In this document: positions 1 through 64,000 of the stretch, piece after piece
How the letters are laid out: every line of letters begins with the position of its first letter
How positions within the stretch are numbered: position 1 is the first letter of the stretch
Assembly: GCA_963845895.1 (NCBI GenBank)
Contig: CAWJTN010000001.1
Span: 747,063-811,062 of the forward strand
Origin: Candidatus Roizmanbacteria bacterium
GTDB lineage: Bacteria > Patescibacteriota > Microgenomatia > UBA1406 > GWC2-37-13
Direction of reading: 5' to 3'
Length of the DNA: 64,000 nt
Made by a program: the position numbers and the translations under genes
Notes under the pieces: generated by a model
What the model was told of the DNA's origin: nothing
Databases searched by the model: none
Seen by the model: only the letters and a program-made list of their open reading frames with translations

Positions 1-105
1 AAGTCATTCACTGATGAGATTGAGATATTTTTGACAACCAAGGAGAAAATATTAAAAGATCAAGAAGATACGAATATCTGGGAGAGAGTGGAGATAGAAG
101 CATAA
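1..105 (+). CDS. 3' end of an ORF entering from upstream of the window (unknown product)
   Basis: Frame 1 is open from base 1 to TAA at 103-105 (..KSFTDEIEIFLTTKEKILKDQEDTNIWERVEIEA*). A hairpin follows. No family recognised. Confidence 0.3.
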   Translation, partial: KSFTDEIEIFLTTKEKILKDQEDTNIWERVEIEA

Positions 106-109
106 AAAA

Positions 110-145
110 ACCGCAAGCGAGAGAGGTTAATCTCCCGCCTGCGGT
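110..145. terminator. Hairpin between convergent genes, likely intrinsic terminator for the minus-strand DUF2958 gene
   Basis: ACCGCAAGCGAGAGAGG-TTAA-TCTCCCGCCTGCGGT gives about 13 of 15 stem pairs. An A7 run at 104-110 becomes a U-run after the hairpin on the minus strand. Confidence 0.45.
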
Positions 146-152
146 ATTAGAA

Positions 153-596
153 TTACTTTGCCATAACCTCGGACAGCCGGCATGGCTTGAAAAAGAGATC
201 CCGTTCAATTGGTAACCCTAGCTTACCCCTGTTTGCCAGAAGTTCCGATAAGGTAAAATACCCTAGTTCCGGAAAGTCTCCGACTACATACCCGTAAAAC
301 GTGTCCTTACCATCAAACTCAATGGCATACCAGGTCCAGCCAAAGTCCGGGTAAAAGAACTTACAGATTACCATCGGATCTTTAACTTCCTCTTGAGAAT
401 AGAGAGGTGGTAATTTATCCAGCACCTCTTTTGTTAGTATTTTCATAGATTGCTCCTTTCTATAACCGGAGAGGATTTTTTGGCCTTTCCGGCTGTCAAA
501 ACTTATAAACTCTAACTTTTTACCGTAAATGGCGACCCTAAACTCCCTAAGCCGTTCATCTACGGTATAACCTTTGTAGGTCGGTAGTACATACAT
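153..596 (-). CDS. DUF2958 domain protein (family typical of conjugative plasmids/ICEs)
   Basis: LPPLYSQEEVKDPMVICKFFYPDFGWTWYAIEFDG...FYGYVVGDFPELGYFTLSELL...LPIERDLFFKP matches my memory of the DUF2958 pattern. A strong SD (GGAGGTG) lies 7 nt upstream of the ATG. Confidence 0.75.
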   Translation of the reverse strand: MYVLPTYKGYTVDERLREFRVAIYGKKLEFISFDSRKGQKILSGYRKEQSMKILTKEVLDKLPPLYSQEEVKDPMVICKFFYPDFGWTWYAIEFDGKDTFYGYVVGDFPELGYFTLSELLANRGKLGLPIERDLFFKPCRLSEVMAK

Positions 597-815
597 ATGT
601 TTTCACCTCCAATCGGCATAAAAAAATAAATAAGCTGGACAGAAGTTTTTTGTCCTGTCCATCAAAAAAGGGGCATGGGGTGAAAAACAGATGTCAAAAG
701 TTTTTCTGAAGTAAAGCGAAGAAAAAGGATTTTAACGCCTGTCAGAAAAATGCGGACCTTAAATGATAAGTTTTATTTTTATTTGCATTTTTCTACAGGC
801 TTAAACACCCACCTT

Positions 816-843
816 TTGATAGCTGGTTTGAACCCCATATAAT
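816..843 (+). promoter_or_regulatory. Near-consensus sigma70-type promoter (TTGATA-N16-TATAAT), copy 1 of a duplicated module
   Basis: TTGATA at 816-821 and TATAAT at 838-843. About 65 nt aligns with 5446-5512. Confidence 0.5.
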
Positions 844-1146
844 GAGAAAGCAGGACAGGACAAAACGTAGGTGTATTAAGTTGTGAAATAAAAAATAATG
901 AATCTGTTATTTTCTTAAACCTTTTTACGGAGAGGGTTTTGTCTATTTTGTTATCACTTTTATATCTTTAAGTAAAATATGTGTAGCCATAATCCCTGAT
1001 TTAAGATAATTAGGAATTATGAAAATGGCTTATAGTCGTTGTATTTTATCAAATTAATGCTATACTCAACATCTAAATACTATTATAAATAATAACCATA
1101 GTTTAGCTGCCCGACAGCCAACGGAGGGTTAAAGAAACTGCCCGCA

Positions 1147-3249
1147 ATGGTCGGGTTTTTATATGAAGAAAAAATGAATATAAAGAAAATAAGCATAGTA
1201 ATTCCTACACTAAATAATCGTGTGCAAATCAATGAGTTGTCTCACGGGTTAAATACCGTGCTGAATGGAGCCGGAATAGACCATAAGATTACCTGTTTTG
1301 ACAGAGGATCTACTGATGGAACGGTTGAATATCTTTTGTCTCTTTCCCGAGAGTTCCCAATTGAAACTGAAAGACTAGTCCCAGGGCAAAAACTTACCAA
1401 TGCACTTGCAAATTATTCAGCCATAAGCGAAACAGATTACATTGTAATAATAGACCCGGATTACTCATCAGCTGCCATAGTCTGTAATGAGCTTCTTGGA
1501 AACATAACTGAACAAGACGTTCTGTCCCCATCTTTTTTTAAAAATGGTACTACGCAACATCTAAATCCCGGTGTGACAATAATAAAACCGAGGGTTCTTA
1601 CTCATCTACTGCAAGCTAGTAATCATAAAGAGCAAATATTACAATGGAGTCTTATTCAGCATGCCAAGTATTTAGGCTACAATGTGGCTCATCAAGCTAC
1701 CAGTGAGATTGCTCCTTTTAAGAAAGTCTCTTGGTTAACAATGCTATGGCCAAAGATAAAATTAGCATTTACTGATTTCCCCCCTTATCATCTACCTCCG
1801 GAAAACAAAGAGACTATGAATTGGGCTGGGATTCACTACCATAAGGCTCGTTTTATTACCCATACGACTATCCGCAGTCAACACAGTGCACTCACTACTC
1901 TTACAAGTTCTCAAAAGCTTATCCTTTTTAGTTTCGGAGTTATTTTATTAGCTAGCTTTATACTTAATTGGCATTTAACACTACTTTTTTCATTTTCATC
2001 AATTGTCCTTCTCTATTTTTTAGATTTATTATTTAATGTTTTTATTATCTTTCGCAGTCTTTTTATCAATCCGGAAATTGTAATAACGGACGAAGACATC
2101 CAAGGCTTGGAAGAGGAAAAACTGCCAGTTATTACCATCCTCTGTCCTCTGTATAAAGAAGAATCTATTCTTCCACAATTTATTGAGGCTATGTCCTCGT
2201 TTGATTATCCAAAAGAAAAACTTCAGGTACTCCTTCTCTTGGAAGAAGATGACAAAGGAACAATTGATGTAGCAAATAAAATAGCCCCGCCATTTATCCA
2301 AACCTTGCTTGTTCCTAACTCGTTTCCAAGAACCAAACCCAAAGCTCTCAATTGGGGTCTAGGTCATGCAAAAGGGGAATATATTGTTATATATGATGCC
2401 GAGGATATACCTGAGAAAGATCAATTAAAAAAAGCGGTTATTGCTTTCAACAGGGTAGGGAACGATGTCTTCTGTATGCAGGCAAAACTTAACTTTTATA
2501 ATCCCAAACAGAATTTACTTACCCGTCTATTTACAGCCGAATATTCACTTTGGTTTGACCTGATCCTTACTGGTCTATATTCCATATCAGCACCCATTCC
2601 CCTTGGGGGCACATCCAACTTCTTTAGAACAAAAGACATTATTAAAGTAGAGGGCTGGGATGCCTTTAATGTTTGCGAGGACTGCGATCTAGGTCTTCGG
2701 CTGTACAAGCGGGGAAACAAAACGGCGCTTTTTAACAGTACAACCTTCGAGGAAGCAAATAGTAATTTAAACAGTTGGATAAAACAACGCTCTCACTGGA
2801 TAAAAGGTTATATTCAAGGTTTTTTTGTTCATATCCGTTCACCGAGAGGATTTACGCGCTCTATCCGAGAACCCCATTTTCTCACTTTTTTATTAGTGGT
2901 AGGAGGAAAAACACTTTCCGTCTTTATCAATCCTTTTCTGTGGATTATCACCATATCGTATTTTCTATTCCGGCCATATATTGGTCATTTGATTGAATCG
3001 TTTTACCCTGCCCCTATTTTTTATCTGGGATTATTTACCTTGATGGTCGGCAATTTAATCTATCTTTACAACTACATGCTCGGTTGTGCCAAGAGGGGGT
3101 ATTGGAACCTTGTGGAACTGGGTTTTCTTGTACCCTTTTACTGGTTATTGATGAGTTTCGCTGCCTGGAAAGCGCTCTACCAAATATTGGTAAAACCATA
3201 TTATTGGGAAAAAACGCCTCATGGATTACATCTTAGTCAGAATGTATAA
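1147..3249 (+). CDS. Two-domain family-2 glycosyltransferase, membrane-embedded processive-synthase type
   Basis: The N-terminal GT2 domain has ISIVIPTLNN..DRGSTDGT. TM helices follow, then a second GT2 domain (ITILCPLYKEE, YDAED) and KQRSHWIKG at the Q(Q/R)xRW position, then C-terminal TM helices. The start could instead be ATG 1174 (MNIKKISIVIPT). Confidence 0.85.
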   Translation: MVGFLYEEKMNIKKISIVIPTLNNRVQINELSHGLNTVLNGAGIDHKITCFDRGSTDGTVEYLLSLSREFPIETERLVPGQKLTNALANYSAISETDYIVIIDPDYSSAAIVCNELLGNITEQDVLSPSFFKNGTTQHLNPGVTIIKPRVLTHLLQASNHKEQILQWSLIQHAKYLGYNVAHQATSEIAPFKKVSWLTMLWPKIKLAFTDFPPYHLPPENKETMNWAGIHYHKARFITHTTIRSQHSALTTLTSSQKLILFSFGVILLASFILNWHLTLLFSFSSIVLLYFLDLLFNVFIIFRSLFINPEIVITDEDIQGLEEEKLPVITILCPLYKEESILPQFIEAMSSFDYPKEKLQVLLLLEEDDKGTIDVANKIAPPFIQTLLVPNSFPRTKPKALNWGLGHAKGEYIVIYDAEDIPEKDQLKKAVIAFNRVGNDVFCMQAKLNFYNPKQNLLTRLFTAEYSLWFDLILTGLYSISAPIPLGGTSNFFRTKDIIKVEGWDAFNVCEDCDLGLRLYKRGNKTALFNSTTFEEANSNLNSWIKQRSHWIKGYIQGFFVHIRSPRGFTRSIREPHFLTFLLVVGGKTLSVFINPFLWIITISYFLFRPYIGHLIESFYPAPIFYLGLFTLMVGNLIYLYNYMLGCAKRGYWNLVELGFLVPFYWLLMSFAAWKALYQILVKPYYWEKTPHGLHLSQNV

Positions 3250-3251
3250 GT

Positions 3252-5027
3252 ATGAAAAAATTTAATTCTTTCTTAGATAGACGATTGATTGTACTGATTA
3301 CTTCCACAGCGTTAAGTCTATTTATGGGAATGTTCATTTTTTATCATTCTCAAAACACCAATCTTCTCTACGGTGACGGAAAGAGCCGTCTTCTGATCGC
3401 TAGAAGGGTATTTGACTCGATGACGCCTGGGTTTACCCAATTGGGTGGCGTATGGCCCCCCTTCCCCCAGTTATTGTTTTTACCCACTGCATGGAACGAC
3501 ACCCTTTTTTATTCTGGAATATCGGGATTCATAAGCTCTTTAATCTTTGGAGTTATAGCTGTATGTTTTTTAGCAAAGCTCGTCTTCGGAATGACCAAGT
3601 CCAAAATTGCAGTAATTGCCTCTATTACAGCATTTTTACTTAACCCCTCTCTCCTTTATATGGTGACAACCCCAATGACAGAGCTAGTTTATATTGGATT
3701 ATTAATTACAACTGCGTACTACATATGGAAATGGTCAGTAACTGAGAAATTTTTGTATTTACCACTTGCAGGAATTTCTGTTGTTGCGGCAAGCCTGACA
3801 AGATACGATGGCTGGTTTCTGGCGGTGTTCTCATCTTTGATAATTGTGCTTACAACGTTGTTCAAACACAAACCTTTGTCCGAAATAAAAGGATCATTTA
3901 TTCTTTTTGCTACTGTAGCCTTTTCAGGCGTAGTAGGATGGCTTGTTTACAACCTCCTGATTTATGGAAATTTGTTTCGTTTTGCTTTTGGGGAAGGTTC
4001 AGCTGCTAGCCAGGCAGTGGGTGGTATTTCTGTAAGTTTAAGCAAAGGACATATCGTTTACTCTACTCTTGAATATTTGTCGGCGGCAAATCTAAATGTT
4101 GGTATTATCTCTCTGCTAATTATCCTAACCGCCTTACTGCTGATTATCTCTGTACGGAAATTTAGACTTTTAATACCCTTTATGATTTTAAGTACCCCAT
4201 TTTTGTTTAATATAACTTCACTTTTTATTGGACAATCAGAATTACTTACTAAAAATTTACCTCCGTTCAGCTTATTTAATACAAGATTCGGACTCCCTGT
4301 TATTCCCCTCGTAGCTTTGAGCTATGGAATACTAATTGGATTACTGCGCCGTTTCAAATATCTAGTTATTCTCATTTTTCTTATCGCACTATTGCAGTTT
4401 TCCCTCTTACTACAAAGTACTCCAATCGTTCTCAAAGAGGCTATTATTGGTGAGTCTTCCCCTAAATCACTAGAACGACAAAAACTTTCATTATGGCTTA
4501 AAGGCAACCCCGTAGGTGGCTTAACCATGATCAGTGGTTTGGAGAATGATGTACTTATATTTGACGCTCAACTACCCTTAAAAAGGGTGATTTATGAAGG
4601 AAGCGGAAAATACTGGAAAATGGCTGAAAATAACCCTAGTTCAATAGCGGAAAGAATAATAGTTTCCCCTGAAGATCGGGATTCTATTTGGAAAATGAGT
4701 CAGGAAAATAAGAACTTTTTCAATAGTTATACACTTGTATCCTCAGGAGAATCTTTCCGTGTATATGACCTAACGAAGAACAATAAACTGGAAGCGGTGC
4801 AATCTGTTCCGACTGTGGAGACTGTAGAAAAACCTCCAGTGGTAATACCACCAGTGGAAACATCTTGTGACTATACGATTCAGATAGGAGACTCGCTTTG
4901 GAGAATAGCAAAAAACAAACTTGGAAAAGGAAGTTACTTTACAAAAATTATTAAACTTAATAAGGATACTTACTTTGATTTACCCACTATTCACCCGGGC
5001 AAAAAAATAATAATCCCTTGCACTTAA
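3252..5027 (+). CDS. Polytopic membrane protein (GT-C-like) with C-terminal LysM domain
   Basis: More than 10 hydrophobic helices. The C-terminal YTIQIGDSLWRIAKNKLGKGSYFTKIIKLNKD..IHPGKKIIIP is LysM-like. It lies 2 nt after the GT2 stop. Confidence 0.7.
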   Translation: MKKFNSFLDRRLIVLITSTALSLFMGMFIFYHSQNTNLLYGDGKSRLLIARRVFDSMTPGFTQLGGVWPPFPQLLFLPTAWNDTLFYSGISGFISSLIFGVIAVCFLAKLVFGMTKSKIAVIASITAFLLNPSLLYMVTTPMTELVYIGLLITTAYYIWKWSVTEKFLYLPLAGISVVAASLTRYDGWFLAVFSSLIIVLTTLFKHKPLSEIKGSFILFATVAFSGVVGWLVYNLLIYGNLFRFAFGEGSAASQAVGGISVSLSKGHIVYSTLEYLSAANLNVGIISLLIILTALLLIISVRKFRLLIPFMILSTPFLFNITSLFIGQSELLTKNLPPFSLFNTRFGLPVIPLVALSYGILIGLLRRFKYLVILIFLIALLQFSLLLQSTPIVLKEAIIGESSPKSLERQKLSLWLKGNPVGGLTMISGLENDVLIFDAQLPLKRVIYEGSGKYWKMAENNPSSIAERIIVSPEDRDSIWKMSQENKNFFNSYTLVSSGESFRVYDLTKNNKLEAVQSVPTVETVEKPPVVIPPVETSCDYTIQIGDSLWRIAKNKLGKGSYFTKIIKLNKDTYFDLPTIHPGKKIIIPCT

Positions 5028-5212
5028 TTATTTACGTTTTCCATTCCACACTTCTAATACCCGCTTTTTCGAAAACGGAGTTACCACTAGCGACGGTTCG
5101 GGTACTTTCTCAAGTACATTTTCCGAGTAATTAAATATTCGACTTTGGAAAAGTTTAAACAACTTATCGGCTCCCGCCGGTGGGTTGTTTTTGTATAATA
5201 TGTTAAATCTAT

Positions 5213-5431
5213 ATGAACGATCAACAGATGCTCAAAATACTGGGAAATAATATCAGGAAGATACGGAAAAAAAGAAAAATATCCCAGCAAAGATTTTCTA
5301 AAACTATAGGGATTGACAGAAGTTATTTTGTAAAAATTGAAAATGGGAAAAAGAATCCTACAGTTGGAATGTTAAAAAAGATAGCGAAAGGACTAGATAC
5401 AAGTGTCAATAAGTTGTGTAAAGATATTTAA
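5213..5431 (+). CDS. XRE-family helix-turn-helix regulator
   Basis: LGNNIRKIRKKRKISQQRFSKTIGIDRSYFVKIENGKKNPTVGMLKKIAKGL is a classic HTH_3 pattern. Confidence 0.85.
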   Translation: MNDQQMLKILGNNIRKIRKKRKISQQRFSKTIGIDRSYFVKIENGKKNPTVGMLKKIAKGLDTSVNKLCKDI

Positions 5432-5460
5432 ACAGGTTATTTAAGCTAAAAACCCACATT

Positions 5461-5488
5461 TTGACAGATACTTTAAACTCCATATAAT
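5461..5488 (+). promoter_or_regulatory. Consensus sigma70-type promoter (TTGACA-N16-TATAAT), copy 2 of a duplicated module
   Basis: TTGACA at 5461-5466 and TATAAT at 5483-5488, about 145 nt upstream of the methyltransferase ATG. Confidence 0.55.
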
Positions 5489-5633
5489 GAGAAAGAAAGG
5501 ACAGGACAAATATTTGAGGATTTGCTAGTAAGATTATTGTAAGAAAAATGTTAAAATAGTGCTTATATGGCCGATATAGACGAGGCGCAAATACTTGACG
5601 AGCGCAGAAGAGGGTTAGAAAGCAGAAATAATT

Positions 5634-6677
5634 ATGGCTAGAGAAGCATCAGTCAAAAATCTTACAAATGCGAAACGGGCAAAAAACGATGAGTTTTATA
5701 CCCAATATGGCGATATTCAGAAAGAAATTGAAAAGTATCTTGATTACAACCCTAATACGTTCCGAACTAAAGTTGTGTATTGCAACTGTGACGATCCGTA
5801 TGAGAGCAATTTCTTTCGCTATTTTGTACTTAACTTCAACAAGCTTGGATTAAAACAGCTTATAACCACAAGTTACAAACCTTCGCCTGTAGCCAACACT
5901 CAGCTACAATTGTTTGGCAATGACAAGACACTCTCGAAATCAAAAGGTCGTCCCAAGATAACCGCCAACAAATTTATTATTAACGAAGTGCACGACATAG
6001 ATGACGATGGCGAATTCAACTTGAAGGATGTTGCCAAGCAGTTAAAAGCAAATAAACACAACGAATGGACGCCGCTAGACGGCGACGGCGACTTCCGTAG
6101 CGATGAATGTATAAGTCTGCTTAAACAATCCGATATTGTCATTACGAATCCGCCTTTCAGTTTGTTTCGAGAATATGTTAAGCAACTTTTTGATTATAAA
6201 AAAAAGTTTTTGATTATCGGCAATATTAATTGCATAACTTACAAAGAGGTATTTCAAAAAATTAAAAATAATGAAATTTGGCTTGGTAATGGTATGGGAA
6301 GGTGGATTTCAGGATTTATTGTACCTGAATCCTATGACTTGTATGGGACAGAGGCTCGAATAGATGAAGATGGAAATAGAATTGTTGCTACCAATAATTG
6401 TTTATGGCTTACCAATCTTGACCATGGACGACGCCATCAACCAATACCACTTATGACAATGGAGGAAAATTTGAAATATAGCAGACACAAAGAAATTAAA
6501 GGCAAAAAAGCTTATGAAAAATATGATAATTATGAAGCGATAGAAGTATCTTTTACCGATGCGATTCCAAGTGATTATAAAGGTATAATGGGGGTGCCGA
6601 TTAGTTTTTTGGATAAGTACAATCCTGAACAATTTGAGATATTAGGAATGCGACGATCACAGGATGCAGTATCCTAA
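5634..6677 (+). CDS. N6-adenine DNA methyltransferase (EcoRI-methylase-like family), C-terminus apparently frameshifted
   Basis: Has NDEFYTQ..VVYCNCDDP and the catalytic ITNPPFS (NPPF) motif. The expected C-terminal tail continues in another frame at 6672-6752. Confidence 0.8.
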   Translation: MAREASVKNLTNAKRAKNDEFYTQYGDIQKEIEKYLDYNPNTFRTKVVYCNCDDPYESNFFRYFVLNFNKLGLKQLITTSYKPSPVANTQLQLFGNDKTLSKSKGRPKITANKFIINEVHDIDDDGEFNLKDVAKQLKANKHNEWTPLDGDGDFRSDECISLLKQSDIVITNPPFSLFREYVKQLFDYKKKFLIIGNINCITYKEVFQKIKNNEIWLGNGMGRWISGFIVPESYDLYGTEARIDEDGNRIVATNNCLWLTNLDHGRRHQPIPLMTMEENLKYSRHKEIKGKKAYEKYDNYEAIEVSFTDAIPSDYKGIMGVPISFLDKYNPEQFEILGMRRSQDAVS

Positions 6678-6754
6678 TTGGAGAGGCAGAGGCCCTGATT
6701 TGAATGGAAGGTCTATTTTTAGAAGAGTTATTCTAAGGCATAAGAAAAAATAAT

Positions 6755-7918
6755 ATGAAACCAATTTTAAAAACCAACATTACTGTTAAAGAAATCTGTG
6801 ACGGATTTGTCTATAACGAACTTGAAGGTAAAGGTCTGTTTGGCTTATCTGGTAAATTGACTATTCAACCCGAATATCAGCGTAATTATATCTACGCTGA
6901 AGAAAACAGAGAAGCAGGTGTAATCGAGTCCGTTCTGAAAGAATATCCAATTGGCTTGATTTATTTCAATAAAATTGGCAAAGACACATTCGAAGTTTTA
7001 GATGGGCAACAGCGCATAACTAGTCTCGGACGATTTATCACCAACAAGTTTGCTTTCAAAGATGAAAATGGGATGCCGCAGATTTTTGGCAACATGGCAA
7101 AGGACAAGCAAATAAAGATTCTAGAAACAAAACTGCTAATTTATGAATGTGAAGGAACGGAGAGTCAGATAAAAGAATGGTTCAAAACCATAAATATTGC
7201 AGGCGTTCCACTGAATAATCAGGAACTACTCAATGCTGTATATTCTGGCCAATTCGTAACAAAAGCCAAAGAGGAATTCAGTAATAGCAAAAACGCCAAT
7301 ATCCAAAAATGGAGTGCGTATGTATCAGGTAGTGCCAACAGGCAGGACTTTTTGGAATGTGCTCTGGATTGGGTAAGTAAAAGCAATATTGGTGATTACA
7401 TGAGCAAACACCGCCAAGACAAAAATATAGATGAGTTGAAAAAATATTTCAACACAGTCATTAATTGGGTATCTAGTGTATTTATCGATGTTGAAGCAGA
7501 AATGCGTGGGCTTGAATGGGGACGACTTTATGAGGAGTATCACAAAAAATCATATAACCCCACCAAAGTATCAGCCGAGGTACACAAGTTCTATGGTGAC
7601 TTTTTTGTTAAAGATAAAAAAGGAATTTTTGAATATATTTTGGGAAGTAATAACGACACAAAATTGCTTAATATTCGTATTTTTGATGAACCAACCAAAA
7701 GAGCTGTTTATGAAAAACAGACACGAGAAGCTATAACTAAAAAGAAATCAAATTGTTCACTTTGTGCAGTTGGGCATGACGCTAACAAGAGTAAAATTTG
7801 GAGTTTTGGTGAAATGGACGCTGATCACGTATCAGCTTGGAGTAAAGGTGGTGCAACAGAGGTTAGTAACTGTGAGATGTTATGCAAAAACCACAATCGA
7901 GCAAAAGGTAACCGTTAA
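6755..7918 (+). CDS. DUF262 (ParB/GmrS-like) protein with C-terminal HNH nuclease
   Basis: IQPEYQRNYIY and DGQQRITSL are DUF262 motifs. The C-terminal CSLC..DADHVSAWSKGGATEVSNCEMLCKNHNRAKGN is an HNH motif. Confidence 0.85.
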   Translation: MKPILKTNITVKEICDGFVYNELEGKGLFGLSGKLTIQPEYQRNYIYAEENREAGVIESVLKEYPIGLIYFNKIGKDTFEVLDGQQRITSLGRFITNKFAFKDENGMPQIFGNMAKDKQIKILETKLLIYECEGTESQIKEWFKTINIAGVPLNNQELLNAVYSGQFVTKAKEEFSNSKNANIQKWSAYVSGSANRQDFLECALDWVSKSNIGDYMSKHRQDKNIDELKKYFNTVINWVSSVFIDVEAEMRGLEWGRLYEEYHKKSYNPTKVSAEVHKFYGDFFVKDKKGIFEYILGSNNDTKLLNIRIFDEPTKRAVYEKQTREAITKKKSNCSLCAVGHDANKSKIWSFGEMDADHVSAWSKGGATEVSNCEMLCKNHNRAKGNR

Positions 7919-7975
7919 GTTAATGAGGTTCTTTGAGAGATTTCTTAATATTTCTAATGAATAAAGAAAATAATT

Positions 7976-9232
7976 ATGAAGAAAATTAAAGTATCAATCC
8001 AAGATGAAAATACGTTAGTACTATTAGAAGATGCCCAAAAGGGTGACACAATTGACCTCAAATCAATACACGAAGCGGATATTGATAAAACATCAATCGT
8101 CAACCTTATAAAATCAATCAAAAATGATGAATTTAACGCAGAGTTAGAAGCGGCAAAACGTACCATAGAAAAAGAAAAAGGTCTTGAGGCTGAACTCAAA
8201 GAGAAGGATATTATCAATAGAGCGAAAGAAGCGCTTACAAAAAAAGACCAAGAAATAACAGTCTTAAATACCAAAGTTGAAAACATAGCTAAACAGGTTG
8301 AGTCGGATGTCAAACTTATAGCATTGGAAGAAAAACAATCTTTAGAAGATGGGTATCGACAAAAGTTAACCGATAAGGATGTAGAAATTCAAGAGGTTAA
8401 ACATCAAAAAGAGCTAAGCGAGCAAAAATTTCAAGATCAGATCAAAGCTAGTGAAACTGCTTTAGTATCTCTAAAAGAGATGCGTTCAAGGATGAGCACT
8501 AAGATGATCGGTGAATCATTAGAGGTTCACTGTGAAAACGAGTTTAACAAATTTCGACCATTTGCTTTCCCTAAAGCTCAGTTTGGCAAAGATAACCAAG
8601 TATCAACTTCAGGCTCAAAGGGAGACTACATTTATCGAGAATACGATGATGACGGTAATGAAATCTTATCCATTATGTTTGAAATGAAGAATGAGGACGA
8701 TGAAACGTCAACTAAACATAAAAACAAAGACTTTTTTAAAGAATTAGATAAAGATCGTAAAGAGAAAAACTGCGAATATGCTGTTCTAGTTAGTTTGTTG
8801 GAAAAAGACAATGAATTTTATGATGATATTGTTACGGCGCAGGATTATCCAAATATGTACGCAATAAGACCTCAACATTTTATTACCATCATTGGATTTT
8901 TGCGTCAAGGTAATTTGAAATCACAAGAATTACGACGAACCATCTTAGCTCTTAAAAATCAAAACATCGATGTTACTAACTTTGAAGCTAATATGAGTGC
9001 CTTCAAAGATTCTTTTTCTAGAAATTACAGCTTAGCCGCTGAACAATTTAGTAAAGCTATCGAAGAGATAGATAAAACAATTGATCACCTTAATAAGGTT
9101 AAGGAAAATCTACTAAGATCAGACAACAATTTGAGGATAGCAAACAACAAAGCTTCTGAACTAACAATAAAAAGGTTGACAGCTAATAGTCCGAGTGTTG
9201 CCAAGGCTTTTGAGGAAAACACTAGCCAATAA
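7976..9232 (+). CDS. DUF2130-like coiled-coil protein with PD-(D/E)xK-like core
   Basis: About 170 aa of Glu/Lys-rich coiled coil, then GDYIYREYDDDGNEILSIMFEMKNE..CEYAVLVS (a D..E.K arrangement). The DUF2130 assignment is from memory. Confidence 0.65.
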   Translation: MKKIKVSIQDENTLVLLEDAQKGDTIDLKSIHEADIDKTSIVNLIKSIKNDEFNAELEAAKRTIEKEKGLEAELKEKDIINRAKEALTKKDQEITVLNTKVENIAKQVESDVKLIALEEKQSLEDGYRQKLTDKDVEIQEVKHQKELSEQKFQDQIKASETALVSLKEMRSRMSTKMIGESLEVHCENEFNKFRPFAFPKAQFGKDNQVSTSGSKGDYIYREYDDDGNEILSIMFEMKNEDDETSTKHKNKDFFKELDKDRKEKNCEYAVLVSLLEKDNEFYDDIVTAQDYPNMYAIRPQHFITIIGFLRQGNLKSQELRRTILALKNQNIDVTNFEANMSAFKDSFSRNYSLAAEQFSKAIEEIDKTIDHLNKVKENLLRSDNNLRIANNKASELTIKRLTANSPSVAKAFEENTSQ

Positions 9233-9268
9233 AAATTATGAAGCAAACCTCATTAATGCAAAAATCAT

Positions 9269-9946
9269 TTAGGGTAGGAAGTCTGTCCTAATTTGTTTCG
9301 CTGGGTTTTTGTCCAAAACCAATACGTAAAAGAGTGGTATTTTGAAAAAGTCCAGTATCCAAATGGATTGGAATGTCTGCGGGACATAGTTTACCCAGTA
9401 AGCAAAAGTGTCTTCTTTAATAACATTCCATTTCGGTGTCTTTGCCATCTCATCTAGATTTAATTCGTGCTCCACCTTTGGAGTGATCCATATGATTTTT
9501 ACTATCCAATTTTCGGGCAACGTGCGGTCGAACTCATGGAAAAATAAGCCCTTAATTATCTTGTTAACAACCCTGTTAATTCTTACTTTATCGGTATCGC
9601 TTATGGTGTACATGGTCATTTTTCCTTTATACAATCCCGACTTGGTGTAAGCGTCCACAAGCTTCATCTGGTTAAACATCTGATGACCAAGAGCAGGTGT
9701 TCTTGTGATGGAGCGTGACACTTCACCATCCATGAGCTTTTTCGCTTCGGGAGATCGCTCCATGAGCATAGAAACGTAGAACTGTCTAAAAAAGCCCTCA
9801 TCCTTCTGGAACCCAGCATTACACTCATTACAGGACGGAACCGTAATGAGGGGTTTATCGGGAATACCCTTGAAAAACTGCTTTGCAGGAATATGTTCTC
9901 TCGTGTCTGCAACCCGTCCACAGAATATACAATCGTTAGTAGTCAT
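9269..9946 (-). CDS. Hypothetical protein with N-terminal HNH/zinc-ribbon-like motif
   Basis: CIFCG..TREHIPAKQFF....VPSCNECN is a CxxC..EH..CxxCN arrangement as in HNH_5-type nucleases. The remaining ~170 aa are unassigned. Confidence 0.5.
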   Translation of the reverse strand: MTTNDCIFCGRVADTREHIPAKQFFKGIPDKPLITVPSCNECNAGFQKDEGFFRQFYVSMLMERSPEAKKLMDGEVSRSITRTPALGHQMFNQMKLVDAYTKSGLYKGKMTMYTISDTDKVRINRVVNKIIKGLFFHEFDRTLPENWIVKIIWITPKVEHELNLDEMAKTPKWNVIKEDTFAYWVNYVPQTFQSIWILDFFKIPLFYVLVLDKNPAKQIRTDFLP

Positions 9947-10145
9947 TGGTTTGATTATTTTTTACTTTTTTCAAAACTTGATCCAGCGAATCGGCGTTGA
10001 GCTTATCTTTCAGTGTACCGAGTTTCATTCGCGGGTTAAATTTTTCTAGAACCGGATAGTCTTTTGCTAAATTACCTACCAAAGAATCGCTCCTCTCCTG
10101 TCGGATTCTACCTTTTTCGGTTTTTGTATGCTTTCCTAGCGCCAT
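9936..10145 (-). CDS. Small hypothetical protein (69 aa)
   Basis: ORF in an operon-like position between the DUF3892 and HNH-like genes. It overlaps the downstream gene by 11 nt. No family recognised. Confidence 0.4.
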   Translation of the reverse strand: MALGKHTKTEKGRIRQERSDSLVGNLAKDYPVLEKFNPRMKLGTLKDKLNADSLDQVLKKVKNNQTNDY

Positions 10146-10177
10146 AAATTATTCACCCCCTCAAACTGGCCTAATTT

Positions 10178-10456
10178 TTAAAGTGGGCATTCATTAAGAG
10201 ATAAAAGATTGTTTGGACTATAACCATCGGCTGTGGTTTTTAAATATTTCCTGCCGTCGTGTACGGCAATAACCACATCAACACTCCTGCCATTTACTAA
10301 AACATAGAAGCTATTGGTACCAGACTCGATTTGTCCGATTACTTCATTTTCACTTAGATGCCATCGCCTTCCATTATGTAAACCACCGAGGCTGAGTATC
10401 CGCTCATGAGGATTGTGATGTTCTCTTTTGTTTATACAGCTGACTTCTACATGCAT
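10178..10456 (-). CDS. DUF3892 domain protein
   Basis: ILSLGG..W.LSENEVIGQIESGTNSFYV..NGRSVDVVIAV..GRKYLKTTADGYSPNNLLSLNECP matches my memory of DUF3892. A strong SD (GGGAGGAGGTG) lies upstream. Confidence 0.65.
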   Translation of the reverse strand: MHVEVSCINKREHHNPHERILSLGGLHNGRRWHLSENEVIGQIESGTNSFYVLVNGRSVDVVIAVHDGRKYLKTTADGYSPNNLLSLNECPL

Positions 10457-10458
10457 TT

Positions 10459-11100
10459 TTACACACCTCCTCCCTGCAAATTTAATTCTGGTTTAAAAAC
10501 GCCAATTGCGACTCCATCTATATTGAATGCTTCATTGACTTGATTTTTTTTAAACACGAAGGGTTCATATTTAGGGTTATACGGTTTAAGAATATATTCA
10601 CTTTCCGTTTCTCTGAAAATTTTCACTGTAAATCCTTCGGCGACGCGGGCGACCACAATGTTGCCAGCCTGGGGCGCCTGATTTTCCTCCATAATAATGA
10701 GATCGCCATCGTCAATTTTTGGAACCATACTGTCTCCAACCGCTTTTACCAGATACAATTGTTTTTTAGAATTGCGTCCGAGGATTCGTAACGGAACAGG
10801 GATCATTTGGATGATATGATCCTCAACGATCTCATTAAGTGGTTGTCCGCAGTGTGCATTTCCCAAGAGTGGCAAAAAAGCAATTGCGGAGCTAGCATCA
10901 GGAGAGTTAACTCGACTGACTTTTCCATCATGACCACGAACGATGAAGCCGTCTTGTTCCAATTTCCGGATATGGTACAAGATAGTATTGGCAGCAAGAC
11001 CGAATTCTTCCCCTAAATCGCGAAGAGAGATCGCCTCACCAGATTCAATTGAAATCTTCAGCCTTTCTAGTATTTTCCGTTGAGTATCGTTCAGTGCCAT
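10459..11100 (-). CDS. LexA/CI-like repressor (winged HTH + S24 autopeptidase)
   Basis: The N-terminal wHTH has LRDLGEEFGLAANTILYHIRKLEQDGFI. AHCGQP sits at the usual AAG cleavage position. GDSMVP carries the catalytic Ser and GFTVKIF the catalytic Lys. Confidence 0.85.
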   Translation of the reverse strand: MALNDTQRKILERLKISIESGEAISLRDLGEEFGLAANTILYHIRKLEQDGFIVRGHDGKVSRVNSPDASSAIAFLPLLGNAHCGQPLNEIVEDHIIQMIPVPLRILGRNSKKQLYLVKAVGDSMVPKIDDGDLIIMEENQAPQAGNIVVARVAEGFTVKIFRETESEYILKPYNPKYEPFVFKKNQVNEAFNIDGVAIGVFKPELNLQGGGV

Positions 11101-11174
11101 TAGTACAGATTATCTAACACATGAAGCGAAAAGTCAAATGAATTCTGAAACCCCATAACGAGGTCAACACAAGG

Positions 11175-11414
11175 ATGTTATACTATCCCTATATGCCCAA
11201 CAAGCAAGACGATAAACCCAAAAAAGATCCAATGTCATTTGGCCTAACCGATCTATTGGATAAATTTAAAGGTACATTTGTAGCTTTAAAGGATGATGAA
11301 AGGACAGTAATTTGTACGGGTGATTCCGCAACTTTCGTAAAGAAGAAGGCTTTAGAAATGGGCTATAAAAACCCGATTATAACCTGTTTAGTAGAAGATC
11401 CTCCGAAAACCTAA
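11175..11414 (+). CDS. Small hypothetical protein, divergent from the repressor
   Basis: 79-aa ORF, or 71 aa from ATG 11199, which lies 8 nt after a TATACT box. No confident family. Confidence 0.45.
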   Translation: MLYYPYMPNKQDDKPKKDPMSFGLTDLLDKFKGTFVALKDDERTVICTGDSATFVKKKALEMGYKNPIITCLVEDPPKT

Positions 11415-11696
11415 AATAAACTTTCGAAATAAATAGTATAGATTAATTTCCTAAGTTAACTTCTTTATCCCCCACTTAGTGAGTCGATCGTTAACAATAA
11501 TGATCTTATAGGATTTTCAAAATAACTCTTAATATTCATCTTTGGACTATTGTAACTTGCAGTATCTCTTGATTTATGTAACTAACTAATGTAATATAGC
11601 ATTCATTATAAGTTAGTATTCAAATACTGCCATGCTGGCGGTATTTTTATTTTCTTTTAAGAAAACGATTTTTCTTAAAGAAGGGGGGTGGAATAT

Positions 11697-12047
11697 ATGA
11701 AAAAGATTACTGCGATTAACGTATTTTTAACTCTCGCCTTTTTTGTCTTTGCTGGTCCCGCGTTTGCCGATACCGCCGGAGTTTCTCAAATCCAAACATT
11801 TATCCAAGGCGTCATTGCAGTTTTAGTAACACTCTCTGGTTTAGTTGCCGCCGGATTTTTTGTATTAGGGGGTGTTGGATACATCACGAGTTCTGGCAAT
11901 CCGGAAGCCTTAGATAAATCTAAGAAAACAATTTTCTATTCGGCAATTGGCCTAGCTATAGTTTTGGGAGCATTCGTTCTCACAAACATTGTTAGTCAAC
12001 TTGCAGGGACGGCTTTTGGGACCAGTACTAATGCGGTGGCTCACTAA
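11697..12047 (+). CDS. TrbC/VirB2-like T4SS pilin
   Basis: Signal peptide (..FAGPAFA/DT), then two hydrophobic helices flanking GYITSSGNPEALDKSKKTI. SD AGGGGGGTGG lies 7 nt before ATG 11697 (the ORF track starts at GTG 11688). Confidence 0.7.
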   Translation: MKKITAINVFLTLAFFVFAGPAFADTAGVSQIQTFIQGVIAVLVTLSGLVAAGFFVLGGVGYITSSGNPEALDKSKKTIFYSAIGLAIVLGAFVLTNIVSQLAGTAFGTSTNAVAH

Positions 12048-12072
12048 TTTAATAGATCTGACTTTTTAACAT

Positions 12073-13374
12073 ATGATGAAAAAGTTGGCTTTTAGCTCTT
12101 TGTGGCTATTTCTTCTTTCAATATTCTTCGTTCATCCTGTTTTGGCCGTAACTACTAGCTCCGAAATTACTCAGTACACCAGTGACACCTTAAGTATCTT
12201 AACGCTCATTGCCTCGGCTGCCGCTGTTTTCTTTCTTATTAAAGGTGGATACGGCTATATGAGTTCAACTGGTAAGCCGGAAGCAATCGAACAAGCCAAA
12301 AAGACAATTAAGAATGCCCTGATTGGTCTGGTTATAGTTCTTGCTGCTGGTTTTATTATCTCTTTCTTTAATGGTGCCTTAACTGGCACAACATCCGGAG
12401 GTGGTGCACCACCCGTCTCTCTCTCCCAGATTGAGTCAGTTAAACCCAGTGACGGGTTGACCCAGGTCTTAATCGATGCAGTGTCATCTTTTATGCAAAA
12501 CATCATCCAGTCAGCCACCAAGCCGATTGTGGACGGGATCATTGGGTTTTTAACGACAACCCCAACGCTCTTGGATAACCAGGTAATTTTCAATTTCTGG
12601 TTAGTGATACTTGGTATTACCGATTCCCTGTTTGCGGTCATCGTTGCCCTGTTAGGTCTCCACTTCATGAGTGCCTCCTCCTTGGGCTATGACGACGTGG
12701 AGTTATCGAAACTGTTACCAAAGATCGGACTAGCCTTCCTGGGAGCCAATGTTTCCTTGTTTTTGGCCAACTATGTCATTCTGACTGCTAATGCTTTGGT
12801 TAAAACCGTCATCTCCTCAACAGGGGGACTAAGTGAAGCTTGGGTGGTCAACGCCATTAATCTTCCGGCTCTCGCCTCCGGCAATATGCCCTTAATTACC
12901 CTGATATTTTTAATTTTGTTTCTCATTTTAGCTGTTGTCCTTCTATTTATGTACATTACCCGTTTGATTATGATTTCCCTGGGCGCGGTGTTATCTCCTT
13001 TGATTTTCCTCCTCTCGATCGTACCAAAGTTTTCCGACTTTGCCGAAATTGCCGTCAAAAGCTATTTTGTCACTGTCTTTATTGTTTTCGTCCACGTGGT
13101 TATTATCCAGTTAGCTTCGTCCTACTTAACTTTCCCTGGACAAACCAACAATTCCCTAATCTCAATTGTGGTTGCGATCGGCCTCTTTTTTACTCTTCTT
13201 AAAATCCCTGGACTTCTTATGCAGATGGTTTTTTATAACTCGGCCAATGGTTTTGTTAGGCATATTGGCCATCAGATCATGAATATGATGAGTACCGATA
13301 ATAGCGCAACCGCAAGCAGGGAAGCAGCCAAGAACGCAGCGGTCAAAACTCCCAGAAAGGTGGTCGCCGCATGA
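12073..13374 (+). CDS. Pilin-like N-terminal module fused to a VirB6/TrbL-like polytopic membrane domain
   Basis: Residues ~1-100 repeat the pilin layout, including GYGYMSSTGKPEAIEQAKKTI. At least 6 further TM helices follow. Confidence 0.6.
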   Translation: MMKKLAFSSLWLFLLSIFFVHPVLAVTTSSEITQYTSDTLSILTLIASAAAVFFLIKGGYGYMSSTGKPEAIEQAKKTIKNALIGLVIVLAAGFIISFFNGALTGTTSGGGAPPVSLSQIESVKPSDGLTQVLIDAVSSFMQNIIQSATKPIVDGIIGFLTTTPTLLDNQVIFNFWLVILGITDSLFAVIVALLGLHFMSASSLGYDDVELSKLLPKIGLAFLGANVSLFLANYVILTANALVKTVISSTGGLSEAWVVNAINLPALASGNMPLITLIFLILFLILAVVLLFMYITRLIMISLGAVLSPLIFLLSIVPKFSDFAEIAVKSYFVTVFIVFVHVVIIQLASSYLTFPGQTNNSLISIVVAIGLFFTLLKIPGLLMQMVFYNSANGFVRHIGHQIMNMMSTDNSATASREAAKNAAVKTPRKVVAA

Positions 13375-13814
13375 GAACGACTGTTATTCCCGCCCAGATC
13401 ACAACTGTTGAGGATAAGATTGCCGGAAGCCTTAACTTAACTCAGATTATGATTCTCATGGTTCCTGTTTTTTGGACTACCGCTGTCTATACAATCTTTT
13501 CTCCCGCCATGCATTTAGCCTGGTACAAGATACCTGTAATTTTAATTGTTCTGTTTGCCTGCCTAATCCTCTCCCTTCGCATCAAAGGTAAGGTGCTCGT
13601 TGAGTGGTTACTGGTTCTTGCCAAATACTATGGCCGACCAAAATATTATCTTTTCAACAAAAACGATTCCTATCTTCGTAGCCTTGATCTTCCAGTGTTT
13701 GAGAAAAAAACAATAACGTTTCCAAAATTAAACCCAGTAAGAAATGAAGTTAAAAAGACTAGTTCCTGCATCAAGCATCGCGGATTTTGTCAAATTGGAA
13801 AATATTATTGGTAA
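13371..13814 (+). CDS. PrgI/VirB3-like small membrane protein
   Basis: IPAQITTVEDKIAGSLNLTQIMILMVPVF followed by two TM helices. An ATGA start/stop overlap links it to the upstream gene. Confidence 0.55.
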   Translation: MRTTVIPAQITTVEDKIAGSLNLTQIMILMVPVFWTTAVYTIFSPAMHLAWYKIPVILIVLFACLILSLRIKGKVLVEWLLVLAKYYGRPKYYLFNKNDSYLRSLDLPVFEKKTITFPKLNPVRNEVKKTSSCIKHRGFCQIGKYYW

Positions 13815-13861
13815 TTCCAAATACAGCGTGAGTTTTAAATCAGAAAAGAAAGGAGGCATCA

Positions 13862-14482
13862 ATGTGGCTTTTGAACAGGTCAAGAAATAGCGTAAGTTCC
13901 CGGCGTCAGATCCAGATAAAGGAGGTCAAAGACTCTATTCTTATTCTCCCCAACAACCAATACCGGATTATTCTGGAGACTTCTTCAATCAATTTTGAGT
14001 TGAAAAGTGAGGAGGAACAAGACGTTTTAATAGATTCCTTCCAAAACTTTTTAAATTCGCTACCGTGTCAGCTACAGATAGCAATCAAGGTCCGCGAAGT
14101 TGACATTGACCGGTATCTGGAACAAATCGGACAAACCGCCACTCATGAGAAAGAAACGGTCTATAAGGATCAGATCGTAAACTACTGCCAATTTATTAAA
14201 TCTATGGTCTCAGGCAACAAAATCTTATCACGCCGGTTTTACGTTGTTATTCCTTATCACCATACCGAACGAAAAACCGATTTTCAGCTTATTAAAGAAC
14301 AAATCAACCTCAATAGGGATATCGTCATGCGGGGATTGGAGAAACTAGGGATGAAAGCCAGACAACTGGACAGTTTGGAAATTTTGGATCTTTTCTACAG
14401 TTTCTACAATTCAAGCCAAGTTAAAACCCAGGAGTTGAAGGGCCAAACTATTCAGATGCTTTTACAAAACAACTATGTTTAA
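13862..14482 (+). CDS. VirB4-family ATPase, N-terminal domain encoded as a separate ORF
   Basis: IQIKEVKDSILILPNNQYRIILETSSINFELKSEEEQDVLIDSFQNFLNSL is the usual start of Gram-positive-type VirB4/TraE proteins. SD AAAGGAGG lies 5 nt upstream. Confidence 0.7.
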   Translation: MWLLNRSRNSVSSRRQIQIKEVKDSILILPNNQYRIILETSSINFELKSEEEQDVLIDSFQNFLNSLPCQLQIAIKVREVDIDRYLEQIGQTATHEKETVYKDQIVNYCQFIKSMVSGNKILSRRFYVVIPYHHTERKTDFQLIKEQINLNRDIVMRGLEKLGMKARQLDSLEILDLFYSFYNSSQVKTQELKGQTIQMLLQNNYV

Positions 14483-16304
14483 TTTAGAAAATATTAAAAA
14501 TCGTTTGTATCATAAAAAATCAAAAAAGCGAAGAACTTCCAACAAGGAAGTTCTTAAAAAGCCTTTGCAGTTTAATTATGGTGAACAGGACCAGGTTGAT
14601 ATGATCTCCTACTCCGGCATACACGAAGATGCTTCATATCTTCAAATGGGTGACAAGTTTGTGAGAACTCTTTTTATCTCCGGTTACCCCTATGTCGCCT
14701 CAACCGGCTGGCTTAATATGCTTATAAACTTTAACCATAATGTAGACATTTCCTATCACATCGAGCAAGTGGACCCACTCATGGCTCTCCCTAAACTCAA
14801 TAGGAAAATAACCGAGCTTGAGTCAACCAAACGAACGATGCTTAAAGCTGGCAAAGTCATCGGCTCGGAAATCACTGATCCTCTTGAATCTGCGATGGAG
14901 CTAAAAGACAAAATACAACGAGGACAGGAGAAATTGTTTCAAGTCTCCATTTATATAACCATAACAAGCGATAACCTTACAGACTTAAATAAACTAACTA
15001 CCGTTTTGGAAACCCTCATGTCAACCCGTCTTTTTTACATTAAAACCGCCACTTTTCAACAATTGGAAGCTCTCCAATCGACGTTACCCCGAGCTGAGAA
15101 TCTTCTGGCTCAGAAACGGAATTTAGACAGCTCCTCAGCTGCCTTAACCTTCCCCTTTGTTTCCTCAGAACTGGTCCAGGAATCCGGGATTTTATACGGA
15201 ATCAACAAATCGAATAATTCTTTGGTTATGGTCGACAGATTCAGTTTGAACAATGCCAACAGTATTATTTTCGCCCAATCAGGAAGCGGTAAAAGCTATA
15301 CTGCCAAAGTCGAGATACTTCGCCAGCTCATGCAGGGAACAAAAGTAATCGTAATCGATCCAGAACGGGAATATAAACAATTAACTTCATCAGTCAATGG
15401 TACCTATATCAAACTTTCCGTCAAATCCAAAGAAAAAATCAACCCCTTTGATTTTTCCATCAGTTCCTATTCAGACGAAAACGATTTAGCAGAACACATT
15501 CAGGACTTAACCGAAATTGTCTCTCTTATGGTCGGCGGATTAAGTACCGAGGAGAGAGCGGTCATCGATAAGGCCCTTCTTCAAACCTATAAAGACCATG
15601 GTTGGACGATGTATTACTCCTATACTCCTAAAGTTAATCGAGATCCGAGAGGCCGAAAGTTAAGACCAAAATCTTATCCTTTGCTTAAAGACTTTTACCA
15701 GACCTTAAGGAAGATGAAACAAAAAGACTTGTGTAACCGTTTGGAACGGTTTGTCAAAGGTTCCCTCTCGACTGTTTTTGACTCGCAAACAAATATCGAG
15801 CTCAATAACCGTTTAGTTATCTTTGACATTAAAGATCTAAACGAATCCTTGAGACAAATTATGATGTTAGTTATTGCCAATTTTGTCCATTCGCAGGTCA
15901 AGACCAAACCGCAAAAGCGAATCCTTCTTATTGATGAGGGTTGGATGCTTCTTCAAGAGGAGGAAAGCGCTCGGTTTATCTCAGGGTTAGTCAGACGTGC
16001 CAGAAAATATTATCTCGGAGTCACTATCATTTCCCAACAGGCCAATGATTTCTTAAACCAGGAATATGGACGGGCCATAGCTTCCCAGTCATCACTTCGC
16101 ATCCTAATGAAGCAGGACACAACAACTATTAAAAAAGTCACCCAAGAGTTTAATTTAAGTGAATACGAACAGCATTATTTATTAACCTGTGATCGAGGAG
16201 AAGCCTTGATTATTGCCGATCAAAACCATGTGGCTCTAAAGGTGGTTGCCTCTGAAAAAGAACATCCGCTTTTAACTACCGATCCTAGGGAAATTTACCT
16301 GTAA
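14475..16304 (+). CDS. VirB4-family T4SS ATPase (middle + ATPase domains)
   Basis: Has GDKFVRTLFISGYPYVASTGWL, Walker A AQSGSGKSYT and Walker B ILLIDEGW. An 8-nt overlap (ATGTTTAA) links it to the N-terminal ORF. Confidence 0.85.
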   Translation: MFNLENIKNRLYHKKSKKRRTSNKEVLKKPLQFNYGEQDQVDMISYSGIHEDASYLQMGDKFVRTLFISGYPYVASTGWLNMLINFNHNVDISYHIEQVDPLMALPKLNRKITELESTKRTMLKAGKVIGSEITDPLESAMELKDKIQRGQEKLFQVSIYITITSDNLTDLNKLTTVLETLMSTRLFYIKTATFQQLEALQSTLPRAENLLAQKRNLDSSSAALTFPFVSSELVQESGILYGINKSNNSLVMVDRFSLNNANSIIFAQSGSGKSYTAKVEILRQLMQGTKVIVIDPEREYKQLTSSVNGTYIKLSVKSKEKINPFDFSISSYSDENDLAEHIQDLTEIVSLMVGGLSTEERAVIDKALLQTYKDHGWTMYYSYTPKVNRDPRGRKLRPKSYPLLKDFYQTLRKMKQKDLCNRLERFVKGSLSTVFDSQTNIELNNRLVIFDIKDLNESLRQIMMLVIANFVHSQVKTKPQKRILLIDEGWMLLQEEESARFISGLVRRARKYYLGVTIISQQANDFLNQEYGRAIASQSSLRILMKQDTTTIKKVTQEFNLSEYEQHYLLTCDRGEALIIADQNHVALKVVASEKEHPLLTTDPREIYL

Positions 16305-16311
16305 TACATGA

Positions 16312-16929
16312 ATGAATCCGAAAATTATCATTACTCTGTGGTCCTTCCGGCGTGAGCTGAAGTACGTTTTGTTAGCTTTCCTTATTCTTCTTTCCCTCCC
16401 AGTAATTGCCGTCGTTATCCTCATGAACGCTGGATTTAATGTGGTTTCGGATAAGTTGGTAACTGTTAACACCAATACTCAAAGCGTTCAACTTCGTGAT
16501 CCCAAAGACGGTTCAGTGATCAAAGAAATTAAACCCATTGTTTCCTGGCCCGTAGCCGGGGTTGTAACACTGGAATTCGGACAAATTGACCTACCGTATC
16601 AACCTTTTCATACCGGTATTGATATTGCCAATCCCCAGGGACAAATTGGTGATCCGATTCATCCATTCATGAACGGAACTGTAATTTATGCCGGGGAAAT
16701 CTTCTGGGGGTTTGGGAAACACGTCTTAATTGATAATGGTAACAATATTACGTCCATTTATGCTCATTTGGATAAAATCTATGTTTATCCGGGTGAAAAG
16801 GTAACTATAAACGATGTTATTGGGAAGGAAGGAGAGACCGGTTGGGCGACAGGACCCCATCTTCATTTTCAGATTGATGTTTTTGGGATACCGGTTAATC
16901 CAAGGACGTTTTTAGGAGAAGGAAATTAA
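16312..16929 (+). CDS. M23 (LytM-type) peptidoglycan hydrolase
   Basis: HTGIDIA, SIYAHLDKIYVYPGEKV and GETGWATGPHLHFQI motifs, with an N-terminal TM anchor. Confidence 0.9.
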   Translation: MNPKIIITLWSFRRELKYVLLAFLILLSLPVIAVVILMNAGFNVVSDKLVTVNTNTQSVQLRDPKDGSVIKEIKPIVSWPVAGVVTLEFGQIDLPYQPFHTGIDIANPQGQIGDPIHPFMNGTVIYAGEIFWGFGKHVLIDNGNNITSIYAHLDKIYVYPGEKVTINDVIGKEGETGWATGPHLHFQIDVFGIPVNPRTFLGEGN

Positions 16930-16996
16930 ATTAAAGATCGAAAAATATTTCTGAAAGTTTTTTGGCCAGACGGATCAATTCTGTTATACTATTGGT

Positions 16997-17203
16997 ATGG
17001 GCGATAACAACGGCAGAAAAAAACTTAAAAAAGCTAGAAAAAGTTTGGGCTTAAAACAAGCCGAAGTCGCTGAAAAAGTTGGTATTACCTCAAATTACTA
17101 TTCGATGATTGAGAGAGGCGAAGTAGACAACCCCGGATCAAAATTTATGGTAAAAATCGCAAAGATATTGAAACTAGAGCTTTCAGACATCCTTCCTTTT
17201 TAA
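16997..17203 (+). CDS. XRE-family helix-turn-helix regulator
   Basis: LKKARKSLGLKQAEVAEKVGITSNYYSMIERGEVDNP. Confidence 0.85.
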   Translation: MGDNNGRKKLKKARKSLGLKQAEVAEKVGITSNYYSMIERGEVDNPGSKFMVKIAKILKLELSDILPF

Positions 17204-17379
17204 TTTGGCAAGTTCTTTTTATCCGACTCTTCAACTAGTTCTTTTAATGCTTTGCTTATGTCACCGGCAACTCCTGGCAAAAGCTTTAATACCTTTATGG
17301 CTCTTTCCCTTGTTGCTTCTTCCGGTTTAATCTTCCTGATTTTTTCGATCATTGCCCGAATTTGTTTTTCGGTTGGCAT
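17200..17379 (-). CDS. Possible small ORF (59 aa) downstream of the PLD-like gene
   Basis: My hand translation gives MPTEKQIRAMIEKIRKIKPEEATRERAIKVLKLLPGVAGDISKALKELVEESDKKNLPN*. It is below the ORF-track cutoff and co-oriented with the upstream gene. Confidence 0.3.
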   Translation of the reverse strand: MPTEKQIRAMIEKIRKIKPEEATRERAIKVLKLLPGVAGDISKALKELVEESDKKNLPN

Positions 17380-17415
17380 AATTTTATTTCCTTACTACTT
17401 GGAGTATATCAAAAT

Positions 17416-17856
17416 TTATAAAAACTTGTCTAACTTAAGAAAATCGAACATTTCTTTTGATATCCTCTCATCATCTATTCTTCTCATTATTTCACGACTA
17501 TGTGATTGGGATAAAATATTTAAACTTCCTTCATAAAGAATTCTTCGATCAAGTATTGCCAGTTTCCGGTGGTGATTACCAAGACAGAGCAAAACTTGGA
17601 TTCCAACAGTTTCACACCATCTAATCGCATCTTCTGATTGAGGCTCCATAAACTCATCATGTTCTTTAGGATTGCGGGTAAAGATATAAATTTTTACGTT
17701 TCTTTGAAGTAATTTTTGAAAAATACGATCAAACGTTCCCATCCGTTCACTAGTAATGAATGGAGATTCAATGATTACTTCACTTTGGCAGTGGTCCACA
17801 TCATGCAAGAACGTTTGATAAAACGTCTTTTCATCAAATAAAGAGGACTTATCCAT
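17416..17856 (-). CDS. Phospholipase-D-superfamily (Nuc-like) nuclease
   Basis: NHHRKLAILDRRILYEGSLNILSQ is an HxK(x)4D(x)6GSxN motif. The ~146-aa single-domain size matches Nuc. SD GAGGAGG precedes ATG 17856. Confidence 0.75.
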   Translation of the reverse strand: MDKSSLFDEKTFYQTFLHDVDHCQSEVIIESPFITSERMGTFDRIFQKLLQRNVKIYIFTRNPKEHDEFMEPQSEDAIRWCETVGIQVLLCLGNHHRKLAILDRRILYEGSLNILSQSHSREIMRRIDDERISKEMFDFLKLDKFL

Positions 17857-18126
17857 TGTAGTCCTCCTCGCTGCTTTCAATTATGCCAACTTTTCCATTA
17901 TAATAGGTGAAGCCGAGCTTAGTGAGTTTGTGGTAGGTGAGGATTAAAGAGTCAAATATTGTTTTCCACCTATCCCCGCTATGGCTCACATAAGCCTTAA
18001 ATCTTCAAGAACGAATCAAATTCTTTCCATAACTGAAGCCAATAATATTCCAGTCCCTTTGAGTGTATTTATTGATAGTAATACCTCTAGTGATGTTAAA
18101 GTGATTGTATTATAATAACAGCCTAA

Positions 18127-18888
18127 ATGGAGAATTTAGAAGTAAAACCAGTAAATATAGAACATTGTTTGGGAAAGGAATTATATCCTTTATTGAAAAA
18201 ACCAATTTCTTACCTTAATTTTCCGTCCTCGATCGGTGTTGGCCATACCCCGTTTTTTGATTGGCTGCAACAATTCCGTAATGCGGTAAAAAGTGTCCAC
18301 GGTTTGAATGAATTCTCTCAGGTATTATATTGGCATGGAGACGAAATATATTCGGGTAAGTTGAACGAATGGTGTGTTAATTCCGCCGAAATTGATCAGA
18401 AAAGTTCAAAATATTCAGGCGATGCTACTATTGCCTACAATCATGATCATGAGGATAAAAATACATTCAGTTTTATTGACGTTTACCGCATGTTGGTTAA
18501 CGGCATTTTGGTGACATTGGCAACGGCAAAAACCGGCTACCACATGAGTATTTTAAGTAACGAAGGTATGCAGTCATCCGCTGTTAAGCTGTATAAAGCA
18601 CAAGCCCCATGCACTTCATATGATGGAGAGCGTATGATGGCTCCAATATGGAAACAATTAATGGTGCAATTCGGCAAGAAAATAGATCCCTATATTGATA
18701 AACATTATTGGTATGGAAAACACCCTTATCCTGAAGACGCAAACGAGGCCGGTAAATCTTTGCTGGAATCAATGATGGGTATAAAATTTCTTAAATTAAC
18801 TCAGTTACCTTTATATTTTTGTCGATATGGCGAAGATGAATTTCATTTGGTTACCGATATCGGACAAATATATACTGATTTACAGTAA
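18127..18888 (+). CDS. Hypothetical protein (253 aa)
   Basis: Long unopposed ORF. No motif recognised. Confidence 0.5.
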   Translation: MENLEVKPVNIEHCLGKELYPLLKKPISYLNFPSSIGVGHTPFFDWLQQFRNAVKSVHGLNEFSQVLYWHGDEIYSGKLNEWCVNSAEIDQKSSKYSGDATIAYNHDHEDKNTFSFIDVYRMLVNGILVTLATAKTGYHMSILSNEGMQSSAVKLYKAQAPCTSYDGERMMAPIWKQLMVQFGKKIDPYIDKHYWYGKHPYPEDANEAGKSLLESMMGIKFLKLTQLPLYFCRYGEDEFHLVTDIGQIYTDLQ

Positions 18889-19199
18889 TAGTCAATAACT
18901 TGGAATCATAGATTAAACTGAAATTGATAGTTGCCTAAAAGTCTGATAAACCCGATACATGTAAGCTTCCAAAGAGTTCCATTCTGAGAGTAGGGGGCTC
19001 ACTCGACTAATTTGGCTTCTACGTAAGCTGCTATAATATAGCTATACCCTTTTGCTTTCAAATTACAAGGTATAATACCTAACGGAGCTTTGATTTTAAG
19101 TGATGGTTTAGACTATATTATTAATATGAACTTTCATTTGAAAGCTACGGTAGGTATATACCGCTTTTTCGTAAAATCAAAGCAGAGTGGTATACAAAT

Positions 19200-19655
19200 A
19201 TGAACTCGAAGGTCATTTCCAAATATATTATTCTTTACGAATCCCTAACGGGCGGGATAGAGTTATTGCTTGGTTTGGGAATGTTTGTCTTCGGTCAAAA
19301 AATATATCTTTTATACCAACATTTAAAAAATCTTGGCTTTGTGGTTAATTCTCACGGCATATTAGCGATTTTTGTAAGAGGATTGTTACCATTCGTTGTC
19401 CAATATCGAGTTGCGATAGGTTTATTTTTACTGGCGTCCGGTTTAGTTAAAATCATAGGCTCTGTAGGAATTTTCTTCAAAAAAAAGTGGGGAGGCTATA
19501 TTTTAATTATTTCGCTTCTAATTTTGGCACCTTTTGATATTGTCGCAATAATAAGAAGGCCAACTGCGATAAAATTAGTCTACTTAATTATAAATATCAG
19601 CATAATAATCTATCTTTTACCCAAAAAGATTAAAAAGGAATTTGGTAAAATTTGA
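19200..19655 (+). CDS. Small integral membrane protein (possibly DUF2127-like)
   Basis: Four hydrophobic helices. The family guess is from memory only. Confidence 0.55.
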   Translation: MNSKVISKYIILYESLTGGIELLLGLGMFVFGQKIYLLYQHLKNLGFVVNSHGILAIFVRGLLPFVVQYRVAIGLFLLASGLVKIIGSVGIFFKKKWGGYILIISLLILAPFDIVAIIRRPTAIKLVYLIINISIIIYLLPKKIKKEFGKI

Positions 19656-19657
19656 AG

Positions 19658-21037
19658 ATGCATCCTCAAAATTTTACTCTAAAAAACGGTCTTCGGGTAA
19701 TTCTAATAGATACTAAAGCCTTTCCAACAATGACTACGATACTTCTTATTGGGGCAGGATCCAGATATGAGAATGAAAAAAACAATGGGGTTGCCCACTT
19801 TTTTGAACATATGGCCTTTAAGGGTTCGAAAAAATATCCTAACTTTTTTATAATCTCTTCCATACTGGAAGGGATGGGAGCTTATCATAACGCCTTTACC
19901 TCAAAAGATCATACAGGTTACTGGGTAAAGGCCCCGACAGTTCACTTCGAAAAAATAATAGATGTTCTATCTGATATGGTTTTAAACCCTTTACTTAAGC
20001 AAGAAGAGATTGAAAAAGAAAGAAATGTGATTGTTGAAGAGATGAATATGCGTGAAGATAATCCGCAAGGAAGGGTTGGCGAGTACTTTGAGGAGTTACT
20101 TTATAAAGGTAATCCTTTAGGCTTCGATGTTATAGGTTCAAAAGAAACTGTTGCAGGCTTTAAGAGACAAACCTTTGTTGACTATATGAATAGTCTTTAT
20201 AACCCGAAAAATGCGGTTTTAGTTGTTGCCGGCGGATTAGCTGATGCTGATAAAGCTCGTTACCGTGTTTCTCACTTTAATAGGAACACCCCTTCAAAAA
20301 TCATCGGCTCCTTAAAAAGTTCGAAACAGGTATCTTCGCTTTATAATTATTATTTTAAAATCATTGAGAAAAAATTTGCTAATTGGTCTCGTGTAGGGAC
20401 GACTCTTGGGTCGCCCTTTCAGAAGGTCGTCGAAAGACAAAATAAACCCCAGTTATTTATTAAATACAAAAAGACCGAGCAGACACATTTTATTTTAGGT
20501 TTTAGGACTTTTTCTTTTTTTGATCCAAGAAGGTATGCTCTTGCGGTTTTAACTACAATATTGGGCGGCGGTGCTTCTTCAAAATTGTTTATCGAAGTAA
20601 GAGAAAAAAGAGGACTTTGCTACTATATTTATAGCGGACGTGAACTTTATCAAGATGTAGGTTACATCAGTTCCCAGGCAGGCGTTACTAACAACTTAGA
20701 TAAGATAAAAGAGGCCATAACAACAATAATGGTTGAACATAAGAAATTGGCAAAGGGTGAGTTGAACAAAAGCGATCTGTCTCGGGCCAAAGAGATTCTA
20801 AAAGGAAGAACTCTTTTGTCTATGGAAGACTCTTCAAATATTGCGTCTTTTTATGGAACCAAACAGTTGCTTGAGAATAAAATTGAGGGAGTAGGTGAGG
20901 TAATAAAAAAAATCGAGGCTGTAAAAGGAGACGAAGTTGTAGATCTGGCAAAGGAGATATTTAGAGCTGAAAGGTTAAATTTTGCTTTGATTGGGCCTTT
21001 TGAGGAAGAAAACTTTAAGAATATAATTAATTTTTGA
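19658..21037 (+). CDS. M16 (pitrilysin/insulinase) family zinc peptidase
   Basis: GVAHFFEHMAFKGS is an HxxEH zinc motif, and the protein has the two-lobed M16 length. ATG 19658 is preferred over TTG 19652. The gene contains a repeat-derived in-frame insert. Confidence 0.9.
   Translation: MHPQNFTLKNGLRVILIDTKAFPTMTTILLIGAGSRYENEKNNGVAHFFEHMAFKGSKKYPNFFIISSILEGMGAYHNAFTSKDHTGYWVKAPTVHFEKIIDVLSDMVLNPLLKQEEIEKERNVIVEEMNMREDNPQGRVGEYFEELLYKGNPLGFDVIGSKETVAGFKRQTFVDYMNSLYNPKNAVLVVAGGLADADKARYRVSHFNRNTPSKIIGSLKSSKQVSSLYNYYFKIIEKKFANWSRVGTTLGSPFQKVVERQNKPQLFIKYKKTEQTHFILGFRTFSFFDPRRYALAVLTTILGGGASSKLFIEVREKRGLCYYIYSGRELYQDVGYISSQAGVTNNLDKIKEAITTIMVEHKKLAKGELNKSDLSRAKEILKGRTLLSMEDSSNIASFYGTKQLLENKIEGVGEVIKKIEAVKGDEVVDLAKEIFRAERLNFALIGPFEEENFKNIINF
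20261..20342 (+). repeat. In-frame copy of a repeat segment inside the M16 peptidase gene
   Basis: TACCGTGTTTCTCACTTTAATAGGAACACCCC..GGCTCCTTAAAAAGTTCGAAACAGGTATCTTCGCTTT aligns with intergenic 21105-21178. Confidence 0.6.
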
Positions 21038-21039
21038 TA

Positions 21040-21216
21040 GGTGGCGAGAAGAAAGGGATCCCTTTCAGGGTGAACCCGACAGCGCGCATGAAGGGAAAGT
21101 TTGATACCGTTTTTCTCGCTTAATAGGAACACCCCCTATTCGGGCTCCTTAAAAGCTCGAAAAAGGTATCTGCTCTTTCCTGAAGAGCACTGGCGGGAAT
21201 GAATTCGAGGCAGAAT
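21040..21216 (-). repeat. GC-rich palindromic element, long form (inner element with expanded loop)
   Basis: The reverse complement starts ATTCTG..TCCCGCCAGTGCTC and ends GCGCGCTGTCGGG..CCACC, like 22061-22135. About 100 extra nt lie between the stem arms. Confidence 0.6.
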
Positions 21217-21235
21217 CTATCAAAAATTTAAAATT

Positions 21236-22021
21236 ATGCTTTATATATTTTTATTTATCTTAGGTTTAGCAATAGGTTCATTTCTTAACGTTTTAATCGA
21301 TCGTTTGCCAAAAGAAGAATCGATTACCGGACGTTCGCACTGTGACTATTGTAAAAAAAAACTGACGTGGTTGGATCTTATCCCCATCTTATCTTTCCTT
21401 TACCTGGGAGGTAGATGTCGCTATTGCGGAAAAAAATTATCTTACTTTTACCCATTTGTTGAGTTAGTTACAGGTATTTCGTTTGTTCTAATTGGGTTAT
21501 ATCTTGGGAACAAGGGAAGTATAGAAAATCAAGCTCTTCAACTTGTTGCACTGCTTGGGATAGTTTCTTGTTCTATTGTTGTTTTCTTTTCAGATTTTAA
21601 ATATCAGATTATCCCAGACAGCATTCAGATAGGATTGTTTATTTTTTCGGCGATTGAGAAAATAACGGTTATAAAAGTTATAACAGTTATAAATGTTATA
21701 GAGGTCCTCAAAGAAGGTCTCAGTGGGGGACTAGTCGTCATGTTACCGATCCTTTTGCTTTTTTTAGTTACAAAGACTAAGGGTATGGGTTTTGGTGATG
21801 TCAAACTTGCCTTTACGATAGGATTTTTATTGGGATTCTTAAATGGTTTTGCGGCTTTATACATTGGATTTATTATTGGGGCTGTAGTTGGACTATGTCT
21901 TATTTTACTTGGAAGGAAAAAGATGAAAAGCAAAATTGCGTTCGGACCTTTTCTGGTTTTAGGCCTATTAATTATGCTAATCTGGGGAGATCAGGTGTTT
22001 TCTCTAATTGATAAAATTTAA
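21236..22021 (+). CDS. Prepilin peptidase (A24 family, PilD/ComC-type)
   Basis: GSFLNVLIDRLP..GRSHCDYCKKKL..DLIPILSF..GRCRYCGKKL and GFGDVKL motifs. Confidence 0.9.
   Translation: MLYIFLFILGLAIGSFLNVLIDRLPKEESITGRSHCDYCKKKLTWLDLIPILSFLYLGGRCRYCGKKLSYFYPFVELVTGISFVLIGLYLGNKGSIENQALQLVALLGIVSCSIVVFFSDFKYQIIPDSIQIGLFIFSAIEKITVIKVITVINVIEVLKEGLSGGLVVMLPILLLFLVTKTKGMGFGDVKLAFTIGFLLGFLNGFAALYIGFIIGAVVGLCLILLGRKKMKSKIAFGPFLVLGLLIMLIWGDQVFSLIDKI
21668..21703 (+). repeat. 4 x 9-nt in-frame tandem repeat (GTTATAANN)
   Basis: gttataaaa gttataaca gttataaat gttatagag encodes VIK VIT VIN VIE. Confidence 0.8.
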
Positions 22022-22031
22022 CCCTTCTAGA

Positions 22032-22163
22032 GGTTATTTCAAAACCTCTGATCTTGTCAGATTCTGTTGCGATTTTCCCTCCCGCCAGTGCTCACTTCGT
22101 TGCGCGCTGTCGGGATCCCTTCTAATCGCACCACCTGTCATTAATAGAAGTAGGTTTTGAAAT
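22032..22163 (+). repeat. Nested palindromic element: outer element with 12-nt terminal inverted repeats, enclosing the 75-nt GC-rich inner element (22061-22135)
   Basis: ATTTCAAAACCT (22036-22047) is the reverse complement of AGGTTTTGAAAT (22152-22163). The same ends recur at 45224-45306. Confidence 0.65.
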
Positions 22164-22481
22164 TAGTTCTAGTTTTTACTACAGGTTAATAACAGAAAAG
22201 TAAAATTCTAAATCTTCCCAAAAGTTTGGGGCTTCTTTTAGGAAAAAATTAACCAATATTTAACGGACTTCTATATAAGGCCTTTTTATTTAAGGCTTAA
22301 GAGCAATATATTTAACCTGCCTATAATTTACCCCTTGACAAATATGGGATAACCTATCTATAAATAGATATAGACTATATTACAGTTATATATATTGGTA
22401 AGAACTTGTAAATTTATTAGTAAATACTGTTAAAAATTTGTAAAAATGGGTTTTAGGGGAGCCCAAATATGAAAAATCCCA

Positions 22482-24401
22482 ATGAGTCAGACATATACGG
22501 TTAAAGAGGTCGCAGAGATGCTGGAATACTCGACAAACAGCATCTACTCTTTCTTAAAGGAGGGAAGGATTAAAGGGATTAGGGTAGGAAAGGGAAGATT
22601 TAGAATTTCTCAAGAAGAGATTGATCGTTTGCTTCAAACCAATAAGATTAAAGAAGAACCTCTATCTGTCGATTCACCTAGAGGAAATTATTTAAACCAA
22701 TCAGTCAATTCTTTAGCTGTGGATCTACCGGTTGAGGAAGTTTCCAGTTCTCTGCCCAAACTTAAAAAAACGGTTGAGCAGGTTAAGGTTAAAGTGCCAA
22801 GTCTTTTTGATTGGTTTATAGGTTTAGGCTCAATCATTTTTGGCATTACCGCGATTTTATTTGTAGGTCACACCAATGAATTAGGAATAAAAGATTATAC
22901 CTCTTTTATATTTCCTATCAAAATAACGATGATAGTTGGAGGTGTAGGTATCCTTTTAGCAGACATCATAGGGAAAGCTGGTATAAGGTGGCATAAGATT
23001 TTTTTCTTCATACTTGGGCTTGCTTACTGCAGTTTTACAGCTATCTATATTTCAGGTGGAGACCTTGAAGGAGCGGCTCTTTTTGGATTGACAACCTTGG
23101 TTATGTTTCTTCATATCATCTGGGAAATAGAAACTATAGCCAGCTTCATTTTATATGTTGGAGGGATTATTCTACTCATTCCTTTTGCTATTCTTATAAA
23201 ACCGTCCATATCCTTAGGTTTTCAACCAGCTTTACTAACATATTTTTCTCCACAAATGAATATGGTCATTTGGGGAGTTCTTTCAGCGATCGTTGCGCTC
23301 GTTTTAAGCTTAAGTTACACGAGATCCAACTTTGTTTTTAAGTTTGCCGTAATTCTAGTTACAGTTGACCTAGCGGTTTTATCTTATCTTTATGGTATTA
23401 ATCTTTTTTGGGGAAGATCTCTTTTTTTTCTTTTAGCAGCTTTACTCTGCATGTTTATCCCTCTCTGGCGGACTTTTCATTTCTTGAACAAATCAGATCG
23501 AAGGATAATTTTTGCCACTTTTGGAGCTATTTTTTTAATTTTTATTTTAATAATTTCTGTTTTATTGGTAATTCAGATAAATCTGAAGGTTTATGTTGGT
23601 TCGGAGTTAATTGATAAAACTAATTATGGTAAGAGTTTTCTAGATTCAGTGCTGACCACATCACAAGCAACTTTAGACAATCTTGATCAAAATCCTTTAC
23701 TTCAAGAGGCAATTGTTAAAAAAGATTCTAATACTTTCGATGATTTGGCAAGAGCGATCTTAGATGCAACTCCAAACTTTAGACGAATAGTAGTTTTTTC
23801 CTCAAATGGCGATAGTCTATTTATCTATCCTCATGGAGTCTTGACAGAGCCAAATATTTCTTTCCGTGACTACTTTAAAAAAGCAGTTACAGAAAAACAG
23901 AGCAACATTACGGATTCGTTTGAAACTAGGATAGATGGAGTGACAAGGAGCGTGGTTGCAGTTGCAACACCAATTCTGGATAGTAAAAATGATGTTGTTG
24001 GAGTTCTGGTAGGTTCACTGGATTTAGATTCGATCGGAAACAGAATTGGGAAAATGGCAAACGAAAGTAAAAAAGAATATTTTACGATCGTTGATCGAAC
24101 CGGGAAAGTCCTAATGGAATCTAACCAAAAATTAGTAAGCACGCAGTGGCCGCTTTATTCTTCAACAGTTGCAAAGAGATCGAGTGGTGAATTAGTAAGT
24201 CAGGATCCAAGTCCAAATGGCGATATTATTATTCACGCATACAGCGTTTTGGACAAAAATGGCTGGGGAGTTGATGTTGCTCAACCACTATCAGCTGCCT
24301 TAAGTATCACTGATAATGGAGCTTTTGTAGTTATTTCCTTAGTTCTTTTTTCTGGTCTAACCATAATTCAGTTTTTATCTTTTTTAAAGAAGCGTGATTA
24401 G
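22482..24401 (+). CDS. Membrane protein: N-terminal excisionase/MerR-type HTH, ~9 TM helices, extracytoplasmic Cache-like sensor domain, C-terminal TM
   Basis: YTVKEVAEMLEYSTNSIYSFLKEGRIKGIRVGKGRFRISQEEIDRLL is an HTH_17-like pattern. FRDYFKKAV..VVAVATPILDSKNDVVGVLVGSLDLDSI is Cache-like. Confidence 0.7.
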   Translation: MSQTYTVKEVAEMLEYSTNSIYSFLKEGRIKGIRVGKGRFRISQEEIDRLLQTNKIKEEPLSVDSPRGNYLNQSVNSLAVDLPVEEVSSSLPKLKKTVEQVKVKVPSLFDWFIGLGSIIFGITAILFVGHTNELGIKDYTSFIFPIKITMIVGGVGILLADIIGKAGIRWHKIFFFILGLAYCSFTAIYISGGDLEGAALFGLTTLVMFLHIIWEIETIASFILYVGGIILLIPFAILIKPSISLGFQPALLTYFSPQMNMVIWGVLSAIVALVLSLSYTRSNFVFKFAVILVTVDLAVLSYLYGINLFWGRSLFFLLAALLCMFIPLWRTFHFLNKSDRRIIFATFGAIFLIFILIISVLLVIQINLKVYVGSELIDKTNYGKSFLDSVLTTSQATLDNLDQNPLLQEAIVKKDSNTFDDLARAILDATPNFRRIVVFSSNGDSLFIYPHGVLTEPNISFRDYFKKAVTEKQSNITDSFETRIDGVTRSVVAVATPILDSKNDVVGVLVGSLDLDSIGNRIGKMANESKKEYFTIVDRTGKVLMESNQKLVSTQWPLYSSTVAKRSSGELVSQDPSPNGDIIIHAYSVLDKNGWGVDVAQPLSAALSITDNGAFVVISLVLFSGLTIIQFLSFLKKRD

Positions 24402-24405
24402 CCAA

Positions 24406-24480
24406 TTTTACAAGTTTTTACAAGTTTGTAACAACGATTGAAGATTATTTGAGGCTATTTTTATATTAATTTACAAGTAA
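24406..24480 (+). promoter_or_regulatory. Upstream region of the collagen-like gene with three TTTACAAGT direct repeats and a candidate promoter
   Basis: TTTTACAAGT occurs twice in tandem (24406-24425). TTGAAG-N17-TTATAT lies at 24438-24466. ATTTACAAGTAA at 24469-24480 abuts the ATG. Confidence 0.4.
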
Positions 24481-32295
<7,815 letters not shown>

Positions 32296-32297
32296 CT

Positions 32298-33926
32298 TCA
32301 TTTTGTTAGTTCAACCTTGACAAAAGTAAGATCATAAGGATATTTCTTGTTTAATTTTACAGGTTTAAAGTCAAACAGTTTATTTACGGTTTCGCACTCC
32401 TGAGGAAATTGTTTACATTCAGGCGGAGGAGGAAGTGAGTAGACAGGAATACCTTTTTTTAAAGAATTGACTACAAAGTCTTGGGTAGTTTTATCATTTA
32501 AAAAAGTAGATAAAAAAGTAGTAGATCGATCTTTCATGAGAGTATAGGCCGTAATATTGTTTATAATGATCGAGTTTGAAGGTGTGTTGGGGATAATATA
32601 GTTGGCTAAAAAGTCGTGATTGACCACCGGTACAATCTCAACTAAATTGAAGTAGGCTGAGGTCGAGATCATCGATCTATATTTAATTATTGTTGGTATT
32701 AGAGTTAAAAAAATTAATATGAGTAATAATCTATAGGGCCACTTCTTTTTCTGGACCACTTCTTTTAAGGACATACCGGAAAGAATTAACAGAGGAGGAA
32801 TAAGAATTAAAAAAAATCTCCCGTAGGATCCTGAGAATTCCAAAGTAAAAAACATACCAGCATAGTATGAAGAGTAGACTATAAAAAAAACAACAAGCCA
32901 GATAGCTAAAAGTAAGATCTTTCTATTTTCCATTTTGACCAGAGAAATGAGTGCAAGAAGAGAAATAAAGAAAGGAAACTCTCTCCTATTAAATAAGTTA
33001 AAAATATTTGGTAACAGATTCCTGATAAAATAACTTGGATAAAATGCTTCAAGTGGAAGGGCCTCTGCGCAGCACCATTGTTTACCAATTACAGAAATTG
33101 AAGCTAGAGCTCGAACCGAAATTGATATTAGAAGAATAAAGCCGAAAATAAAATCTAGTCGATTCAATTTTATTCGGAAGTTTCCTGGTTTTTTATTTTC
33201 GTTTCGAAGCGAAATGAAAATTAAGCCAAAGATTGGTAGAAATAAAAAAGCCTCGAGTCTGACACAGAGGAGCAAAAAAATAGAGGAGATAAGTAAGATA
33301 CCACTTTTAACGTCCGGATGTTTTGCATACCAGCAGGTTGCCACGACGGCTAAAAGAGCAAATGTGAGGAAGTAAGAATCAAGTCCTAGAGAGGTAGCAA
33401 AGAAAACAGGAGTGGGCAAAAAGGCCATACCGAAAGCAGAAAATAGGGCGATAAAATAATCTTGAAAAAAAAGCCAACAGAAGATAAAGATAAAAACTAT
33501 CTGAAGACTGCTTATAAGCTTTGCAGCGACAAAAAGATTATACTCATTGTAGCCGAAGAGTTTGAAATTCCAGGCATTAATTATAGGAACAGTTAACCTA
33601 ACCGTTTGATCGGGAAATCCCTCAATCAATTTCTTGCTTGTAGCCGTCAAGATAGACTTGGCTTCACCGAAGCGGGCAAAGGTGACAGAATAGGTCAGGT
33701 ATCTGTCTTCGTCATAATAGATTCGATGGGTAAATGGAGTCCAGAAATATCTTACAAGCACTCCTGCAAGGATGAAAGCTGCGAGTAACAGCGTGACTCG
33801 TTTAGGAAGTTTAAAAAAGGAAAAAATTAGTTGCGGAAGTATTAATAAAGATACGAGGATAGTTATGATCAGGGCAATGGTTATAAGCCAAGGCAAAAAA
33901 ACGGCCAAAAAATATTCGGCAGACAT
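32298..33926 (-). CDS. GT-C-like polytopic membrane glycosyltransferase (ArnT/PMT-like)
   Basis: More than 10 TM helices. The first loop, RIYYDEDRYLTY, resembles the DExRY loop of ArnT-type enzymes. Confidence 0.6.
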   Translation of the reverse strand: MSAEYFLAVFLPWLITIALIITILVSLLILPQLIFSFFKLPKRVTLLLAAFILAGVLVRYFWTPFTHRIYYDEDRYLTYSVTFARFGEAKSILTATSKKLIEGFPDQTVRLTVPIINAWNFKLFGYNEYNLFVAAKLISSLQIVFIFIFCWLFFQDYFIALFSAFGMAFLPTPVFFATSLGLDSYFLTFALLAVVATCWYAKHPDVKSGILLISSIFLLLCVRLEAFLFLPIFGLIFISLRNENKKPGNFRIKLNRLDFIFGFILLISISVRALASISVIGKQWCCAEALPLEAFYPSYFIRNLLPNIFNLFNRREFPFFISLLALISLVKMENRKILLLAIWLVVFFIVYSSYYAGMFFTLEFSGSYGRFFLILIPPLLILSGMSLKEVVQKKKWPYRLLLILIFLTLIPTIIKYRSMISTSAYFNLVEIVPVVNHDFLANYIIPNTPSNSIIINNITAYTLMKDRSTTFLSTFLNDKTTQDFVVNSLKKGIPVYSLPPPPECKQFPQECETVNKLFDFKPVKLNKKYPYDLTFVKVELTK

Positions 33927-33928
33927 AT

Positions 33929-35899
33929 CTATTGATCTAACTTTATATCAAATTTATCCATAAGCTCACGGACGAATTCATGTTCGCTGGATGTGATGGG
34001 AAAAGAGCTGTACCTTTGAAAATAATGTTTAGCTTTTTCCTTATCGTTTAGGCAGCTCGCATAGAGAACGGCCAGATCTAAGACTGCGCGAGAGTAGTTT
34101 TGTTCATACCTTTGTTTGAGAGCGTCAAGAAAGTATTCTTCCGCTGAAAAACACAGACCTTGGGCTGCTTTTATTCTCCCCATCTCGGTATAAACAATAA
34201 AGTTCCATCTATTTTTTGGAATTTTATCTAAAGTTTGTTCTGCCAAGTCGTATCGATTCTGAATCCGGTAGATTGAGGCCAGTTCTCCCTTTGCTAAGAC
34301 ACTTTCTGGGTAACGGACGATGAAACTTTCAAGTTGTTTCGCGGTTTCATTCGCTTTCTTTGAGTCAAATCCCAGATTCTGGGAAATATCGATGTAATCT
34401 AAGGCATATTTGTCAAGAAAACTTGCTGGCACAGAATCTTTTTTGACATACAAAAAGCCACTATAGTCAAAATACAAAAGTGACCACTGATCTTTAAGAT
34501 CGTTAAGAGGAGAAACCAGACCACCGGTATCTTTTGCCGCTAAGATAGTTTTAATGTTATTTTTTTGAATAAGATTATTCAAGCTATTCTTATCCAGCGG
34601 AAGAACGTAGGTGTAAAGATTTATGGTGTCGTTTTCGTCGAAAAGGTCATCCTGTGCGTCTAGCCAAGTCCTGTCGGGATAGTTTTTATAGTAAAGATAA
34701 CCGGTGATATCAAAAGAAGACAAGATATTGTCTGGAAGATTATATTTTTTGATAACTTCCAATTGTTTAACTGGAGGATCAAATTGGGGATAGTTGGGAG
34801 GACTGATAAACAAAAAAAGTAGAGTTAAAAAAAGAATAGTTATGAAAGCAAGATCAAAATACTTTATTTTTTTAGATAAAAAAGTGACGAGTATGGCAAA
34901 AAGAGGAGCCGTCACAAAGACAACCATTGGGACCAGCCTAACCGATTTTATAGCAAAAAGAAAAAAAAGCAGGAAAGGAATCTGATCAAAAAAAAGCTTC
35001 AAGAATTTCTTCCTTTCCCTAACCAGCAGTATAATTAGCAAAGAAAAAATAAAGAACAGATAAACAACAAAAAAAACATAAAGAGTAGAAGGAATAGACT
35101 GTTTCAGATAGTTTTGGTTGATAAGTTTTAGGGCCCCTGGTAGCTGGCTAAAGAACTTACCAGGATATGAGGTAACTACAAGATAAGTTAAAAAATAGAC
35201 CCAGATACGCTCGAAATTGGGGTTTAAAAGTGTGGCTAAAAAAGATACGAACGTTAAGGCAATTAATTGCAAGAGTTTGTTCCAGCTTATTTTAGTAAAA
35301 AGTATGTTTACCACCTCAATCAGATTAATAAGAATATAAAGAAAAACAGGAATAAAGATGAAACCGCCAGCAAAATTTGCAAAAAGGATAAATAAAAAAG
35401 GCAGATAAAAAAGACTGTTGCCGTAGCTTTTCTTCCAAGAAAAATAGACGTATAACATAAGAAGCAGTATAGGAATGGCAAAAATGAACGGATGGAGTTT
35501 AAAAAAAACAGGCGCCAGAAGTAGGGCTATAGACATGGTAAAAAAACGCATAAAAGTAGTTGTTTCAAGCTCATTTAAGATTTTAAAAAGTATAAAACAA
35601 GAGAGCAAAAGCATCAGAGAAACTAAAAAAATTGATGCCAGTGTGCCGGTTCGTCCTACTAGATAAATTACAATATCTGAAGCCCAACTGTGGTCAATAA
35701 ATTCAAGTGAAGGCTGTGTTTGCTTATAAGAAACGTCAGAGTGTGAGGGTATCTTTTTGTTATCGATGATAAACCTGCCAACTCCCATATGAAGATAAGA
35801 GTCGTTAGATAAAGGGTTTTTAATAATCAATTGAAGGCCAAAAGCAACAGACAAAATGAAGATGATTACAGATAAAAGGAGAGTTAAATTTTTTTTCAT
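33929..35899 (-). CDS. Polytopic membrane protein with C-terminal TPR repeats (GT-C-like)
   Basis: About 12 TM helices followed by a TPR-like segment (..LASIYRIQNRYDLAEQTLDKI..AAQGLCFSAEEYFLDAL..). Confidence 0.55.
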   Translation of the reverse strand: MKKNLTLLLSVIIFILSVAFGLQLIIKNPLSNDSYLHMGVGRFIIDNKKIPSHSDVSYKQTQPSLEFIDHSWASDIVIYLVGRTGTLASIFLVSLMLLLSCFILFKILNELETTTFMRFFTMSIALLLAPVFFKLHPFIFAIPILLLMLYVYFSWKKSYGNSLFYLPFLFILFANFAGGFIFIPVFLYILINLIEVVNILFTKISWNKLLQLIALTFVSFLATLLNPNFERIWVYFLTYLVVTSYPGKFFSQLPGALKLINQNYLKQSIPSTLYVFFVVYLFFIFSLLIILLVRERKKFLKLFFDQIPFLLFFLFAIKSVRLVPMVVFVTAPLFAILVTFLSKKIKYFDLAFITILFLTLLFLFISPPNYPQFDPPVKQLEVIKKYNLPDNILSSFDITGYLYYKNYPDRTWLDAQDDLFDENDTINLYTYVLPLDKNSLNNLIQKNNIKTILAAKDTGGLVSPLNDLKDQWSLLYFDYSGFLYVKKDSVPASFLDKYALDYIDISQNLGFDSKKANETAKQLESFIVRYPESVLAKGELASIYRIQNRYDLAEQTLDKIPKNRWNFIVYTEMGRIKAAQGLCFSAEEYFLDALKQRYEQNYSRAVLDLAVLYASCLNDKEKAKHYFQRYSSFPITSSEHEFVRELMDKFDIKLDQ

Positions 35900-36834
35900 T
35901 GCTGATTATAATTTAAGACGTAGTCATAAACCATTGTCGACACGCTTTCCATCTCATTCCGAGCGGAGGTCTCGATGTTTCGACTCATGAGACAAAGTAT
36001 ATAAGGTCTTTTAGGGAGATAAACAATGCCACAGTCGGTATAGATTGAGCTATTTGGACTGTCCGGGTTGTAAACGCCAATTTTGTGAGCCACCTTTACA
36101 TCTTTGCCTACTCCAGCCACCAACTTGTCATTAAAGGAAGATTGGGTTAAAAGATCAAGAATTTCGTTAGAGTATTTTTCATCTAGATAGGATGAAAGAT
36201 AGAGGCTTCTTAAAATTGATGAGTAGTTTTTTGGAGTCACAACGGTATTTTCTTCCTCTCGATCCTTTAGAATATCGAGAGAATCAAATACATCTTCCAA
36301 AGAACCCGCTGGTAAAGCATCAAACAAAACGTTAGCTGCCGTATTGTCTGATTTTGTCAGAGCCAGATCTATTGCATCTTTTACTCTTATTTTCGCGCCG
36401 GCTCCCTTCTTCCAGAAGTCGCCGAAATTTTTGTCAATAGTTTCGTCTTTCACCGTCAAGACATCGTTCATAGACATCTGATTTTTTTCAATATATTTGT
36501 AAACTGCCATAACTAAAGGTACCTTTAAAAGGCTGGCAAGCACGTAGGATTTTGCCCCATTTACACCAATGGAAACGCCAGAAGGTAAATACTCAAAATA
36601 GATTCCCAGGTCAGATTTGTCTTTTCCATAGTTCGTCAGATTATTTCTAAGAGCGACAAAATTGATAAGAATGTCATTTTGATTTTCAGCAAATATTCGT
36701 GGGGACAGGTAAAGAAAGTCTGTATTCGATAACCTATTTTCTTTTGATAAAGGAGGCTTGTTGATAATAAAAAAGATGAGAGCAAAGTTTAATACTAAAC
36801 TAGCAATTAAAAAAACCAGACCTATCCTAGACAT
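35896..36834 (-). CDS. Beta-lactamase-fold (class A-like) serine hydrolase, membrane anchored
   Basis: SLLK (SxxK), SDNTAAN (SDN) and HKIG (KTG-like) motifs occur in the canonical order. An N-terminal TM helix is present. Confidence 0.65.
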   Translation of the reverse strand: MSRIGLVFLIASLVLNFALIFFIINKPPLSKENRLSNTDFLYLSPRIFAENQNDILINFVALRNNLTNYGKDKSDLGIYFEYLPSGVSIGVNGAKSYVLASLLKVPLVMAVYKYIEKNQMSMNDVLTVKDETIDKNFGDFWKKGAGAKIRVKDAIDLALTKSDNTAANVLFDALPAGSLEDVFDSLDILKDREEENTVVTPKNYSSILRSLYLSSYLDEKYSNEILDLLTQSSFNDKLVAGVGKDVKVAHKIGVYNPDSPNSSIYTDCGIVYLPKRPYILCLMSRNIETSARNEMESVSTMVYDYVLNYNQQ

Positions 36835-36872
36835 AACTCATATTATAGAGTATTCATGTTAGAATTTAAGGT

Positions 36873-38765
36873 ATGCTCATTCTTCTTTTACCATTATCAT
36901 GGCTACTAATATTTGTCAATTTTAACTTTCTATTCAATAAAAGGAAAAAAGACTATCCGGAATTGGAAGCGGTATTGATTGCAAGTATTTTTTGGCTGCT
37001 GATTCTTGTTTTTGTTACGGAGCTATTGTCACTATTTAACAGTCTAAATACTTTCTCCGTTGGCATAGCTTGGTTGTTGATTTCTCTAAGTTCAATTTTA
37101 TTACTGCTAATAAATAGAAGAAGAGGTTTTAAGTCGACTTTTAACTTTTCTTTTTATAAAGACCTGAATAATTTTTATAAACTTTTAGCTATCTTACTGG
37201 TCTTCATTTTGGCCGTCACTTTTATTTTAGGTTTGATATTTCCTCCAAACAATCCAGACGCGATGGCTTATCACTTGGCTAGGGTAATGCACTGGATACA
37301 AAATCAATCGGTAGCATTTTATCCGACTCATATCTTAAGACAAGATGTCTATCCGCCAGGAGCAGAGTATATCGCCTTACATGTTCTACTTTTGACAAGA
37401 TATGATTCTTTTGTCAATCTGATCCAATGGTTTAGTATGATAGGCAGCCTTGTAGCTGTGTATCTCATGGCCAGGCTGATTGGAGTTGGACGCAAAGGCC
37501 AGTTCTTGGCAGTATTATTTGCCGCCACTCTTCCAATAGGTGTTTTAGAATCGAATAGTGCCCAAAACGACTATGTTGCTGCCTTTTGGTTCATAACTTT
37601 TGTCTATTTTTTCTCTAAAGCACTACTAAAAAATTACTCATTTACCACTATCTTTTTAGGAGCTGCTGCACTAGGGTTAAGTATTTTTACTAAATCTTCA
37701 ACTTACTTTTTTGGAGCGGCGTTTCTAATCGTATTTTTCTTTATGTTGCTGAAAAAAAATGTAAAACAAACGTTCCTATATTTTGGTTTAACACTATTAA
37801 TAGTACTTTTAATCAATGCTCCTTTCTATATAAGAAATCTACTTTTATTTGGAAAACCATTGGGAGAGATATCAAGCATAAATGTAGCGAATACAGATTT
37901 ATCTTTCAGCAGAACTATTATCAATATTTTCAGCGAGTTTATGTACCAACTTTTCTCACCTTTAAAATTTCTAAACGTAATTATTAAGCTCGTATATTAT
38001 TTTATTGTTTCTTCGATATTTTCCGGCAATTTTTCCAATCCGACGATAAAAGATTTTATGGGGTTAGGATTTTTTATTAATGATGATTCAATGGTAAACA
38101 CACTTCATTTTTTGGCAATAATTGGAATATTATTTTATATGATTTTTACCTTTGGAAAAAAAATTTTTTTGAAATTATATTTTTTGGCTGCCGGCCTGGG
38201 CTTTTTATTTTTAAATTTTTTTATTGTTTGGACAAATTTTAATACAAGATACTATATATCTCTTTTCTTGGCTCTTTCTCCTTTAGCTGGGTTATGTCTA
38301 GAGAAGATCATTGACAGGAAATTTACTAAAATTTATTTTATTTCGATCATCAGCGTCGCTTTCTTTTACCTAATTTTTAATCAGGATAATTCGCTATTTA
38401 AAAAATTCGATAGAGAACAGGAGTATTTCAGTGGTTATTCCGATCCTCTCTATGTAGTGAGCAATAAGAAGTTGGCCGATGAGATAAAAAAGAGAAACTA
38501 TAGAAACATCGGACTAAACTTTGAGGAATTTTATTTTGAGTATCCTTTATGGGTATACCTAAAAGATAGGGGAGTTAAGGATTTTAGAATAGAGCATGTT
38601 GACGTTAGAAATAAGACATCAGAGGCAAAAATGAGTCAGTTTAAACCAGATGTAGTAATCATGTGTGATTCCTGTTTTAAAGATGCTCCAAAATATTATG
38701 CCATATATTCCAAATGGGCCAATGTGCGTATAAAAGTTACTTACTTTACCTTATACGGCAAATAA
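36873..38765 (+). CDS. GT-C-like polytopic membrane glycosyltransferase, paralogue A
   Basis: Multi-TM. PPNNPDAMAYHLARVMHWIQNQSVAFYPTHILRQDVYPPGAEYI is paralogous to the 39692-41557 product. Confidence 0.65.
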   Translation: MLILLLPLSWLLIFVNFNFLFNKRKKDYPELEAVLIASIFWLLILVFVTELLSLFNSLNTFSVGIAWLLISLSSILLLLINRRRGFKSTFNFSFYKDLNNFYKLLAILLVFILAVTFILGLIFPPNNPDAMAYHLARVMHWIQNQSVAFYPTHILRQDVYPPGAEYIALHVLLLTRYDSFVNLIQWFSMIGSLVAVYLMARLIGVGRKGQFLAVLFAATLPIGVLESNSAQNDYVAAFWFITFVYFFSKALLKNYSFTTIFLGAAALGLSIFTKSSTYFFGAAFLIVFFFMLLKKNVKQTFLYFGLTLLIVLLINAPFYIRNLLLFGKPLGEISSINVANTDLSFSRTIINIFSEFMYQLFSPLKFLNVIIKLVYYFIVSSIFSGNFSNPTIKDFMGLGFFINDDSMVNTLHFLAIIGILFYMIFTFGKKIFLKLYFLAAGLGFLFLNFFIVWTNFNTRYYISLFLALSPLAGLCLEKIIDRKFTKIYFISIISVAFFYLIFNQDNSLFKKFDREQEYFSGYSDPLYVVSNKKLADEIKKRNYRNIGLNFEEFYFEYPLWVYLKDRGVKDFRIEHVDVRNKTSEAKMSQFKPDVVIMCDSCFKDAPKYYAIYSKWANVRIKVTYFTLYGK

Positions 38766-38789
38766 CGGGTAAATAGGTGTAAAAAACAC

Positions 38790-38818
38790 TTGACTTTTTA
38801 TTTTCAAAAGATTATACA
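38790..38818 (+). promoter_or_regulatory. Candidate sigma70-type promoter (TTGACT-N17-TATACA)
   Basis: TTGACT at 38790-38795 and TATACA at 38813-38818, upstream of the pentapeptide-repeat reading frame. Confidence 0.4.
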
Positions 38819-39045
38819 ATTTATATACGAGAAAATTTTTTCCTGTAATAATTGCATTTCTTAGCGGGATTTTCATAGCTCAAATTGTTACTTCTGTAGT
38901 TGCTCAAATAGGAGATGCTAATCTGATTCATTCATGTGTAAAAAATAATAATGGCTCTATTCGTATTGTATCGTCTAGTGGGGATTGTTCTAGCAGTGAA
39001 ACTCCTTTAGCTTGGAATAAGCAAGGTGCTCCAGGTTTAGGGGTA

Positions 39046-39690
39046 TTGATTGACGATTTAACAAACGCAGATTTGTCTAATTCGGATTTCCGATTCAGAA
39101 ATTTGGATGAAAGAAATTTTACCGACAGCAACTTTACAGGAGCAAGCTTTGATAAAACTTCGATTAAAAATACAAACTTTTCGAACGCTATTTTCCCAGC
39201 GAGTCACATTGTTAATACAGATTTTACGACGGCTATTCTTAATGGTACAAGTTTTGGAGGGACCGTTCGATATTCCAATTTCTCCAACAAAGACCTCTCA
39301 TCTGTGCACATCGACCAAACAGATTTTACGTATTCAAATTTATCTAACGTAATATTACCGACAAGTATTAATAGTGTCACCTTTGACAACGCGAATTTAT
39401 CTGGAGTGAACTTTACATCAATAACAACACCATTAAATACGAGTTCCTTTGGGGGGACTAATCTTTCAAATACAAATTTCAGTAATGTAGATTTAAGTAA
39501 TAATATTCATTTTGATAATGCCAATTTTACTAATGCAAACTTAACTAATGTGAATTTCACAAATACAAATCTTATTTACGCAATTTTCACCAATTCAATA
39601 AGAACAGGAATCATTTGGTCAAATACAACATGTCCTGATGGAACGAATAGTAATAATAACGGGAATACTTGTGAAGGACATTTGACATAA
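39046..39690 (+). CDS. Pentapeptide-repeat protein (probably secreted; true start uncertain)
   Basis: A(D/N)LxX-type repeats run throughout (ADLSNSDFRFRNLDERNFTDSNFTGASF..). The frame is open back to 38794 and there encodes a signal-peptide-like segment, but with no ATG/GTG/TTG. Confidence 0.8.
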   Translation: MIDDLTNADLSNSDFRFRNLDERNFTDSNFTGASFDKTSIKNTNFSNAIFPASHIVNTDFTTAILNGTSFGGTVRYSNFSNKDLSSVHIDQTDFTYSNLSNVILPTSINSVTFDNANLSGVNFTSITTPLNTSSFGGTNLSNTNFSNVDLSNNIHFDNANFTNANLTNVNFTNTNLIYAIFTNSIRTGIIWSNTTCPDGTNSNNNGNTCEGHLT

Positions 39691-39691
39691 G

Positions 39692-41557
39692 TTAGTTTAA
39701 TACTATTAAAGGGACTTTCAGAATATTAGAGTATTTGGTTATTATCTTCTTATCACTCCCAATATAAAGGATTACATCAGGTGTGAATTTTTTTCTTATT
39801 AGAGTAGAAGATTTATTTGTTACTTCAAGATGCTCTATCCTAAATTTGTAATTCGAATTCCTTAGCAAGGCAATAAAGGGATACTCGACTCGAAATTCAT
39901 CATCGACAATAAAGCCAATATTTGCATATTCATGACTCATTATTGCGTTAACAGTCCGAGAAGCATAAAAATATTCGGGAAATCTTCCGTTAAAATATTG
40001 GACATCTCGGGGAATATTTATAATAGATCTGTCTGATGAAATAATTGGTTTCAAATTATTGAAAAAAAGATAGTATAAAGACGTAATTAACAATAAATAT
40101 ATCACTATCATTGTAATTTTTTGATTAATATTGTTCCAAAAAAAAGCGACAGGCACTGACCAGATGATGAACAAGGGGAGATGATACCTAGAGTTCCATA
40201 TTGACCAGCGTAATAATAAAGAAAATAAAAATAAAGCCGAGATTAAACTTAAAATAAATCCTCTTGAAAGTTTAAGTCTCTTGATTAGATAAAAGAACAA
40301 GGTAATAAAGATAATAAATAAATGAAGAGGGTTGATGGCGATATTTTCGTCTGGTATTATGGAAAAGAAAGAAAAGCGAGCATTGTACCAGTTTAATGAC
40401 GGGTCATTTACACTTATGCCCAAAATTTTATGAATTTTAATTACCAGATCATAAAAAAAAGTATTTACAACAGTACTTGGTAGCCAAAAATGCATGCTGG
40501 TATTTTTTATCATATTTGACAGGCCAGCAATTAATGAAATATTGGAATTTAGATGATTATAAGAGCTGCCTATCGGAACTCCATAAAAATTTATATTACG
40601 AAGATAATAACCTAAATTAAGTAAAATGACTGATAAAAAAATTGTTAAACAATAAATTATCAAACTTTTTTTATTCTTTCGAAACAAAACAAACAGGAAC
40701 CAAATAAGAAAAGGTAAAGCAAAAGTATAAGCGGTCCCTTTGGTAAGAAGAGCTAATCCTAATGAAAGAGAGGAAAATATATAATGGTAAATTTTTTCTG
40801 TTTTAGCTGACAAGAGACCGAAATAAATAAAACAGACCAACCAAAGCGAGACAACCAAATCATTTTGGGCGCTAGAGGCTTGTAAGATACCCATAGGGAT
40901 AGTTACTGTAAAGATTATTGAAAAAATCTGGGTAAGATAGTTACCACCCATAATTTTTGTAATTAAACTTATCCCTAAGATGACACCGATAAGAGACATC
41001 CACTGTACTGCATTCGATAATCTATCTCCACCACTAAAAATTCGGAATTGGGCAACAATAAACTCTGCGCCGGGAGCCATATAGTTTTGCCTGACAATAT
41101 TTGTTGGGTAAAAGGCAACAGTTTGATTTTGTATCCAGTGTTCAATTCTTGCCAAGTGATAACTCATGGCATCAGGATTGTTTGGAGCAGTAAAAAGGGC
41201 TAATAATCCTGCAAGCAAAATTATCCCGAAAACAGGTAGCAGAAGTTTATTAGCTAAATCGGAAAAATTTTGAAAATTTAAAATAATTGGGTGAAGGTTG
41301 ATATATTCAATCCTTGAAATCAAAAAAATGACCATGACCAAAATACAGATAACAATAGTCCAAATAAAAAGAAGACTTTGGAAATTATAATAATTAAAAT
41401 AACTCAACACTTCTGTGAAAATTATTACGAGTGTTCCCCAGACTATGACGCTTAAGAGGATTCGTTCCCTGATGTCAGATTTTTTTAATATTGGTAGATC
41501 TTTTAGAGTAAAGATAAAAATAAGAAACCATGCTAAAATAGGAACAAAGACAAACAT
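39692..41557 (-). CDS. GT-C-like polytopic membrane glycosyltransferase, paralogue B
   Basis: APNNPDAMSYHLARIEHWIQNQTVAFYPTNIVRQNYMAPGAEFI. The architecture matches 36873-38765. Confidence 0.65.
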   Translation of the reverse strand: MFVFVPILAWFLIFIFTLKDLPILKKSDIRERILLSVIVWGTLVIIFTEVLSYFNYYNFQSLLFIWTIVICILVMVIFLISRIEYINLHPIILNFQNFSDLANKLLLPVFGIILLAGLLALFTAPNNPDAMSYHLARIEHWIQNQTVAFYPTNIVRQNYMAPGAEFIVAQFRIFSGGDRLSNAVQWMSLIGVILGISLITKIMGGNYLTQIFSIIFTVTIPMGILQASSAQNDLVVSLWLVCFIYFGLLSAKTEKIYHYIFSSLSLGLALLTKGTAYTFALPFLIWFLFVLFRKNKKSLIIYCLTIFLSVILLNLGYYLRNINFYGVPIGSSYNHLNSNISLIAGLSNMIKNTSMHFWLPSTVVNTFFYDLVIKIHKILGISVNDPSLNWYNARFSFFSIIPDENIAINPLHLFIIFITLFFYLIKRLKLSRGFILSLISALFLFSLLLRWSIWNSRYHLPLFIIWSVPVAFFWNNINQKITMIVIYLLLITSLYYLFFNNLKPIISSDRSIINIPRDVQYFNGRFPEYFYASRTVNAIMSHEYANIGFIVDDEFRVEYPFIALLRNSNYKFRIEHLEVTNKSSTLIRKKFTPDVILYIGSDKKIITKYSNILKVPLIVLN

Positions 41558-41565
41558 TTTTTAAA

Positions 41566-42678
41566 TTATAGTCGATCATGACAGAAATAACAATTTTTTG
41601 TATAAGTCACATACATTTGAGACTCTGGAGGTAAAATTTTTAACAGATGGTTAATTGGTGAAACATTGTTAAGTGACTTATGAACTCGTTTAGTATTGTA
41701 CCAGACCAAATAATCCATTAAACGGGAATTAAATTCGTCTATCCCGTCAAGTGCATATTCTTCATGACCATTAATAAATTCTTCTTGTAGGGTTCTGTTG
41801 GCGCGTTCAACAAAACCATTGATTTTTGGGCATCTCGGATAGATAAATAAATGTTTAATGTTTTTTCTTTTAAGATAATCATCAAAGTCTCCCATAAACT
41901 CAAGACCGTTATCTGTTTGAATTGTATGTATCTTGTTTAGGATAGGATAAACTAACTCAAGCTTCCTCATAAAATCTAAGCTGTTTTGGCTGTTGAGTCT
42001 GATGTAGCCGTAGGAGAATTGGAATTTGAGGTTAACGTCAACGGCATTTAGGATGTATAGCTTAATGCCATGGATAAACTTAACAATTGTATCAATCTCA
42101 ATGTAACCAACTCCTATCGGTTTAGGAGATTTCTTAACCTTTAGTTTGTATGATAGCCTCGCTTTAGAATGACGATGAAGCGGGTTATGGTAAATTCTTC
42201 TTGATTTGGAATAGAGATTATGGCGCTTAATAACTTTTCCAATAGTTGACTCTGAGATTGACTTAATATTTTCTTTTAGGCAATATTCTTCAAGTAGTGG
42301 TTTAATCTTTTCTTTGCCTAGATGGCCATATTGTTCCCGAAGTGATTTGATAAATTCGATAATCTTAAAGTTAGTATTCATGACCCTTTTTCTTTTAGGA
42401 GACCTCGAAGCTGGTACTAGACTTTCAAGTCTACCCAAATTATCTTTAAGTGTTTTCTTCCATCGGTATATTGTTGGCTTGGAGATCTCAAAGGCTTCAA
42501 CGGTTGCCCTTGTTCCATACTTACCATGAAACTCGATAATCTTTAACCTAGTCTCAGCCATTTGAGACTTGCTGAAAAACAAAACAGAGCGTATTGATCT
42601 TCTCATTCGCCCATTATACAGAGGCGTGTCCATAAACAAATCCTGATACGAAGTTGAGACTCCTAGAGACCCTTTCAT
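41566..42678 (-). CDS. IS481-family DDE transposase (HTH + rve integrase core)
   Basis: HTIQTDNGLEFMG..YPRCPKINGFVERANRTLQEEF..YLVWYNTKRVHKSL. The likely real start is an internal Met (MAETRLKII.., ATG 42561). The 3' end runs through the left IR. Confidence 0.85.
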   Translation of the reverse strand: MKGSLGVSTSYQDLFMDTPLYNGRMRRSIRSVLFFSKSQMAETRLKIIEFHGKYGTRATVEAFEISKPTIYRWKKTLKDNLGRLESLVPASRSPKRKRVMNTNFKIIEFIKSLREQYGHLGKEKIKPLLEEYCLKENIKSISESTIGKVIKRHNLYSKSRRIYHNPLHRHSKARLSYKLKVKKSPKPIGVGYIEIDTIVKFIHGIKLYILNAVDVNLKFQFSYGYIRLNSQNSLDFMRKLELVYPILNKIHTIQTDNGLEFMGDFDDYLKRKNIKHLFIYPRCPKINGFVERANRTLQEEFINGHEEYALDGIDEFNSRLMDYLVWYNTKRVHKSLNNVSPINHLLKILPPESQMYVTYTKNCYFCHDRL

Positions 42679-42733
42679 AGAGATTAAATGAAATTCCCAA
42701 AAGTCTCATATGTATCGTAACTTTTTCATTTTT
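41599..42733 (-). mobile_element. IS481-family insertion sequence (~1.13 kb)
   Basis: Imperfect terminal inverted repeats: TAAGTCACATACATTTGAGACTCTGG (41603-41628) against the reverse complement of 42707-42733 (AAGTTACGATACATATGAGACTTTTGG). A single DDE transposase ORF lies inside. Confidence 0.65.
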
Positions 42734-42748
42734 ACTTAGGAAGGTTAA

Positions 42749-43471
42749 CTATCGATGGTTTAACAGATTTTTGAGATAGATTTTAAGCAGTATGAAGAAA
42801 TTCCAGATGACAAATAAAAAAGACTGGACAAAATTTACAGACGTGTGCGGTTTGTTGTAGTAACAACGAACGGGAACCTCGCCAATTTTTAGATTGTGGT
42901 TAAGACATTGAATGATTATTTCCAAGCTGAAATAAAATTCATTGCTCATTTTATCCAATGGAAGAGTTTTTACTAATTTTTTACTATAAATTCTAAATCC
43001 GTCATTGAAATCAGTTAAGGGGACGCCAATGATAAGACGGTCTAAATGACTTAAGATGACGTTGGCAATAAATCTGTGTAAAGGCATCCCATCTTTTAAA
43101 GCTTGATTCGGAGTAATGAATCGAGATCCTGACAAGAGATCCAGTCCCTTTTCCTGCATAATCTTTACTTTTTCAGATATTTTTGAAATTTCGTATTGGC
43201 CATCTCCATGTATTTCTACCATATAGTCTGCTCCAAGTTTTAGGGCTTTTTTTAAGCCATATTTGAGATTACCACCATAACCTAAGTGTGAGTGCGAATA
43301 AACTTTCAATCCTAATTTTTTTACTATTTCAACAGAGTTATCGGTGGAGCCGTCGTCTACAACAATAATCTTATAGAAAGATTTCTTAGGAAGTAATTTA
43401 AACAATTTAGGAACAAATTTACCATCGTTGTGTATCATGATAATGCCGATTATTTTATTTTGCTTTTTCAT
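42749..43471 (-). CDS. Family-2 glycosyltransferase (Dpm1/GtrB-like)
   Basis: IGIIMIHNDG..IIVVDDGSTDNS..DYMVEIHGDGQY. ATG 43471 is preferred over TTG 43489. Confidence 0.85.
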   Translation of the reverse strand: MKKQNKIIGIIMIHNDGKFVPKLFKLLPKKSFYKIIVVDDGSTDNSVEIVKKLGLKVYSHSHLGYGGNLKYGLKKALKLGADYMVEIHGDGQYEISKISEKVKIMQEKGLDLLSGSRFITPNQALKDGMPLHRFIANVILSHLDRLIIGVPLTDFNDGFRIYSKKLVKTLPLDKMSNEFYFSLEIIIQCLNHNLKIGEVPVRCYYNKPHTSVNFVQSFLFVIWNFFILLKIYLKNLLNHR

Positions 43472-43472
43472 T

Positions 43473-44255
43473 CTAAAAATTTTTACCAATGACGATTTCC
43501 CTTAAAAGATAATAGATAAATTTTAAGCCGGTGGGAATTGCAGATGCTCCGCTCTTACCTCCAATTCTTTGTCCTTCAACTGTTGGGATTTCAGCGATTT
43601 TTAATCCTAATTTTAAAGCACGGATCGTCATCTGGTACTCGATGGCAAAACCCTCCGCATCAAGATGGAGTTTGTTGAAGGAACTTTTTTTAATTGCACG
43701 GTAACCATTTATAGAATCGGTAATTGAACTTTTTGCTAGATTCTGTCCCGAGTTTCCCTCCCGCCAGTGCTCACTTCGTTGCGCGCTGTCGGGAGCCCTT
43801 CCACTCGTGCCACCTAGCAAAAAATTATTCCACAAGATATTTGCTAGCAACGTAAATCCCTGGTTTGCCCATTTGCGAAACTTCAAAAGCTTGTGATCCT
43901 CTTCGTTTTTTGATCCTTTTTTAAAACGCGAAGCGATTGCCAAATCATAACCTTTAGTCAAAATATTAATCAATTTTGGAATATCAGCTGGGTTTTCATT
44001 GCCGTCTGGACTAAAAAAAATTAGAATGTCTCCTTTTGCTTTTTTTGCACCAATTCTAAAAGCTTCCGCACGTCCGGGTTTTTTTTGTTTAACAATGGGT
44101 ATCTTATTTTTTTTAAAAAATTCAACGGTTCCGTCGGTTGAGTTGTAGTCTACAGCAAAATATTCATCAACGCTAGAGAAAGGGATTTTTTTTATGAGTT
44201 TTTTGAGACCAGAGATTTCATTGCGGGTTAAGATAATGAGAGTTGATTTAATCAT
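43473..44255 (-). CDS. Family-2 glycosyltransferase carrying an in-frame repeat-element insertion
   Basis: LIILTRNE..AVDYNSTDGT..ILIFFSPDGNE. The GC-rich segment translated as GGTSGRAPDSAQRSEHWREGNSGQN interrupts the conserved region before ITDSINGYRAI. ATG 44255 is preferred. Confidence 0.8.
   Translation of the reverse strand: MIKSTLIILTRNEISGLKKLIKKIPFSSVDEYFAVDYNSTDGTVEFFKKNKIPIVKQKKPGRAEAFRIGAKKAKGDILIFFSPDGNENPADIPKLINILTKGYDLAIASRFKKGSKNEEDHKLLKFRKWANQGFTLLANILWNNFLLGGTSGRAPDSAQRSEHWREGNSGQNLAKSSITDSINGYRAIKKSSFNKLHLDAEGFAIEYQMTIRALKLGLKIAEIPTVEGQRIGGKSGASAIPTGLKFIYYLLREIVIGKNF
43740..43814 (+). repeat. 75-nt GC-rich palindromic inner element inserted inside a GT2 coding sequence
   Basis: ATTCTGTCCCGAGTTTCCCTCCCGCCAGTGCTCACTTCGTTGCGCGCTGTCGGGAGCCCTTCCACTCGTGCCACC has the same length and core as 22061-22135. 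It is flanked by TAG on both sides. Confidence 0.7.
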
Positions 44256-45216
44256 AATTTTCTTTATACCACTCAATGGTTTTTTGTAAGCCAAAATTGA
44301 GCGGAGTTCTTGCTATAAAACCAATTTTTTCTTTGGCTTTTTTTGTAGAGATTATTCTTCTTGGGTGTCCGTCAGGTTTGCTTTTGTCGAATAAAACTTT
44401 AGTTTTTTTACCTGACAATTTTACTATCATTTTTGCAAGATTAGCGATCGTTATTTTTTCGTCTGATGCTAAATTTATCGGTTCGGCAAAAAAATATTTT
44501 TCAACTGCTTTTAGTAATCCTTCGGTCAAATCTTCAACGAAGATAAAGGATCTGATTTGTTTTCCTGAACCCCAGACCCTCAAAGGACTTTCATTATTAA
44601 AAACTCTTCTAATTAAAGATGGAATTACATGGGATATTCTAGGATCAAATTTATCATTTGGACCGTAAACATTTGTCGGACGAACTACTGCAATTTTCAT
44701 GCCAAATTGATCTGAATATGTTTTGGCCATAATTTCAGTAACTCTTTTAGCCCAACCATAGCCGAAGTTTGTTTTTTCCGGCTGACCTACAAATCCATAT
44801 TCTTCTTCTATTGGAGTAGTGCAGTCTTCAGAATAAACACAGACAGAGCTCATCAGCAAAAGTCGTTCAACATGATTAATTCTTGCAGCTTCAAGCATGT
44901 TTTCAGTTATTTCTAGATTGTCTTTGAGCATCGTACCTGAATGTTTTAAATTATATTGGATGCCAGCAACATGAGCCGCTAGATTTAGGACAATTTCTTT
45001 ATTTTTTGTTACCGAAACAGCATTCGTAAAGTTGGAAAGATCAGTTTTAACTATTCTTAAATCCTTTTTTAGGGATAAAATATTCTTGAGGTTGCCTCGG
45101 AACGTTGTAATTGTTACGTCCGCCCCTTTTTTTAAAAGAAGTCTGGCAAGGTTTGACCCAATGAATCCTGTACCACCTGTAAGAAGTACCTTTTTTCCTT
45201 TCCAAAAGTTAAACAT
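44248..45216 (-). CDS. NAD(P)-dependent sugar epimerase/reductase (extended SDR; GDP-fucose/colitose-synthase-like)
   Basis: LLTGGTGFIGSNL is the Rossmann motif and YGWAK is the YxxxK motif. Confidence 0.85.
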   Translation of the reverse strand: MFNFWKGKKVLLTGGTGFIGSNLARLLLKKGADVTITTFRGNLKNILSLKKDLRIVKTDLSNFTNAVSVTKNKEIVLNLAAHVAGIQYNLKHSGTMLKDNLEITENMLEAARINHVERLLLMSSVCVYSEDCTTPIEEEYGFVGQPEKTNFGYGWAKRVTEIMAKTYSDQFGMKIAVVRPTNVYGPNDKFDPRISHVIPSLIRRVFNNESPLRVWGSGKQIRSFIFVEDLTEGLLKAVEKYFFAEPINLASDEKITIANLAKMIVKLSGKKTKVLFDKSKPDGHPRRIISTKKAKEKIGFIARTPLNFGLQKTIEWYKENYD

Positions 45217-45223
45217 ATTTAAA

Positions 45224-45306
45224 GGTTATTTCAAAACCTCTGATCTTGTTAGATTCTGTCCCCGCTGAGCGGGGCCACCTGTCATAAATAGAAGTAGGTT
45301 TTGAAT
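45224..45306 (+). repeat. Short form of the nested palindromic element (outer ends + 27-nt minimal hairpin)
   Basis: GGTTATTTCAAAACCTCTGATCTTGTTAG-ATTCTGTCCCCGCTGAGCGGGGCCACC-TGTCATAAATAGAAGTAGGTTTTGAA. Confidence 0.6.
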
Positions 45307-45352
45307 CAGTTTTAATTTGAGAAGATAATAGCAGATTTTTTAGCTGTTTTCA

Positions 45353-46531
45353 CTAAGTAAAAACCTTAAGAATTTCTTTTATTTCTTTAGATGTCAGTTC
45401 TGGATTATTTCCAAAATAAAGACCTTGTTCATGGATAAGCTTAGCATTAGAATTGCCTAAAACATCTTGATATTTCTTCATGTATTTTTCAAAAAAGGGT
45501 TGCTTGGTCATATCTCCTCCAACGATCGGTCTGATCTCAATTTTCCAGTTGCATCTTTTGACAAGATCGCTTTTGATTTTCTTGGAACGGCAGATTATAG
45601 GTATTGAAAAGCTTGAAAGAAAATCCATGTGTTTATACTTTATCGGATAATATTTATTGGTTTTTTTGTAAATTTTACTAGCTAAGATTAAAAAATTTCT
45701 ATTTCTTTTTTTAACTATCTCGTCAATATATTTCAGTTGAACATTCCCTAAAAATCCAGCAACTTCAGTCGGTCGAAAGTTGTAGCCGAGATCATAAAAG
45801 GTATAGCGGGAGTAAAAAGAGGAGTTGATCTGAAATTTTTTTCTTAGATTTTTTTGTTTGGCAAGATTGAGATTCCTGTCCCAACCGTGGGCTCTGACTA
45901 TCCGAAGCATGGTGGTGATCTGGTCGTCATCCGTTGTAACAGCTCCACCTTCTATGGTTGATAGGTGATGGCCAACATAGAAAGAAAAAGTGCTTGCCAG
46001 ACCAAAGTTTCCCAGCTTTCTTCCTTTATAAATAGAACCTAGTGCTTCACAGTTGTCTTCGATTAAAATAACATTTTTTTTATTGCATATATCCTGGATC
46101 TTATCTATATCATCACATAGGCCAAGTAAATTTGTCAGAAAAACCATTTTGAGCGGATATTTTGAAAGTATCTTTTTTAAAGTTCGGCTTGAGACGTTTA
46201 ACGTTTCCAGCTCAACATCGATTGGTACAGCTTGAAGACCGAGTTGAATCAGAGGCATCACATTAGTTGACCAGGTGACTGCCGAGAAACCTACAAAGTC
46301 TCCCTTTTTTATTTTTCCCAGATTCAGAAGCGCCTGAATTATTGCCAGATTTGCCGAACTTCCGCTGTTTAAAAATACACAGTTTTTTCTTCCCTGATAT
46401 CCGGAGAAATTTTTTTCAAAAAGTTCACATCGTTGACCGAAGCTTAGTTGATTTGCCGATTTTATAAACTCAACAATAGCTTTTTTTGTCTCTAATTCTT
46501 TATAGAAGGTTGATTTGACAAGTTTTATCAT
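45353..46531 (-). CDS. DegT/DnrJ/EryC1 fold enzyme of the sugar 3-dehydratase type (ColD/E1-like)
   Basis: Has the DegT family layout. In FSFYVGHHLSTIEGG a His occupies the position of the PLP-binding Lys. Confidence 0.75.
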   Translation of the reverse strand: MIKLVKSTFYKELETKKAIVEFIKSANQLSFGQRCELFEKNFSGYQGRKNCVFLNSGSSANLAIIQALLNLGKIKKGDFVGFSAVTWSTNVMPLIQLGLQAVPIDVELETLNVSSRTLKKILSKYPLKMVFLTNLLGLCDDIDKIQDICNKKNVILIEDNCEALGSIYKGRKLGNFGLASTFSFYVGHHLSTIEGGAVTTDDDQITTMLRIVRAHGWDRNLNLAKQKNLRKKFQINSSFYSRYTFYDLGYNFRPTEVAGFLGNVQLKYIDEIVKKRNRNFLILASKIYKKTNKYYPIKYKHMDFLSSFSIPIICRSKKIKSDLVKRCNWKIEIRPIVGGDMTKQPFFEKYMKKYQDVLGNSNAKLIHEQGLYFGNNPELTSKEIKEILKVFT

Positions 46532-46576
46532 GATTTTCTTGACTTAATTATAGTATAGTCATTATAATTATAAGGC

Positions 46577-47284
46577 ATGAAGTTGCAAACTGTTAAAAAA
46601 AAGATATTAAAAAAAAGGCCGGTTATTATTCTCTCATTGATAATCTTAGTTATACTGGTTTCTTTGTCCTCAACAATTTATTTTTATCAAAAATATCAGT
46701 CTGCAAAAAAATTACTACAGAATCCGCAAGAAACAACTAAAGCCGAGGTGAAAATCTTGGTAAGTGCCGTTGGTAAGTTGATGGAACTTCCGAAGGACGA
46801 AGATCCCACTCCTCTTACCGTAACAGACAAAAATAGACTAAAAAGTCAGCCATTTTTTGCTAATGCAGAGAACGGCGATAAGGTCTTAATATATGAAAAG
46901 AACAGGATGGCCATTTTATATCGACCAAGCACAAATAAAATAATTGAAGTTTCTCCGATTAGTGTCAATAACAGTAATGTTTCACCTTCTCCTTCCATGA
47001 GTCAACAGCCAAAAAAAATTAAAGTTGCCATTTATAATGGAACAAAAATAGCTGATTTGGCAGGGAAAACGGCAAGCGAAATCAGTGGAAATGTTACCAA
47101 CGTTGAAATTGCTGAAATAGGTAACACATATAAAAACTATAAAGAAACATTAGTTATTGATCTTACTGGAAATAATAAGAGTGTAGTGGATCAGGTGGCA
47201 ACTCTTTTAAAAGGAAAAAGTTCTACTCTTCCCGATGGAGAAAAGAAACCTCAAGCAGATATCCTCGTTGTAGTTGGTCAATAA
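46577..47284 (+). CDS. Membrane-anchored protein with C-terminal LytR_C-like domain
   Basis: N-terminal TM helix. KIKVAIYNGTKIADLAGKTASEI..ETLVIDLTGNNKSVVDQVATLL..ADILVVVG is LytR_C-like. Confidence 0.6.
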   Translation: MKLQTVKKKILKKRPVIILSLIILVILVSLSSTIYFYQKYQSAKKLLQNPQETTKAEVKILVSAVGKLMELPKDEDPTPLTVTDKNRLKSQPFFANAENGDKVLIYEKNRMAILYRPSTNKIIEVSPISVNNSNVSPSPSMSQQPKKIKVAIYNGTKIADLAGKTASEISGNVTNVEIAEIGNTYKNYKETLVIDLTGNNKSVVDQVATLLKGKSSTLPDGEKKPQADILVVVGQ

Positions 47285-47328
47285 ATTTAGTTTAAAATCA
47301 GAAGTTACGCAGTTAATTATTGTTTAGA

Positions 47329-47414
47329 CTGTCATTGCGAGCGGAACGAAGTGAAGCGAAGCAATCTCTTTAATGATGAGATTACTTCGTCGCTTCGCTC
47401 CTCGTAATGACAAA
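47329..47414. repeat. Long imperfect hairpin repeat of the GTCATTGCGAG..GCGAAGCAATCTC type
   Basis: The arm GTCATTGCGAGCGGAACGAAGTGAAGCGAAGCAATCTC pairs with GAGATTACTTCGTCGCTTCGCTCCTCGTAATGAC. Confidence 0.6.
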
Positions 47415-47440
47415 GTACGTAAGTCCTGTAAAATATTAAG

Positions 47441-47830
47441 ATGAGAAAGATTAATAAAAAAACTATTTATTTAGGTTTGACGATTTTGGTTTTAGTTATT
47501 TTATCGATTGGCTTATATTTTTATATTCAGTATAAGAGATTGCAGGCTGAGATAGTCATACCTTCAACGACATCCAACCAAAAACCTCTTTTGCAAAGAG
47601 TTTCTGATCTGACAAATTTGCCTCAAGGAGAAGAGCCCGAATATGTTAGAATTACCGATATTAACAAAGCCAAAAACCAACCGTTTTTGGTTGGGGCTAA
47701 AAACGGAGACATAATTTTGTTGTACAAAAAAGCAAAGTTGGCAGTCCTCTACGATCCTGTTGCGAACAGAATAATTCAAACCGGTCCATTGGTTTTAGCG
47801 ACAGGAGCAGCAAATTTAAATTCAAAATAA
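47441..47830 (+). CDS. Truncated paralogue of the 46577-47284 product (lacks the LytR_C part)
   Basis: Compare LTNLPQGEEPEYVRITDINKAKNQPFLVGAKNGDIILLYKKAKLAVLYDPVANRIIQTGP with LMELPKDEDPTPLTVTDKNRLKSQPFFANAENGDKVLIYEKNRMAILYRPSTNKIIEVSP. Confidence 0.6.
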   Translation: MRKINKKTIYLGLTILVLVILSIGLYFYIQYKRLQAEIVIPSTTSNQKPLLQRVSDLTNLPQGEEPEYVRITDINKAKNQPFLVGAKNGDIILLYKKAKLAVLYDPVANRIIQTGPLVLATGAANLNSK

Positions 47831-48007
47831 GGAAAGCTCGATACAGTTTTTCTCGCTTTCTCTGCTTGAGTGCGTCTTTTTTGTTACCTGCCAATGCGAG
47901 AAAGTTGGGTAGCATTGCACGAACATTATCGCGCAAGTGGCCGAACAAAAAATCCGCACTCTTCGCATAGTAGAATTCTTAAATCGTTAGCAGTAGTTAC
48001 GCACTTT

Positions 48008-48134
48008 GTCATCGCGAGGACCCCGAGTATTCGGGGGACGAAGCGATCTCTTTGTTATTGAGATTACTTCGCGGAGTTTATTCTGAGATTGCTTCGCTTC
48101 GCTCGCAATGACATCGAAGGACTTGCAATGACAG
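48008..48134. repeat. Composite copy of the same hairpin repeat family
   Basis: GTCATCGCGAGGA[CCCCGAGTATTCGGGG]GACGAAGCGATCTC .. GAGATTACTTCGCGG .. GAGATTGCTTCGCTTCGCTCGCAATGAC .. GCAATGACAG. Confidence 0.55.
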
Positions 48135-48209
48135 TTTAAAATCTAAATTGCTATGTAGGTTCTGTCGTTAACTCTTGAATTTATTAACATTGTAAATTAT
48201 AGTTAACAT

Positions 48210-48788
48210 ATGGAAAAAACTTTGGTTGTCCTAAAGCCGGATGCGGTTTCCCGGGGACTTATGGGTGAGGTTATTAGGCGATTTGAGGCAACCGGACTTA
48301 AAATAGTTGCTGCAAAGTTTGTCAAGGTTAATGAAGAGTTTGCCGGAAAACATTATCCGGCAGATCGGGAGTCTTTCTTAAGGGGGATGGGGGAGAAGAC
48401 TTTGGAGAACTATAAAAAGTTTGGAGCTGATCCTAAGAAGTTGTTGGGAACTACGGATACATTGGAGATTGGAAAGATGATTAGAGGCTGGTTGGTTAAA
48501 TATATTACTTCTAGTCCTGTTTTGGCTATGGTTTTGGAAGGACCACATGCAGTTGATCTGGTGCGAAAACTCTGCGGCCACACCTTACCGTCACAGTCAG
48601 CCCCAGGGACGATCAGGGGAGACCTGGCTTTTGATTCATCCTACCTGGCAAACACCGGAAAAAGAGCAATCAAAAATCTTGTCCATGCTTCCGGTTCGTT
48701 AGAAGAAGCAGAATACGAAGTCCCCTTATGGTTTAAACCTTCCGAGATCTTCGAGTATGAAAGAGCAGAGGAAAAGGCGATGAGGTGA
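48210..48788 (+). CDS. ndk: Nucleoside-diphosphate kinase (long form with internal insertion)
   Basis: Has KTLVVLKPDAVSRGLMGEVIRRFE..GLKIVAAKF and NLVHASGS, which carries the catalytic His. It is about 40 aa longer than canonical NDKs. Confidence 0.85.
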   Translation: MEKTLVVLKPDAVSRGLMGEVIRRFEATGLKIVAAKFVKVNEEFAGKHYPADRESFLRGMGEKTLENYKKFGADPKKLLGTTDTLEIGKMIRGWLVKYITSSPVLAMVLEGPHAVDLVRKLCGHTLPSQSAPGTIRGDLAFDSSYLANTGKRAIKNLVHASGSLEEAEYEVPLWFKPSEIFEYERAEEKAMR

Positions 48789-48798
48789 ATACATCATT

Positions 48799-48834
48799 CG
48801 AATAAATTCGAATCTTTTCCGAATAATTGCGAAT
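48799..48834 (+). promoter_or_regulatory. Four CGAAT motifs phased at 10-11 bp, just upstream of the -35 box
   Basis: CGAAT at 48799, 48809, 48820 and 48830. Confidence 0.35.
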
Positions 48835-48842
48835 GTGCTAAT

Positions 48843-48871
48843 TTGATTATTTCTTCGATTACTGCTAGAGT
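48843..48871 (+). promoter_or_regulatory. Promoter TTGATT-N17-TAGAGT, 7 nt before the ATG (leaderless layout)
   Basis: -35 at 48843-48848, -10 at 48866-48871, ATG at 48879. No SD. Confidence 0.5.
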
Positions 48872-48878
48872 GAATCTA

Positions 48879-51800
48879 ATGATGAGATATTTTATCTTTC
48901 CTATATCTTTATTCATTATTCTCTCTTTACTATTAACTGTTTATGCTCAATCTCCAACCATATCAATAGGTAATGGTGATGCCAATGGGGATGGAGTAGT
49001 AAATTCAAAAGATTTACTTACTGTTTTTCAAAACTACAACAAATCATTAGGATCACCAACCGACCAATATAAGGATGGACTAATAAATATGCTAGATCTT
49101 TCAGTTGTCATCTCCTCAATTCTCAATCCCTCTCCAACCTCCACCTCGACTCCAACTCCCACTCCCTCTGGTCCCACTCCGACTCCAGCTCCTGCTGCTT
49201 TTGAATGGGGAACTGTGGCTCATGATGCCCAAAGAACTAGCGCTTCACCAGAAGAAGTAGCCTTAGATGTCAACAATAACGGTAAAGTTATTTGGTATCG
49301 TCCCATCGAAGCCTATATTCCTCAGAACTCCCAAGTGATTGCGGCCAACAATACTCTCTATGTTTCAACAGCCAAAGGCTTGTATGCTTTTAATCCCAGT
49401 ACCGGTGACGTCAAATGGAGATTTGATACGGAAATGCCTCTTGGTAACTCTCCAACGGTAGTTAACAAAGTTGTCTATGTTGGGGGGATGGACAGGAGGC
49501 TTTATGCCTTAAACGCTGATACCGGAACCAAAATCTGGTCTTATGACGGGGCCGGAGCCGGGTACTCAACCAATCCTTTAGTCTTAACCAATACTAGTAA
49601 ACCTATCATCTATATCGGTAACCGTGACGGCAAGTTCTATGCCATTCAAGATAACGGTTCCTCCCCGCAACTGCTTTGGTCCTATCCCACTCAAGGACCT
49701 ATTAATCTCTCAGCCGCCGCTTCTAAAGATAACTCGATAATTTATTTTGCTTCTAATGATAACTACGCCTACGCGCTGAACGCTTCCAGTGGAACCCTGA
49801 AATGGAAATCTTCAAAACTTCCCAGTGCCGGCTTTGATTCCTATTGGCCAGTGGTTTATACCGATTCTGCCAGTGGGAAAGACTACGTAATTTTCGCAGG
49901 GGCCACCGCTTACAATAATGGGAGCAAACCAGGGACCCAATCGGTCATTACCAACCCGGCAACTGGAGCTGTGGCCGACACTTACACCGATGTTGAACTA
50001 CAGGATTTAACCAATAATTATGGCTGGACAACCTTGCCAACCACGACCGCTTTGGGGGGAGATCCCTGGGCTAGCGGCAAAACCATCCTTGATGCCACGT
50101 CTTTTGTGAATTACTTTCAAGCAAAACCCTACCGCCGCACGACTTTCATTCTCAATGCCGCTGATGGAACCGAATACGCCGGTCAGTACGCTCCTTTTGC
50201 TTTTCTGGGAACGCGTTCCGGAAACCGCTATCCACCTGTCGTTGGTCCAGACAGTGTCAGTTCTGCCGGCAACACAATCTATATTAACAACGCTTATACT
50301 CTGTCGGGTGCCCAAGGTTTGGAAATGGGCTGGAAATTCGGCACTCCCTATTTTAGCCTTCAAGGCTTAGGCCAAGCTGTGGATGAACCAGCATCTTACT
50401 CCATGGGCGGAAACATCATTTATCATAACAACTGCTGTGATCGCGTCGCGGATTGGGTAAATGTACTTACGAAAGCTGGCGGAACGTTGTGGACCTATAG
50501 TAACACTCTCTTTCCGGATCCTTCCATCGGTCGAGTAGGTCAAGCTCCCGGCTATGACGAAATGTGGTACAACACAACTGCAGGACTTGACCGTCTCGAC
50601 GCATGGTATGGTGGCTCTAATCAATATGTCTATAACCGAAGCGGGGTATACCATAACCATGGTGACGGCCATCCGATTGTTCCTTATCAAGGAAAATTGT
50701 TTAGCCATCAAAGCAACGCTATTATTGCTTATGGCTCCAGTTCATCAACGGCCTATGGCAATAAAGGAGCTCTACGAATAAATGCGGTTACTGACAGTTC
50801 TATTCCTATCCCTTCAGATTTAACCACCCGGTTGGAAAATGAACTGAAGAAAATGATAGCAGCAGGAGATTTGAAAATTGGCTACTATAACAACGGCCAG
50901 GCTGCTTTGAATGAGATGAAGTTTTACTTTGAAAATCCCGGAGACACTCTTTACACCTTGACCATGGCTTACCCGTTTGTGTTTAATTCCGACCCGACCG
51001 CAAAAGGTCAGCTCTTGAATTACATAAAAGCCGAGTTTGCCGATTACTTTAACCCCACAATGTATTCTTCGCGAGGATGGGATAACACAGTTGGGCTGTC
51101 GGGTAGAGTACGAGCAGCCAGAGAAGCTTTTCCCATTCCCCCTGAAGTTCAAGCTAACATGAATGCTGATCCCAAACGAACACAGGGCTACTATGCCGAT
51201 GACAGTTGGGGCGCCTATACTGGTAGCCTTTATCCTCAGTTTAATTTTTACCCTTTGTGGAAATATGCCCAGTTGGTTCCGACAGACGCCTTAACCGCTT
51301 ACAACTTAGCAAAAGGTAAACTGGATACTCCCGCCAGCAACGGCACTGTTGGAGGGGCGTCCGACCAAATGCTTATGACCTTTCCCTGGCGGCTTAACAA
51401 CTATATTGCCGGATTTATCGGCTTTTTGAATCTCCAAAAACTGGCCGGGAAAGATATGACCGATGTTACCTTAAGAACTTTGGTCACAAACTCTTTAAAC
51501 CATCTGGAAAGTTTAAGGATACAAAGCTTAGCTGTTTTCAACACGACAAGTTTAACTAATCCCAATAATTGCGCTGACTACTTTCCTAACACTGGTTACA
51601 CTAGCCACTGTCGAGAATTCAATATCGGCCGTAACTTTTATTATCTTGTTCCCGAGCTGGGAGACTATCTTAATCAAAATGCTCTGGCAGCTTCTCAAAA
51701 CACCGTTACAGAGCTAACTTATGTTGCTCCTTATTGGTTCCAGGAAGGATTTAACTCGGTTCATGAGGAAGGAATTAAAGAAAATCTTTATGATGTCGAT

Positions 51801-51935
51801 AACTTATTAGCTAAAGCTTACATCCTTAAACAGCCCTACTCCGAAATTGCCAAGTATATTGATGCTCCAAATTTTGCCGTTGGTGATCTTTTATACATGA
51901 ATAATTTAATCGCTGCTCTTCAAGCCTCACCGTAA
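48879..51935 (+). CDS. Secreted protein: signal peptide, dockerin-like module, Pro/Thr linker, PQQ-type beta-propeller repeats, large unassigned C-terminal domain
   Basis: SP ..LLTVYA/QSPT. GDANGDGVVNSKDLL..DQYKDGLINMLDLSVV is a duplicated EF-hand-like dockerin. Propeller blades include LYAFNPSTGDVKWRF, LYALNADTGTKIWSY and AYALNASSGTLKWKS. Confidence 0.85.
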   Translation: MMRYFIFPISLFIILSLLLTVYAQSPTISIGNGDANGDGVVNSKDLLTVFQNYNKSLGSPTDQYKDGLINMLDLSVVISSILNPSPTSTSTPTPTPSGPTPTPAPAAFEWGTVAHDAQRTSASPEEVALDVNNNGKVIWYRPIEAYIPQNSQVIAANNTLYVSTAKGLYAFNPSTGDVKWRFDTEMPLGNSPTVVNKVVYVGGMDRRLYALNADTGTKIWSYDGAGAGYSTNPLVLTNTSKPIIYIGNRDGKFYAIQDNGSSPQLLWSYPTQGPINLSAAASKDNSIIYFASNDNYAYALNASSGTLKWKSSKLPSAGFDSYWPVVYTDSASGKDYVIFAGATAYNNGSKPGTQSVITNPATGAVADTYTDVELQDLTNNYGWTTLPTTTALGGDPWASGKTILDATSFVNYFQAKPYRRTTFILNAADGTEYAGQYAPFAFLGTRSGNRYPPVVGPDSVSSAGNTIYINNAYTLSGAQGLEMGWKFGTPYFSLQGLGQAVDEPASYSMGGNIIYHNNCCDRVADWVNVLTKAGGTLWTYSNTLFPDPSIGRVGQAPGYDEMWYNTTAGLDRLDAWYGGSNQYVYNRSGVYHNHGDGHPIVPYQGKLFSHQSNAIIAYGSSSSTAYGNKGALRINAVTDSSIPIPSDLTTRLENELKKMIAAGDLKIGYYNNGQAALNEMKFYFENPGDTLYTLTMAYPFVFNSDPTAKGQLLNYIKAEFADYFNPTMYSSRGWDNTVGLSGRVRAAREAFPIPPEVQANMNADPKRTQGYYADDSWGAYTGSLYPQFNFYPLWKYAQLVPTDALTAYNLAKGKLDTPASNGTVGGASDQMLMTFPWRLNNYIAGFIGFLNLQKLAGKDMTDVTLRTLVTNSLNHLESLRIQSLAVFNTTSLTNPNNCADYFPNTGYTSHCREFNIGRNFYYLVPELGDYLNQNALAASQNTVTELTYVAPYWFQEGFNSVHEEGIKENLYDVDNLLAKAYILKQPYSEIAKYIDAPNFAVGDLLYMNNLIAALQASP

Positions 51936-51984
51936 AAACATTTAATGTGTAATATTTCTTTCATGGCTCCGAATCGTTTGATAC

Positions 51985-52013
51985 TTGATACTTACTTCTC
52001 TTATTGTTAGATT
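51985..52013 (+). promoter_or_regulatory. Promoter TTGATA-N17-TAGATT, 7 nt before the ATG
   Basis: -35 at 51985-51990, -10 at 52008-52013, ATG at 52021. Confidence 0.5.
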
Positions 52014-52020
52014 ATTATTA

Positions 52021-54087
52021 ATGGTCAGGTTTCTTTTAAAGTTGTCAGCCATTGGTTTGGTTAGTTTTTTTATTATCTCCAATGTTTATGCTCAATCTCC
52101 AACCTCTCAAACTTTAATTAATATCGGTGAAACCAATATTTTAACAGGAGATGATTCTGGAAATGGCAACCTGGTCATTGCCCAAAAAGTTTCCTTGACT
52201 CAGACTGCGACTTTACAAAGCTTAAGCTTCTATGTAAGTGTAGCTAGTGGCCGTTTACAGCTGGGTATCTATAATGATTTAGGAGGTAATCCCAATTCTT
52301 TACTGGCGTCAACTGCAATATTTACTCCAACAGTCGGCTGGAACACCCAAAACGTGACAACTCCGATTCTCCTATCCCCGGGCGATTATTGGCTGGCTTA
52401 TTTTCCGGAGAGTAATAGTTTGGGATTTAAAGCTGATTTTAGCTCAGGTATATGTAAATGGTACAGTACTCCATTTGGTTCAATACCATCAACTTTTTCC
52501 TCTTCTCCTAACAGTTGTGTAACACACTGGTCTTTCTATGCTACTTTGACGACTCAAACCGTCACTCTTTCTCCGACTTCCGTCCCAATCGGTAACAGTG
52601 ATACCAATGGGGATGGTAAGGTGACAACAGCTGATCTTTTACCCATATTTTCAAACTATGGAAAGAATCAAGGATTACCGGTTGATCAATACCAGGATGG
52701 ATACATCAATATGCTGGATGCTCAAGTCGTCATCAATTTCCTGACTGCTCCGACACCGATTCCAACTCGGACTCCCACTCCTATTCCATCTACTTCGACT
52801 CCTTATCCGACACCTTCCGGCAGTCCTGTCTATCCTCTCAAAGCTAGTGCTAACAAACGCTATCTGGTTGATCAGAACAATGTGCCGTTTCTCATGGTGG
52901 GCGATTCACCGCAGGCGATGATTGCCAATTTATCACTGGTTGACGCCGAGATATTTTTAGCAAACCGTCAAAAAGCAGGATTTAATACCATGTGGGTCAA
53001 TTTGTTATGCACGTCTTATACTGGCTGCCCTTATGGTGGTAACACCTATGACGGTATTGCTCCTTTCACCACTCCTGGTGATTTATCCACTCCCAACGAA
53101 GCCTACTTTGCTCGGGCCGATGCCATGATGAATCTGGCAGCCAAATACGGTATGGCGGTGATATTGGATCCAATCGAAACAGGAGGTTGGCTGGGAGTTC
53201 TGCAAAGCAACGGGACGACTAAGGATTACAACTACGGCGTATACCTTGGTAACCGCTACAAGAACTTTCCCAACATCGTCTGGATGAGTGGGAATGATTA
53301 CGCTATAAACTCAAGTAATGATGTGTATGTAAGTGCGGTGGCAAACGGTATCAAGTCCGTCGATGCTAACCACATTCATACTATTGAGTTTGGCGGCGGT
53401 GATACATCTTTGGACGATAGTACTTGGGTGCCAATCGTCTCTCTCAATTCGGCTTATAGCTATAACCCAACCTATGCGGTAGTGCTGCATGGCTACAATC
53501 AGTCCACCATGCCGGTTTTTATGGTCGAAGCCAATTATGAATTTGAGAATAACACGGGAAACGATTACGGAAGCCCATTGCTTTTACGAATGCAGGAATA
53601 TTGGTCGGCTTTGAGCGGCGAGACCGGGCAGCTCTATGGGAACCACTACACATGGCAATTCCTTGGCTCTTGGAAAAGCAATCTGGACACGCCGGGTTCG
53701 CAGCAATTCGGTTATGTGACAAATTTGCTTGCGCCGCGACAGTGGGTGAATCTCGTCCCAGACCAGAACCATACCGTGGTAACAGCAGGGTACGGCACTT
53801 TTTCATCGACGGGCGCAGTGCATACCAATGACTACTTGACCACCGCCAGAACTCCTGATGGAAAGTTAGTTATCGCCTATATGCCTACCAGTAGGACGAT
53901 TACGGTGAATATGGTCCAAATGACAGGGGGGACTTCAGTTACGGCCCGATGGTATGACCCCACCAATGGAACCTACTCAACAATTTCAGGATCTCCCTTT
54001 GGGAATACCGGCTCACGGCAGTTTACTCCTCTGGGCAACAACAGTGGGGGAGACGGTGATTGGGTGTTAGTACTGGAGGCAAATTAG
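52021..54087 (+). CDS. Secreted protein: unassigned beta-sandwich-like N-domain, dockerin-like module, Pro/Thr linker, DUF4038 (GH140-like) domain + 'putative collagen-binding' C-terminal domain
   Basis: SP ..SNVYA/QSPT, then GNSDTNGDGKVTTADLL..DQYQDGYINMLDAQVV. YPLKASANKRYLVDQNNVPFLMVGDSPQAM and ARWYDPTNGTYSTISGSPF..DGDWVLVLEA match my memory of DUF4038 and Collagen_bind_2. Confidence 0.75.
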   Translation: MVRFLLKLSAIGLVSFFIISNVYAQSPTSQTLINIGETNILTGDDSGNGNLVIAQKVSLTQTATLQSLSFYVSVASGRLQLGIYNDLGGNPNSLLASTAIFTPTVGWNTQNVTTPILLSPGDYWLAYFPESNSLGFKADFSSGICKWYSTPFGSIPSTFSSSPNSCVTHWSFYATLTTQTVTLSPTSVPIGNSDTNGDGKVTTADLLPIFSNYGKNQGLPVDQYQDGYINMLDAQVVINFLTAPTPIPTRTPTPIPSTSTPYPTPSGSPVYPLKASANKRYLVDQNNVPFLMVGDSPQAMIANLSLVDAEIFLANRQKAGFNTMWVNLLCTSYTGCPYGGNTYDGIAPFTTPGDLSTPNEAYFARADAMMNLAAKYGMAVILDPIETGGWLGVLQSNGTTKDYNYGVYLGNRYKNFPNIVWMSGNDYAINSSNDVYVSAVANGIKSVDANHIHTIEFGGGDTSLDDSTWVPIVSLNSAYSYNPTYAVVLHGYNQSTMPVFMVEANYEFENNTGNDYGSPLLLRMQEYWSALSGETGQLYGNHYTWQFLGSWKSNLDTPGSQQFGYVTNLLAPRQWVNLVPDQNHTVVTAGYGTFSSTGAVHTNDYLTTARTPDGKLVIAYMPTSRTITVNMVQMTGGTSVTARWYDPTNGTYSTISGSPFGNTGSRQFTPLGNNSGGDGDWVLVLEAN

Positions 54088-54088
54088 T

Positions 54089-54117
54089 TTGATTTTATCT
54101 GTTAATTATCATTTAAT
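54089..54117 (+). promoter_or_regulatory. Promoter TTGATT-N17-TTTAAT, 7 nt before the ATG
   Basis: The -35 at 54089-54094 starts 1 nt after the upstream stop codon. -10 at 54112-54117, ATG at 54125. Confidence 0.45.
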
Positions 54118-54124
54118 TATTTTA

Positions 54125-56242
54125 ATGATCAAGAAATTTATTTTTCTTTTTTCATTCTTTTTTATTCTTTATTCATCTGTTCACGCCCAATCCCCCACAC
54201 CTTATACAGGTTCTCCCTTCAACGGTCCCCATAATATTCCAGGAACAATTCAGATTGAAGACTATGATAATGGTGGAGAAGGGGTAGCATATCATGATCT
54301 AGACTCAACCAATCAGGGAGGACAATACAGGACCAATGAAGGAGTGGATATTGAGGCAACGGGAGATACGGAAGGAGGATATGATGTGGGATGGATTCAA
54401 GCAGGGGAATGGTTAAAGTATACGGTTAATGTTACTCAAACTGGTACCTATACCCTCGATCTTCGGGTAGCCAATACCAATAGTGGAGGAGTAATGCATA
54501 TGGAGGTTGACGGAGTAAATGTAACTAGTAACCTATCCATTCCCCAAACTGGAGGCTGGCAGACCTGGACTACCATTACCTCTCCCTCTTTTTCCCTTTC
54601 CCAAGGTCCTCATATCTTAAAGCTCTCGTTTGACACTAATTCCTCAAATGGTTATGTAGGAAACGTAAACTATTTCACCTTCACTCTTTCTGGTCCCTCT
54701 CCAACTCCAACCATTCCCATAGGCAATGGTGATGCTAACCTTGACGGTAAGGTAGATACCCAAGATCTTATGATAGTTCTTAAAAACTATGGAGCATCAG
54801 CAAGTTCGGTAGGAGGAGCAAACCAGTATGGAGATAATATTGTTAATATGTTTGACTTTAATGTTGTTCTTAATGCTATTCAAAATCCCTCTCCCACCCC
54901 AACTCGTACTCCAACCCCCACCACTCAACCACCGACCTCAACTCCTTTCCCAACACCAAGCGGTGGTCCGGTCTACCCACTGAAAGCCAGCTCAAACAAA
55001 CGTTTTTTAGTCGACCAGAATAATACACCGTTTTTAATTGCCGGTGATTCCGCTCATGAGCTCATTACTAATGTCTCTGAGACTGATGTGGATACCTATC
55101 TGGCTTCACGAGAGGCTGCGGGTATCAATTCTATTTGGGTACAGCTTCTTTGTACTTGGTCCGGACGATCTAACGGTAGTACTTATGACGGAATTGTCCC
55201 TTTCACCACAACAGGAGATTTATCAACGCCAAACGAAGCCTATTTTAAACGTGTCGATGACATTCTTAACTTAGCGGCAAAACACCACATCACGGTTTTT
55301 CTTGATCCCACAGAAACTGCAGACTGGTTAGATACTTTTAAGACTAATGGCACTACCAAGGATTTTAATTACGGTGTTTATCTGGGAAACCGCTATAAAA
55401 ATTTTCCCAATATTGTCTGGCAGAACGGCAATGATTTTCAAACCTGGAGCAATGCAAGCGACGATGCTGTAGTTTTAGCTGTGGCTAACGGGATTAAATC
55501 TGTTGACACTAATCATATTCAAACTATAGAACTGGATTACCCAACCAGCGCTTCATTAAACGATTCCTCTTGGGCTCCGATTGTCAGTCTAGATTCTGCT
55601 TACAGCTACTACTCTACCTATGACCAGGTATTGCGGGAATACAATCGCTCGAGTTTTATCCCGGTTTATTTTATTGAAGGAGTCTATGAATATCAGGGAT
55701 ACATGGGAGGCTACACTGGACCCCGTGAACTGCGGGCTCAAGAATACTGGACCCAACTATCAGGAAGTACGGGGCAACTCTATGGTAATGCTAATTTGTT
55801 TCCCTTTCCGAGCGGTTGGAACTCCCCCGGTTGGGATACAACTCCTGGCTTTATCCAGTTTACCTACTGGAATAATTTCTTTAAAAACAGCGCTTGGTAC
55901 AATTTAGTTCCAGACCAAAATCACACTGTAGTTACAGCAGGTTATGGCACGTATCAGTCTATTACTGCTCAAGTATTAGGCAACACGAGTGACTACGCAA
56001 CCACAGCCAGAACAACTGATGGAACCTTGATTGTTTCCTACATGCCAACTTCAAGGACGATTACAGTTGACATGACTAAACTCTCAGGAAGTGCTGCTGC
56101 CAGATGGTATGATCCAACAAATGGTACGTACACGACAATTTCTGGATCACCTTTTGCCAATACCGGATCAAGACAATTTACTCCTCCTGGTAATAACAGT
56201 GGGGGAGACAGTGATTGGGTATTGGTATTGCAGATAGATTAG
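54125..56242 (+). CDS. Secreted protein: CBM6-like module, dockerin-like module, Pro/Thr linker, DUF4038 (GH140-like) + 'putative collagen-binding' domain
   Basis: SP ..SSVHA/QSPT. IQIEDYDNGGEGVAYHD..GWIQAGEWLKYTVNV..GGWQTWTT is CBM6/35-like. The C-terminal two-thirds is paralogous to 52021-54087. Confidence 0.8.
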   Translation: MIKKFIFLFSFFFILYSSVHAQSPTPYTGSPFNGPHNIPGTIQIEDYDNGGEGVAYHDLDSTNQGGQYRTNEGVDIEATGDTEGGYDVGWIQAGEWLKYTVNVTQTGTYTLDLRVANTNSGGVMHMEVDGVNVTSNLSIPQTGGWQTWTTITSPSFSLSQGPHILKLSFDTNSSNGYVGNVNYFTFTLSGPSPTPTIPIGNGDANLDGKVDTQDLMIVLKNYGASASSVGGANQYGDNIVNMFDFNVVLNAIQNPSPTPTRTPTPTTQPPTSTPFPTPSGGPVYPLKASSNKRFLVDQNNTPFLIAGDSAHELITNVSETDVDTYLASREAAGINSIWVQLLCTWSGRSNGSTYDGIVPFTTTGDLSTPNEAYFKRVDDILNLAAKHHITVFLDPTETADWLDTFKTNGTTKDFNYGVYLGNRYKNFPNIVWQNGNDFQTWSNASDDAVVLAVANGIKSVDTNHIQTIELDYPTSASLNDSSWAPIVSLDSAYSYYSTYDQVLREYNRSSFIPVYFIEGVYEYQGYMGGYTGPRELRAQEYWTQLSGSTGQLYGNANLFPFPSGWNSPGWDTTPGFIQFTYWNNFFKNSAWYNLVPDQNHTVVTAGYGTYQSITAQVLGNTSDYATTARTTDGTLIVSYMPTSRTITVDMTKLSGSAAARWYDPTNGTYTTISGSPFANTGSRQFTPPGNNSGGDSDWVLVLQID

Positions 56243-56243
56243 T

Positions 56244-56271
56244 TTGACTTAATCTATAGATGTAGTTTAAT
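56244..56271 (+). promoter_or_regulatory. Promoter TTGACT-N16-TTTAAT, 7 nt before the ATG
   Basis: -35 at 56244-56249, directly after the upstream stop. -10 at 56266-56271, ATG at 56279. Confidence 0.45.
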
Positions 56272-56278
56272 TATATTA

Positions 56279-59272
56279 ATGATCAAGAAAGTTATTTTTC
56301 TTTTCTCTTTATTAGTTATTCTAACTTCTAGTTTCTTTTTTCTATCTTCTGTTCACGCCCAATCTCCAACAATATCAATCGGTAACGGTGATGCCAACGG
56401 AGATGGAGTAGTAAATTCAAAAGATTTACTTGCTGTTTTTCAAAACTACAACAAATCATTAGGAGTACCAACTGACCAATACAAGGATGGACTAATAAAT
56501 ATGTTAGATCTTTCAGTTGTCATCTCCTCAATCCTTAATCCTTCTCCAACCCCTTTACCTCCAACAGTAACTAACATCCCAACCCCAACAGGTCCAACAG
56601 CAACTCCAGCTCCTATTGGAAGTGACTGGCCAATGGGCGGAGCCAATCCCCAGAGGACTTCTCATAACTCTGTTGAAGTATCGGGAAATCTTTCGGTTGA
56701 GTGGTATCACGTCATTGATCCCTACATCGATAACAAGACTCAGGTTATTGCTACAGGAGGAAAATTATACCTTTCTACTTCTAAGGGACTGTATGCCTTT
56801 GATGCCACGAATGGTAACCAATTATGGGTTTGTGGAACAGAGTTACCGTTAAGTAACTCTCCAACGGTTGCCACCATCAACGGCAAAAGCGTTGCCTATG
56901 CGGGTGGTTTAGACCACCGTATCCATGCGGTTGACACAAGTTCCGGTACAAACCTTTCAGGATACACATCTTATGAAGCCGGAGGGGGTTTTGAAGTTAA
57001 CCCTCTGATTGTCAATAATGTTATCTATGCCGGCAACCGTGACGGCTACTTCTATGCTTTGGATGCGGTAACCGGCAACCTGAAATGGAAATATCAGACC
57101 GAAGGGCCAATCAGATTCTCGGCGGCCATGTCCAATGACAACTCTACCGTCTATTTTGCCTCCAATGATTCCTATGCCTATGCCCTAAATACATCCAATG
57201 GCACTCTGAAGTGGAAATCGCAAAAACTTCCCGGGGCAGGCTTTGACCAATATTGGCCGGTCGTTTACACCGATCAGAGTTCGGGTAAGGATTATGTTAT
57301 CTTCTCGGGTTCAAAGAAAGCTGCCTGGATTTGGTGGGATGATTTCATGCCCTATCCAAATATGTACCATGAAGAGAATTATCAAATTAATGACCAATAC
57401 GGAAGCATCTGTACGGCAATCAGTGGTGATAATCTCGACTGTGCACACACGTCCAGCTACTTTGCCGGCAAACCCTACAAACGCCATTTCTTTGTGTTAA
57501 ATGCTGCTACCGGTCAGGAGTTTACTAACCCTTATCCGCCGATTAACTGGGGCATTGTCACCAAAAACGGCAACAAACACCCTCCGGTTGTTGGTGCAGA
57601 CAATCAGTTATATACAGGTATTGCTTATAACTATGGGGGTAATTCTGGCGCTAACGGTGGTATGGCTGCCTGGAAGTTTGGCACAAGCCAAATTACAAAA
57701 TTAAGTAACTTTGCTGGGGCGGCTGATGAACCTTATGCCTTTTCTTCAGGAGGCAACTACATTTATTTTTTTGAAGGGGTCAATGGGGATGGAGGATACG
57801 CTGGCACGTTAGATATTACCAAAACTTCGGGGAGCAATTATTCCGGCTGGCAGGATCCCAGAAGTGTGCCCAATGCTAGTGCTAAGTACACTAGCCTTAA
57901 CCTGGCAGGAAAATTCGGCGGAAATAATGGAGTCTATCTTTATTTTGACGGTATCACCAATCAAACCCCCGTTCCCTACAACAATAAAATATATCTGATC
58001 AACGGTAACGTCCTTTTTGCTTTGAGTACTGCTGGAGGGGCCAAACAACTTCCGACCGCTACAGCACAAAACGCTCCGGCAGCCACGATCGATGTAACGG
58101 TTGCGGACTTACAGCAAAAACTGGCAACAGAAGTGCAAAAGATATTGTCAGCCGGACACCTGCGGCCGGGATTTATGGATTCGGGACTGGTGGGGGCATC
58201 TTTCGATAATCATAATTCCCCACTTATCCCCGGCAATCACCTGAATGAATATTTCGCCACTCCCGGGGAAACACTCTCGACACTGGCTTCGACACTTCCT
58301 TACTTATCATCGTCTCTTCAGACTCAAGTGAAACAATATTTACAAAGCGAAGAAACAAATTATCCGGTGGAAACCGACGCTCACATCGGTTGGAGGAACG
58401 GGGCCCAGCGGGAAGTTTATGATGACCCCCCGGAGATTTCCTCCGTGGCCAACAGGACTTTTGGCGACGGAAACGGGATTATCAATGGTATCTCCGTCAA
58501 CGGTGACAATCTTTGGGTCGCCAGTGACCCCAGAACCACAATTGTTCACTTCAGTAACTTAAACATCGGTTCATTCCTCCCCGACGCTTCCTATGGCGCC
58601 TGGAAATACGCGGTTGCCGAAGGATTTAACCAATCTCAAGTCCTGGCGCTATTTAACAACATGAAGGGCAAACTCCAGAAAGCCGGCTCCGGAAATGATA
58701 TGACCGATGCCAACCTGATTGCTTATCCGTATATCCTGGATCAATACATTAATGGGTATCGTGGTTATCTGGAACTTGAGAAATTAGCTGGAGTAACAGC
58801 CGATATTACTCAAAGCAGTCAGTGGTGTGAGTTTGCTCGGTTGGTCTCTCTCAAGCTTAATAATTTCAACGAAAACACTCCTTTAGACAATAGTTGGAAT
58901 AATAACAATGTATTGAACGTGGCTAGAAATTTTATGTACATGACTCCGGAGTTGGCAAGTCTTATGATTAACGGATTCTCGACCAGCACCGGTTGCAACT
59001 ATTCAGCCCCTTCTGTTTTAAGTAAGGTGCAAACAGCCATATCTAACTATCAGATTCTTGAGCCATTCTGGTTTGTCAGCAAATACGACCGCACCTATGA
59101 TGAGGGAATATTTCAACCTCTTTATGATATTCCGGCTTTATTCCAGACAAGGGCTTATGTTTTGCAACAACCGTTTTCTGAATTGGTCAAGTACCTTGAT
59201 GAGCCCGCATTTTACCGAGGTGACCTCTTCTATATCCAAAATCTGGTAGCAGCTCTTCAAGCACCACAGTAG
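56279..59272 (+). CDS. Secreted dockerin-like + PQQ-type beta-propeller protein, paralogue 2
   Basis: SP ..SSVHA/QSPT and the same dockerin cassette. LYAFDATNGNQLWV, FYALDAVTGNLKWKY and AYALNTSNGTLKWKS are propeller blades. The C-terminal domain ends ..FYIQNLVAALQAPQ. Confidence 0.85.
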   Translation: MIKKVIFLFSLLVILTSSFFFLSSVHAQSPTISIGNGDANGDGVVNSKDLLAVFQNYNKSLGVPTDQYKDGLINMLDLSVVISSILNPSPTPLPPTVTNIPTPTGPTATPAPIGSDWPMGGANPQRTSHNSVEVSGNLSVEWYHVIDPYIDNKTQVIATGGKLYLSTSKGLYAFDATNGNQLWVCGTELPLSNSPTVATINGKSVAYAGGLDHRIHAVDTSSGTNLSGYTSYEAGGGFEVNPLIVNNVIYAGNRDGYFYALDAVTGNLKWKYQTEGPIRFSAAMSNDNSTVYFASNDSYAYALNTSNGTLKWKSQKLPGAGFDQYWPVVYTDQSSGKDYVIFSGSKKAAWIWWDDFMPYPNMYHEENYQINDQYGSICTAISGDNLDCAHTSSYFAGKPYKRHFFVLNAATGQEFTNPYPPINWGIVTKNGNKHPPVVGADNQLYTGIAYNYGGNSGANGGMAAWKFGTSQITKLSNFAGAADEPYAFSSGGNYIYFFEGVNGDGGYAGTLDITKTSGSNYSGWQDPRSVPNASAKYTSLNLAGKFGGNNGVYLYFDGITNQTPVPYNNKIYLINGNVLFALSTAGGAKQLPTATAQNAPAATIDVTVADLQQKLATEVQKILSAGHLRPGFMDSGLVGASFDNHNSPLIPGNHLNEYFATPGETLSTLASTLPYLSSSLQTQVKQYLQSEETNYPVETDAHIGWRNGAQREVYDDPPEISSVANRTFGDGNGIINGISVNGDNLWVASDPRTTIVHFSNLNIGSFLPDASYGAWKYAVAEGFNQSQVLALFNNMKGKLQKAGSGNDMTDANLIAYPYILDQYINGYRGYLELEKLAGVTADITQSSQWCEFARLVSLKLNNFNENTPLDNSWNNNNVLNVARNFMYMTPELASLMINGFSTSTGCNYSAPSVLSKVQTAISNYQILEPFWFVSKYDRTYDEGIFQPLYDIPALFQTRAYVLQQPFSELVKYLDEPAFYRGDLFYIQNLVAALQAPQ

Positions 59273-59282
59273 ATACATTATG

Positions 59283-59324
59283 CGAATAAATGCGAATCAA
59301 CAAACACAGCGAATCATTGCGAAT
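59283..59324 (+). promoter_or_regulatory. Four CGAAT motifs (spacing 10, 17, 10 bp), the last overlapping the -35 box
   Basis: CGAAT at 59283, 59293, 59310 and 59320. Confidence 0.35.
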
Positions 59325-59345
59325 CTGTAAACTTAGTTTTATACT
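59317..59345 (+). promoter_or_regulatory. Promoter TTGCGA-N17-TATACT, 8 nt before the ATG
   Basis: -35 at 59317-59322, -10 at 59340-59345, ATG at 59354. Confidence 0.45.
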
Positions 59346-59353
59346 CTTTATTA

Positions 59354-62302
59354 ATGAAGAAATTTATTTTTCTTTTTTCATTCTTTATTATTCTTTCTTC
59401 ACTATTAACTGTTTCTGCTCAAAGTCCAACTATAGTCATAGGTAACGGTGATGCCAATGGAGATGGAGTAGTAAATTCAAAAGATTTACTTGCTGTTTTT
59501 CAAAATTACAACAAATCATTAGGATTACCAACTGATCAATACGGAGATGGATTAGTTAATATGGTTGATCTTGGAGTTGTCATAAATTCAATCCTTAATC
59601 CTTCTCCAACGCCAACCAACATACCAACACCAACAGGACCAACACCAACACCAGGACCAGTTGGCAGTGACTGGTCCATGGCTGCTGCTAATCCCCAAAG
59701 GACATCTCATAACTCTGTTGAGGTGTCAGGCAATCTTTCAGTTGAGTGGTACCGTCCGTTTGGTCCATACATCGACCAAAAAACACAAGTAATAGCCACA
59801 AATGGACAAATTTTTGTGTCAACCTCTAAAGGTCTTTATGCCATTAATGCTTCAACTGGGACGCAACAATGGGTCTTTGGAACCGATATGCCTCTCGGCA
59901 ACGCTCCAACAATTGCAACGGTAAATGGAAAATTAGTTGCTTATGTCGGGGGAATGGACCATAGACTCTATGCAGTTGATGTTGCAGCGAGTAATACGGC
60001 CGGTTCAGGCGTGCTCTTAGCAGGATTCACCCCTTATGAAGCCGGTGTTGGATATGAAACCAACCCCTTAGTAATTAATGATTCATTTACTAGTAATCAA
60101 CCGGTGGTTTTTATTGGCAACCGTGACAGCAATTTCTACGCTTTTAATGCGACAACCGGAGCCAAAATTTGGAGTTACACAACCGGTGGACCGATCAGAT
60201 TTTCTGCTGCCTATAAAAATGGCGTTGTTTATTTCGGTGCCGATGACAATGTCGCCTATGCCTTAAACGTCACCGACGGCTCACTGAAATGGAAAACACC
60301 AACACCGGGGACAACCGGAGCCCTGCCCGGAGTGGGGTTCTCCACTTATTGGCCGGTTATCTATAACAATCCTGGAGACGGAAAGGACTACGTCATGTTT
60401 AGCGGATCAAAAAAGGCAACTTGGCTCTGGTTTGAGGACACAAACTACTCTGTTAACTACAATTACGAAACATATTCAGACCCAAACAACATGTTCAACG
60501 GCAACAACGGATGCTCACTGGTAAGTGGTAATACGTATAACTGTGCGATTATCTCGAACTATTTTGCCAACAAAAAAGATCAGCGGCATTTTTTCGTTTT
60601 TGACGCTTCAACCGGGTCAGAAATGAGTAATCCTTATCCGCCGGTCAATTGGGCTGGGGTGACCAGAGGAGGGAATAAGTTTCCGCCGATCGTTAGTGGA
60701 GATAACAAAGTCTACACGTTCATTGGTTTTAATAATGCCGGACCAAACTCGACGACCGGAACGCAGGGGTGGATTTCTGGATGGAATTTCGGAACAACTC
60801 AAACGACCAGAATTTACAATCCTTCGAGTGGCGCAGGGGATGAACCAGTCGCTTTTACTAGTGGCGGGAATTTAATTTATTGGGGCGAAGGCATTAATGC
60901 CGACACTTTCGGTACTGTGGACATTACTAAACCAGTGGGGTCTAATAGGTATACCTGGGATCCGCGAAGCGTGTCGAGCATTGATTTAAGTTCGTTATTT
61001 GGTGGCGCTAATGGGGTCTATAGTTACTTAGACGGAACGGGAAATTTTAGCCCGATCCCATATAGTGGCCGTTTATATATCATTGTTGGTAATACCTTGG
61101 TAGCTTTGAGTAGCAACGGTGGAGCAAGAAATGCTGGAACAAGCGCTGTTCCTTCGAGTCAGCAAACTCAACCAATTTCGATCACAACTTCTGATCTGCA
61201 GACAAAGTTGGGGACAGAAATTCAAAAAATAATCAGTGCTGGACATCTTCGCCCGGGCTTTATGGATTCGGGTATTCTGGCGGGGGATATGGATGACCAC
61301 CATGACGGAAACATTTTGCCCGGCAATCAGCTGGAACAATATTTCACTGCTCCTGGTCAAACATTGGCCACTTTGGCGTCGGCAATGCCGTATCTTTCGG
61401 CCAGTTTGCAGAGTCAACTGAAAACTTATTTACAGACAGAAGAGACAAATTATCCTGTGGAAACAATCACCGATATTGGTTGGAGAAATGGAGCCAAACG
61501 GGAAATTTATGATGATACTTCAGAAATCACCGCCTACCTGACTTGGTCTGACAGCGTGAATTATCCAACCGCGACAACCCCAAGAAATTATTACCGCAAC
61601 TACAACAATCTAGCCGTTATACCGGTCAATAATTCTAATGTTCTTCTCCCGGATGCATTTTACGGAGCATGGAAATATGCCGTGGCTGAGGGATTTACTG
61701 CTGCTCAGGCGAAAGCGCTTTTTGACAAGATGAGCGGTAAATTACCAGTCGCGGGGACGAATAATGACATGACTAACGCTAATTTGATTACCTATCCTTA
61801 CATTCTGAATGAATATATTGACGGGTATAGAGGTTACGTTGAGCTGGAAAAGTTATCCGGCTATACAACAGACATCTCTCAAAGTTCTAAATACGCAGAA
61901 TATACCAGGTTGGTTAATTTAAGAATTAATAACTTTAGCGAAGCTTCAAATTTTGGGACGGGTTGGGATTATAACCATGCCATGAATGTCTCTCGGAATT
62001 TTATGTACATGACACCGGAGTTGGCAGCAATTCTTCGGACAAATAAACTTTCAGCCGTTCAGACAGCGATAAACGATTATCAGGTTTTGGAACCTTATTG
62101 GTTTGTTTCAAAATATGACCGAACTTATGGAGAAGCTGTATTTCAACCGCTTTATGATCACGCTGCACTTTTTCAAGCGATGGCCTATGTTCTCCAGCAG
62201 CCGCAAAGTACCCTGGTGAAGTATCTTGACGAACCGGCTTTCTATCAAGGTGACCTCTTCTACATTCAAAATCTGGTGGCTGCTCTTCAAGCACCACAGT
62301 AG
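59354..62302 (+). CDS. Secreted dockerin-like + PQQ-type beta-propeller protein, paralogue 3
   Basis: SP ..LTVSA/QSPT and the dockerin cassette. LYAINASTGTQQWVF, FYAFNATTGAKIWSY and AYALNVTDGSLKWKT are propeller blades. The C-terminus is near-identical to paralogue 2 (..FYIQNLVAALQAPQ). Confidence 0.85.
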   Translation: MKKFIFLFSFFIILSSLLTVSAQSPTIVIGNGDANGDGVVNSKDLLAVFQNYNKSLGLPTDQYGDGLVNMVDLGVVINSILNPSPTPTNIPTPTGPTPTPGPVGSDWSMAAANPQRTSHNSVEVSGNLSVEWYRPFGPYIDQKTQVIATNGQIFVSTSKGLYAINASTGTQQWVFGTDMPLGNAPTIATVNGKLVAYVGGMDHRLYAVDVAASNTAGSGVLLAGFTPYEAGVGYETNPLVINDSFTSNQPVVFIGNRDSNFYAFNATTGAKIWSYTTGGPIRFSAAYKNGVVYFGADDNVAYALNVTDGSLKWKTPTPGTTGALPGVGFSTYWPVIYNNPGDGKDYVMFSGSKKATWLWFEDTNYSVNYNYETYSDPNNMFNGNNGCSLVSGNTYNCAIISNYFANKKDQRHFFVFDASTGSEMSNPYPPVNWAGVTRGGNKFPPIVSGDNKVYTFIGFNNAGPNSTTGTQGWISGWNFGTTQTTRIYNPSSGAGDEPVAFTSGGNLIYWGEGINADTFGTVDITKPVGSNRYTWDPRSVSSIDLSSLFGGANGVYSYLDGTGNFSPIPYSGRLYIIVGNTLVALSSNGGARNAGTSAVPSSQQTQPISITTSDLQTKLGTEIQKIISAGHLRPGFMDSGILAGDMDDHHDGNILPGNQLEQYFTAPGQTLATLASAMPYLSASLQSQLKTYLQTEETNYPVETITDIGWRNGAKREIYDDTSEITAYLTWSDSVNYPTATTPRNYYRNYNNLAVIPVNNSNVLLPDAFYGAWKYAVAEGFTAAQAKALFDKMSGKLPVAGTNNDMTNANLITYPYILNEYIDGYRGYVELEKLSGYTTDISQSSKYAEYTRLVNLRINNFSEASNFGTGWDYNHAMNVSRNFMYMTPELAAILRTNKLSAVQTAINDYQVLEPYWFVSKYDRTYGEAVFQPLYDHAALFQAMAYVLQQPQSTLVKYLDEPAFYQGDLFYIQNLVAALQAPQ

Positions 62303-62312
62303 ATGCATTATG

Positions 62313-62362
62313 CGAATAATCGCGAATCAGAATACCATTCGAATTTTTACGAATTCGCGAAT
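62313..62362 (+). promoter_or_regulatory. Five CGAAT motifs (spacing 10, 17, 10, 8 bp) abutting the -35 box
   Basis: CGAAT at 62313, 62323, 62340, 62350 and 62358. Confidence 0.35.
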
Positions 62363-62391
62363 TTGACTACTTACTAAATTATTGCTAGATT
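62363..62391 (+). promoter_or_regulatory. Promoter TTGACT-N17-TAGATT, 7 nt before the ATG
   Basis: -35 at 62363-62368, -10 at 62386-62391, ATG at 62399. Confidence 0.5.
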
Positions 62392-62398
62392 TAGAGTA

Positions 62399-64000
62399 AT
62401 GAAAAAGTTTGTCTTTTTTGTTCTCTTCTTTTTCATAATTATCTATCCTTTATTTTTTATTAATCATACTTCTTCTGTTTCTGCTCAATCTCCAACAATT
62501 GCCATTGGTAACGGTGATGCCAACTCTGATGGGAAGGTAGACGCAAAAGACATCCTTACCGAGATCCTAAACTATGGTAAAACAAATCAAACACTACCTC
62601 TTGATCAGTATGGAGATGGACTAATTAACATGGTTGATGTTGGAGAGGTTATTTATCGAATTTTTGCTCCTGCCGCCACTCCCACGCCAACCAATGCTCC
62701 AACACCAACGACGATTACACCCCCGCCGGCCAATACTTATAGTATCGGAGCACCCGACAGCAAGCTTTTTTATGGATCGTTTGAAGGCTTTGGAGCCGAG
62801 TTTGATCCATTTGTCTGGAATCCAAATGTCAATCCCGGAGTAACCCAAGCCGACTGGAATTTGATCACCGGTCGAATCCAAGAGATGCAGCTGCCCTTTG
62901 TCAGGATATGGATCCAGCTTTACTGGATGCTTAAATCGGCAGATCTTACACAGTGGGACTACAACAATGCTCGTATGCAGTCAGTCTATAAATATCTTGA
63001 TTTTGCTTGTCAAAACAATATCGACGTCATCTTAAACGACTGGAATTGGTCTTTCTGGCCAAGCTATGGTTTCTACAACGGTAACTCGGCCGATTCACGC
63101 TATACGCAAGGTATTGCCGATTACTTAAAATATTTAATTCAGACTAAAGGCTACAGCTGTATTAAATATTTTATCCTTGGCAATGAGAGTGATAATGAAT
63201 TTATCGGGTCGGGCAAGTCATTTAATGATTTTGTTATCATGCAGCAAAATATGGATCAAGCCTTGAGAAATGATGGCATCCGTGACCAAATCAAGTTTAT
63301 CGGTCCAGATCCTGCTTGTTGTTCAGGTCTGTACACGCAAACTCTGCAAAGCTCCCTCCACTCGACTTTTGACGGTTATGACGTACATATTTATCAGGAT
63401 CCAAGCCTAATAGCATCAGGTGATCTTTGGTGGAGGATTGAACAGTACAGAGACGATTACACAAGAAATTATTCACCAGATCCGGCAACTGATATGAGTA
63501 AACCACATTTTGTCACTGAGGCAGGGAGGACCACTGGAGTTTCTGATGCTTTTGACGGGGCTTTAGATATGGCTGATTATGGAACCATAGCTCTTTCAAC
63601 AAAAGTCCAGGGAGTGAGCGAATGGAATATGTTCGATGAATATTATGATCAGGAACATAGCGATACGGAGAGTCATACTACGATACCCTGGGGTTTGTGG
63701 AAATATAAAGATTCTAACTGGTCGCTTCGACCGTGGAGTCATACCTGGGGATTACTTGTGCGGTTTGCTCCGAAAGGCAGCATCCGTGCACCGGTTGTTT
63801 ACCCAGGACAATCCAAAGCTACGCCAAATACTGATACGGATTCAGGTCATCCGCCAACCGGTTCACTAAGATTGGCTGCCTTAAAACGACCAGACGGTAA
63901 ATGGAGTATATTTATCGTTAATAGAAATTCGTCAGCCACCACAATCACTATTAGATTGCCTGATTCAAGTACACACCAGTTTACTAAATATTTGGCAACA
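62399..64000 (+). CDS. Secreted dockerin-like + Pro/Thr linker + clan-A (GH5/GH30-like) glycoside hydrolase, 3' end beyond the window
   Basis: Not in the ORF track because no stop lies in the window. My hand translation is open from ATG 62399 to 64000: MKKFVFFVLFF..SVSAQSPTIAIGNGDANSDGKVDAKDIL..DQYGDGLINMVDVGEV. FILGNESDNEF is NE acid/base-like and HFVTEAGR is TE nucleophile-like. Confidence 0.8.
   Translation, partial: MKKFVFFVLFFFIIIYPLFFINHTSSVSAQSPTIAIGNGDANSDGKVDAKDILTEILNYGKTNQTLPLDQYGDGLINMVDVGEVIYRIFAPAATPTPTNAPTPTTITPPPANTYSIGAPDSKLFYGSFEGFGAEFDPFVWNPNVNPGVTQADWNLITGRIQEMQLPFVRIWIQLYWMLKSADLTQWDYNNARMQSVYKYLDFACQNNIDVILNDWNWSFWPSYGFYNGNSADSRYTQGIADYLKYLIQTKGYSCIKYFILGNESDNEFIGSGKSFNDFVIMQQNMDQALRNDGIRDQIKFIGPDPACCSGLYTQTLQSSLHSTFDGYDVHIYQDPSLIASGDLWWRIEQYRDDYTRNYSPDPATDMSKPHFVTEAGRTTGVSDAFDGALDMADYGTIALSTKVQGVSEWNMFDEYYDQEHSDTESHTTIPWGLWKYKDSNWSLRPWSHTWGLLVRFAPKGSIRAPVVYPGQSKATPNTDTDSGHPPTGSLRLAALKRPDGKWSIFIVNRNSSATTITIRLPDSSTHQFTKYLAT

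Follow-up and report, generated by a model that had tools for sequence, protein, structure and literature searches.

A pilin-containing type IV secretion cassette downstream of a relaxase gene end in a Candidatus Roizmanbacteria genome: a probable mating pore of a mobile element

The closest described counterparts of the locus reported here are the type IV secretion systems (T4SSs) of Patescibacteria (Quinonero-Coronel et al. 2025, PMC12102498) and SEML1_0006-0019, the essential T4SS cluster of Ca. Southlakia epibionticum (Wang et al. 2023, PMC10633639). Both, like the present locus, have an MPF_FATA-like VirB4 and a separate TrsD-like open reading frame (ORF), together with PrgI/VirB3, VirB6, tandem VirB2-like pilin genes (PF18895/PF04956), and a peptidase directly 3' of virB4. 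They likewise share with it the lack of VirB7/9/10, and they usually have no relaxase or coupling protein (T4CP) beside the cassette. VirB6 is reported to be scarce in Microgenomatia, and a pilin-VirB6 fusion is not mentioned (PMC12102498). In monoderm bacteria, MPF_FATA systems include TrsD/TrsE of pGO1 and the CD1110-family VirB4 of C. difficile. Streptococcal IME_Class_8 elements (Coluzzi et al. 2017, PMC5357655) combine a VirD4 coupling protein, a MobC/PF13814 relaxase, and a serine integrase in one compact block; they are without a T4SS of their own and are mobilized in trans.

The Roizmanbacteria locus lies within a 64,000-nt stretch of contig CAWJTN010000001.1, the whole of which is called the window here. 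Six co-directional ORFs are confirmed (Table 1), in the order VirB2-like pilin, pilin/VirB6(TrbL_4) fusion, PrgI/VirB3-like protein, TrsD-like protein, VirB4, and M23 peptidase. Successive ORFs are spaced by 25, -4, 47, -8, and 7 nt, and three of the six (the first pilin, the PrgI-like gene, and the ORF for the VirB4 N-terminal domain) have clear Shine-Dalgarno sequences. The module represents the Patescibacteria (CPR) T4SS as it occurs in Microgenomatia, derived from monoderm MPF_FATA conjugation machinery, and the cassette type, including its pilins, its separate TrsD ORF, and the usual absence of a relaxase, was already described in 2023 and 2025 (PMC10633639, PMC12102498). A preliminary description made from the DNA letters had recognized a T4SS module with these gene assignments, overlapping or nearly abutting starts and stops, Shine-Dalgarno sequences on several genes, and a Gram-positive-type affinity combined with unusual VirB2-like pilins; all of this proved correct, and the T4SS call, gene assignments, affinity, and pilins agree with both published accounts. 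The locus differs from the systems surveyed in PMC12102498 by an N-terminal pilin domain on the VirB6/TrbL-like protein, found here and in all Microgenomatia loci sampled, and from the published Patescibacteria T4SSs by a MOBC relaxase stub 11 kb upstream. A T4CP, a MOBC relaxase, and a serine recombinase occur within 10 kb in at least a fifth of the related loci analyzed here, compared with a count of just 15 virB4-proximal relaxases for 2,474 virB4 genes (PMC12102498).

Table 1. Coordinates of features in the window
Feature	Coordinates	Strand	Basis
Replic_Relax (PF13814, MOBC relaxase superfamily) 3' end, 34 codons + stop	1..105	+	gene starts outside window
DUF2958 gene	153..446	-	Pfam DUF2958 E 1.9e-12; convergent with relaxase gene
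Variable cargo between DUF2958 and cassette	1147..11414	.	Pfam and NCBIfam matches
Sigma-70-like promoter of cassette, TTGATT / 17 nt spacer / TAATAT	11569..11597	+	read from sequence
Terminator-like leader hairpin AAATACTGCCA tgc TGGCGGTATTT + T-run	11622..11656	+	terminator scan
VirB2-like pilin, 116 aa	11697..12047	+	Pfam T4SS_pilin E 1.5e-9, TrbC E 7.4e-8, both above cut-offs
Pilin/VirB6(TrbL)-like fusion, 433 aa	12073..13374	+	Pfam T4SS_pilin E 2.6e-12; TrbL_4 E 0.011 (weak)
PrgI/VirB3-like two-helix membrane protein	13371..13814	+	Pfam PrgI E 2.5e-4, below cut-off
TrsD-like protein, 206 aa	13862..14482	+	NCBIfam TrsD and VirB4 N-terminal matches
VirB4 ATPase, 609 aa (linker + C-terminal motor domain)	14475..16304	+	NCBIfam conju_CD1110, Pfam P-loop_TraG, AAA_10
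M23 peptidoglycan endopeptidase, membrane-anchored	16312..16929	+	Pfam Peptidase_M23 E 7.6e-26
XRE-type HTH	16997-17203	+	Pfam HTH_3; often cassette-linked
orf59	17200-17379	-	accessory, often cassette-linked
Single-HKD PLD/Nuc-like nuclease	17416-17880	-	Pfam PLDc_2; often cassette-linked

The first pilin also matched the NCBIfam model of the Mbov_0395 pilin-like conjugal transfer protein (E 7.9e-9, below cut-off), and its hydropathy profile shows an N-terminal hydrophobic signal segment followed by two hydrophobic helices. In the fusion protein, the pilin domain occupies residues 29-99 and a polytopic VirB6/TrbL-like membrane domain residues ~129-408, the C-terminal part containing at least six hydrophobic segments by hydropathy. 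Its TrbL_4 match spans profile positions 4-270 of 276; among 30 fusion orthologues, T4SS_pilin matched 30 and TrbL_4 matched 19 (best E 1.3e-7). Judged from its profile matches, the 206-aa TrsD-like ORF is the VirB4 N-terminal domain encoded separately. It matched the NCBIfam VirB4 models of the CD1110 family (positions 11-173, E 1e-8) and of the Mycoplasma ICE (positions 106-285, E 1.4e-9) as well as TrsD (E 1.8e-6), all far below the full-length cut-offs; the Pfam search of window ORFs gave no match for it, and precomputed Pfam annotation contains a weak TraC-like match. The large ORF carries Walker A (GSGKS) and Walker B (LLIDE) motifs and falls within the VirB4 families, scoring 361.7 bits against the conju_CD1110 cut-off of 325 over profile positions 185-734. 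In the PDB it matched a single entry, 4AG5 (Thermoanaerobacter VirB4, E 2.5e-45), and all of its closest plasmid homologues belong to Bacillota or Actinomycetota. The division of VirB4 into two ORFs, noted earlier, is confirmed; a frameshift as its origin was rejected, since homologues of the large ORF are all ~595-625 aa and a separate 206-aa ORF is present in 75 of 80 related loci. The M23 protein has HxxxD and HxH motifs and an N-terminal hydrophobic anchor (residues 14-47), and its gene lies directly 3' of that for VirB4 in 76-80 of 80 loci.

VirB4 of the window is only 31-38% identical to its monoderm plasmid homologues. The same gene order is nevertheless found on the megaplasmid of Pontibacillus sp. 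ALD_SL1 (NZ_CP062975.1), where two pilin-like genes, a large membrane protein, and a small protein are followed by a TrsD-like ORF, a 621-aa VirB4, and an M23 metallopeptidase; its VirB6-position and M23 proteins, at 779 and 1050 aa, far exceed those of the window in size, and no pilin-VirB6 fusion is detectable there by BLAST. Classical FATA systems (pCF10, pIP501), unlike the window, have adhesins and VirB8-like proteins and lack a pilin. The Mycoplasma ICE models Mbov_0395 (pilin-like) and Mbov_0397 (VirB4) match both pilin domains and both VirB4 ORFs of the window, respectively, all below the NCBIfam equivalog cut-offs, which shows that conjugative elements of wall-less or monoderm bacteria do include pilin-like proteins. 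In contrast to the two ORFs of the window, Mycoplasma VirB4 is a single protein of ~890 aa, and Mycoplasma ICEs use a DDE transposase rather than a serine recombinase.

The cassette is a sharply delimited unit of ~5.3 kb. It was found in all 80 related genome loci examined, with the VirB4 part 74-89% identical to that of the window, and the identical order in 59-80 of the 80 makes it a module far beyond chance. Loci that are otherwise unrelated are homologous at the nucleotide level from the promoter through to the M23 stop codon. VirB4 conservation between loci has a median of 79%, compared with 29-57% for flanking non-T4SS genes, and several relatives carry two cassettes per genome; both observations are signs of mobility. 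The promoter was not listed by a consensus promoter scan; in relatives it reads TTGACT-17-TATAAT at a conserved position. The leader hairpin, ~50 nt upstream of the first pilin start codon, occurs with differing stems in about 52-55 of 63 related leaders. When 30 distinct relatives, the window among them, are aligned, 85% of cells are paired and compensatory AU/GC changes exceed both controls; a comparison with Rfam gave no match.

The left edge of the window encodes the end of a relaxase. Bases 1-102, with the following stop codon, translate as KSFTDEIEIFLTTKEKILKDQEDTNIWERVEIEA*, which aligns with the extreme C-terminus of Replic_Relax ORFs in related loci; tblastn matches to this stub were restricted to Replic_Relax C-termini (>25 loci, best E 1.8e-5), and a cluster representative matched Pfam Replic_Relax at E 1.8e-13. 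PF13814 is assigned to the MobC relaxase superfamily (PMC5357655). A longer, 147-aa ORF of the neighboring DUF2958 gene reaches position 596, and homologues match its last 97 residues only. The convergent Replic_Relax/DUF2958 pair recurs in 36 of the 52 DUF2958-centred metagenome loci long enough to contain it. The closest DUF2958 relative (96%), however, has a different neighbor at the relaxase's place, and DUF2958-centred loci with 10 kb of flank showed no cassette nearby; both points count against the mating-pore reading given below. The preliminary description had reported no T4CP, relaxase, or VirB8-like protein anywhere in the 64 kb. That holds for complete genes (Pfam on ORFs of at least 120 aa; tblastn) and fails for the relaxase family, whose C-terminus is present.

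Since the window opens with the last 34 codons of the relaxase gene, the missing DNA-transfer genes most likely lie just to its left. In relatives, a VirD4-type T4CP stands directly before Replic_Relax at every locus with enough sequence (8/8 genome and 24/24 metagenome loci; 32/32), and a serine recombinase comes next after the T4CP in 9/9. The same trio of families makes up the streptococcal IMEs (PMC5357655). Unlike IME_Class_8, the block of the relatives frequently abuts a complete T4SS cassette and has DUF2958 as an extra conserved member. The stub and DUF2958 of the window have the same side and orientation as in the tightly linked elements, and pairwise divergence tracks that of VirB4 for both Replic_Relax (r 0.86) and DUF2958 (r 0.90). 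One locus (L052) is circularly permuted, with the order cassette, PLD, recombinase, T4CP, relaxase, DUF2958. Among 46 VirB4-centred loci with a full upstream flank, Replic_Relax was within 10 kb in 10 and a T4CP in 9. These are lower bounds, since a 10-kb limit would not capture the window itself, where the separation is 14 kb; the relaxase-linked loci are scattered across several VirB4 subclades. Extrapolating from these relatives, an intact relaxase, a recombinase, and a T4CP (the last not seen here) most likely lie upstream of base 1. With this predicted module 11 kb upstream, a mating-pore function is most likely: at a probability of roughly 60%, the locus is the mating pore of an ICE, or of a mobilizable element (IME) integrated beside a resident T4SS. 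The earlier suggestion of cell contact or effector delivery rather than conjugation is not supported for this locus: the relaxase 3' end at the edge, convergent with DUF2958, and the T4CP and serine recombinase that accompany the relaxase in relatives speak against it. The relaxase/T4CP pair just outside the window that, according to the preliminary description, would make this an ordinary ICE is probably there, given the observed stub and the T4CP/recombinase synteny from which the T4CP is predicted.

The alternative that the cassette belongs to a resident, non-conjugative T4SS serving an epibiotic lifestyle, for example through host contact or by delivering proteins or other molecules to a host cell or exchanging them with it, would make the relaxase and DUF2958 genes an unrelated mobile element or its remnant. 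An epibiotic role was already proposed for Saccharibacteria, and Tn-seq found the S. epibionticum cluster, pilins included and with no recognizable relaxase or T4CP, to be essential for epibiotic growth (PMC10633639). The separately encoded T4CP was not essential (PMC10633639; PMC12102498), which counts against a conjugation reading. VirB4 is present in ~80% of Patescibacteria genomes and mostly class-specific, with relaxases rare (PMC12102498); about three quarters of the VirB4-centred loci have no T4CP or relaxase within 10 kb, and a Bacillota megaplasmid with the same cassette has no transfer genes within 9 kb. The cassette of the window is also of the PLD-linked type, for which a tightly adjacent relaxase module was found in 0/7 relatives against 27/31 (Fisher p 2.6e-5), so that cassette and relaxase module may be neighbors and not one element. 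However, the placement of the stub and DUF2958 and their co-variation with VirB4 argue against this alternative, and the experimental support comes from outside Microgenomatia. The cassette, at 68-89% nucleotide identity, is moreover surrounded by unrelated sequence even when close relatives are compared, a pattern more in keeping with mobility than with a fixed chromosomal organelle. A resident apparatus is thus possible, but we regard it as rather unlikely.

The PrgI-like gene appears to be frameshifted, with its conserved C-terminal tail in the +1 frame at 13741-13890. Its orthologues are ~170 aa and include this tail, which the window encodes in a different frame, and a DNA alignment locates one surplus base adjoining an A5 run near 13752-13760. 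The apparent frameshift counts against the mating-pore reading, and it could mean that the T4SS is no longer functional and that the element is decaying, with the relaxase module a remnant. A 45-aa query including the stub had no protein match in a 5.8-billion-protein collection, and none of the best 120 T4CP relatives came from the 1.23-Mb contig carrying the window's VirB4; both absences would count for decay and against the mating-pore reading, but they are weak evidence, because the index is incomplete for this genome and omits several genes that the window clearly contains. Decay is improbable in view of the five remaining genes, which are intact and 63-89% identical to their orthologues, and of the position of the indel in a poorly conserved linker beside a homopolymer, a context where assembly errors are common.

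The cargo upstream of the cassette includes a GT2 glycosyltransferase, a LysM protein, an EcoRI-like adenine methyltransferase, a GmrSD/HNH type IV restriction enzyme, DUF2130, two unknown ORFs, DUF3892, a LexA-like S24 repressor, and orf79. Hardly any of them accompanies the cassette at related loci; in related elements, 0-2 other genes occupy this position and restriction-modification cargo is found downstream instead. On the other side of the cassette, the HTH gene recurs in 25-45 of 80 loci, and one locus (L003) has the identical HTH/orf59/PLD trio at 76-86% identity. The PLD/Nuc-like nuclease gene, which 50 of 80 loci carry downstream on the other strand, could suggest a DNA-import machine resembling archaeal Ced or the ComB T4SS of H. 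pylori, supplying nucleotides or DNA to a cell presumably unable to make them. In the ABY1 class, the T4SS is reported to be co-located with comF, recG, and radA (PMC12102498), and VirB4 weakly matches the DNA-translocating ATPase CedD (E 2.3e-9). The CedD score is 36.5 bits, however, against 362 bits for conjugative VirB4 families; the window yielded no competence genes, and the sequence of the PLD protein shows neither a signal peptide nor a membrane segment, which makes action on incoming extracellular DNA unlikely. Import is therefore a very improbable function.

As the mating pore of a mobile element, the cassette would lie 11 kb downstream of a serine recombinase/VirD4-type coupling protein/MOBC (Replic_Relax) relaxase/DUF2958 module, of which only the relaxase 3' end and DUF2958 would fall inside the window, and the genes separating module and cassette (restriction-modification, glycosyltransferase, LexA-like) would represent cargo. 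A single promoter (~11569-11597) would drive six translationally coupled genes. Going by homology, the M23 endopeptidase would open the peptidoglycan, and the VirB6/TrbL-like domain of the 433-aa protein and the PrgI/VirB3-like protein would form the membrane channel. VirB4, split into the TrsD-like N-terminal protein and the 609-aa motor, would power assembly, and the free VirB2-like pilin and the VirB6-fused pilin domain may build an extracellular conduit. The cassette is here probably not cut off from DNA processing, and DNA transfer is predicted for the locus.

The six open reading frames (ORFs) between 11697 and 16929 all run in the same direction, with junctions of +25, -4, +47, -8 and +7 nt, and form a complete mating-pair-formation module save for a possible frameshift in the PrgI-like gene. 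Profile matches for the individual genes support the T4SS assignments made in the preliminary description, which had correctly identified a known system. No Pfam family of a VirB7/9/10 outer-membrane core was found among all window ORFs of at least 120 aa. A gene for a PilD prepilin peptidase is located 4 kb downstream of the cassette.

Features of the window discussed in the text, with the matches that identify them
Feature	Position	Strand	Length	Match or content
Replic_Relax stub	1-105	+	34 codons plus stop	C-terminus of Replic_Relax (PF13814)
DUF2958 gene	153-446	-		DUF2958
Defence-like trio	5634-9232			EcoRI-type adenine methyltransferase, GmrSD/HNH type IV restriction enzyme, DUF2130
Cassette promoter	11569-11597			sigma-70-like
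Leader hairpin	11622-11656			terminator-like, with T-run
First pilin	11697-12047	+	116 aa	T4SS_pilin (PF18895) and TrbC (PF04956)/VirB2, each above Pfam cut-off
Pilin-VirB6 fusion	12073-13374	+	433 aa	residues 29-99, T4SS_pilin (PF18895) above cut-off; residues 129-408, TrbL_4, weak (E 0.011), nearly entire profile covered
PrgI-like gene	13371-13814	+	147 aa	Pfam PrgI, E 2.5e-4, 22 bits against a cut-off of 27; two hydrophobic helices
TrsD-like ORF	13862-14482	+	206 aa	NCBIfam TrsD; CD1110-family VirB4 model positions 11-173
VirB4 ORF	14475-16304	+	609 aa	CD1110-family VirB4 model positions 185-734; 361.7 bits against a cut-off of 325
M23 gene	16312-16929	+		M23 endopeptidase with membrane anchor
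PLD gene	17416-17880	-		Nuc-like nuclease
PilD gene	21236-22021			prepilin peptidase
Collagen-repeat ORF	24481-32295		2604 aa	collagen triple-helix (G-X-Y) repeats, Pfam Collagen E 3.6e-173
DDE integrase	41566-42678	-		IS-type (rve_3/HTH_32)
Dockerin-type run	48843-62302			five large secreted-looking proteins

The cassette is widely conserved among related bacteria. Homologs of the 609-aa ATPase at 79 to 90% identity are all about 595 to 625 aa long, and those at 74 to 90% are assigned by their source records to Gottesmanbacteria, Daviesbacteria, Woykebacteria, Microgenomates or Patescibacteria. Across 80 species-representative genome loci with VirB4 at 74 to 89% identity, the gene order is the same, with the TrsD-like ORF present in 75, the PrgI-like gene adjoining the VirB4 genes in 72, the pilin-VirB6 fusion in 70 and the first pilin in 59 to 65. 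Among otherwise unrelated loci, nucleotide homology starts at the promoter of the first pilin and stops at the M23 stop codon, covering about 5.3 kb at 68 to 89% identity, and the median between-locus identity of VirB4 is 79%, versus 29 to 57% for neighboring non-T4SS genes. Several genomes carry two cassettes each.

A single VirB4 is tiled jointly by the TrsD-like ORF, which had no Pfam match in the profile scan, and the 609-aa ORF. The only PDB match to the latter was 4AG5, the C-terminal domain of a Thermoanaerobacter VirB4, and its closest plasmid homologs all belong to the monoderm Bacillota or Actinomycetota (31 to 38% identity). Together with a score above the NCBIfam CD1110-family cut-off, these matches bear out the earlier placement of the ATPase within VirB4 families; judged from sequence, it is a VirB4 of the monoderm FATA type and of the Patescibacteria clade. 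A frameshift artifact was considered as the origin of the two ORFs and ruled out, as the split is kept in 75/80 loci and the homologs are all about 600 aa. The presence of a separate TrsD-like ORF in those loci indicates that the split is ancestral rather than an error. The PrgI-like gene presents a different case: its orthologs are about 170 aa, and their conserved C-terminal tail sits in the +1 frame of the window (13741-13890), with one extra base beside an A5 run close to the 3' end of the gene (near 13752-13760). The gene seems to have been frameshifted by a one-base insertion, either genuine or introduced during assembly; with one base fewer in the A run, a 172-aa PrgI-like protein results.

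The second gene of the cassette joins a pilin domain to a polytopic region resembling VirB6. Orthologs of this fusion were examined in 30 Microgenomatia loci (L002-L047); the N-terminal VirB2-like pilin domain is present in 30/30, and TrbL_4 is matched by 19/30, with a best E value of 1.3e-7. These matches uphold the VirB6 assignment and show that the fusion is conserved; going by the profiles, a polytopic VirB6-like channel protein is part of the cassette. The pilin domains of the window also match the NCBIfam family of Mbov_0395, a pilin-like protein for conjugal transfer in Mycoplasma ICEs. The best plasmid match is a Pontibacillus megaplasmid on which the genes follow one another as in the window: a pair of pilin-like genes, one gene for a large and one for a small membrane-position protein, then a TrsD-like ORF, a VirB4 that is likewise split, and an M23 gene. 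Pilin-bearing cassettes of the FATA type are thus not confined to the CPR. The Pontibacillus cassette (Pontibacillus sp. ALD_SL1 plasmid NZ_CP062975.1, 351801-361354) lies between chemotaxis and flagellar genes; relaxase and T4CP are absent within 9 kb of it, and typing classes the plasmid as non-mobilizable.

The cassette is the already published T4SS of Patescibacteria, mostly rediscovered here, and its novelty is low. A survey of 3,035 genomes found the Patescibacteria VirB4 clade nested in MPF_FATA and catalogued TrsD, PrgI, VirB6, VirB2-like pilins (identified with the two Pfam profiles also used here) and peptidases encoded downstream; VirB6 was reported to be scarce in Microgenomatia and relaxases to be rare in Patescibacteria (109 in total, 58 MOBC, 15 near virB4) (Quinonero-Coronel et al. 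2025, PMC12102498). That survey would have counted the pilin-VirB6 fusion as the second pilin of an array, and the fusion of the pilin domain to VirB6 (TrbL_4) may explain the reported scarcity of VirB6. In a saccharibacterium, the T4SS, which is like Gram-positive conjugative systems, is essential, as are its pilins; it lacks recognizable coupling and relaxase proteins, and a non-DNA function has been suggested (Wang et al. 2023, PMC10633639). The preliminary description, which had a T4SS with no T4CP or relaxase in view serving perhaps contact or effector delivery rather than conjugation, essentially repeats these published observations and this interpretation; the absence of DNA-processing genes on which it drew is undermined by the edge of the window.

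At the left edge, a reading frame that is already open at base 1 and ends with a stop codon at 103-105 aligns end to end with the C-terminus of Replic_Relax, which corresponds to the MOBC relaxase superfamily (PMC5357655). When the T4CP-type and Replic_Relax proteins of relatives were compared with the window by tblastn, the only kind of match was between bases 1-99 and the extreme C-terminus of Replic_Relax. Conversely, the stub matched only Replic_Relax C-termini among all 160 fetched loci (more than 25 loci, best E value of 1.8e-5). The stub and the DUF2958 gene are convergent with a gap of about 50 nt, as in relatives.

Clustering of ORFs over the 80 loci identified two recurrent families upstream of the cassette, a protein of about 850 aa with TrwB_AAD_bind, TraG-D_C and T4SS-DNA_transf domains and a protein of about 255 aa with Replic_Relax (PF13814). 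The usual order in relatives is serine recombinase (-), T4CP (+), Replic_Relax (+), DUF2958 (-) and cassette (+), and streptococcal IMEs likewise combine VirD4, MobC and a serine integrase (PMC5357655). Replic_Relax is preceded by a T4CP in 8/8 VirB4-centered genome loci. In metagenome loci centered on DUF2958, a convergent Replic_Relax is present in 36/52 with room for one, a T4CP adjoins it in 24/24 and a large serine recombinase comes next after the T4CP in 9/9. From this synteny (32/32 relatives overall), we infer a T4CP upstream of window base 1.

The statement that no relaxase or T4CP was in view is accurate for the T4CP, as none is encoded inside the 64-kb window, but overlooks the 34 relaxase codons at the left edge. 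Because the stub is convergent with DUF2958 and because T4CP, relaxase and recombinase are syntenic in relatives, a relaxase/T4CP pair probably lies just outside the window, the very arrangement that the preliminary description had named as contrary to its proposal. The missing relaxase is probably an artifact of where the window starts, which undermines the interpretation as an apparatus without DNA-processing genes.

Searches for the upstream sequence itself were negative: a 45-aa query containing the stub had no match in the protein index, scanning metagenome contigs for an exact 39-mer gave none, and the 120 best T4CP matches included no protein of the 1.23-Mb contig that carries an identical VirB4. 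Exact look-ups in the same index were likewise negative for DUF2958 (147 aa and 97 aa), the methyltransferase, the pilin-VirB6 fusion and PrgI; those for a glycosyltransferase and VirB4 led to 5-kb Logan contigs of the same strain, corresponding to window positions of about 793-5824 and 13834-19551. Since the index is also without entries for genes that the window certainly contains, the upstream absences are not read as proof of a broken relaxase or T4CP. The nearest DUF2958 relative (96% amino acid identity) has a different neighbor where the relaxase would be.

Relatives of the cassette occur in two contexts. The relaxase module (serine recombinase, T4CP, Replic_Relax and DUF2958) lies within 3 kb of the first pilin in seven loci, of which 0/7 have the downstream PLD nuclease, versus 27/31 loci without the tight relaxase link (Fisher p 2.6e-5). 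In these loci, drawn from L001-L080, a tight upstream module without PLD and a PLD gene downstream on the opposite strand are mutually exclusive. The window combines a trio of HTH, orf59 and PLD genes, as in L003 (76 to 86% identity), with a putative relaxase module 11 kb upstream. Locus L040, with a relaxase 5.8 kb upstream and PLD present, is an intermediate similar to the window, and L052 is another, ordered as cassette, PLD, recombinase, T4CP, relaxase and DUF2958, which is either a circular permutation of the usual order or a tandem arrangement. The window may accordingly hold an ICE into which cargo has been inserted, or else a mobilizable element next to a resident cassette. Divergence of the relaxase and of DUF2958 correlates with that of VirB4 (r values of 0.86 and 0.90), and relaxase-linked loci are found across several VirB4 subclades, which favors a long association. 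A search for att direct repeats marking the ends of the element was set aside, as one end lies beyond the window and the associated recombinase is of the serine type, which does not leave long direct repeats behind.

The promoter of the cassette was read from the sequence and its conservation in relatives; it was not among the sites listed by a consensus promoter scan of the window. Shine-Dalgarno (SD) sequences precede the first pilin, PrgI and TrsD, and the overlapping starts and stops (-4 and -8 nt) suggest translational coupling of PrgI and the VirB4 motor. The stretch from the promoter to the pilin start contains, within about 25 nt of the promoter, a hairpin that is kept in about 52 to 55 of 63 relatives, with compensatory stem changes (85% of cells paired, covariation above both controls) and no Rfam match. 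Roles as an attenuator, an insulator or a small RNA are conceivable. Its tail, TTTTTTGTA, is conserved among relatives, a second CCTGCC motif precedes the SD in many of their leaders, and the hairpin is missing from several loci with DUF2958 directly upstream.

In a mechanism proposed by homology, the promoter would drive all six genes, M23 would open the wall, the VirB6-like and VirB3-like proteins would form the channel, TrsD and VirB4 would energize assembly, and the pilin together with the pilin domain fused to VirB6 would provide an external conduit. With a T4CP, a MOBC relaxase and a serine recombinase inferred upstream, transfer of the element itself would be the simplest function. A role in host interaction, as proposed for Saccharibacteria, is a serious rival, though it need not exclude transfer.

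Other genes in the window were surveyed as well. The LexA-like gene was ruled out as a conserved cassette regulator, being linked in just 1 or 2 relatives at 27 to 29% identity. Between DUF2958 and the cassette is the defence-like trio, in which no cognate endonuclease was detected for the methyltransferase; DUF2130 is found downstream of the cassette in two other loci (L019 and L067, 82 to 83% identity) and so moves around within elements. The high-GC stretch at 25 to 30 kb was ruled out as rRNA, having no Rfam or tRNA match; the collagen-repeat ORF explains why G+C rises to 0.53-0.57 there, against 0.35 in the region around it. The DDE integrase is flanked by a PMT_2 glycosyltransferase gene and, on the opposite side, by glycosyltransferase and sugar-modification genes. 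The dockerin-type run (G+C of 0.42-0.46, above the rest of the window) combines dockerin-type domains with PQQ/beta-propeller or apiosidase-like glycoside hydrolase and CBM6/35 domains and is unusual in a CPR bacterium, given the small genome. Searches across the 64 kb (1-64000) gave no tRNA, no tmRNA and no Rfam match at gathering score.

It is possible, with a probability of roughly 0.3, that the Microgenomatia cassette is still a working conjugation pore for widespread, undescribed ICEs/IMEs carrying a serine recombinase, a VirD4-type T4CP, a MOBC relaxase and DUF2958, and that the fusion is a class-specific channel subunit that HMM surveys have missed as a VirB6. The linkage of relaxase, T4CP and recombinase in a sizeable minority of Microgenomatia loci, with divergence that tracks VirB4, bears on the question of conjugation versus repurposing in the CPR. 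If the cassette is indeed a working pore, the published co-option of the Patescibacteria T4SS away from DNA transfer would fail for Microgenomatia.

What the first reader, a model, noticed from the sequence alone, without database searches (positions are those of the whole stretch)
21040..22163. Nested GC-rich palindromic repeat family (MITE/REP-like) with compensatory stem changes between copies
The inner element ATTCTG..CCACC occurs in four forms. Two are 75 nt (22061-22135 and 43740-43814). One is a 27-nt minimal hairpin (45253-45279, CCCCGC-TGA-GCGGGG). One is 177 nt, on the other strand, with a ~100-nt loop expansion (21040-21216). The core stem is CCCGCCAGTGC/GCGCTGTCGGG, with 9 WC pairs, 1 GU and 1 mismatch. 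A second stem differs between copies but stays complementary: TGCGATT/AATCGCA in copy 22061, CCCGAGT/ACTCGTG in copy 43740. Two copies sit inside a longer outer element bounded by 12-nt perfect inverted repeats (ATTTCAAAACCT / AGGTTTTGAAAT; 22032-22163 and 45224-45306). That implies element-within-element insertion. All intergenic copies abut gene ends directly: the M16 stop, the prepilin peptidase stop and the epimerase start. The GC-rich composition contrasts sharply with the AT-rich host DNA.
Basis: seen in the sequence. Interest (0 to 1): 0.7.

Follow-up and report, generated by a model that had tools for sequence, protein, structure and literature searches.

The report
Mobile hairpin repeat in CPR bacteria
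A family of roughly 80-100-bp GC-rich hairpin-forming repeats has spread through the small AT-rich genomes of Microgenomates (candidate phyla radiation) bacteria, landing between genes and, in frame, inside genes; it behaves like selfish DNA similar to the Rickettsia palindromic elements, not like a functional RNA.

Summary
The window holds four copies, plus one doubtful relic, of a GC-rich hairpin repeat. Pattern and covariance-model searches recover 94 distinct copies in about 27 species-level MAGs and 66 metagenome contigs. Nearly all hosts are Microgenomates-group CPR bacteria (Roizmanbacteria and relatives). Viral, phage, plasmid and Rfam searches found nothing.

The unit is an asymmetric core, AG-ATTCTG...CCAC-CT, mostly 76-105 nt. 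Stems P2 and P4 covary; the imperfect stem P3 is conserved. About three quarters of copies are closed by their own 5-16-bp inverted repeat (P1) of host-like composition. Cores 94-98% identical sit in unrelated P1 arms. In transketolase and Tgt one arm is conserved native coding sequence, so the other arm is a templated inverted copy.

One third of copies (33/94), including 43738-43815 in a GT2 gene, lie in frame inside genes in either orientation. Intergenic copies show no orientation bias relative to transcription.

I read this as a selfish, DNA-level hairpin repeat that works like Rickettsia palindromic elements. It fails the defining features of MITE, REP/RAYT, attC and RNA genes. The mobilising enzyme is unknown; fold-back or template-switch copying is my inferred mechanism. 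I found no prior description.

The parts
21039..21218 (-). Copy 1, long form (180-nt core AG...CT): family ends and the conserved P3 stem, with an apex expanded by a nested element. It lies between the M16 peptidase stop codon (21035-21037, inside the closing stem) and the prepilin peptidase start codon (21236).
   Evidence: RNA fold z=-5.5; 44.7 bits
21027..21038 (.). P1 arm of copy 1 (AATTTTTGATAG on the + strand), pairing with 21219-21230.
   Evidence: 12-bp perfect extension
21219..21230 (.). The other P1 arm of copy 1 (CTATCAAAAATT on the + strand).
21103..21171 (-). Nested second hairpin element (AGATACC...GGTATC, 69 nt) in the apex of copy 1. It has its own short inverted flanks (GGAAAG / CTTTCC). 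Relatives sit in the same apical position in loci L003 and L012.
22059..22136 (+). Copy 3, standard 78-nt core, downstream of the prepilin peptidase stop (22021).
   Evidence: (91.1 bits)
22032..22163 (+). Long closing hairpin ('outer element') around copy 3. The 12-nt inverted repeat ATTTCAAAACCT/AGGTTTTGAAAT plus imperfect pairing in between. Shared with the 45224 copy.
43738..43815 (+). Copy 2, standard 78-nt core. It lies in frame inside the GT2 glycosyltransferase ORF 43473-44261(-), antisense to the gene, and is read as GGTSGRAPDSAQRSEHWREGNSGQN.
   Evidence: (99.7 bits)
43727..43826 (+). Copy 2 with its P1 arms (TTTTTGCTAG / CTAGCAAAAA, 11-13 bp). The whole ~96-nt hairpin is absent from the 9 insert-free GT2 homologs among the 11 aligned.
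45251..45280 (+). Copy 4, minimal 30-nt core: the family ends are kept and P2-P3-P4 are replaced by CCCCGC-TGA-GCGGGG. Probably an internal-deletion derivative.
   Evidence: 30.3 bits, E=4e-6 with filters off
45224..45306 (+). Long closing hairpin around copy 4, the same as at 22032. It lies between the aminotransferase stop and the epimerase start codon (45216).
33039..33111 (-). Possible decayed fifth copy inside ORF 32298-33926(-). Marginal.
   Evidence: (15.2 bits, E=0.09)

Best explanation
The four sequences are copies of an undescribed family of non-coding, hairpin-forming, GC-rich repeat elements. The family has proliferated in Microgenomates-group CPR bacteria.

The unit that is copied is the asymmetric core: 5'-AG ATTC TG (Y) - P2 - pyrimidine-rich internal loop - P3 (CCCGCCAGTGCTC / GCGCGC(G)TGTCGGG) - variable apex P4 - ... 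- CA C CT-3'. It acts at the DNA level as selfish DNA. It has no coding capacity. It survives wherever it does no harm: in the short intergenic spacers, or in frame in surface loops and linkers of proteins, where it is translated like the Rickettsia palindromic elements.

At or soon after insertion, the element's own terminal stem serves as a fold-back primer-template (equivalently, a quasipalindrome template switch during replication). A short stretch of one flank is copied in inverted orientation onto the other side. This gives each copy a private closing stem, P1. The same templated correction keeps all stems strictly Watson-Crick and can flip the core in place.

Shown: the anatomy, the distribution, in-frame residence, per-copy P1, and that one arm is native. 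Inferred: mobility through single-stranded hairpin DNA, the fold-back origin of P1, and a trans-acting factor that recognises the conserved ends and P3. The enzyme, if there is one, is unidentified.
For: Dispersal
- 45 real loci in genome contigs and 66 in metagenomes.
- The covariance model R1 scores the top strand at 43-103 bits and the opposite strand at 18.5 bits or less.
- This gives 94 distinct copies.

Presence and absence
- Most GT2 homologs listed are 224-237 aa against 260 aa, and the 9 of these aligned lack the ~32-aa segment.
- In the syntenic DegT-epimerase-GT2 cluster, locus L048 carries a copy at a different junction.
- Deleted or decayed remnants are present at the tgt site.

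DNA level rather than RNA level
- 33/94 copies are in frame inside ORFs: 14 sense, 19 antisense.
- Intergenic copies between tandem genes are 10 co-directional and 12 anti-directional with transcription.
- Both strands fold as DNA, z -2.2 to -5.6.
- One-sided G-U changes number 0-2 per pair, against 5-18 double changes per variable pair.
- There is no Rfam match.

Core as the copied unit, P1 private to each copy
- Five pairs of copies have 94-98% identical cores and unrelated, perfectly complementary P1 arms.
- P1 arms are 37% GC, like the host; the core is 59% GC.
- P1 extends 5-16 bp in ~70 copies, against mostly 0-5 bp when flanks are re-paired at random.
- Pre-existing palindromes of that size are at chance level: none with arms of 9 or more in the 64-kb window.

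One arm is native
- All 34 element-free transketolases for which the linker could be read keep a K/E/S/A-P dipeptide there, encoded in element-bearing genes by the arm GAAACC. The downstream GGTTTC exists only in element-bearing genes.
- Many element-free Tgt proteins keep H-R or Y-K at the site, and that R is the CGT codon inside the arm CGTGCG; the mirror CGCACG follows the core.

Flip in place
- The same P1 and a visibly similar core occur in opposite orientations at the transketolase site: L005/L045/L055 versus L023, P0247, P0248 and P0252.

Template switching at quasipalindromes is an established replication error mechanism (PMC7202029).
Against: - No transposase, HUH/Y1 enzyme or recombinase was found next to any copy. 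The window holds only a fragment with an rve_3 integrase domain. No copy carries an ORF in its loop.
- No filled/empty allele pair at nucleotide resolution was obtained, so mobility is inferred from distribution.
- In four orthologous tgt copies the element is 62-74% identical in nucleotides (gapped alignment). Flanking third codon positions, compared without gaps, are 33-44% identical. Blocks of the core are therefore evolving more slowly than neutral sequence, which a purely decaying selfish insert does not predict.
- About 20 copies (the 'TTCC class') have no P1. Their flanks look like a short direct repeat instead (..GTTCC|AG...CT|GTTCC..). The fold-back model does not explain this.
- In the GT2 case both arms look extra relative to homologs.
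- 30 of 33 intragenic copies share one codon phase. This needs selection on the encoded peptide, or something not understood.
Confidence: 0.6

Rival explanations
1. A structured RNA, either a small RNA gene family or a cis-acting mRNA element such as a terminator, stabiliser or ribozyme. On this reading its stems are kept by selection on the RNA fold.
For: There is strong pairing and covariation: 92% of cells are paired, and 14 of 27 pairs show double changes. Unpaired blocks are conserved, along with an invariant U.G pair. RNA fold z-scores are -5.5 and -3.8. Core blocks are conserved in orthologous copies beyond neutral expectation.
Against: No Rfam family matches even at E up to 10. There is no orientation preference relative to transcription: 10 versus 12 for intergenic copies, 14 versus 19 for intragenic ones. 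One third of copies sit inside coding sequence and are read through. G-U intermediates are almost absent. The closing stem is made from the local flank. No T-run follows the hairpin.
Confidence: 0.1
2. A DNA site used by the host, for example a binding or loading site for a nucleoid, replication or DNA-uptake protein. This would be comparable to the roles proposed for REP/BIME elements or uptake sequences, and the site would be kept by selection or by uptake-biased drive.
For: An orientation-independent, dispersed, asymmetric conserved core is what a double-stranded DNA binding site would look like. Core blocks are conserved at orthologous tgt sites despite saturated synonymous divergence. Some intergenic positions are shared between genomes: upstream of pgk, tgt and dnaJ.
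Against: Many lineages have lost or degraded the copy at the same site without replacement. Copy positions differ between related genomes. Density is low, about 1 per 16 kb in the window. No candidate binding protein was found. Insertions into essential enzymes are hard to see as placed for function.
Confidence: 0.15
3. A conventional non-autonomous transposon (MITE, or an IS200/IS605- or RAYT-mobilised hairpin) moved by a transposase encoded elsewhere in these genomes. On this reading P1 arises afterwards.
For: The termini are conserved (YAG ATTCTG ... CCAC CTR). A conserved imperfect hairpin (P3) is the kind of feature that Y1/HUH enzymes recognise (general knowledge of IS608 and REP/RAYT). 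The TTCC-class flanks resemble a 4-5-bp target duplication.
Against: The two ends are not inverted repeats of each other. No transposase lies near any of 94 copies and no autonomous relative has the same 5' end in 185,579 species genomes. There is no marked strand bias using gene orientation as a proxy. Direct repeats are absent from about 70 of 94 copies.
Confidence: 0.12
4. An RNA-level removable insert: a mini-intron or a translational bypass element like the mitochondrial byps.
For: It is a GC-rich hairpin in an AT-rich genome and lies inside genes.
Against: All 33 copies scored as intragenic are, by the criterion used, stop-free and in the host frame, and they occur in both orientations. 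Every tightly flanked intergenic copy that I checked by eye (5 of them) is followed by a normal gene start.
Confidence: 0.02

Closest known systems
Rickettsia palindromic elements (RPEs)
   Same: Both are short palindromic repeats in a reduced genome. Both are found between genes and very often in frame inside unrelated housekeeping genes, where they are translated. Neither has a coding capacity or a known transposase (PMC10969869, citing Ogata et al.). Here 33/94 copies are in frame.
   Different: The host phylum is unrelated. This element is GC-rich in an AT-rich genome. It is shorter (76-105 versus ~150 bp) and has an asymmetric, strongly conserved core. Both orientations and several reading frames are used, so there is no single conserved peptide. 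About three quarters of the copies have a private flank-derived closing stem, and copies can flip in place. Sequence relatedness to RPEs was not tested.
REP / REPIN elements mobilised by RAYT (TnpA-REP) transposases
   Same: Both are imperfect GC-rich palindromes with a short conserved 5' motif. Both are multi-copy and fold as single-stranded DNA hairpins.
   Different: REPs are extragenic, short (20-40 nt), often occur in inverted doublets, and come with a RAYT gene flanked by REPs. Here one third of copies are intragenic, the copies are single long hairpins, and no Y1/HUH gene was seen.
Bacterial MITEs (Correia, ERIC, RUP, Nezha and others)
   Same: All are small, non-coding, dispersed and able to form hairpins. 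Occasional in-frame fusions are known (PMC10969869).
   Different: MITEs have conserved terminal inverted repeats inherited from a parent IS, and direct target-site duplications. Here only YAG...CTR is shared. The rest of the closing stem differs in every copy and is an inverted copy of the flank, not a direct one.
Quasipalindrome template-switch mutagenesis, and flip/flop hairpins of parvovirus termini
   Same: Templated copying across a hairpin makes imperfect inverted repeats perfect, extends them, and can invert an asymmetric centre (PMC7202029; the flip/flop part is from general knowledge). This matches the strict Watson-Crick stems, the flank-derived P1 and the flipped core at the transketolase site.
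   Different: Those are mutational or replicative processes, not a family of dispersed elements. Their link to the spread of this element is my inference.
Mobile GC clusters and byp elements of yeast mitochondria
   Same: Both are GC-rich palindromic clusters scattered in a very AT-rich genome, including inside protein genes (general knowledge).
   Different: Byps are skipped by the ribosome and need not be in frame. Here every intragenic copy is in frame and stop-free.

Membership tests
Rickettsia palindromic elements | Palindromic repeat able to form a stable hairpin, present in many copies | tested here: met
Rickettsia palindromic elements | Frequent in-frame residence inside unrelated protein-coding genes | tested here: met
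   33/94 copies; GT2, Tgt, transketolase, Fmt and others
Rickettsia palindromic elements | Sequence homology to an RPE family, with Rickettsia as host | not tested
   No RPE sequences were on hand. The hosts here are CPR bacteria. It is therefore filed as 'works like', not as a member.
MITE | Conserved terminal inverted repeats shared by all copies and by a parent IS | tested here: not met
   Only YAG...CTR is shared. The ends ATTCTG and CCAC are not complementary. Outer arms differ in every copy.
MITE | Direct target-site duplication | tested here: inconclusive
   Absent in ~70 copies, whose flanks are inverted. About 20 'TTCC-class' copies have flanks resembling a 4-5-bp direct repeat.
REP/REPIN-RAYT | Strictly extragenic location | tested here: not met
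REP/REPIN-RAYT | Associated RAYT (Y1 transposase) gene flanked by the repeats | tested here: inconclusive
   None in the 64-kb window or in about 0.8 Mb of loci around copies. Whole genomes could not be scanned.
IS200/IS605-derived hairpin elements (PATEs) | Separate subterminal hairpins at both ends, insertion 3' of a fixed tetra- or pentanucleotide, and strand bias with replication | tested here: not met
   A single long hairpin. The base before the core is only constrained to Y. No orientation bias relative to genes. Replication direction itself was not testable.
Integron attC site | R''/R' core sites RYYYAAC / GTTRRRY and location at cassette ends next to an integrase | tested here: not met
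   By eye, the GTTRRRY consensus fits only the 45251 copy of the four in the window. The context is housekeeping genes.
Any Rfam RNA family | Score at or above the family's gathering threshold | tested here: not met
   0 matches over the window. Only chance-level matches at E up to 10 around two copies.
Translational bypass (byp) elements / introns | The insert breaks the reading frame or carries stop codons and must be skipped or spliced | tested here: not met
   All 33 copies scored as intragenic are open and in frame by the criterion used, and they occur in both orientations.

The most novel reading that the evidence does not exclude
The element may spread without a classical transposase, through replication template switching onto a hairpin. 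In that case it would be the first described family whose insertions create an inverted, rather than direct, duplication of the target flank, and which can flip in place. Alternatively, its slowly evolving asymmetric core may be a structure-specific DNA or RNA signal that CPR cells actually use.
Probability: 0.2. Interest if true: 0.8.

Novelty: new variant of a known kind. Interest (0 to 1): 0.6.

Why it matters
CPR bacteria have tiny genomes (about 1 Mb) and are usually described as poor in mobile DNA. Here a hairpin repeat, together with several other palindromic families seen at the same protein loops, has repeatedly been written into essential enzymes: Tgt, transketolase, Fmt and glycosyltransferases.

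- This gives a source of new peptide segments in proteins.
- It is a cause of length variation that will confuse annotation and alignment of CPR proteins.
- It gives a marker for tracking lineages.
- The flank-derived closing stem offers a concrete, testable case of templated (fold-back) sequence creation linked to a dispersed element.
- It is a warning that strong 'covariation' can arise from DNA palindrome mechanics without any RNA function.

Tried and rejected
- **Rfam and tRNA/tmRNA scans:** nothing found, with Rfam run at both gathering and E-value thresholds.
- **SRP RNA origin:** P3 resembles helix 5 of E. coli 4.5S RNA from memory. No SRP match appeared in Rfam, and no SRP gene was in the loci to compare. 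Dropped as unsupported.
- **Intron or ribosomal bypass:** rejected, because all intragenic copies are in frame and occur in both orientations.
- **Integron attC:** rejected on consensus and context.
- **Insertion into pre-existing palindromes:** rejected as the general rule. Such palindromes are at chance level and one arm is native coding sequence.
- **P1 inherited with the element and evolving by compensation:** rejected as the general rule. Near-identical cores carry unrelated arms. The window's copies 1 and 2, and copies 3 and 4, do share arms.
- **Search for a transposase:**
  - Pfam scans covered the window ORFs of 110 aa or more that did not lie inside a longer ORF.
  - I clustered 1,041 ORFs (open stretches of at least 80 codons) from the window and the 46 genome-scan loci.
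  - This turned up only ordinary genes and one rve_3 fragment.
- **Search for an autonomous copy:** I looked for a 5' half without a nearby 3' half. The only such cases were four chance matches (L013, L057, L110, L116).
- **Viral contigs, phage records, plasmid records:** no copies.
- **Literature:** searches for the motif and for CPR palindromic or MITE elements found nothing relevant.
- **Exact-protein look-ups for the window's own genome:** these failed, so a whole-genome census of the source organism was not possible.
Full report
**1.

- The two halves of the conserved stem, TCCCGCCAGTGCTC and TGCGCGCTGTCGGG, each occur exactly three times in the window.
- The two 75-nt copies are 88% identical over 83 nt.
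- The minimal copy and the 26-nt outer sequence have chance expectations of 0.01 and 0.
- The window is 39.7% GC and the copies are 50-70% GC.
- A covariance model run without filters finds these four copies and only one marginal extra, at 33039-33111(-) with E=0.09.

**2. It is a large family in CPR bacteria**

I scanned one genome per species with AGATTCTG-N(8-22)-CCCGCCAGTGCTC. This gave 46 loci, of which 45 are real (L013 is a chance match in a coding sequence).
- The loci come from about 27 assemblies.
- Most are named Candidatus Roizmanbacteria, Microgenomates group or Patescibacteria.
- Several third-party MAGs labelled 'uncultured Gammaproteobacteria' carry Tgt and transketolase proteins 66-79% identical to the Microgenomates ones. 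I take those labels to be wrong.
- One 'Saccharibacteria' contig carries an element and 225 nt of downstream flank identical to a Roizmanbacteria contig of the same study (L006 = L034).

The same pattern in metagenome contigs gave 69 loci, 66 of them real. Viral contigs, phage records and plasmid records gave none. Rfam gave no match.

A covariance model built from 35 copies scores the top strand at 43-103 bits and the reverse strand at 18.5 bits or less. Pooled and de-duplicated, there are 94 distinct copies in 83 loci.

**3. Anatomy**

Every copy starts with AG and ends with CT. The base before is a pyrimidine and the base after is a purine in 92 of 94 copies. Reading the top strand, the parts are:
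1. AG/CT closing pairs.
2. An asymmetric internal loop (ATTC opposite C).
3. TG/CA pairs.
4. A 6-7-bp stem, P2.
5. A pyrimidine-rich internal loop.
6. The conserved imperfect stem P3, with an invariant T.G pair and a C.T mismatch.
7. A variable apex, P4, of 8 to about 170 nt.

Core length is mostly 76-105 nt, with a range of 30-180.

Pairing is strongly supported. 92.2% of cells pair, against 77.5% in shuffles. There are 177 double-change cells against 58+-7 in shuffles and 28-42 in slid controls. One-sided G-C to G-U changes are almost absent, at 0-2 per pair. That is unusual for an RNA and expected for inverted repeats made by copying. Both strands fold as DNA, with z from -2.2 to -5.6.

**4. 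Where copies sit**

Thirty-three of 94 copies lie inside long ORFs, stop-free and in frame: 14 in the sense orientation and 19 antisense.

In the window, copy 43738-43815 lies in a GT2 glycosyltransferase.
- The PDB relative 5mlz aligns on both sides of a ~33-residue surplus.
- Most homologs listed are 224-237 aa, and the 9 of these aligned lack about 32 residues there.

Other hosts include Tgt, transketolase, Fmt and membrane proteins.

Intergenic copies are squeezed between genes, often within 1-30 nt of a stop or start codon. Among those between tandem genes, 10 are co-directional with transcription and 12 are anti-directional. The five tightly flanked intergenic copies that I read by eye are followed by normal gene starts. 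A strand-specific RNA role is therefore unlikely, and an intron or bypass reading is not needed.

Thirty of the 33 intragenic copies share one codon phase, with the first A of the core as third codon base. That is more than the availability of open frames predicts. I attribute this to selection on the encoded peptide, but it is not explained.

**5. The closing stem P1 is private to each copy and comes from the flank**

- Outside AG/CT, about 70 copies have 5-16 bp of flank complementarity, with a mode of 7-9. Randomly re-paired flanks give mostly 0-5.
- The arms are 37% GC, like the host. The core is 59% GC.
- Five pairs of copies have cores 94-98% identical but completely unrelated, perfectly complementary arms. 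One pair is on a single contig, L018.
- Pre-existing targets of that kind are not available. The 64-kb window has five zero-spacer palindromes with arms of 7 or more and none with arms of 9 or more, which is the chance level.
- In transketolase, all 34 element-free homologs for which the linker could be read keep a K/E/S/A-P dipeptide (mostly KP) at the site. In element-bearing genes these codons are the arm GAAACC, and its mirror GGTTTC follows the core.
- In Tgt, many element-free homologs keep H-R or Y-K. The R codon lies inside the arm CGTGCG, and CGCACG follows the core.

So one arm is native and the other is a templated inverted copy.

At the transketolase site the same arms hold the core in one orientation in L005/L045/L055. 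They hold it in the opposite orientation in L023 and in proteins P0247, P0248 and P0252. This is a flip in place.

**6. Dynamics**

The loop of Tgt between RCIKH and NQYLYG ranges from 45 to 100 residues across CPR homologs. It holds full-length copies, internally deleted copies, minimal copies, a footprint that keeps only the 3' end, and several other palindromic families. The GT2 loop likewise holds other, AT-rich palindromic inserts in the two closest homologs.

Chimeric copies, such as L030 with P2 arms from two subfamilies, indicate exchange between copies.

The 177-nt window copy carries a second hairpin element (AGATACC...GGTATC) in its apex, as do two copies in another genome. Nesting is therefore real.

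In four orthologous tgt copies the element is 62-74% identical by gapped alignment, while flanking third codon positions compared without gaps are 33-44% identical. Parts of the core thus change more slowly than neutral sequence.

**7. Mechanism**

Shown:
- It is a dispersed, non-coding hairpin.
- It is tolerated in spacers and in frame in proteins.
- It is independent of transcription direction.
- It has a flank-derived private stem.

Inferred:
- The core is copied as DNA.
- Its terminal stem places the 3' end opposite the upstream flank, so a polymerase copies a few bases of flank in reverse. This is fold-back priming, or equivalently a quasipalindrome template switch (PMC7202029).
- The same process keeps the stems Watson-Crick and can invert the centre.

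Whether a dedicated enzyme recognises the conserved ends and P3 is unknown. No transposase lies near any copy, no copy has an ORF in its loop, and the window contains only an rve_3 fragment.

Not explained:
- About 20 copies without P1, whose flanks look like ..GTTCC|AG...CT|GTTCC...
- The GT2 case, where both arms look extra.
- The codon-phase bias.
- The slow evolution of the core blocks.

**8. Comparison and verdict**

It works like the Rickettsia palindromic elements, with frequent in-frame insertion of a palindromic repeat into housekeeping genes (PMC10969869). It sits in an unrelated phylum and differs in three ways: an asymmetric GC-rich core, use of both orientations, and a templated private closing stem. 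It fails the defining features of MITEs, REP/RAYT elements, IS200/IS605 derivatives, attC sites and all Rfam families (see the membership table).

I found no description of it in the searchable literature. I rate it a new variant of a known kind, of moderate to good interest. My confidence is 0.6 that it is selfish DNA-level hairpin repeat. My confidence in the fold-back mechanism specifically is lower.

Noticed in passing
window 47292-47437 and 47982-48171: Another palindromic repeat family (GTCATTGCGAG...GAAGCGAAGCAATCTCT...) flanks a 129-aa ORF (47441-47830) that has no Pfam match. It occurs as inverted copies on both sides. Judging by the translated peptides only (VISSEAKQSREI...STSVEMT), the same family may appear in frame in the Tgt loop of other CPR genomes.
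   Followed up: partly
Tgt loop (proteins P0121-P0240), GT2 loop (L047, L048), transketolase (L005, L023): The same permissive protein loops hold many different palindromic repeat families in different CPR lineages, for example VIPVKTGIQ...IPASAGMT, VGAQFIAPK...NHAPT and AT-rich KFKI/NLKN types. In-frame palindromic inserts appear to be a general feature of CPR proteins.
   Followed up: partly
L003, L011, L012, L015, L019, L021, L028, L030, L031, L035, L036, L039, L082, L084, L087, L098, L113: The 'TTCC class' of copies has no closing stem beyond CAG/CTG. Its flanks are pyrimidine-rich and look like a direct repeat (..YTCC|AG...CT|GYTCC..). One such copy (L087) has a core 95% identical to a copy with a normal inverted flank (L009).
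   Followed up: partly
33 intragenic copies (window 43738-43815 and loci): 30 of 33 in-frame copies have the first base of the core at codon position 3, in both orientations. This is more than stop-codon avoidance predicts.
   Followed up: partly
window 24481-32295: A 2,604-aa ORF is made largely of 9-nt (Gly-X-Y, collagen-like) tandem repeats. It accounts for most GC-rich islands and repeat families D1/D2 in the window.
   Followed up: no
window 48843-62302: Five consecutive paralogous large secreted-protein genes share signal-peptide-like N-termini, dockerin, beta-propeller and glycoside-hydrolase-type domains, and Thr/Pro-rich linkers.
   Followed up: no
window, among the 22 ORFs scanned together (1147-16929, 32298-42678, 48843-62302); positions not resolved: Mobile and defence-type genes are present: TraG P-loop and TrbC/VirB2 pilins, a fragment with an rve_3 integrase domain, an EcoRI-type adenine methylase and a GmrSD-type endonuclease domain. 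The scan was done on the ORFs as a batch, so I did not determine which ORF carries which domain. None is linked to the repeat.
   Followed up: no
L015, L030, L047, L048 flanks: An AT-rich short tandem-like motif (TTTTGATTTTTGATATTT and variants) recurs next to copies in several genomes. It is translated inside the GT2 loop of L047.
   Followed up: no
L006 versus L034; L042; 'uncultured Gammaproteobacteria' MAGs (e.g. L005, L014, L016, L043): Taxonomic labels of several public MAG contigs look wrong. L006 and L034 share an identical element and 225 nt of downstream flank but are binned as Saccharibacteria and as Roizmanbacteria. 'Gammaproteobacteria' contigs carry Microgenomates-type Tgt and transketolase.
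   Followed up: partly
transketolase linker (proteins P0241-P0360): Element-bearing transketolases have a linker only 9-13 residues longer than element-free ones, although the insert adds about 33 residues. About 20 residues of native linker are therefore missing where the element sits.
   Followed up: no

Follow-up and report, generated by a model that had tools for sequence, protein, structure and literature searches.

The fiber locus of this tiny-genome CPR/Microgenomates bacterium raises the question of whether the genes adjoining a giant collagen-like gene form a dedicated system for glycosylating its product. A sequence-only reading had proposed a self-contained system consisting of a sensor, a Thr-rich collagen fiber and a single 14-kb glycosylation island, and all the genes it listed are present where it had placed them. 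In the analyzed stretch of DNA (64,000 nt; hereafter the window), the giant gene (24481-32295, plus strand) and the gene for GTC542 (32298-33926, minus strand) are convergent, with stops 2 nt apart. The block that starts at this junction (32298-46531, 14.2 kb) also contains three genes that had gone unmentioned, encoding a PBP-A-like enzyme (35896-36834, minus strand), a pentapeptide-repeat protein (39046-39690, plus strand) and an IS-type transposase (41566-42678, minus strand).

The neighbor of the giant gene, GTC542 (542 aa), has no Pfam match, and we assigned it to the GT-C-fold glycosyltransferases with AlphaFold and Foldseek: the AF2 model (pLDDT 91.9) matched ArnT, STT3/PglB, DPY19, ALG9, Pmt, AftB and Emb with E-values down to 6e-7, ArnT being the best match. 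Counting against the fiber as the acceptor, ArnT modifies lipid A, and AftB and Emb modify polysaccharide. The GTC542 family, with 56 homologs, is previously undescribed. Its invariant residues are W284-C285-C286 and the acidic motif D72-E73-D74-R75-Y76, which is predicted to lie on the outer face because a positively charged loop precedes the preceding TM helix. The adjoining TPR656 (33929-35899, minus strand; 656 aa) is a polytopic protein whose C-terminal part carries an alpha/beta domain and TPR repeats (Pfam TPR matches in 14 of 15 orthologs); directly after TM1, D33 is invariant and H37 nearly so. Its modeled likeness to the GT-C fold is moderate, the best full-length Foldseek match of the AF2 model (pLDDT 83) being the C-mannosyltransferase DPY19 (E 3.7e-3, TM 0.46). 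BLA312, the PBP-A-like gene product, is a membrane-anchored serine enzyme of the class-A beta-lactamase fold (Pfam Beta-lactamase2, E 8.5e-40; best PDB match Tll2115 of Thermosynechococcus, E 5.5e-18) with the invariant motifs S101-x-x-K104, S162-D-N164 and K251-x-G253, and is probably a DD-peptidase. Just beyond the region covered by the sequence-only reading, we identified a membrane-anchored LytR_C-domain protein (46577-47284, plus strand; Pfam LytR_C, E 1.7e-6).

The far end of the block contains putative sugar-donor genes. GT2_273 (43473-44294, minus strand) and GT2_246 (42749-43489, minus strand) are both closest, in NCBIfam, to polyprenyl-phosphate sugar synthases (PpgS, AglJ, Dol-P-hexose transferase), at scores far below the curated equivalog cut-offs. 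The conserved GT2 of the module, GT2_273, is AglJ/Dol-P-hexose-transferase-like and without a predicted TM helix in the TM scan, and only its copy in the window has an in-frame insertion, which is 33 aa long and forms a hairpin. The lineage-specific GT2_246 has a single TM helix, at its C-terminus, and its nearest match is PpgS, a polyprenyl-phospho-GalNAc synthase. These matches, together with the GTC542 fold, bear out the pairing of Dpm1/GtrB-like enzymes with GT-C proteins that had been suggested. The predicted SDR epimerase/reductase, SDR322 (44248-45216, minus strand), was confirmed as a GDP-L-fucose-synthase/ColC-like 3,5-epimerase-4-reductase (NCBIfam Fcl, E 2.4e-60, below the cut-off; PDB GDP-L-fucose synthase, E 1.6e-49), and the ColD/E1-type assignment also holds for the PLP/PMP-dependent sugar 3-dehydratase of the DegT family (45353-46531, minus strand; PDB ColD 2gms, E 5.5e-59), in which the ColD His-His is conserved within SFYVGHHLSTIEGG. 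This ColD-like dehydratase is lineage-specific, the DegT proteins of relatives being only 26-28% identical to it. The set is not self-contained, as neither Gmd (GDP-mannose 4,6-dehydratase) nor ManC/pyrophosphorylase was found in the 64,000-nt window; no flippase gene was identified.

Instead of a single dedicated island, the block is composite: PMT630, the pentapeptide-repeat protein, PMT621, the IS transposase and GT2_246 make up a lineage-specific insert that is missing from all relatives, except that PMT630 is common to the closest one. In that relative (L023), the sole ortholog of PMT630 (36873-38765, plus strand; Pfam PMT_2, 30.0 bits vs a cut-off of 26.1) is 51% identical and adjoins the BLA312 ortholog; the other 20 relatives lack it. 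PMT621 (39692-41557, minus strand; Pfam PMT_2, 29.1 bits, same cut-off) is a paralog with 33% identity to PMT630. Thus, four GT-C-like proteins are present as claimed, two recognized via Pfam PMT_2 and two via AlphaFold/Foldseek. The accessory pentapeptide-repeat protein (Pfam Pentapeptide, E 4.6e-25) has no predicted TM helix and no ortholog in the conserved clusters. The transposase, with an HTH and an rve_3 integrase core (Pfam, E 5.7e-14), lies within a minus-strand gene array, and terminal inverted repeats of at least 14 nt were not found.

The fiber protein starts with an N-terminal part (aa 1-307; 24481-25401, plus strand) in which the TM scan places a signal-anchor helix at aa 12-30, followed by a globular domain that is 30-33% identical to those of two relatives (L001 and L003); the non-collagen orthologs have an unlike N-terminal domain in its place. 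The collagen-like stalk (aa 308-1751; 25402-29733, plus strand; Pfam Collagen, E 3.6e-173) comprises 480 Gly-X-Y triplets in three runs with two short breaks between them, GPT accounting for 208. At the Y positions we counted 329 Thr and 107 Ser, in agreement with the several hundred proposed previously. The stalk DNA has periods of 9, 90, 135 and 189 nt and a GC content of 0.56, vs 0.35 in the flanks. As a triple helix, the stalk would extend over ~410 nm (roughly 0.4 micrometre) at 0.286 nm per residue. Among the relatives, the stalk is collagen in 7 and non-collagen but Thr/Ser-rich in 10, with Thr/Ser/Gly/Asn-rich repeats in the non-collagen stalks of other species, and only 1 of the best 149 family representatives has a collagen stalk. 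Collagen is therefore one interchangeable variant stalk within a family of 1600-5400-aa fiber proteins, in which Ser+Thr content is 23-40% in every stalk type.

The conserved part of the fiber is its C-terminal region of ~850 aa, consisting of a family-specific head, an auto-chaperone motif, a terminal domain and a Ser/Thr/Pro-rich tail; full-length matches were limited to ~15 representatives among 1.84 billion. In an alignment of 15 orthologs (A2; 38-45% identity), the head (29734-31053, plus strand; ~440 aa) has invariant Cys and Trp, is specific to the fiber family and has no Pfam or PDB sequence match. It is followed by a phi29 gp12-like intramolecular (auto-)chaperone/Peptidase_G2-like domain (31054-31503, plus strand) that begins G2192-A-D2194-L-A-E2197-N-Y, with a putative autocleavage site immediately before D2194. 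Pfam Peptidase_G2 matches 6 of the 15 orthologs (best E 5.2e-7), the window copy falling below threshold, and when the A2 profile is compared with PDB (E 0.063), residue 1 of 3gqh, the cleaved gp12 fragment, falls on the invariant D-x-A-E. For the window copy itself, this evidence is weak. Because the C-terminus carries this motif, the fiber is probably trimeric. The protein ends with a beta-rich domain and a 69-aa disordered tail (31504-32295, plus strand, from A2; tail 38% S+T, 20% P), and all 15 orthologs end in an S/T-rich tail of 60-216 aa. In one orthologous fiber, the C-terminal tail contains a peptidoglycan-cleaving M23 domain. The auto-chaperone-like and terminal domains are widespread in other large proteins and are alone matched by most of 1452 representatives (E<=1e-10). 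We found no phage genes near the fiber gene, and the viral contig collection contained no relatives.

Which genes accompany the fiber was assessed by searches from both sides, from GTC542 (3 context look-ups and 16 genome loci) and from the giant C-terminal region (7 metagenome loci, with GTC542 and TPR656 in 6 of 7), de-duplicated into a synteny table of 21 distinct relatives. The giant gene is present in the cluster in 20 of these and TPR656 in 20, followed by BLA312 (16, at times in 2-3 copies), LytR_C (12, near the cluster), GT2_273 (9) and SDR322 (8). The GT2_273 count comprises orthologs in 7 relatives (54-60% identity) and two GT2 genes of 23-27% identity (L015, L016), the SDR322 orthologs are 33-53% identical, and, as many cluster contigs end early, the GT2 and SDR counts are lower bounds. 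In 20/21 relatives the giant gene lies tail-to-tail with GTC542, at 35-53% protein identity, and TPR656 adjoins GTC542 equally often; the stop-to-stop gap between the giant gene and GTC542 is -41 to +20 nt in 17 of 24 loci. Flanking genes past the core cluster, including those on the LytR_C side, vary among loci. Exactly at the GT-C/giant junction, other relatives have insertions that encode further polytopic WDD+TPR proteins, sugar C-methyltransferases or a B12-radical-SAM enzyme; extra TPR-GT-C-like genes are inserted there in three relatives. Recurring in 20/21 relatives at 35-53% identity, the adjacency of the giant gene and GTC542 is beyond chance, and the agreement of the reciprocal searches supports the functional link of the fiber gene with genes of the extracytoplasmic-glycosylation type. 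These genes are linked to the conserved tip domain of the fiber, not to collagen repeats: ten relatives keep the GT-C/TPR/PBP-like genes beside an orthologous giant gene without Gly-X-Y, which contradicts the proposed link to collagen and Thr in Y. Hence, the glycosylation genes are conserved in the absence of collagen in those ten, but not in the absence of the fiber. What stands of the sequence-only reading is the link between fiber and glycosylation genes, the GT2/GT-C logic and the ColD assignment; the collagen link, the single island and self-containment do not.

The sensor is only partly tied to this core. Upstream of the fiber gene, a 639-aa membrane one-component regulator (22482-24401, plus strand) has an N-terminal HTH_17 DNA-binding domain (Pfam, E 2.9e-10), ~10 TM helices, an extracytoplasmic dCache_1 domain (E 2.9e-20) and a last TM helix. 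It is thus present as proposed, but is conserved upstream in just 3 of 6 testable loci, the window included: L001 and L003 alone have an ortholog immediately upstream of the giant gene, its place being taken by a small HTH_17 gene in L004. The HTH-dCache protein probably regulates fiber expression in this sub-lineage.

The closest known logic is that of the Pgf cluster of Streptococcus mutans and of Pmt/Ppm1 in Actinobacteria, and the earlier suggestion of novelty does not hold as stated, comparable cluster logic being already known in S. mutans (Pgf) and Actinobacteria (PMC11092751). In S. mutans, PgfS (GT-A), PgfE (epimerase) and PgfM1/M2 (GT-C) O-glycosylate the Ser/Thr-rich adhesins Cnm, CnaB and CbpA of the same cluster, and with GtrB/PgtC2 of S. 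pyogenes and S. pneumoniae, Ser/Thr-rich C-terminal disordered regions are glycosylated (PMC11092751). As in Pgf, a putative GT-A/GT2 polyprenyl-phosphate-sugar enzyme, an epimerase-type SDR and two GT-Cs are clustered with the gene of a Ser/Thr-rich surface protein, the catalytic acidic GT-C motif would face outward, and the candidate acceptors are Ser/Thr-rich, often C-terminal and disordered. Unlike in Pgf, the GT-Cs lack a YfhO Pfam match (GTC542 belongs to no Pfam family and TPR656 matches TPR only), TPRs are present on one of the GT-Cs, the conserved core includes a PBP-A-like enzyme, and the candidate substrate is not an LPXTG adhesin but a 1600-5400-aa fiber with a phage-like C-terminal auto-chaperone; the hosts are CPR bacteria. 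PMT630 and PMT621 resemble the actinobacterial O-mannosylation enzymes (Pmt, of family GT39, together with Ppm1, a polyprenyl-phosphate mannose synthase) in matching Pfam PMT_2, but the GT39 PMT model matches none of the proteins here, and none of them has MIR domains. Actinobacterial Pmt serves many substrates as a general enzyme encoded outside any cluster, whereas GTC542 is tied to a single substrate-candidate gene.

Among collagen-like surface proteins, BclA of Bacillus anthracis contains ~20-80 triplets and ends in a C1q/TNF-like domain. A rhamnose oligosaccharide with a rare deoxysugar as its cap is attached to its Thr residues by soluble mother-cell enzymes rather than by a GT-C with lipid-linked donors. 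The fiber shares with BclA, Scl1/2 and C. difficile BclA a long Gly-Pro-Thr run and the putative nature of a surface filament, and a set of deoxysugar-pathway genes lies nearby here, but it differs from BclA in its 480 triplets, its unrelated 850-aa C-terminal region and the interchangeability of its stalk. In the Arn pathway, ArnB (DegT-type), ArnA (SDR), ArnC (GT2) and ArnT (GT-C) modify lipid A. The locus offers a similar series, in which a DegT-family enzyme and an SDR would feed a GT2 acting on undecaprenyl phosphate and then an outside GT-C, with ArnT as the closest structural neighbor of GTC542. Here, however, the DegT enzyme is a dehydratase, whereas ArnB is an aminotransferase, and lipid A synthesis is not known from CPR bacteria of this group. 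The strict linkage to a protein gene speaks for a protein-related role. In phi29 gp12/Peptidase_G2, T5 pb1 and K1F endosialidase, folding of the trimer is nucleated by a C-terminal domain that autoproteolysis releases (PMC4690869). The invariant D-x-A-E of the fiber family aligns with the start of the cleaved fragment, cleavage being putative here, but, unlike phage fibers, the fiber is encoded by a cellular gene, has an N-terminal signal-anchor and continues with further domains after the chaperone-like one.

Taken together, we give about even odds (roughly 0.5) to the reading that a conserved module of Microgenomates (Gottesmanbacteria/Levyibacteriota-type CPR) serves to build and decorate a giant fiber on the cell surface, probably a trimer, and we infer that the fiber itself is glycosylated. 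A tentative alternative, about which we are clearly more doubtful, is that the wall or membrane has a glycoconjugate, possibly a peptidoglycan- or lipid-linked polymer, which is built or modified by GTC542, TPR656, the GT2, the PBP-A-like enzyme and the LytR_C protein, and on which the fiber docks or through which it threads without being the glycosyl acceptor. The DD-peptidase-like PBP-A homolog with intact SxxK/SDN/KxG and the LytR_C protein in the conserved cluster, the action of ArnT, AftB and Emb on lipid or polysaccharide, and the M23 domain in one fiber tail are consistent with such a polymer, as is the fact that the association tracks the C-terminal region, a possible glycan-binding anchor, rather than the stalk. 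Yet a general wall polymer is not expected to be made strictly beside one gene in 20/21 species or by a family as narrow as 56 homologs, and the extra TPR-GT-C-like genes in three relatives are located precisely at the fiber-gene junction. Moreover, the TPR-bearing GT-C enzymes with an established function (TMTC; PMC11292533) act on proteins.

It is more improbable that GTC542 and TPR656 are inactive as transferases and instead help the giant trimer to be secreted and folded, as membrane chaperones or a scaffold; the TPRs would then grip the nascent chain, the PBP-like enzyme would open the wall and the sugar genes would serve unrelated envelope glycans. TPR domains are indeed protein-binding modules, and GT2_273 (9/21) and SDR322 (8/21) are less frequent than the near-universal GTC542 and TPR656; these frequencies are, however, minima on contigs that end early, and the invariant D-E-D-R-Y of GTC542, at the typical catalytic GT-C loop position, and the invariant Asp after TM1 of TPR656 argue for activity. 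Least credible, and already disfavored, is a chance placement of general envelope glycosylation genes beside the fiber gene in a compact genome. CPR genomes are gene-dense, and PMT630, the pentapeptide-repeat protein, PMT621, the IS element, GT2_246 and the ColD-like gene are not conserved with the fiber gene, but the adjacency of the core is reciprocal and near-universal at only 35-53% protein identity while the outer flanking genes vary, and the tight stop-to-stop junction is conserved.

If the module does decorate the fiber, the SDR, with the ColD-like dehydratase in this lineage, would convert a nucleotide sugar to a 6-deoxy- or 3,6-dideoxyhexose of the colitose type; GT2_273 would load a sugar onto polyprenyl phosphate, and the lipid-linked sugar would then be flipped outward. 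The TPR domain would hold the protein substrate, and PMT630, PMT621 and GT2_246, added in this lineage, would probably lengthen the glycan or make it more diverse. The PBP-A-like enzyme may remodel or cross-link peptidoglycan where the fiber crosses or anchors. After glycosylation, the C-terminal auto-chaperone would nucleate trimerization, including that of the collagen triple helix, and may self-cleave before D2194. Sugars may be attached to the stalk, to the conserved S/T-rich tail or to both; were the C-terminal part removed by cleavage, any glycan on the tail would end up on a discarded propeptide.

The giant gene of the window (24481-32295, +) encodes a collagen-like protein of 2604 aa and converges, across a gap of 2 nt, on a predominantly minus-strand block. 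The genes in this block code for GTC542, a polytopic protein of 542 aa (32298-33926, -), TPR656, a polytopic protein of 656 aa with TPRs (33929-35899, -), BLA312 of the Beta-lactamase2 family (35896-36834, -), the PMT_2 proteins PMT630 (36873-38765, +) and PMT621 (39692-41557, -), a pentapeptide-repeat protein (39046-39690, +), the GT2 proteins GT2_246 (42749-43489, -) and GT2_273 (43473-44294, -), the SDR protein SDR322 (44248-45216, -), and a DegT-family protein (45353-46531, -); a gene for a LytR_C protein follows (46577-47284, +). Between PMT621 and GT2_246, the minus-strand array is broken by an IS-type transposase gene (HTH_32/rve_3; 41566-42678, -), around which no inverted repeats of at least 14 nt were detected. 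On its other side, the giant gene is flanked by a sensor gene (22482-24401, +), the product of which combines HTH_17, ~10 TM helices and dCache_1. A sequence-only reading of this DNA had described a sensor, a giant Thr-rich collagen fibre and a dedicated 14-kb glycosylation island; its gene list and the convergent junction agree with the gene map, to which we add BLA312, the pentapeptide-repeat protein and the transposase.

The contig that holds the window measures 1.23 Mb. The GC content is ~0.35 across the region and 0.56 in the collagen-coding stretch. No tRNA genes and no Rfam matches were found in the window, and promoter and terminator scans gave counts not above the shuffled expectation, the only notable promoter-scan feature being a pair of 11/12 divergent promoter-like sites at 46539-46596. 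The neighbouring genes are typical of CPR bacteria (T4SS-like pilin, VirB4-like ATPase, prepilin peptidase), and homologues of the cluster genes were found in MAGs titled Candidatus Gottesmanbacteria and Levyibacteriota. Elsewhere in the window, 5634-7918 and 10459-16929 encode an EcoRI-type adenine methylase adjoining a GmrSD/HNH endonuclease, together with a LexA-like repressor, a T4SS-like pilin, a PrgI-like protein, a VirB4/TraG-like ATPase and an M23 peptidase. The stretch at 48843-62302 encodes five consecutive large secreted proteins with dockerin type I domains, which are unusual for a CPR genome; three of the five carry PQQ-like beta-propellers and two carry Apiosidase-like (GH140-type) catalytic domains, in one case along with CBM6/35. 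The GC content of this stretch (0.43-0.45, against 0.35 nearby) suggests acquired DNA.

Reciprocal synteny strongly supports a link between the glycosylation genes and the fibre protein as such. Three distant GTC542 homologues on long contigs all share one gene order, namely, GT2, Beta-lactamase2, a ~670-aa polytopic/TPR protein, the GT-C protein and a convergent gene for a protein of 1600-2350 aa, with a dCache/HTH_17 protein next after the giant in two of the three. With the GTC542 alignment, a scan of GTDB genomes (one for each species) yielded 16 loci, whose ORFs were compared with the window proteins by BLASTP; a metagenome scan with A2, an alignment of the giant C-terminal region, yielded seven, and in six of these GTC542 and TPR656 lie immediately downstream in convergent orientation. 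After duplicate removal, 21 distinct relatives remained. The giant C-terminal region is encoded beside GTC542 in 20 of the 21 (the exception is a truncated contig), as is TPR656 (20/21), and the GTC542 clusters include BLA312 in 16 relatives and the LytR_C protein in 12. GT2_273 was found in nine (54-60% identity in seven, the other two being GT2 genes at 23-27%), SDR322 in eight (33-53% identity), a distant DegT protein in three, the sensor in two, and PMT630 in the closest relative only (1/21); PMT621, the pentapeptide-repeat protein, GT2_246 and the transposase were found in none of the 21.

In 17 of 24 loci, the stops of the giant and GT-C genes lie -41 to +20 nt from each other, and many of them overlap by 4 nt. 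Because so tight a junction leaves no room for a terminator, convergent read-through or antisense interference is possible there (32295/32298 in the window, and equivalents). In one partial relative (L032), only the last two C-terminal subdomains are shared and no GT-C gene lies nearby on the short contig, so we claim the tight GT-C link only for the full C-terminal architecture. Many MAG records of loci L006-L021 are titled 'uncultured Gammaproteobacteria' or 'Pseudomonadales' bacterium (TPA assemblies); these titles are likely placeholder or wrong taxonomic labels, since the gene content matches that of the Gottesmanbacteria and Levyibacteriota loci.

The conserved partner is the C-terminal part of the fibre protein rather than its collagen. 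The giant orthologues share ~850 C-terminal residues at 38-45% identity and differ in their stalks: Gly-X-Y runs, with 26 to 440 triplets seen, are present in seven relatives, and ten relatives without Gly-X-Y have Thr/Ser/Gly/Ala/Asn-rich repeats and a different N-terminal domain. In all stalk types, Ser and Thr together make up 23-40%. When 1.84 billion representatives were searched exhaustively by HMMER with the C-terminal region, ~15 proteins matched its full length; 81 passed E<=1e-30 and 1452 passed E<=1e-10, the majority of the latter having only the last two subdomains. Among the 149 best matches, only one had at least 20 Gly-X-Y triplets. A word-indexed search with the same region returned only three matches, the Pro/Thr tail probably swamping the word index. 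The glycosylation genes are thus kept in relatives that lack a collagen stalk, and the proposed dedication of these genes to collagen does not hold.

The window protein has a signal-anchor helix (residues 12-30) and 480 Gly-X-Y triplets in residues 308-1751, in uninterrupted runs of 49, 52 and 379, with Pro in X 233 times, Thr in Y 329 times and Ser in Y 107 times (GPT, 208 times). These runs are long enough for a triple helix (Pfam Collagen, E 3.6e-173), and at the established collagen rise of 0.286 nm per residue, the stalk would be ~410 nm long. The last 853 residues alone have no Pfam or PDB sequence match. In particular, Pfam detects no C1q/TNF-like trimerisation domain in the giant C-terminal region, unlike the BclA-type exosporium glycoproteins, which end in such a domain. 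Pfam Peptidase_G2 (PF11962), the domain that serves phi29 phage gp12 as an autoproteolytic intramolecular chaperone, matches six of the 15 orthologues (best E 5.2e-7), the window protein not being one of them. When the A2 profile was compared with the PDB, an invariant D-x-A-E aligned, at a weak E of 0.063, to the very first residues of 3gqh, the cleaved gp12 fragment; D443, A445 and E446 of A2 (D2194, A2196 and E2197 of the protein; nt 31054 onward) are invariant in the 15 orthologues. In trimeric phage fibres, folding is brought about by C-terminal chaperone domains of the Peptidase_G2 type, which are released afterwards (PMC4690869). Given this Peptidase_G2/gp12-like motif, the fibre would be a trimer, which fits the collagen triple helix, and its C-terminal region possibly undergoes self-cleavage, with a putative site before the conserved Asp.

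A prophage tail-fibre origin of the locus was considered and rejected, the 853-aa C-terminus being without PDB, PHROGs or viral-contig relatives. The auto-chaperone-like and terminal beta domains also stand at the ends of over 1400 representatives with lengths of 200-5400 aa (for example, P0086, 5399 aa), and this pair of subdomains seems to form a common C-terminal module of giant fibrous proteins that has so far gone undescribed. An S/T-rich tail, mostly of 60-113 aa and often Pro-rich, closes each of the 15 aligned orthologues and is a conserved candidate glycan acceptor. The fibre orthologue of a Levyibacteriota MAG (L015:9224-15412, JBLMVJ010000034.1) has a Peptidase_M23 domain inserted in its C-terminal tail (E 3.9e-24), a hint of contact between the end of the fibre and the peptidoglycan of the cell itself or of a host.

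The 56 homologues of GTC542 share 35-53% identity, and a few have a precomputed weak PMT_2 match. In a Foldseek search with the AF2 model (pLDDT 91.9, pTM 0.92), the top 17 matches (E<=1e-3) were all GT-C enzymes (ArnT, STT3, PglB, AglB, DPY19 and ALG9), and the significant matches as a whole, likewise all GT-C, were headed by ArnT and extended to Pmt1/2 and AftB; judged by this model, GTC542 is a polytopic membrane protein of the GT-C fold. Its D72-E73-D74-R75-Y76 motif, an acidic motif of the DxD/ExD type near the N-terminus, is invariant in 45 sequences and is predicted to face outward because the preceding inter-helix loop is K/R-rich; W284-C285-C286 is also invariant. In TPR656, an invariant D33 and a nearly invariant H37 directly follow TM1. 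The best full-length Foldseek match of its AF2 model (pLDDT 83) is the C-mannosyltransferase DPY19 (E 3.7e-3, TM 0.46), with AftB lower, and the only GT-C match of the family in Pfam is PTPS_related in one distant homologue, so that its assignment as GT-C-like has moderate support. TPR matches in Pfam lie C-terminal to the TM block in 14 of 15 TPR656 orthologues, a layout shared with TMTC-type O-mannosyltransferases, but the PMT_2/DUF1736-type signature of those enzymes is absent from all 15 orthologues and from 16 wider homologues. Comparison of the GTC542 and TPR656 families by hhalign was negative, and their profiles retrieved only noise or TPR matches from PDB sequences. PMT630 and PMT621 are paralogues (33% identity), both above the PMT_2 (PF13231) cut-off. 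None of the four polytopic proteins has a Pfam PMT or MIR match, and YfhO is absent in both Pfam and NCBIfam; membership of GT39 (Pmt) or of the YfhO/PgfM/PgtC2 type was accordingly rejected. GTC542 and TPR656 would each represent a GT-C family not described before, with the fibre as a clear candidate substrate; the assignment of the latter is the more moderate one. Their putative donor is a polyprenyl-phosphate-linked sugar, as the resemblance of the nearby GT2 proteins to polyprenyl-phosphate sugar synthases suggests.

Both of these, GT2_246 and GT2_273, passed Pfam Glycos_transf_2, and their best NCBIfam matches (PpgS, AglJ, Dol-P-hexose transferase) score 78-81 bits against cut-offs of 325-375, that is, far below the curated level. 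One C-terminal TM helix is predicted in GT2_246 and none in GT2_273; Dpm1-type enzymes can lack C-terminal TM helices. GT2_273 contains an in-frame GC-rich insertion of ~99 nt (33 aa; 43727-43826, minus strand), absent in all seven aligned orthologues. The insertion has inverted repeats at its ends (TTGCTAG...CTAGCAA), folds into a long hairpin (dG -41.4 kcal/mol, z -5.0), occurs only once in the window and matches nothing in Rfam. The DegT protein is closest to ColD (2gms, E 5.5e-59), with its HH aligned to that of ColD, the first His of which is residue 188 according to the H188N mutant entry 3b8x. Since His-His replaces the PLP-binding aminotransferase Lys in this ColD-like sequence, the protein is best assigned as a ColD/E1-type 3-dehydratase, in agreement with the sequence-only reading. 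Together with SDR322, which is GDP-L-fucose-synthase-like by NCBIfam and PDB comparison, it points to a 3,6-dideoxyhexose of the colitose type; the window ORFs scanned include neither Gmd nor ManC, so the GDP-L-colitose set (ManC, Gmd, ColD, ColC) is incomplete in the window. BLA312 is membrane-anchored (Pfam Beta-lactamase2, E 8.5e-40), with S101-x-x-K104, S162-D-N164 and K251-I-G253 invariant in 13 orthologues, and among solved structures it comes closest to the DD-peptidase-like Tll2115/PBP-A. A true class A beta-lactamase was rejected (NCBIfam bla_class_A, 84 bits against a cut-off of 200); no invariant Glu occurs in the stretch preceding the invariant K202-N203-Y204, which we take to correspond in position to that of the general-base Glu166.

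The block is composite. In most relatives with GT2_273, this gene lies beside BLA312 or within one contiguous array with it, and in the window the two are 6.6 kb apart (36873-43489), separated by PMT630, the pentapeptide-repeat protein, PMT621, the transposase and GT2_246. Because of the arrangement in the relatives, this stretch is, on gene order, a lineage-specific insert. What stands of the sequence-only reading is therefore the observation itself and the link between fibre and GT-C proteins; collagen as the partner and a single dedicated 14-kb island do not. By Pfam and hydropathy, the sensor places HTH_17 in the cytoplasm, followed by a TM block, a dCache domain on the outside and one last TM helix. 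Its orthologues immediately precede the giant gene in L001 and L003, both with the window-type N-terminal fibre domain, and are absent in L004, L015 and L025. Regulation of the fibre by the sensor is plausible as a sub-lineage feature.

The main uncertainty concerns the acceptor of the GT-C enzymes, which could be the fibre itself or its anchor, a wall or lipid glycan. The contents of the GT-C/giant junction hint that the glycosylation genes serve the fibre: L014 (11653-13428) and L018 (11645-14750) each have one extra polytopic WDD-motif and TPR protein there, L021 (11647-16444) has two, L018 and L021 also encode NDP-sugar C-methyltransferase-like proteins (Methyltransf_14), and L025 (8471-9901) has a B12-binding radical SAM enzyme. 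We consider an anchoring glycan, with the fibre left unmodified by these enzymes, rather unlikely, and give glycosylation of the fibre a probability of about 0.5.

Actinobacterial Pmt/Ppm1 and the Arn pathway follow the same three-step logic as the module. The closest precedent for the module is the Pgf cluster of S. mutans, in which PgfS (GT-A), PgfE (epimerase) and the GT-C proteins PgfM1/M2 O-glycosylate the Ser/Thr-rich adhesins Cnm, CnaB and CbpA, encoded in the same cluster. GtrB and PgtC2, a related pair, act outside the membrane on disordered regions that are rich in Ser/Thr and often C-terminal, and glycosylate them (PMC11092751). The Pgf and Pmt systems employ YfhO-type or GT39 GT-C enzymes, whereas those of the window are neither; the module further differs from known systems in the TPRs on one GT-C protein, in a PBP-A-like enzyme as a core component, and in its substrate candidate, a giant fibre with a phage-type auto-chaperone. 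The full-text literature yielded nothing that links collagen-like proteins with CPR bacteria, and no such glycosylation cluster described in Gottesmanbacteria or other CPR bacteria.

A life in attachment to host cells is generally assumed for CPR bacteria (Patescibacteria), yet very little is known of the structures by which they attach or of the glycobiology of their envelope. Tentatively, the parts of the module can be combined into a CPR-specific host-attachment organelle, a procollagen-like, O-glycosylated fibre of ~0.4 micrometre that would be longer than the cell itself. The C-terminal phage-type auto-chaperone would register the triple helix and then be self-cleaved, a dedicated pair of undescribed GT-C enzymes, one with TPRs, would O-glycosylate the fibre during export, and the PBP-like enzyme would handle its passage through, or anchoring in, the wall. 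Swapping of stalk cassettes (collagen or beta-repeat) and of sugar-tailoring genes between species would then diversify the host range. The module is a concrete conserved candidate for attachment, a giant, probably trimeric fibre with its own modification enzymes, in which the collagen triple helix is one interchangeable stalk behind a conserved tip, and in which a phage-type auto-chaperone would be linked to a cellular collagen-like protein, paralleling the animal procollagen C-propeptide.

What the first reader, a model, noticed from the sequence alone, without database searches (positions are those of the whole stretch)
43740..43814. Palindromic element inserted in frame inside a glycosyltransferase gene (RPE-like behaviour)
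The 75-nt GC-rich element, flanked by TAG on both sides (78 nt = 26 codons with one flank), lies within the GT2 ORF on the opposite strand and does not break it. It is translated as ..LLGGTSGRAPDSAQRSEHWREGNSGQNLA.. between ..LLANILWNNF and KSSITDSINGYRAI. In Dpm1/GtrB-like enzymes as I recall them, those two flanks are contiguous. In-frame colonisation of protein-coding genes by a palindromic repeat is the hallmark of Rickettsia palindromic elements and is rare elsewhere. Together with the M16 case, this makes two hits in 64 kb.
Basis: partly seen in the sequence, partly recalled or inferred. Interest (0 to 1): 0.7.

Follow-up and report, generated by a model that had tools for sequence, protein, structure and literature searches.

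The report
In-frame palindromic repeat inside glycosyltransferase gene
A small GC-rich hairpin-forming repeat, one of a family scattered through the tiny genomes of candidate-phyla-radiation bacteria, sits in frame inside a glycosyltransferase gene and adds 32 amino acids to a loop without breaking the protein, much as the palindromic elements of Rickettsia do.

Summary
Window 43739-43814 (- strand GGTGGC...CAGAATC) is a 76-nt GC-rich core closed by a perfect 9-bp inverted repeat (12 bp with one G.U). The GT2 ORF reads through it.

- **Insert size:** 110 of 120 orthologues have 3 residues where this protein has 35. The insert is therefore about 96 nt, core plus both arms.
- **Protein:** AlphaFold keeps the DPMS/GtrB-like fold and leaves the insert as a low-confidence loop.
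- **Family:** the window holds 3 copies. I catalogued 69 distinct copies in Roizmanbacteria, other Microgenomates and related CPR assemblies. They share a conserved asymmetric core, covarying helices and a variable apical hairpin.
- **Gene colonisation:** 28 of 69 copies lie inside long ORFs, in either orientation. All are in frame and stop-free, and no gene is broken.
- **Persistence:** several insertions sit at the same site in orthologous genes. Two sites resolved to the nucleotide show both arms added and no target-site duplication.

No Rfam family matches and I found no literature on it. The "M16 case" is a second, unrelated in-frame hairpin family, which is also nested inside copy c2.

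Best reading: a new RPE-like, MITE-like selfish element family. Its mobilisation mechanism is unknown.

The parts
43739..43814 (-). Copy c1, conserved core of the element (76 nt; GGTGGCACGAG...GAGCACTGGCGGGAGGGAAACTCGGGACAGAATC)
   Evidence: Sequence read. Fold z = -6.3 / -4.5. CM hit at 98.7 bits, E = 4.7e-25. Aligned with 33 other copies in A3.
43815..43824 (-). c1 5' arm in element orientation (TTTTTTGCTA); encodes (N)FLL
   Evidence: Perfect 9-bp complement of 43730-38, plus a G.U at the 10th position. It is extra relative to the 3-residue loop of 110/120 orthologues.
43729..43738 (-). c1 3' arm in element orientation (TAGCAAAAAG); encodes (L)AK(S)
   Evidence: Same evidence as for the 5' arm. 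Core plus both arms gives 96 nt = 32 codons.
43473..44294 (-). Host gene: GT2-family glycosyltransferase (DPMS/ArnC/GtrB-like catalytic domain). The database protein P0001 uses an internal ATG, 260 aa.
   Evidence: Pfam PF00535, E = 6e-16. All 46 columns invariant in 120 orthologues are kept. AlphaFold pLDDT 88, with best PDB matches 5mlz, ArnC and GtrB.
21040..21217 (+). Copy c2, long form, with arms 21031-21039 (TTTTTGATA, containing the M16 stop codon TGA) and 21218-21226 (TATCAAAAA)
   Evidence: CM hit E = 5.5e-9. The arms differ from those of c1 by one compensatory pair.
21095..21180 (+). Family-B hairpin element nested in the apical (P4) loop of c2
   Evidence: Shares TAATAGGAACACCCC and flanking sequence with the M16 in-ORF insert.
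22060..22135 (-). Copy c3, short form, intergenic between the prepilin peptidase gene and the next ORF. Flanked by TGACA on both sides, with no outer stem.
   Evidence: CM hit at 98.9 bits. P2 differs from c1 by compensatory changes.
20250..20344 (+). A different family from c1.
   Evidence: DNA read. Fold z = -3.55. Short M16 orthologues lack the segment and many others carry related inserts at the same place.

Best explanation
**What it is.** The segment is one copy of a previously uncatalogued family of small, non-coding, GC-rich imperfect-palindrome repeats. The family lives in the AT-rich genomes of Microgenomates (Roizmanbacteria and relatives) and other CPR bacteria.

**Anatomy.** On one strand each copy folds into a rod-like hairpin with these parts:
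- a variable outer stem of 6-14 bp, usually 8-10 bp;
- a conserved inner stem YAGGU/AUCUR with a fixed G.U;
- a covarying 6-7-bp helix (P2);
- a purine-rich internal loop;
- a nearly invariant irregular helix, TCCCGACAGCGCGC / GAGCACUGGCGGGA;
- an apical hairpin that ranges from 7 nt to about 150 nt and can itself host another element.

**Shown.**
- The unit that enters a site is core plus both arms, with no target-site duplication.
- In genes, only copies that keep the frame and have no stop are seen. They are read through and add about 25-36 residues to tolerant loops.
- In the GT2 gene the addition is 32 residues, between the helix ending in W and the TDSINGYRAI motif.
- Copies persist through speciation at the same sites and exchange internal modules.

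**Inferred.**
- The family behaves as selfish mobile DNA, like RPEs and other intragenic MITEs.
- The conserved bulged hairpin is the recognition structure for a trans-acting enzyme. That enzyme most likely acts on folded single-stranded DNA, in the style of HUH/RAYT or IS200-type transposition. This would fit the absence of duplications, the strand-specific wobble pairs and the lack of orientation bias.
- Selection against frame-breaking insertions explains the in-frame pattern.
- The GT2 enzyme is probably still functional.
For: **Repeat family.**
- The window holds 3 copies.
- The genome scan returned 36 stretches, of which two (L010, L018) lack the 5' motif and look like chance matches. 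The metagenome scan returned 53 stretches.
- Together these give 69 distinct copies.

**Structure.**
- RNAalifold and pair counts: 86% of cells paired against 71% in shuffles. 217 cells have changes on both sides against 79. Covariation score is 0.41 against 0.14, with 0 of 500 shuffles reaching it. Slid controls give at most 0.09.

**Insert relative to orthologues.**
- 110/120 GT2 orthologues have 3 aa where the window has 35.
- Transketolase site DQIRM-SQYS^..GSH is 11 aa in 94/118 orthologues. The L084 insert is arm 9 + core 91 + arm 8 = 108 nt. The L093 insert is 7 + 88 + 7 = 102 nt and lies 2 nt away. Neither has a duplication.

**Gene colonisation.**
- 28/69 copies are in ORFs (18 sense, 10 antisense), all open.
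- No ORF pair is split by a copy.
- 5 of 6 frames of the core are open.

**Persistence and recombination.**
- Same-site copies occur in Fmt, TGT, a PMT-like glycosyltransferase, transketolase and the gatB-dnaE spacer. P2 and P4 modules are swapped between them.
- The element region is 91% identical at nucleotide level in hosts whose proteins are 67% identical.

**Protein.**
- AlphaFold pLDDT is 88 overall. Two segments inside the insert (149-154 and 163-172) fall below 50 and the whole stretch is coil. The top PDB matches are DPMS, ArnC and GtrB.
- All invariant residues are retained.

**No known RNA family.** Searches returned nothing.

**No orientation bias in intergenic copies.** 13 same/same against 16 opposite/opposite.
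Against: - No transposase or other partner enzyme was identified. The only IS in the window (rve-type, 41566..42678) has unrelated ends.
- No polymorphic filled/empty allele pair was found at nucleotide level in one species, so recent mobility is not demonstrated.
- The deep covariation, the conserved unpaired nucleotides and the fixed G.U look more like a functional structured nucleic acid than like a typical young MITE.
- The variable arms are unexplained. They differ between two L015 copies whose cores are nearly identical.
- A quarter or more of copies (..GGAACA|core|TGGAR..) have no outer stem.
- Expression and translation of the insert-bearing GT2 are untested.
- If the ancestral GT2 loop was of the rarer 5-6-residue type, the insert would be 87-90 nt rather than 96 nt.
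Confidence: 0.75

Rival explanations
1. It is a functional structured RNA, or a single-stranded DNA motif, used by the host. Candidates would be a protein-binding or processing site, or a small RNA domain. On this view the multi-copy, gene-internal distribution is secondary.
For: - Heavy compensatory variation in P1 and P2, beside near-invariant unpaired and irregular segments.
- G.U at columns 14:111 in 31/34 copies, replaced by A-U in the other three.
- C-to-U changes in P3 that give U.G pairs.
- Inner-arm wobbles favour one strand, 9 against 3.
- The element is more conserved than its host gene, 91% against about 65% nucleotide identity.
Against: - No orientation preference relative to host genes, either in ORFs (18:10) or between them (13:16).
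- Copies sit inside unrelated essential genes.
- No Rfam hit.
- Degenerate and internally deleted copies persist, such as the 48-nt copy in L015.
- The search pattern itself required the conserved 21 nt, so core conservation is partly an ascertainment effect.
Confidence: 0.12
2. The element is removed or skipped at expression level, as a mini-intron-like excision or a programmed translational bypass like the GC-rich 'byps' of Magnusiomyces mitochondria or T4 gene 60. The protein would then lack the insert.
For: - The flanks pair and would bring the two exon ends together.
- In c1 the codon before the core (CTA) equals the codon formed at its end (C+TA).
- GC-rich hairpins in an AT-rich genome resemble mitochondrial GC clusters (own knowledge).
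Against: - All 28 in-ORF copies are in frame and stop-free, and no out-of-frame copy splits a gene. Removal or bypass would lift that constraint.
- The CTA/CTA match is not general. Most copies have ATA, ACA and so on before the core.
- No ribozyme or intron family matches.
Confidence: 0.04
3. It is a lineage-specific native loop of the enzyme, or a chance GC-rich stretch, and not an inserted element.
For: The loop is variable in a few orthologues, at 5-6 aa in 7 of 120.
Against: The same 76-nt sequence recurs in non-coding DNA of the window and in dozens of unrelated genes and spacers in other genomes. 117/120 orthologues lack any long segment at this site.
Confidence: 0.01

Closest known systems
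Rickettsia palindromic elements (RPE-1 to RPE-10)
   Same: Both are small palindromic repeats predicted to form long stem-loops. Both occur in intergenic DNA and, often, in frame inside conserved protein-coding genes of a reduced-genome symbiont or parasite. Both add roughly 30-50 residues, persist through speciation and come in several coexisting families. No clear transposase is known for either, and TSD is listed as '?' for RPE (PMC2229807, PMC10969869).
   Different: - The host is CPR/Microgenomates, not Rickettsia.
- These elements are GC-rich in an AT-rich genome and shorter (about 90-115 nt against 105-150).
- No conserved peptide is encoded: two sense frames and three antisense frames are used, and an optional C shifts the second half.
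- The outer stem is variable while the asymmetric core is highly conserved.
- Sequence relatedness to RPEs could not be tested here.
Intragenic bacterial MITEs (ERIC/IRU, 107-bp Correia/NEMIS, YPAL/RU-2)
   Same: All are non-autonomous repeats under 200 bp, with 5'-end to 3'-end pairing into one long stem-loop. All have size variants caused by internal insertions or deletions, and occasional in-frame fusion to ORFs. A TA often lies at the termini (PMC2229807); about half of the copies here have ..TA|core|TA..
   Different: Those elements are usually AT-rich and make target-site duplications (TA, or 3-26 bp for YPAL). Their terminal inverted repeats have conserved sequence and in some cases match a known IS. 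Here no duplication was seen at two nucleotide-resolved sites, the outermost paired bases are not conserved, and no cognate IS was found.
REP/REPIN elements mobilised by RAYT (TnpA-REP, HUH Y1 transposases)
   Same: Both are hairpin-defined repeats whose imperfections (bulges, mismatches) are conserved. Both have about 70-110-nt hairpin doublets and no target duplication. Both have a presumed single-strand intermediate, are long-lived and vertically inherited, and reach many copies per genome (own knowledge of the REP/RAYT literature).
   Different: REPs are by definition extragenic and carry a 5' GTAG. A single-copy RAYT gene is flanked by REPs. None of this was seen or could be tested here, and 41% of the copies here are intragenic.
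GC clusters / 'byp' elements of yeast mitochondria
   Same: Both are GC-rich mobile hairpins in AT-rich compact genomes that land inside protein-coding genes (own knowledge).
   Different: Byps break the frame and are bypassed by the ribosome. Here the frame is always kept, so read-through is the simpler reading.

Membership tests
Rickettsia palindromic elements (RPE) | Repeated palindromic sequence predicted to fold into a long stem-loop | tested here: met
   Fold z = -6.3. Consensus structure with covariation. 69 copies catalogued.
Rickettsia palindromic elements (RPE) | Inserted in frame in conserved protein-coding genes without disrupting them | tested here: met
   The GT2 insert is absent from 117/120 orthologues. 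28/69 copies are in ORFs, all open. The fold is kept in the AlphaFold model.
Rickettsia palindromic elements (RPE) | Rickettsia-specific; sequence belongs to one of the RPE-1..10 families | tested here: not met
   Named hosts are CPR: Roizmanbacteria, Patescibacteria group and one Saccharibacteria-labelled contig. The rest are unnamed or doubtfully labelled MAGs. Direct sequence comparison with RPE consensus sequences was not possible with these tools.
MITE (miniature inverted-repeat transposable element) | Small, non-coding, multi-copy | tested here: met
   74-221 nt cores; 3 copies in 64 kb; dozens of genomes.
MITE (miniature inverted-repeat transposable element) | Terminal inverted repeats of conserved sequence | tested here: inconclusive
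   The ends pair (YAGGUGGC.. with ..GNCAGAAUCUR, with a 3-nt bulge). The outermost 6-14 paired bases differ from copy to copy.
MITE (miniature inverted-repeat transposable element) | Target-site duplication | tested here: not met
   At transketolase site B, the L084 and L093 inserts equal arms plus core exactly, with no duplicated host bases. The arm-less subfamily has GGAA..GGAR flanks of unclear meaning.
MITE (miniature inverted-repeat transposable element) | Cognate autonomous IS with the same ends | tested here: inconclusive
   The only transposase in the window (rve/IS481-like, 41566..42678) has unrelated ends. The rest of the 1.23-Mb genome was not available.
REP/REPIN-RAYT | Extragenic location; 5' GTAG plus hairpin; RAYT gene in the genome | tested here: not met
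   41% of copies are intragenic. There is no GTAG motif at the 5' end. Presence of a RAYT gene was not tested.
Known structured RNA families (Rfam 15: ribozymes, introns, riboswitches, sRNAs) | Match to a curated covariance model | tested here: not met
   There were 0 hits at gathering score in the whole window. The permissive search returned only two sub-threshold hits at E > 1, and the one overlapping the element is to a mammalian lncRNA model.
Programmed translational bypass elements (byps, T4 gene 60) | The insert breaks the reading frame or carries stops and is flanked by matching take-off and landing codons | tested here: not met
   All in-ORF copies are open and in frame. Matching CTA codons are seen in c1 but not generally.

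The most novel reading that the evidence does not exclude
CPR genomes may harbour a structure-defined class of mobile hairpin elements, in at least two families that nest in one another. Such elements would move as 'core plus self-complementary arms' without target duplication. The likeliest route is a single-stranded intermediate recognised by a still unknown enzyme. They would repeatedly remodel the same surface loops of housekeeping enzymes. On this reading the conserved bulged core with its fixed G.U is a new protein-recognition motif (or ribozyme-like motif), not a decayed transposon end.
Probability: 0.3. Interest if true: 0.75.

Novelty: new variant of a known kind. Interest (0 to 1): 0.6.

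Why it matters
In-frame 'protein-coding palindromes' have been treated as a hallmark of Rickettsia. This finding shows the same phenomenon, at high frequency and with at least two families, in the candidate phyla radiation. That is another huge group of reduced-genome, host-dependent bacteria.

- **Protein length variation.** It gives a concrete explanation for much of the unexplained length variation of CPR proteins. Transketolases here range from 614 to 758 aa and M16 peptidases from 422 to 485 aa. One transketolase loop carries some insert in 24 of 118 orthologues.
- **Annotation and modelling.** It warns annotators and structure modellers that such segments are selfish inserts, not domains.
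- **A testable mobile-DNA problem.** It offers a well-defined, strongly conserved hairpin as bait for finding a new mobilising enzyme in organisms where mobile-DNA biology is almost unknown.

Tried and rejected
- **Rfam.** Gathering thresholds on the whole window and permissive thresholds on the region gave nothing relevant.
- **Link to the neighbouring rve-type IS.** Its ends are unrelated and only one weak inverted repeat was found.
- **Intron or bypass reading.** I looked for genes split out of frame by a copy and found none. L027 turned out to be gatB stop / dnaE start.
- **'One arm is native target, the other an inverted copy' (snap-back model).**
  - It looked attractive for c2, where the M16 stop lies in the arm, and for GT2 if the native loop had 6 aa.
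  - It is rejected for the two transketolase sites resolved to the nucleotide, where both arms are extra.
  - M16 is also compatible with both arms being extra: the native end would be ..NIINI*.
- **Arms copied from nearby host sequence.** Only c1 has a similar palindrome nearby; other copies do not.
- **Modulo-3 test of arm length against ORF location.** Uninformative, because stem ends are fuzzy by about 1 nt.
- **Direct-repeat (TSD) test on arm-less copies.** Not above control.
- **PDB-based loop-length estimates** for Fmt, TGT and the first transketolase loop. These loops vary too much between lineages to size the insert.
- **Viral contigs.** No copy found.
- **Literature.** Searches for CPR/Patescibacteria repeats, MITEs and intragenic elements found no description of this family.
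Full report
**1. The observation**

Window 43730-43825 contains a GC-rich island (0.51-0.53 in 100-nt windows against 0.40 overall). Read on the - strand, which is the coding strand of ORF 43473..44294, it is TTTTTTGCTA-GGTGGCACGAGTGGAAGGGCTCCCGACAGCGCGCAACGAAGTGAGCACTGGCGGGAGGGAAACTCGGGACAGAATC-TAGCAAAAAG.

However, the TAGs are the inner ends of a perfect 9-bp inverted repeat, which reaches 12 bp on the coding strand with one G.U.

The 96-nt stretch 43730-43825 folds far better than shuffles on both strands (z = -6.3 and -4.5, 0 of 200 shuffles).

**2. It is an insert**

The protein is a GT2 glycosyltransferase (PF00535).

- Among the 120 best homologues (59-76% identity, Microgenomates/Roizmanbacteria/Gottesmanbacteria), 110 have exactly three residues between the conserved W and the (V/I)(T/S)D-x-INGYRAI motif. 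Seven have 5-6.
- Only three have long segments: the window (35), P0002 (32) and P0003 (49).
- Against the 3-residue state the insert is 32 codons = 96 nt. That equals the 76-nt core plus both 10-nt arms.
- If the ancestor had the rarer 5-6-residue loop, the insert would be 87-90 nt. I consider this less likely, given the nucleotide-resolved cases in section 5.

All 46 columns invariant across the 120 sequences are kept in the window protein.

An AlphaFold model built on this alignment has mean pLDDT 88 and pTM 0.86. Helix 126-145 is followed by an unstructured stretch with blockwise pLDDT of 45-70, two segments of which (149-154 and 163-172) fall below 50. High confidence resumes at the conserved motif.

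The best PDB matches are dolichyl-phosphate mannose synthase (5mlz, E = 8e-15), ArnC and GtrB.

**3. It is a repeat family**

*Copies in the window.* The core motif GCGCGCTGTCGGG occurs exactly three times. At up to 2 mismatches there are 4 matches against 0.15 expected.

- c1 is the copy in GT2.
- c3 lies at 22060-22135 (-) and is intergenic.
- c2 lies at 21040-21217 (+). It is a long form that starts right after the M16 peptidase gene, whose stop codon lies in the c2 arm.

*Copies elsewhere.* I scanned with a 21-base pattern taken from the 3' half.

- It matched 36 stretches in species-representative genomes. Two of them (L010, L018) lack the 5' motif and look like chance matches. Where the rest are named, they are Roizmanbacteria or Patescibacteria, with one Saccharibacteria-labelled contig. 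Others are unnamed MAGs or MAGs labelled 'uncultured Gammaproteobacteria'.
- One of those 'Gammaproteobacteria' contigs encodes a Microgenomates-type transketolase (P0253), so the label is doubtful.
- It matched 53 stretches in metagenomes and none in viral contigs.
- After de-duplication I hold 69 distinct copies.
- A covariance model built from 34 of them finds no further copies in the window. It does find a divergent one just upstream of the GT2 orthologue in L037.

Rfam has no match, and I found no paper describing the family.

**4. Anatomy**

The alignment A3 and RNAalifold give a rod-like hairpin with the following parts:

- an outer stem formed by the flanks; the perfect length peaks at 8-10 bp and ranges up to 14;
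- an inner stem Y-A-G-G-U / A-U-C-U-R, with a G.U at columns 14:111 in 31 of 34 copies and A-U in the other three;
- helix P2 (6-7 bp), in which all six pairs show changes on both sides, in 2 to 18 copies per pair (10-18 for the inner five);
- a purine-rich internal loop (..GGAAGGG.. opposite ..GGAAA..);
- the almost invariant irregular helix TCCCG-ACAGCGCGC / GAGCACUGG-CGGGA;
- an apical hairpin P4 of 7 to about 150 nt.

On my extended structure, 86% of cells are paired against 71% in column shuffles. 217 cells have compensatory changes against 79. The covariation score is 0.41 against 0.14, reached by 0 of 500 shuffles, and slid controls give at most 0.09.

Wobble pairs favour the GGTGG-to-GAATC strand. 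The evidence is the fixed G.U, the C-to-U changes in P3, and 9 G.T against 3 A.C in the inner arm positions. This is suggestive but not conclusive.

About a quarter of the copies (..GGAACA|core|TGGAR..; all seven in one MAG) lack the outer stem.

**5. What is inserted, and how cleanly**

The transketolase loop DQIRM-(A/S)QYS...GSH is 11 residues in 94 of 118 CPR orthologues. Two lineages carry this element there.

| Locus | Native join | Inserted unit | Size |
|---|---|---|---|
| L084 | SQYS \| TNILNII | TTTGCGGTA + 91-nt core + TACCGCAA | 108 nt |
| L093 | SQYSE(GA \| G)VNLKII, 2 nt further 3' | TGTGTCA + 88-nt core + TGACACA | 102 nt |

In both cases the extra DNA equals the core plus both perfectly paired arms, and no host bases are duplicated. 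The GT2 case (76 + 20 = 96) fits the same rule.

I therefore reject the alternative I had entertained, in which one arm is native target and the other a snap-back copy.

Where the arms come from remains open.

- They differ completely between two L015 copies whose cores differ by two bases.
- Orthologous copies keep their arms but swap P2 or P4 modules (L027/L064/L089; L061/L084b).
- Inner arm positions fall into recurring types (..GCAATA, ..AAAATA, ..GACA).
- c1 and c2 have arms differing by a single compensatory pair.

Two explanations fit. Either the arms are inherited and the cores are homogenised by gene conversion, or the arms are regenerated at each move.

**6. Behaviour in genes**

28 of 69 copies lie inside long ORFs, 18 in sense and 10 in antisense orientation. 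Every one is in frame and free of stops.

Hosts include transketolase (three sites), methionyl-tRNA formyltransferase, tRNA-guanine transglycosylase, asparagine synthase, leucyl-tRNA synthetase-like, phosphoglycerate kinase-like, glutamate dehydrogenase-like and PMT-like membrane glycosyltransferases. Some of these assignments rest on PDB matches and some only on reading the translations.

I found no pair of ORF halves separated out of frame by a copy.

Five of the six frames of the core are open. In sense orientation with a TA-ending arm, only one frame avoids the junction TAG and an internal TGA. This explains why the same frame recurs.

Intergenic copies show no orientation bias relative to their neighbours (13 against 16).

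Same-site copies occur in diverged orthologues: Fmt in L017/L077, TGT in L014/L088, the membrane glycosyltransferase in L015/L048/L057, and gatB-dnaE in L027/L064/L089. An internally deleted 48-nt copy is still in frame in L015. Together these show long persistence and in-frame decay.

In L015 against L057 the host proteins are 67% identical, while the element region is 91% identical at nucleotide level.

**7. Interpretation**

The simplest account is a selfish, non-autonomous hairpin element family whose survivors in genes are filtered by selection for frame and tolerance. That is RPE-like behaviour.

It is not an RPE in the strict sense: the host is different, and relatedness could not be tested.

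It fails the MITE criterion of target-site duplication, and its outermost paired bases are not conserved. It is not a REP, because it is intragenic, has no GTAG, and RAYT presence is untested.

The absence of duplications, the strand-specific wobbles and the conserved mismatches in the hairpin lead me to favour recognition of a folded single strand by a trans-acting enzyme. This step is inference only.

A host-function reading (structured RNA or DNA site) cannot be excluded. It is supported by the depth of covariation and weakened by the lack of orientation bias and by the ascertainment built into my search pattern. Splicing or ribosomal bypass is unlikely, because the frame is always kept.

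**8. The 'M16 case' and hot spots**

M16 orthologues range from 422 to 485 aa. The window protein carries an extra segment of about 33 residues, KARYRVSHFNRNTPSKIIGSLKSSKQVSSLY. It is encoded by a 95-nt AT-richer hairpin at 20250-20344 (z = -3.55).

The same sequence is nested in the P4 loop of c2, and related sequence fills P4 in L003 and L009. The window therefore holds two different in-frame palindromic families, one of which can sit inside the other.

The GT2 loop is hit by three unrelated elements in three lineages: the window; L037, with a long AT-rich hairpin; and L039, with an A-rich repeat. The transketolase loop carries some insert in 24 of 118 orthologues. Permissive loops are thus colonised again and again.

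**9. Verdict**

It is a new variant of a known kind (RPE-like, MITE-like intragenic palindromic repeats), found in a phylum where this has not been described. It has unusual features: a variable carried stem, a conserved asymmetric core, no duplication, and nesting. These features make the mobilisation mechanism an open and testable question.

Noticed in passing
window 20250-20344 (+), inside M16 peptidase ORF 19652..21037: A second, unrelated in-frame hairpin element (family B). It encodes KARYRVSHFNRNTPSKIIGSLKSSKQVSSLY. Short M16 orthologues lack it, and many others carry related inserts at the same place.
   Followed up: partly
window 21095-21180 (+), within copy c2; also L003 and L009: Family-B sequence is nested in the apical loop of the GC-rich element. 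The 'long form' is therefore a composite of two elements.
   Followed up: partly
L037 3001-3822 (P0003) and L039 120-893 (P0002): The same GT2 loop carries different inserts in the two closest orthologues. One is a long AT-rich hairpin and the other an A-rich 'AAATATCAAAAATCAAA' repeat that also occurs upstream of copies in L012 and L026.
   Followed up: partly
L084, L093 and 118 transketolase orthologues (P0241-P0360): Transketolase loop DQIRM-(A/S)QYS..GSH is 11 aa in 94 orthologues. In 24 it carries inserts that extend the loop to 12-55 aa, of several kinds. It is a recurrent insertion hot spot.
   Followed up: partly
window 43840-43860 (- strand, 15-26 nt upstream of c1): The native GT2 sequence TTGCTAGCAAA (encoding LLAN) equals the two c1 arms joined. 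No comparable match was found near other copies. Coincidence or a clue to arm origin.
   Followed up: partly
L003, L008, L009, L012, L016, L019, L025, L026, L030, L031, L033, L063, L065, L085: An 'arm-less' subfamily flanked by ..GGAACA and TGGAR.. instead of an outer stem. It includes all seven copies in MAG JAUSJK01.
   Followed up: partly
window ~25400-29750 (+): A very long GC-richer stretch of G-x-y (collagen-like) triplet repeats, seen in the GC scan.
   Followed up: no
window 41566..42678 (-): An rve-type (IS481-like) transposase ORF with HTH domains, 1 kb from the GT2 gene. Its ends are unrelated to the element.
   Followed up: partly
L002, L005, L007, L008, L011, L013, L015, L023, L025, L031, L033, L035: MAGs titled 'uncultured Gammaproteobacteria' carry the element. 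At least one (649-kb contig) encodes a Microgenomates-type transketolase, so the taxonomic label looks wrong.
   Followed up: partly
L014 ORF 2..1234 (-), residues ~104-129: The tRNA-guanine transglycosylase has a further 26-residue insert, relative to solved TGT structures, at a different site from the element.
   Followed up: no
L037 2869-2982 (+): A divergent family member (arms ATTTCGATA/TATCGAAAT, P3 replaced by CTCTTC/GAAGAG) lies just upstream of the GT2 orthologue. The family is therefore broader than the search pattern captured.
   Followed up: no
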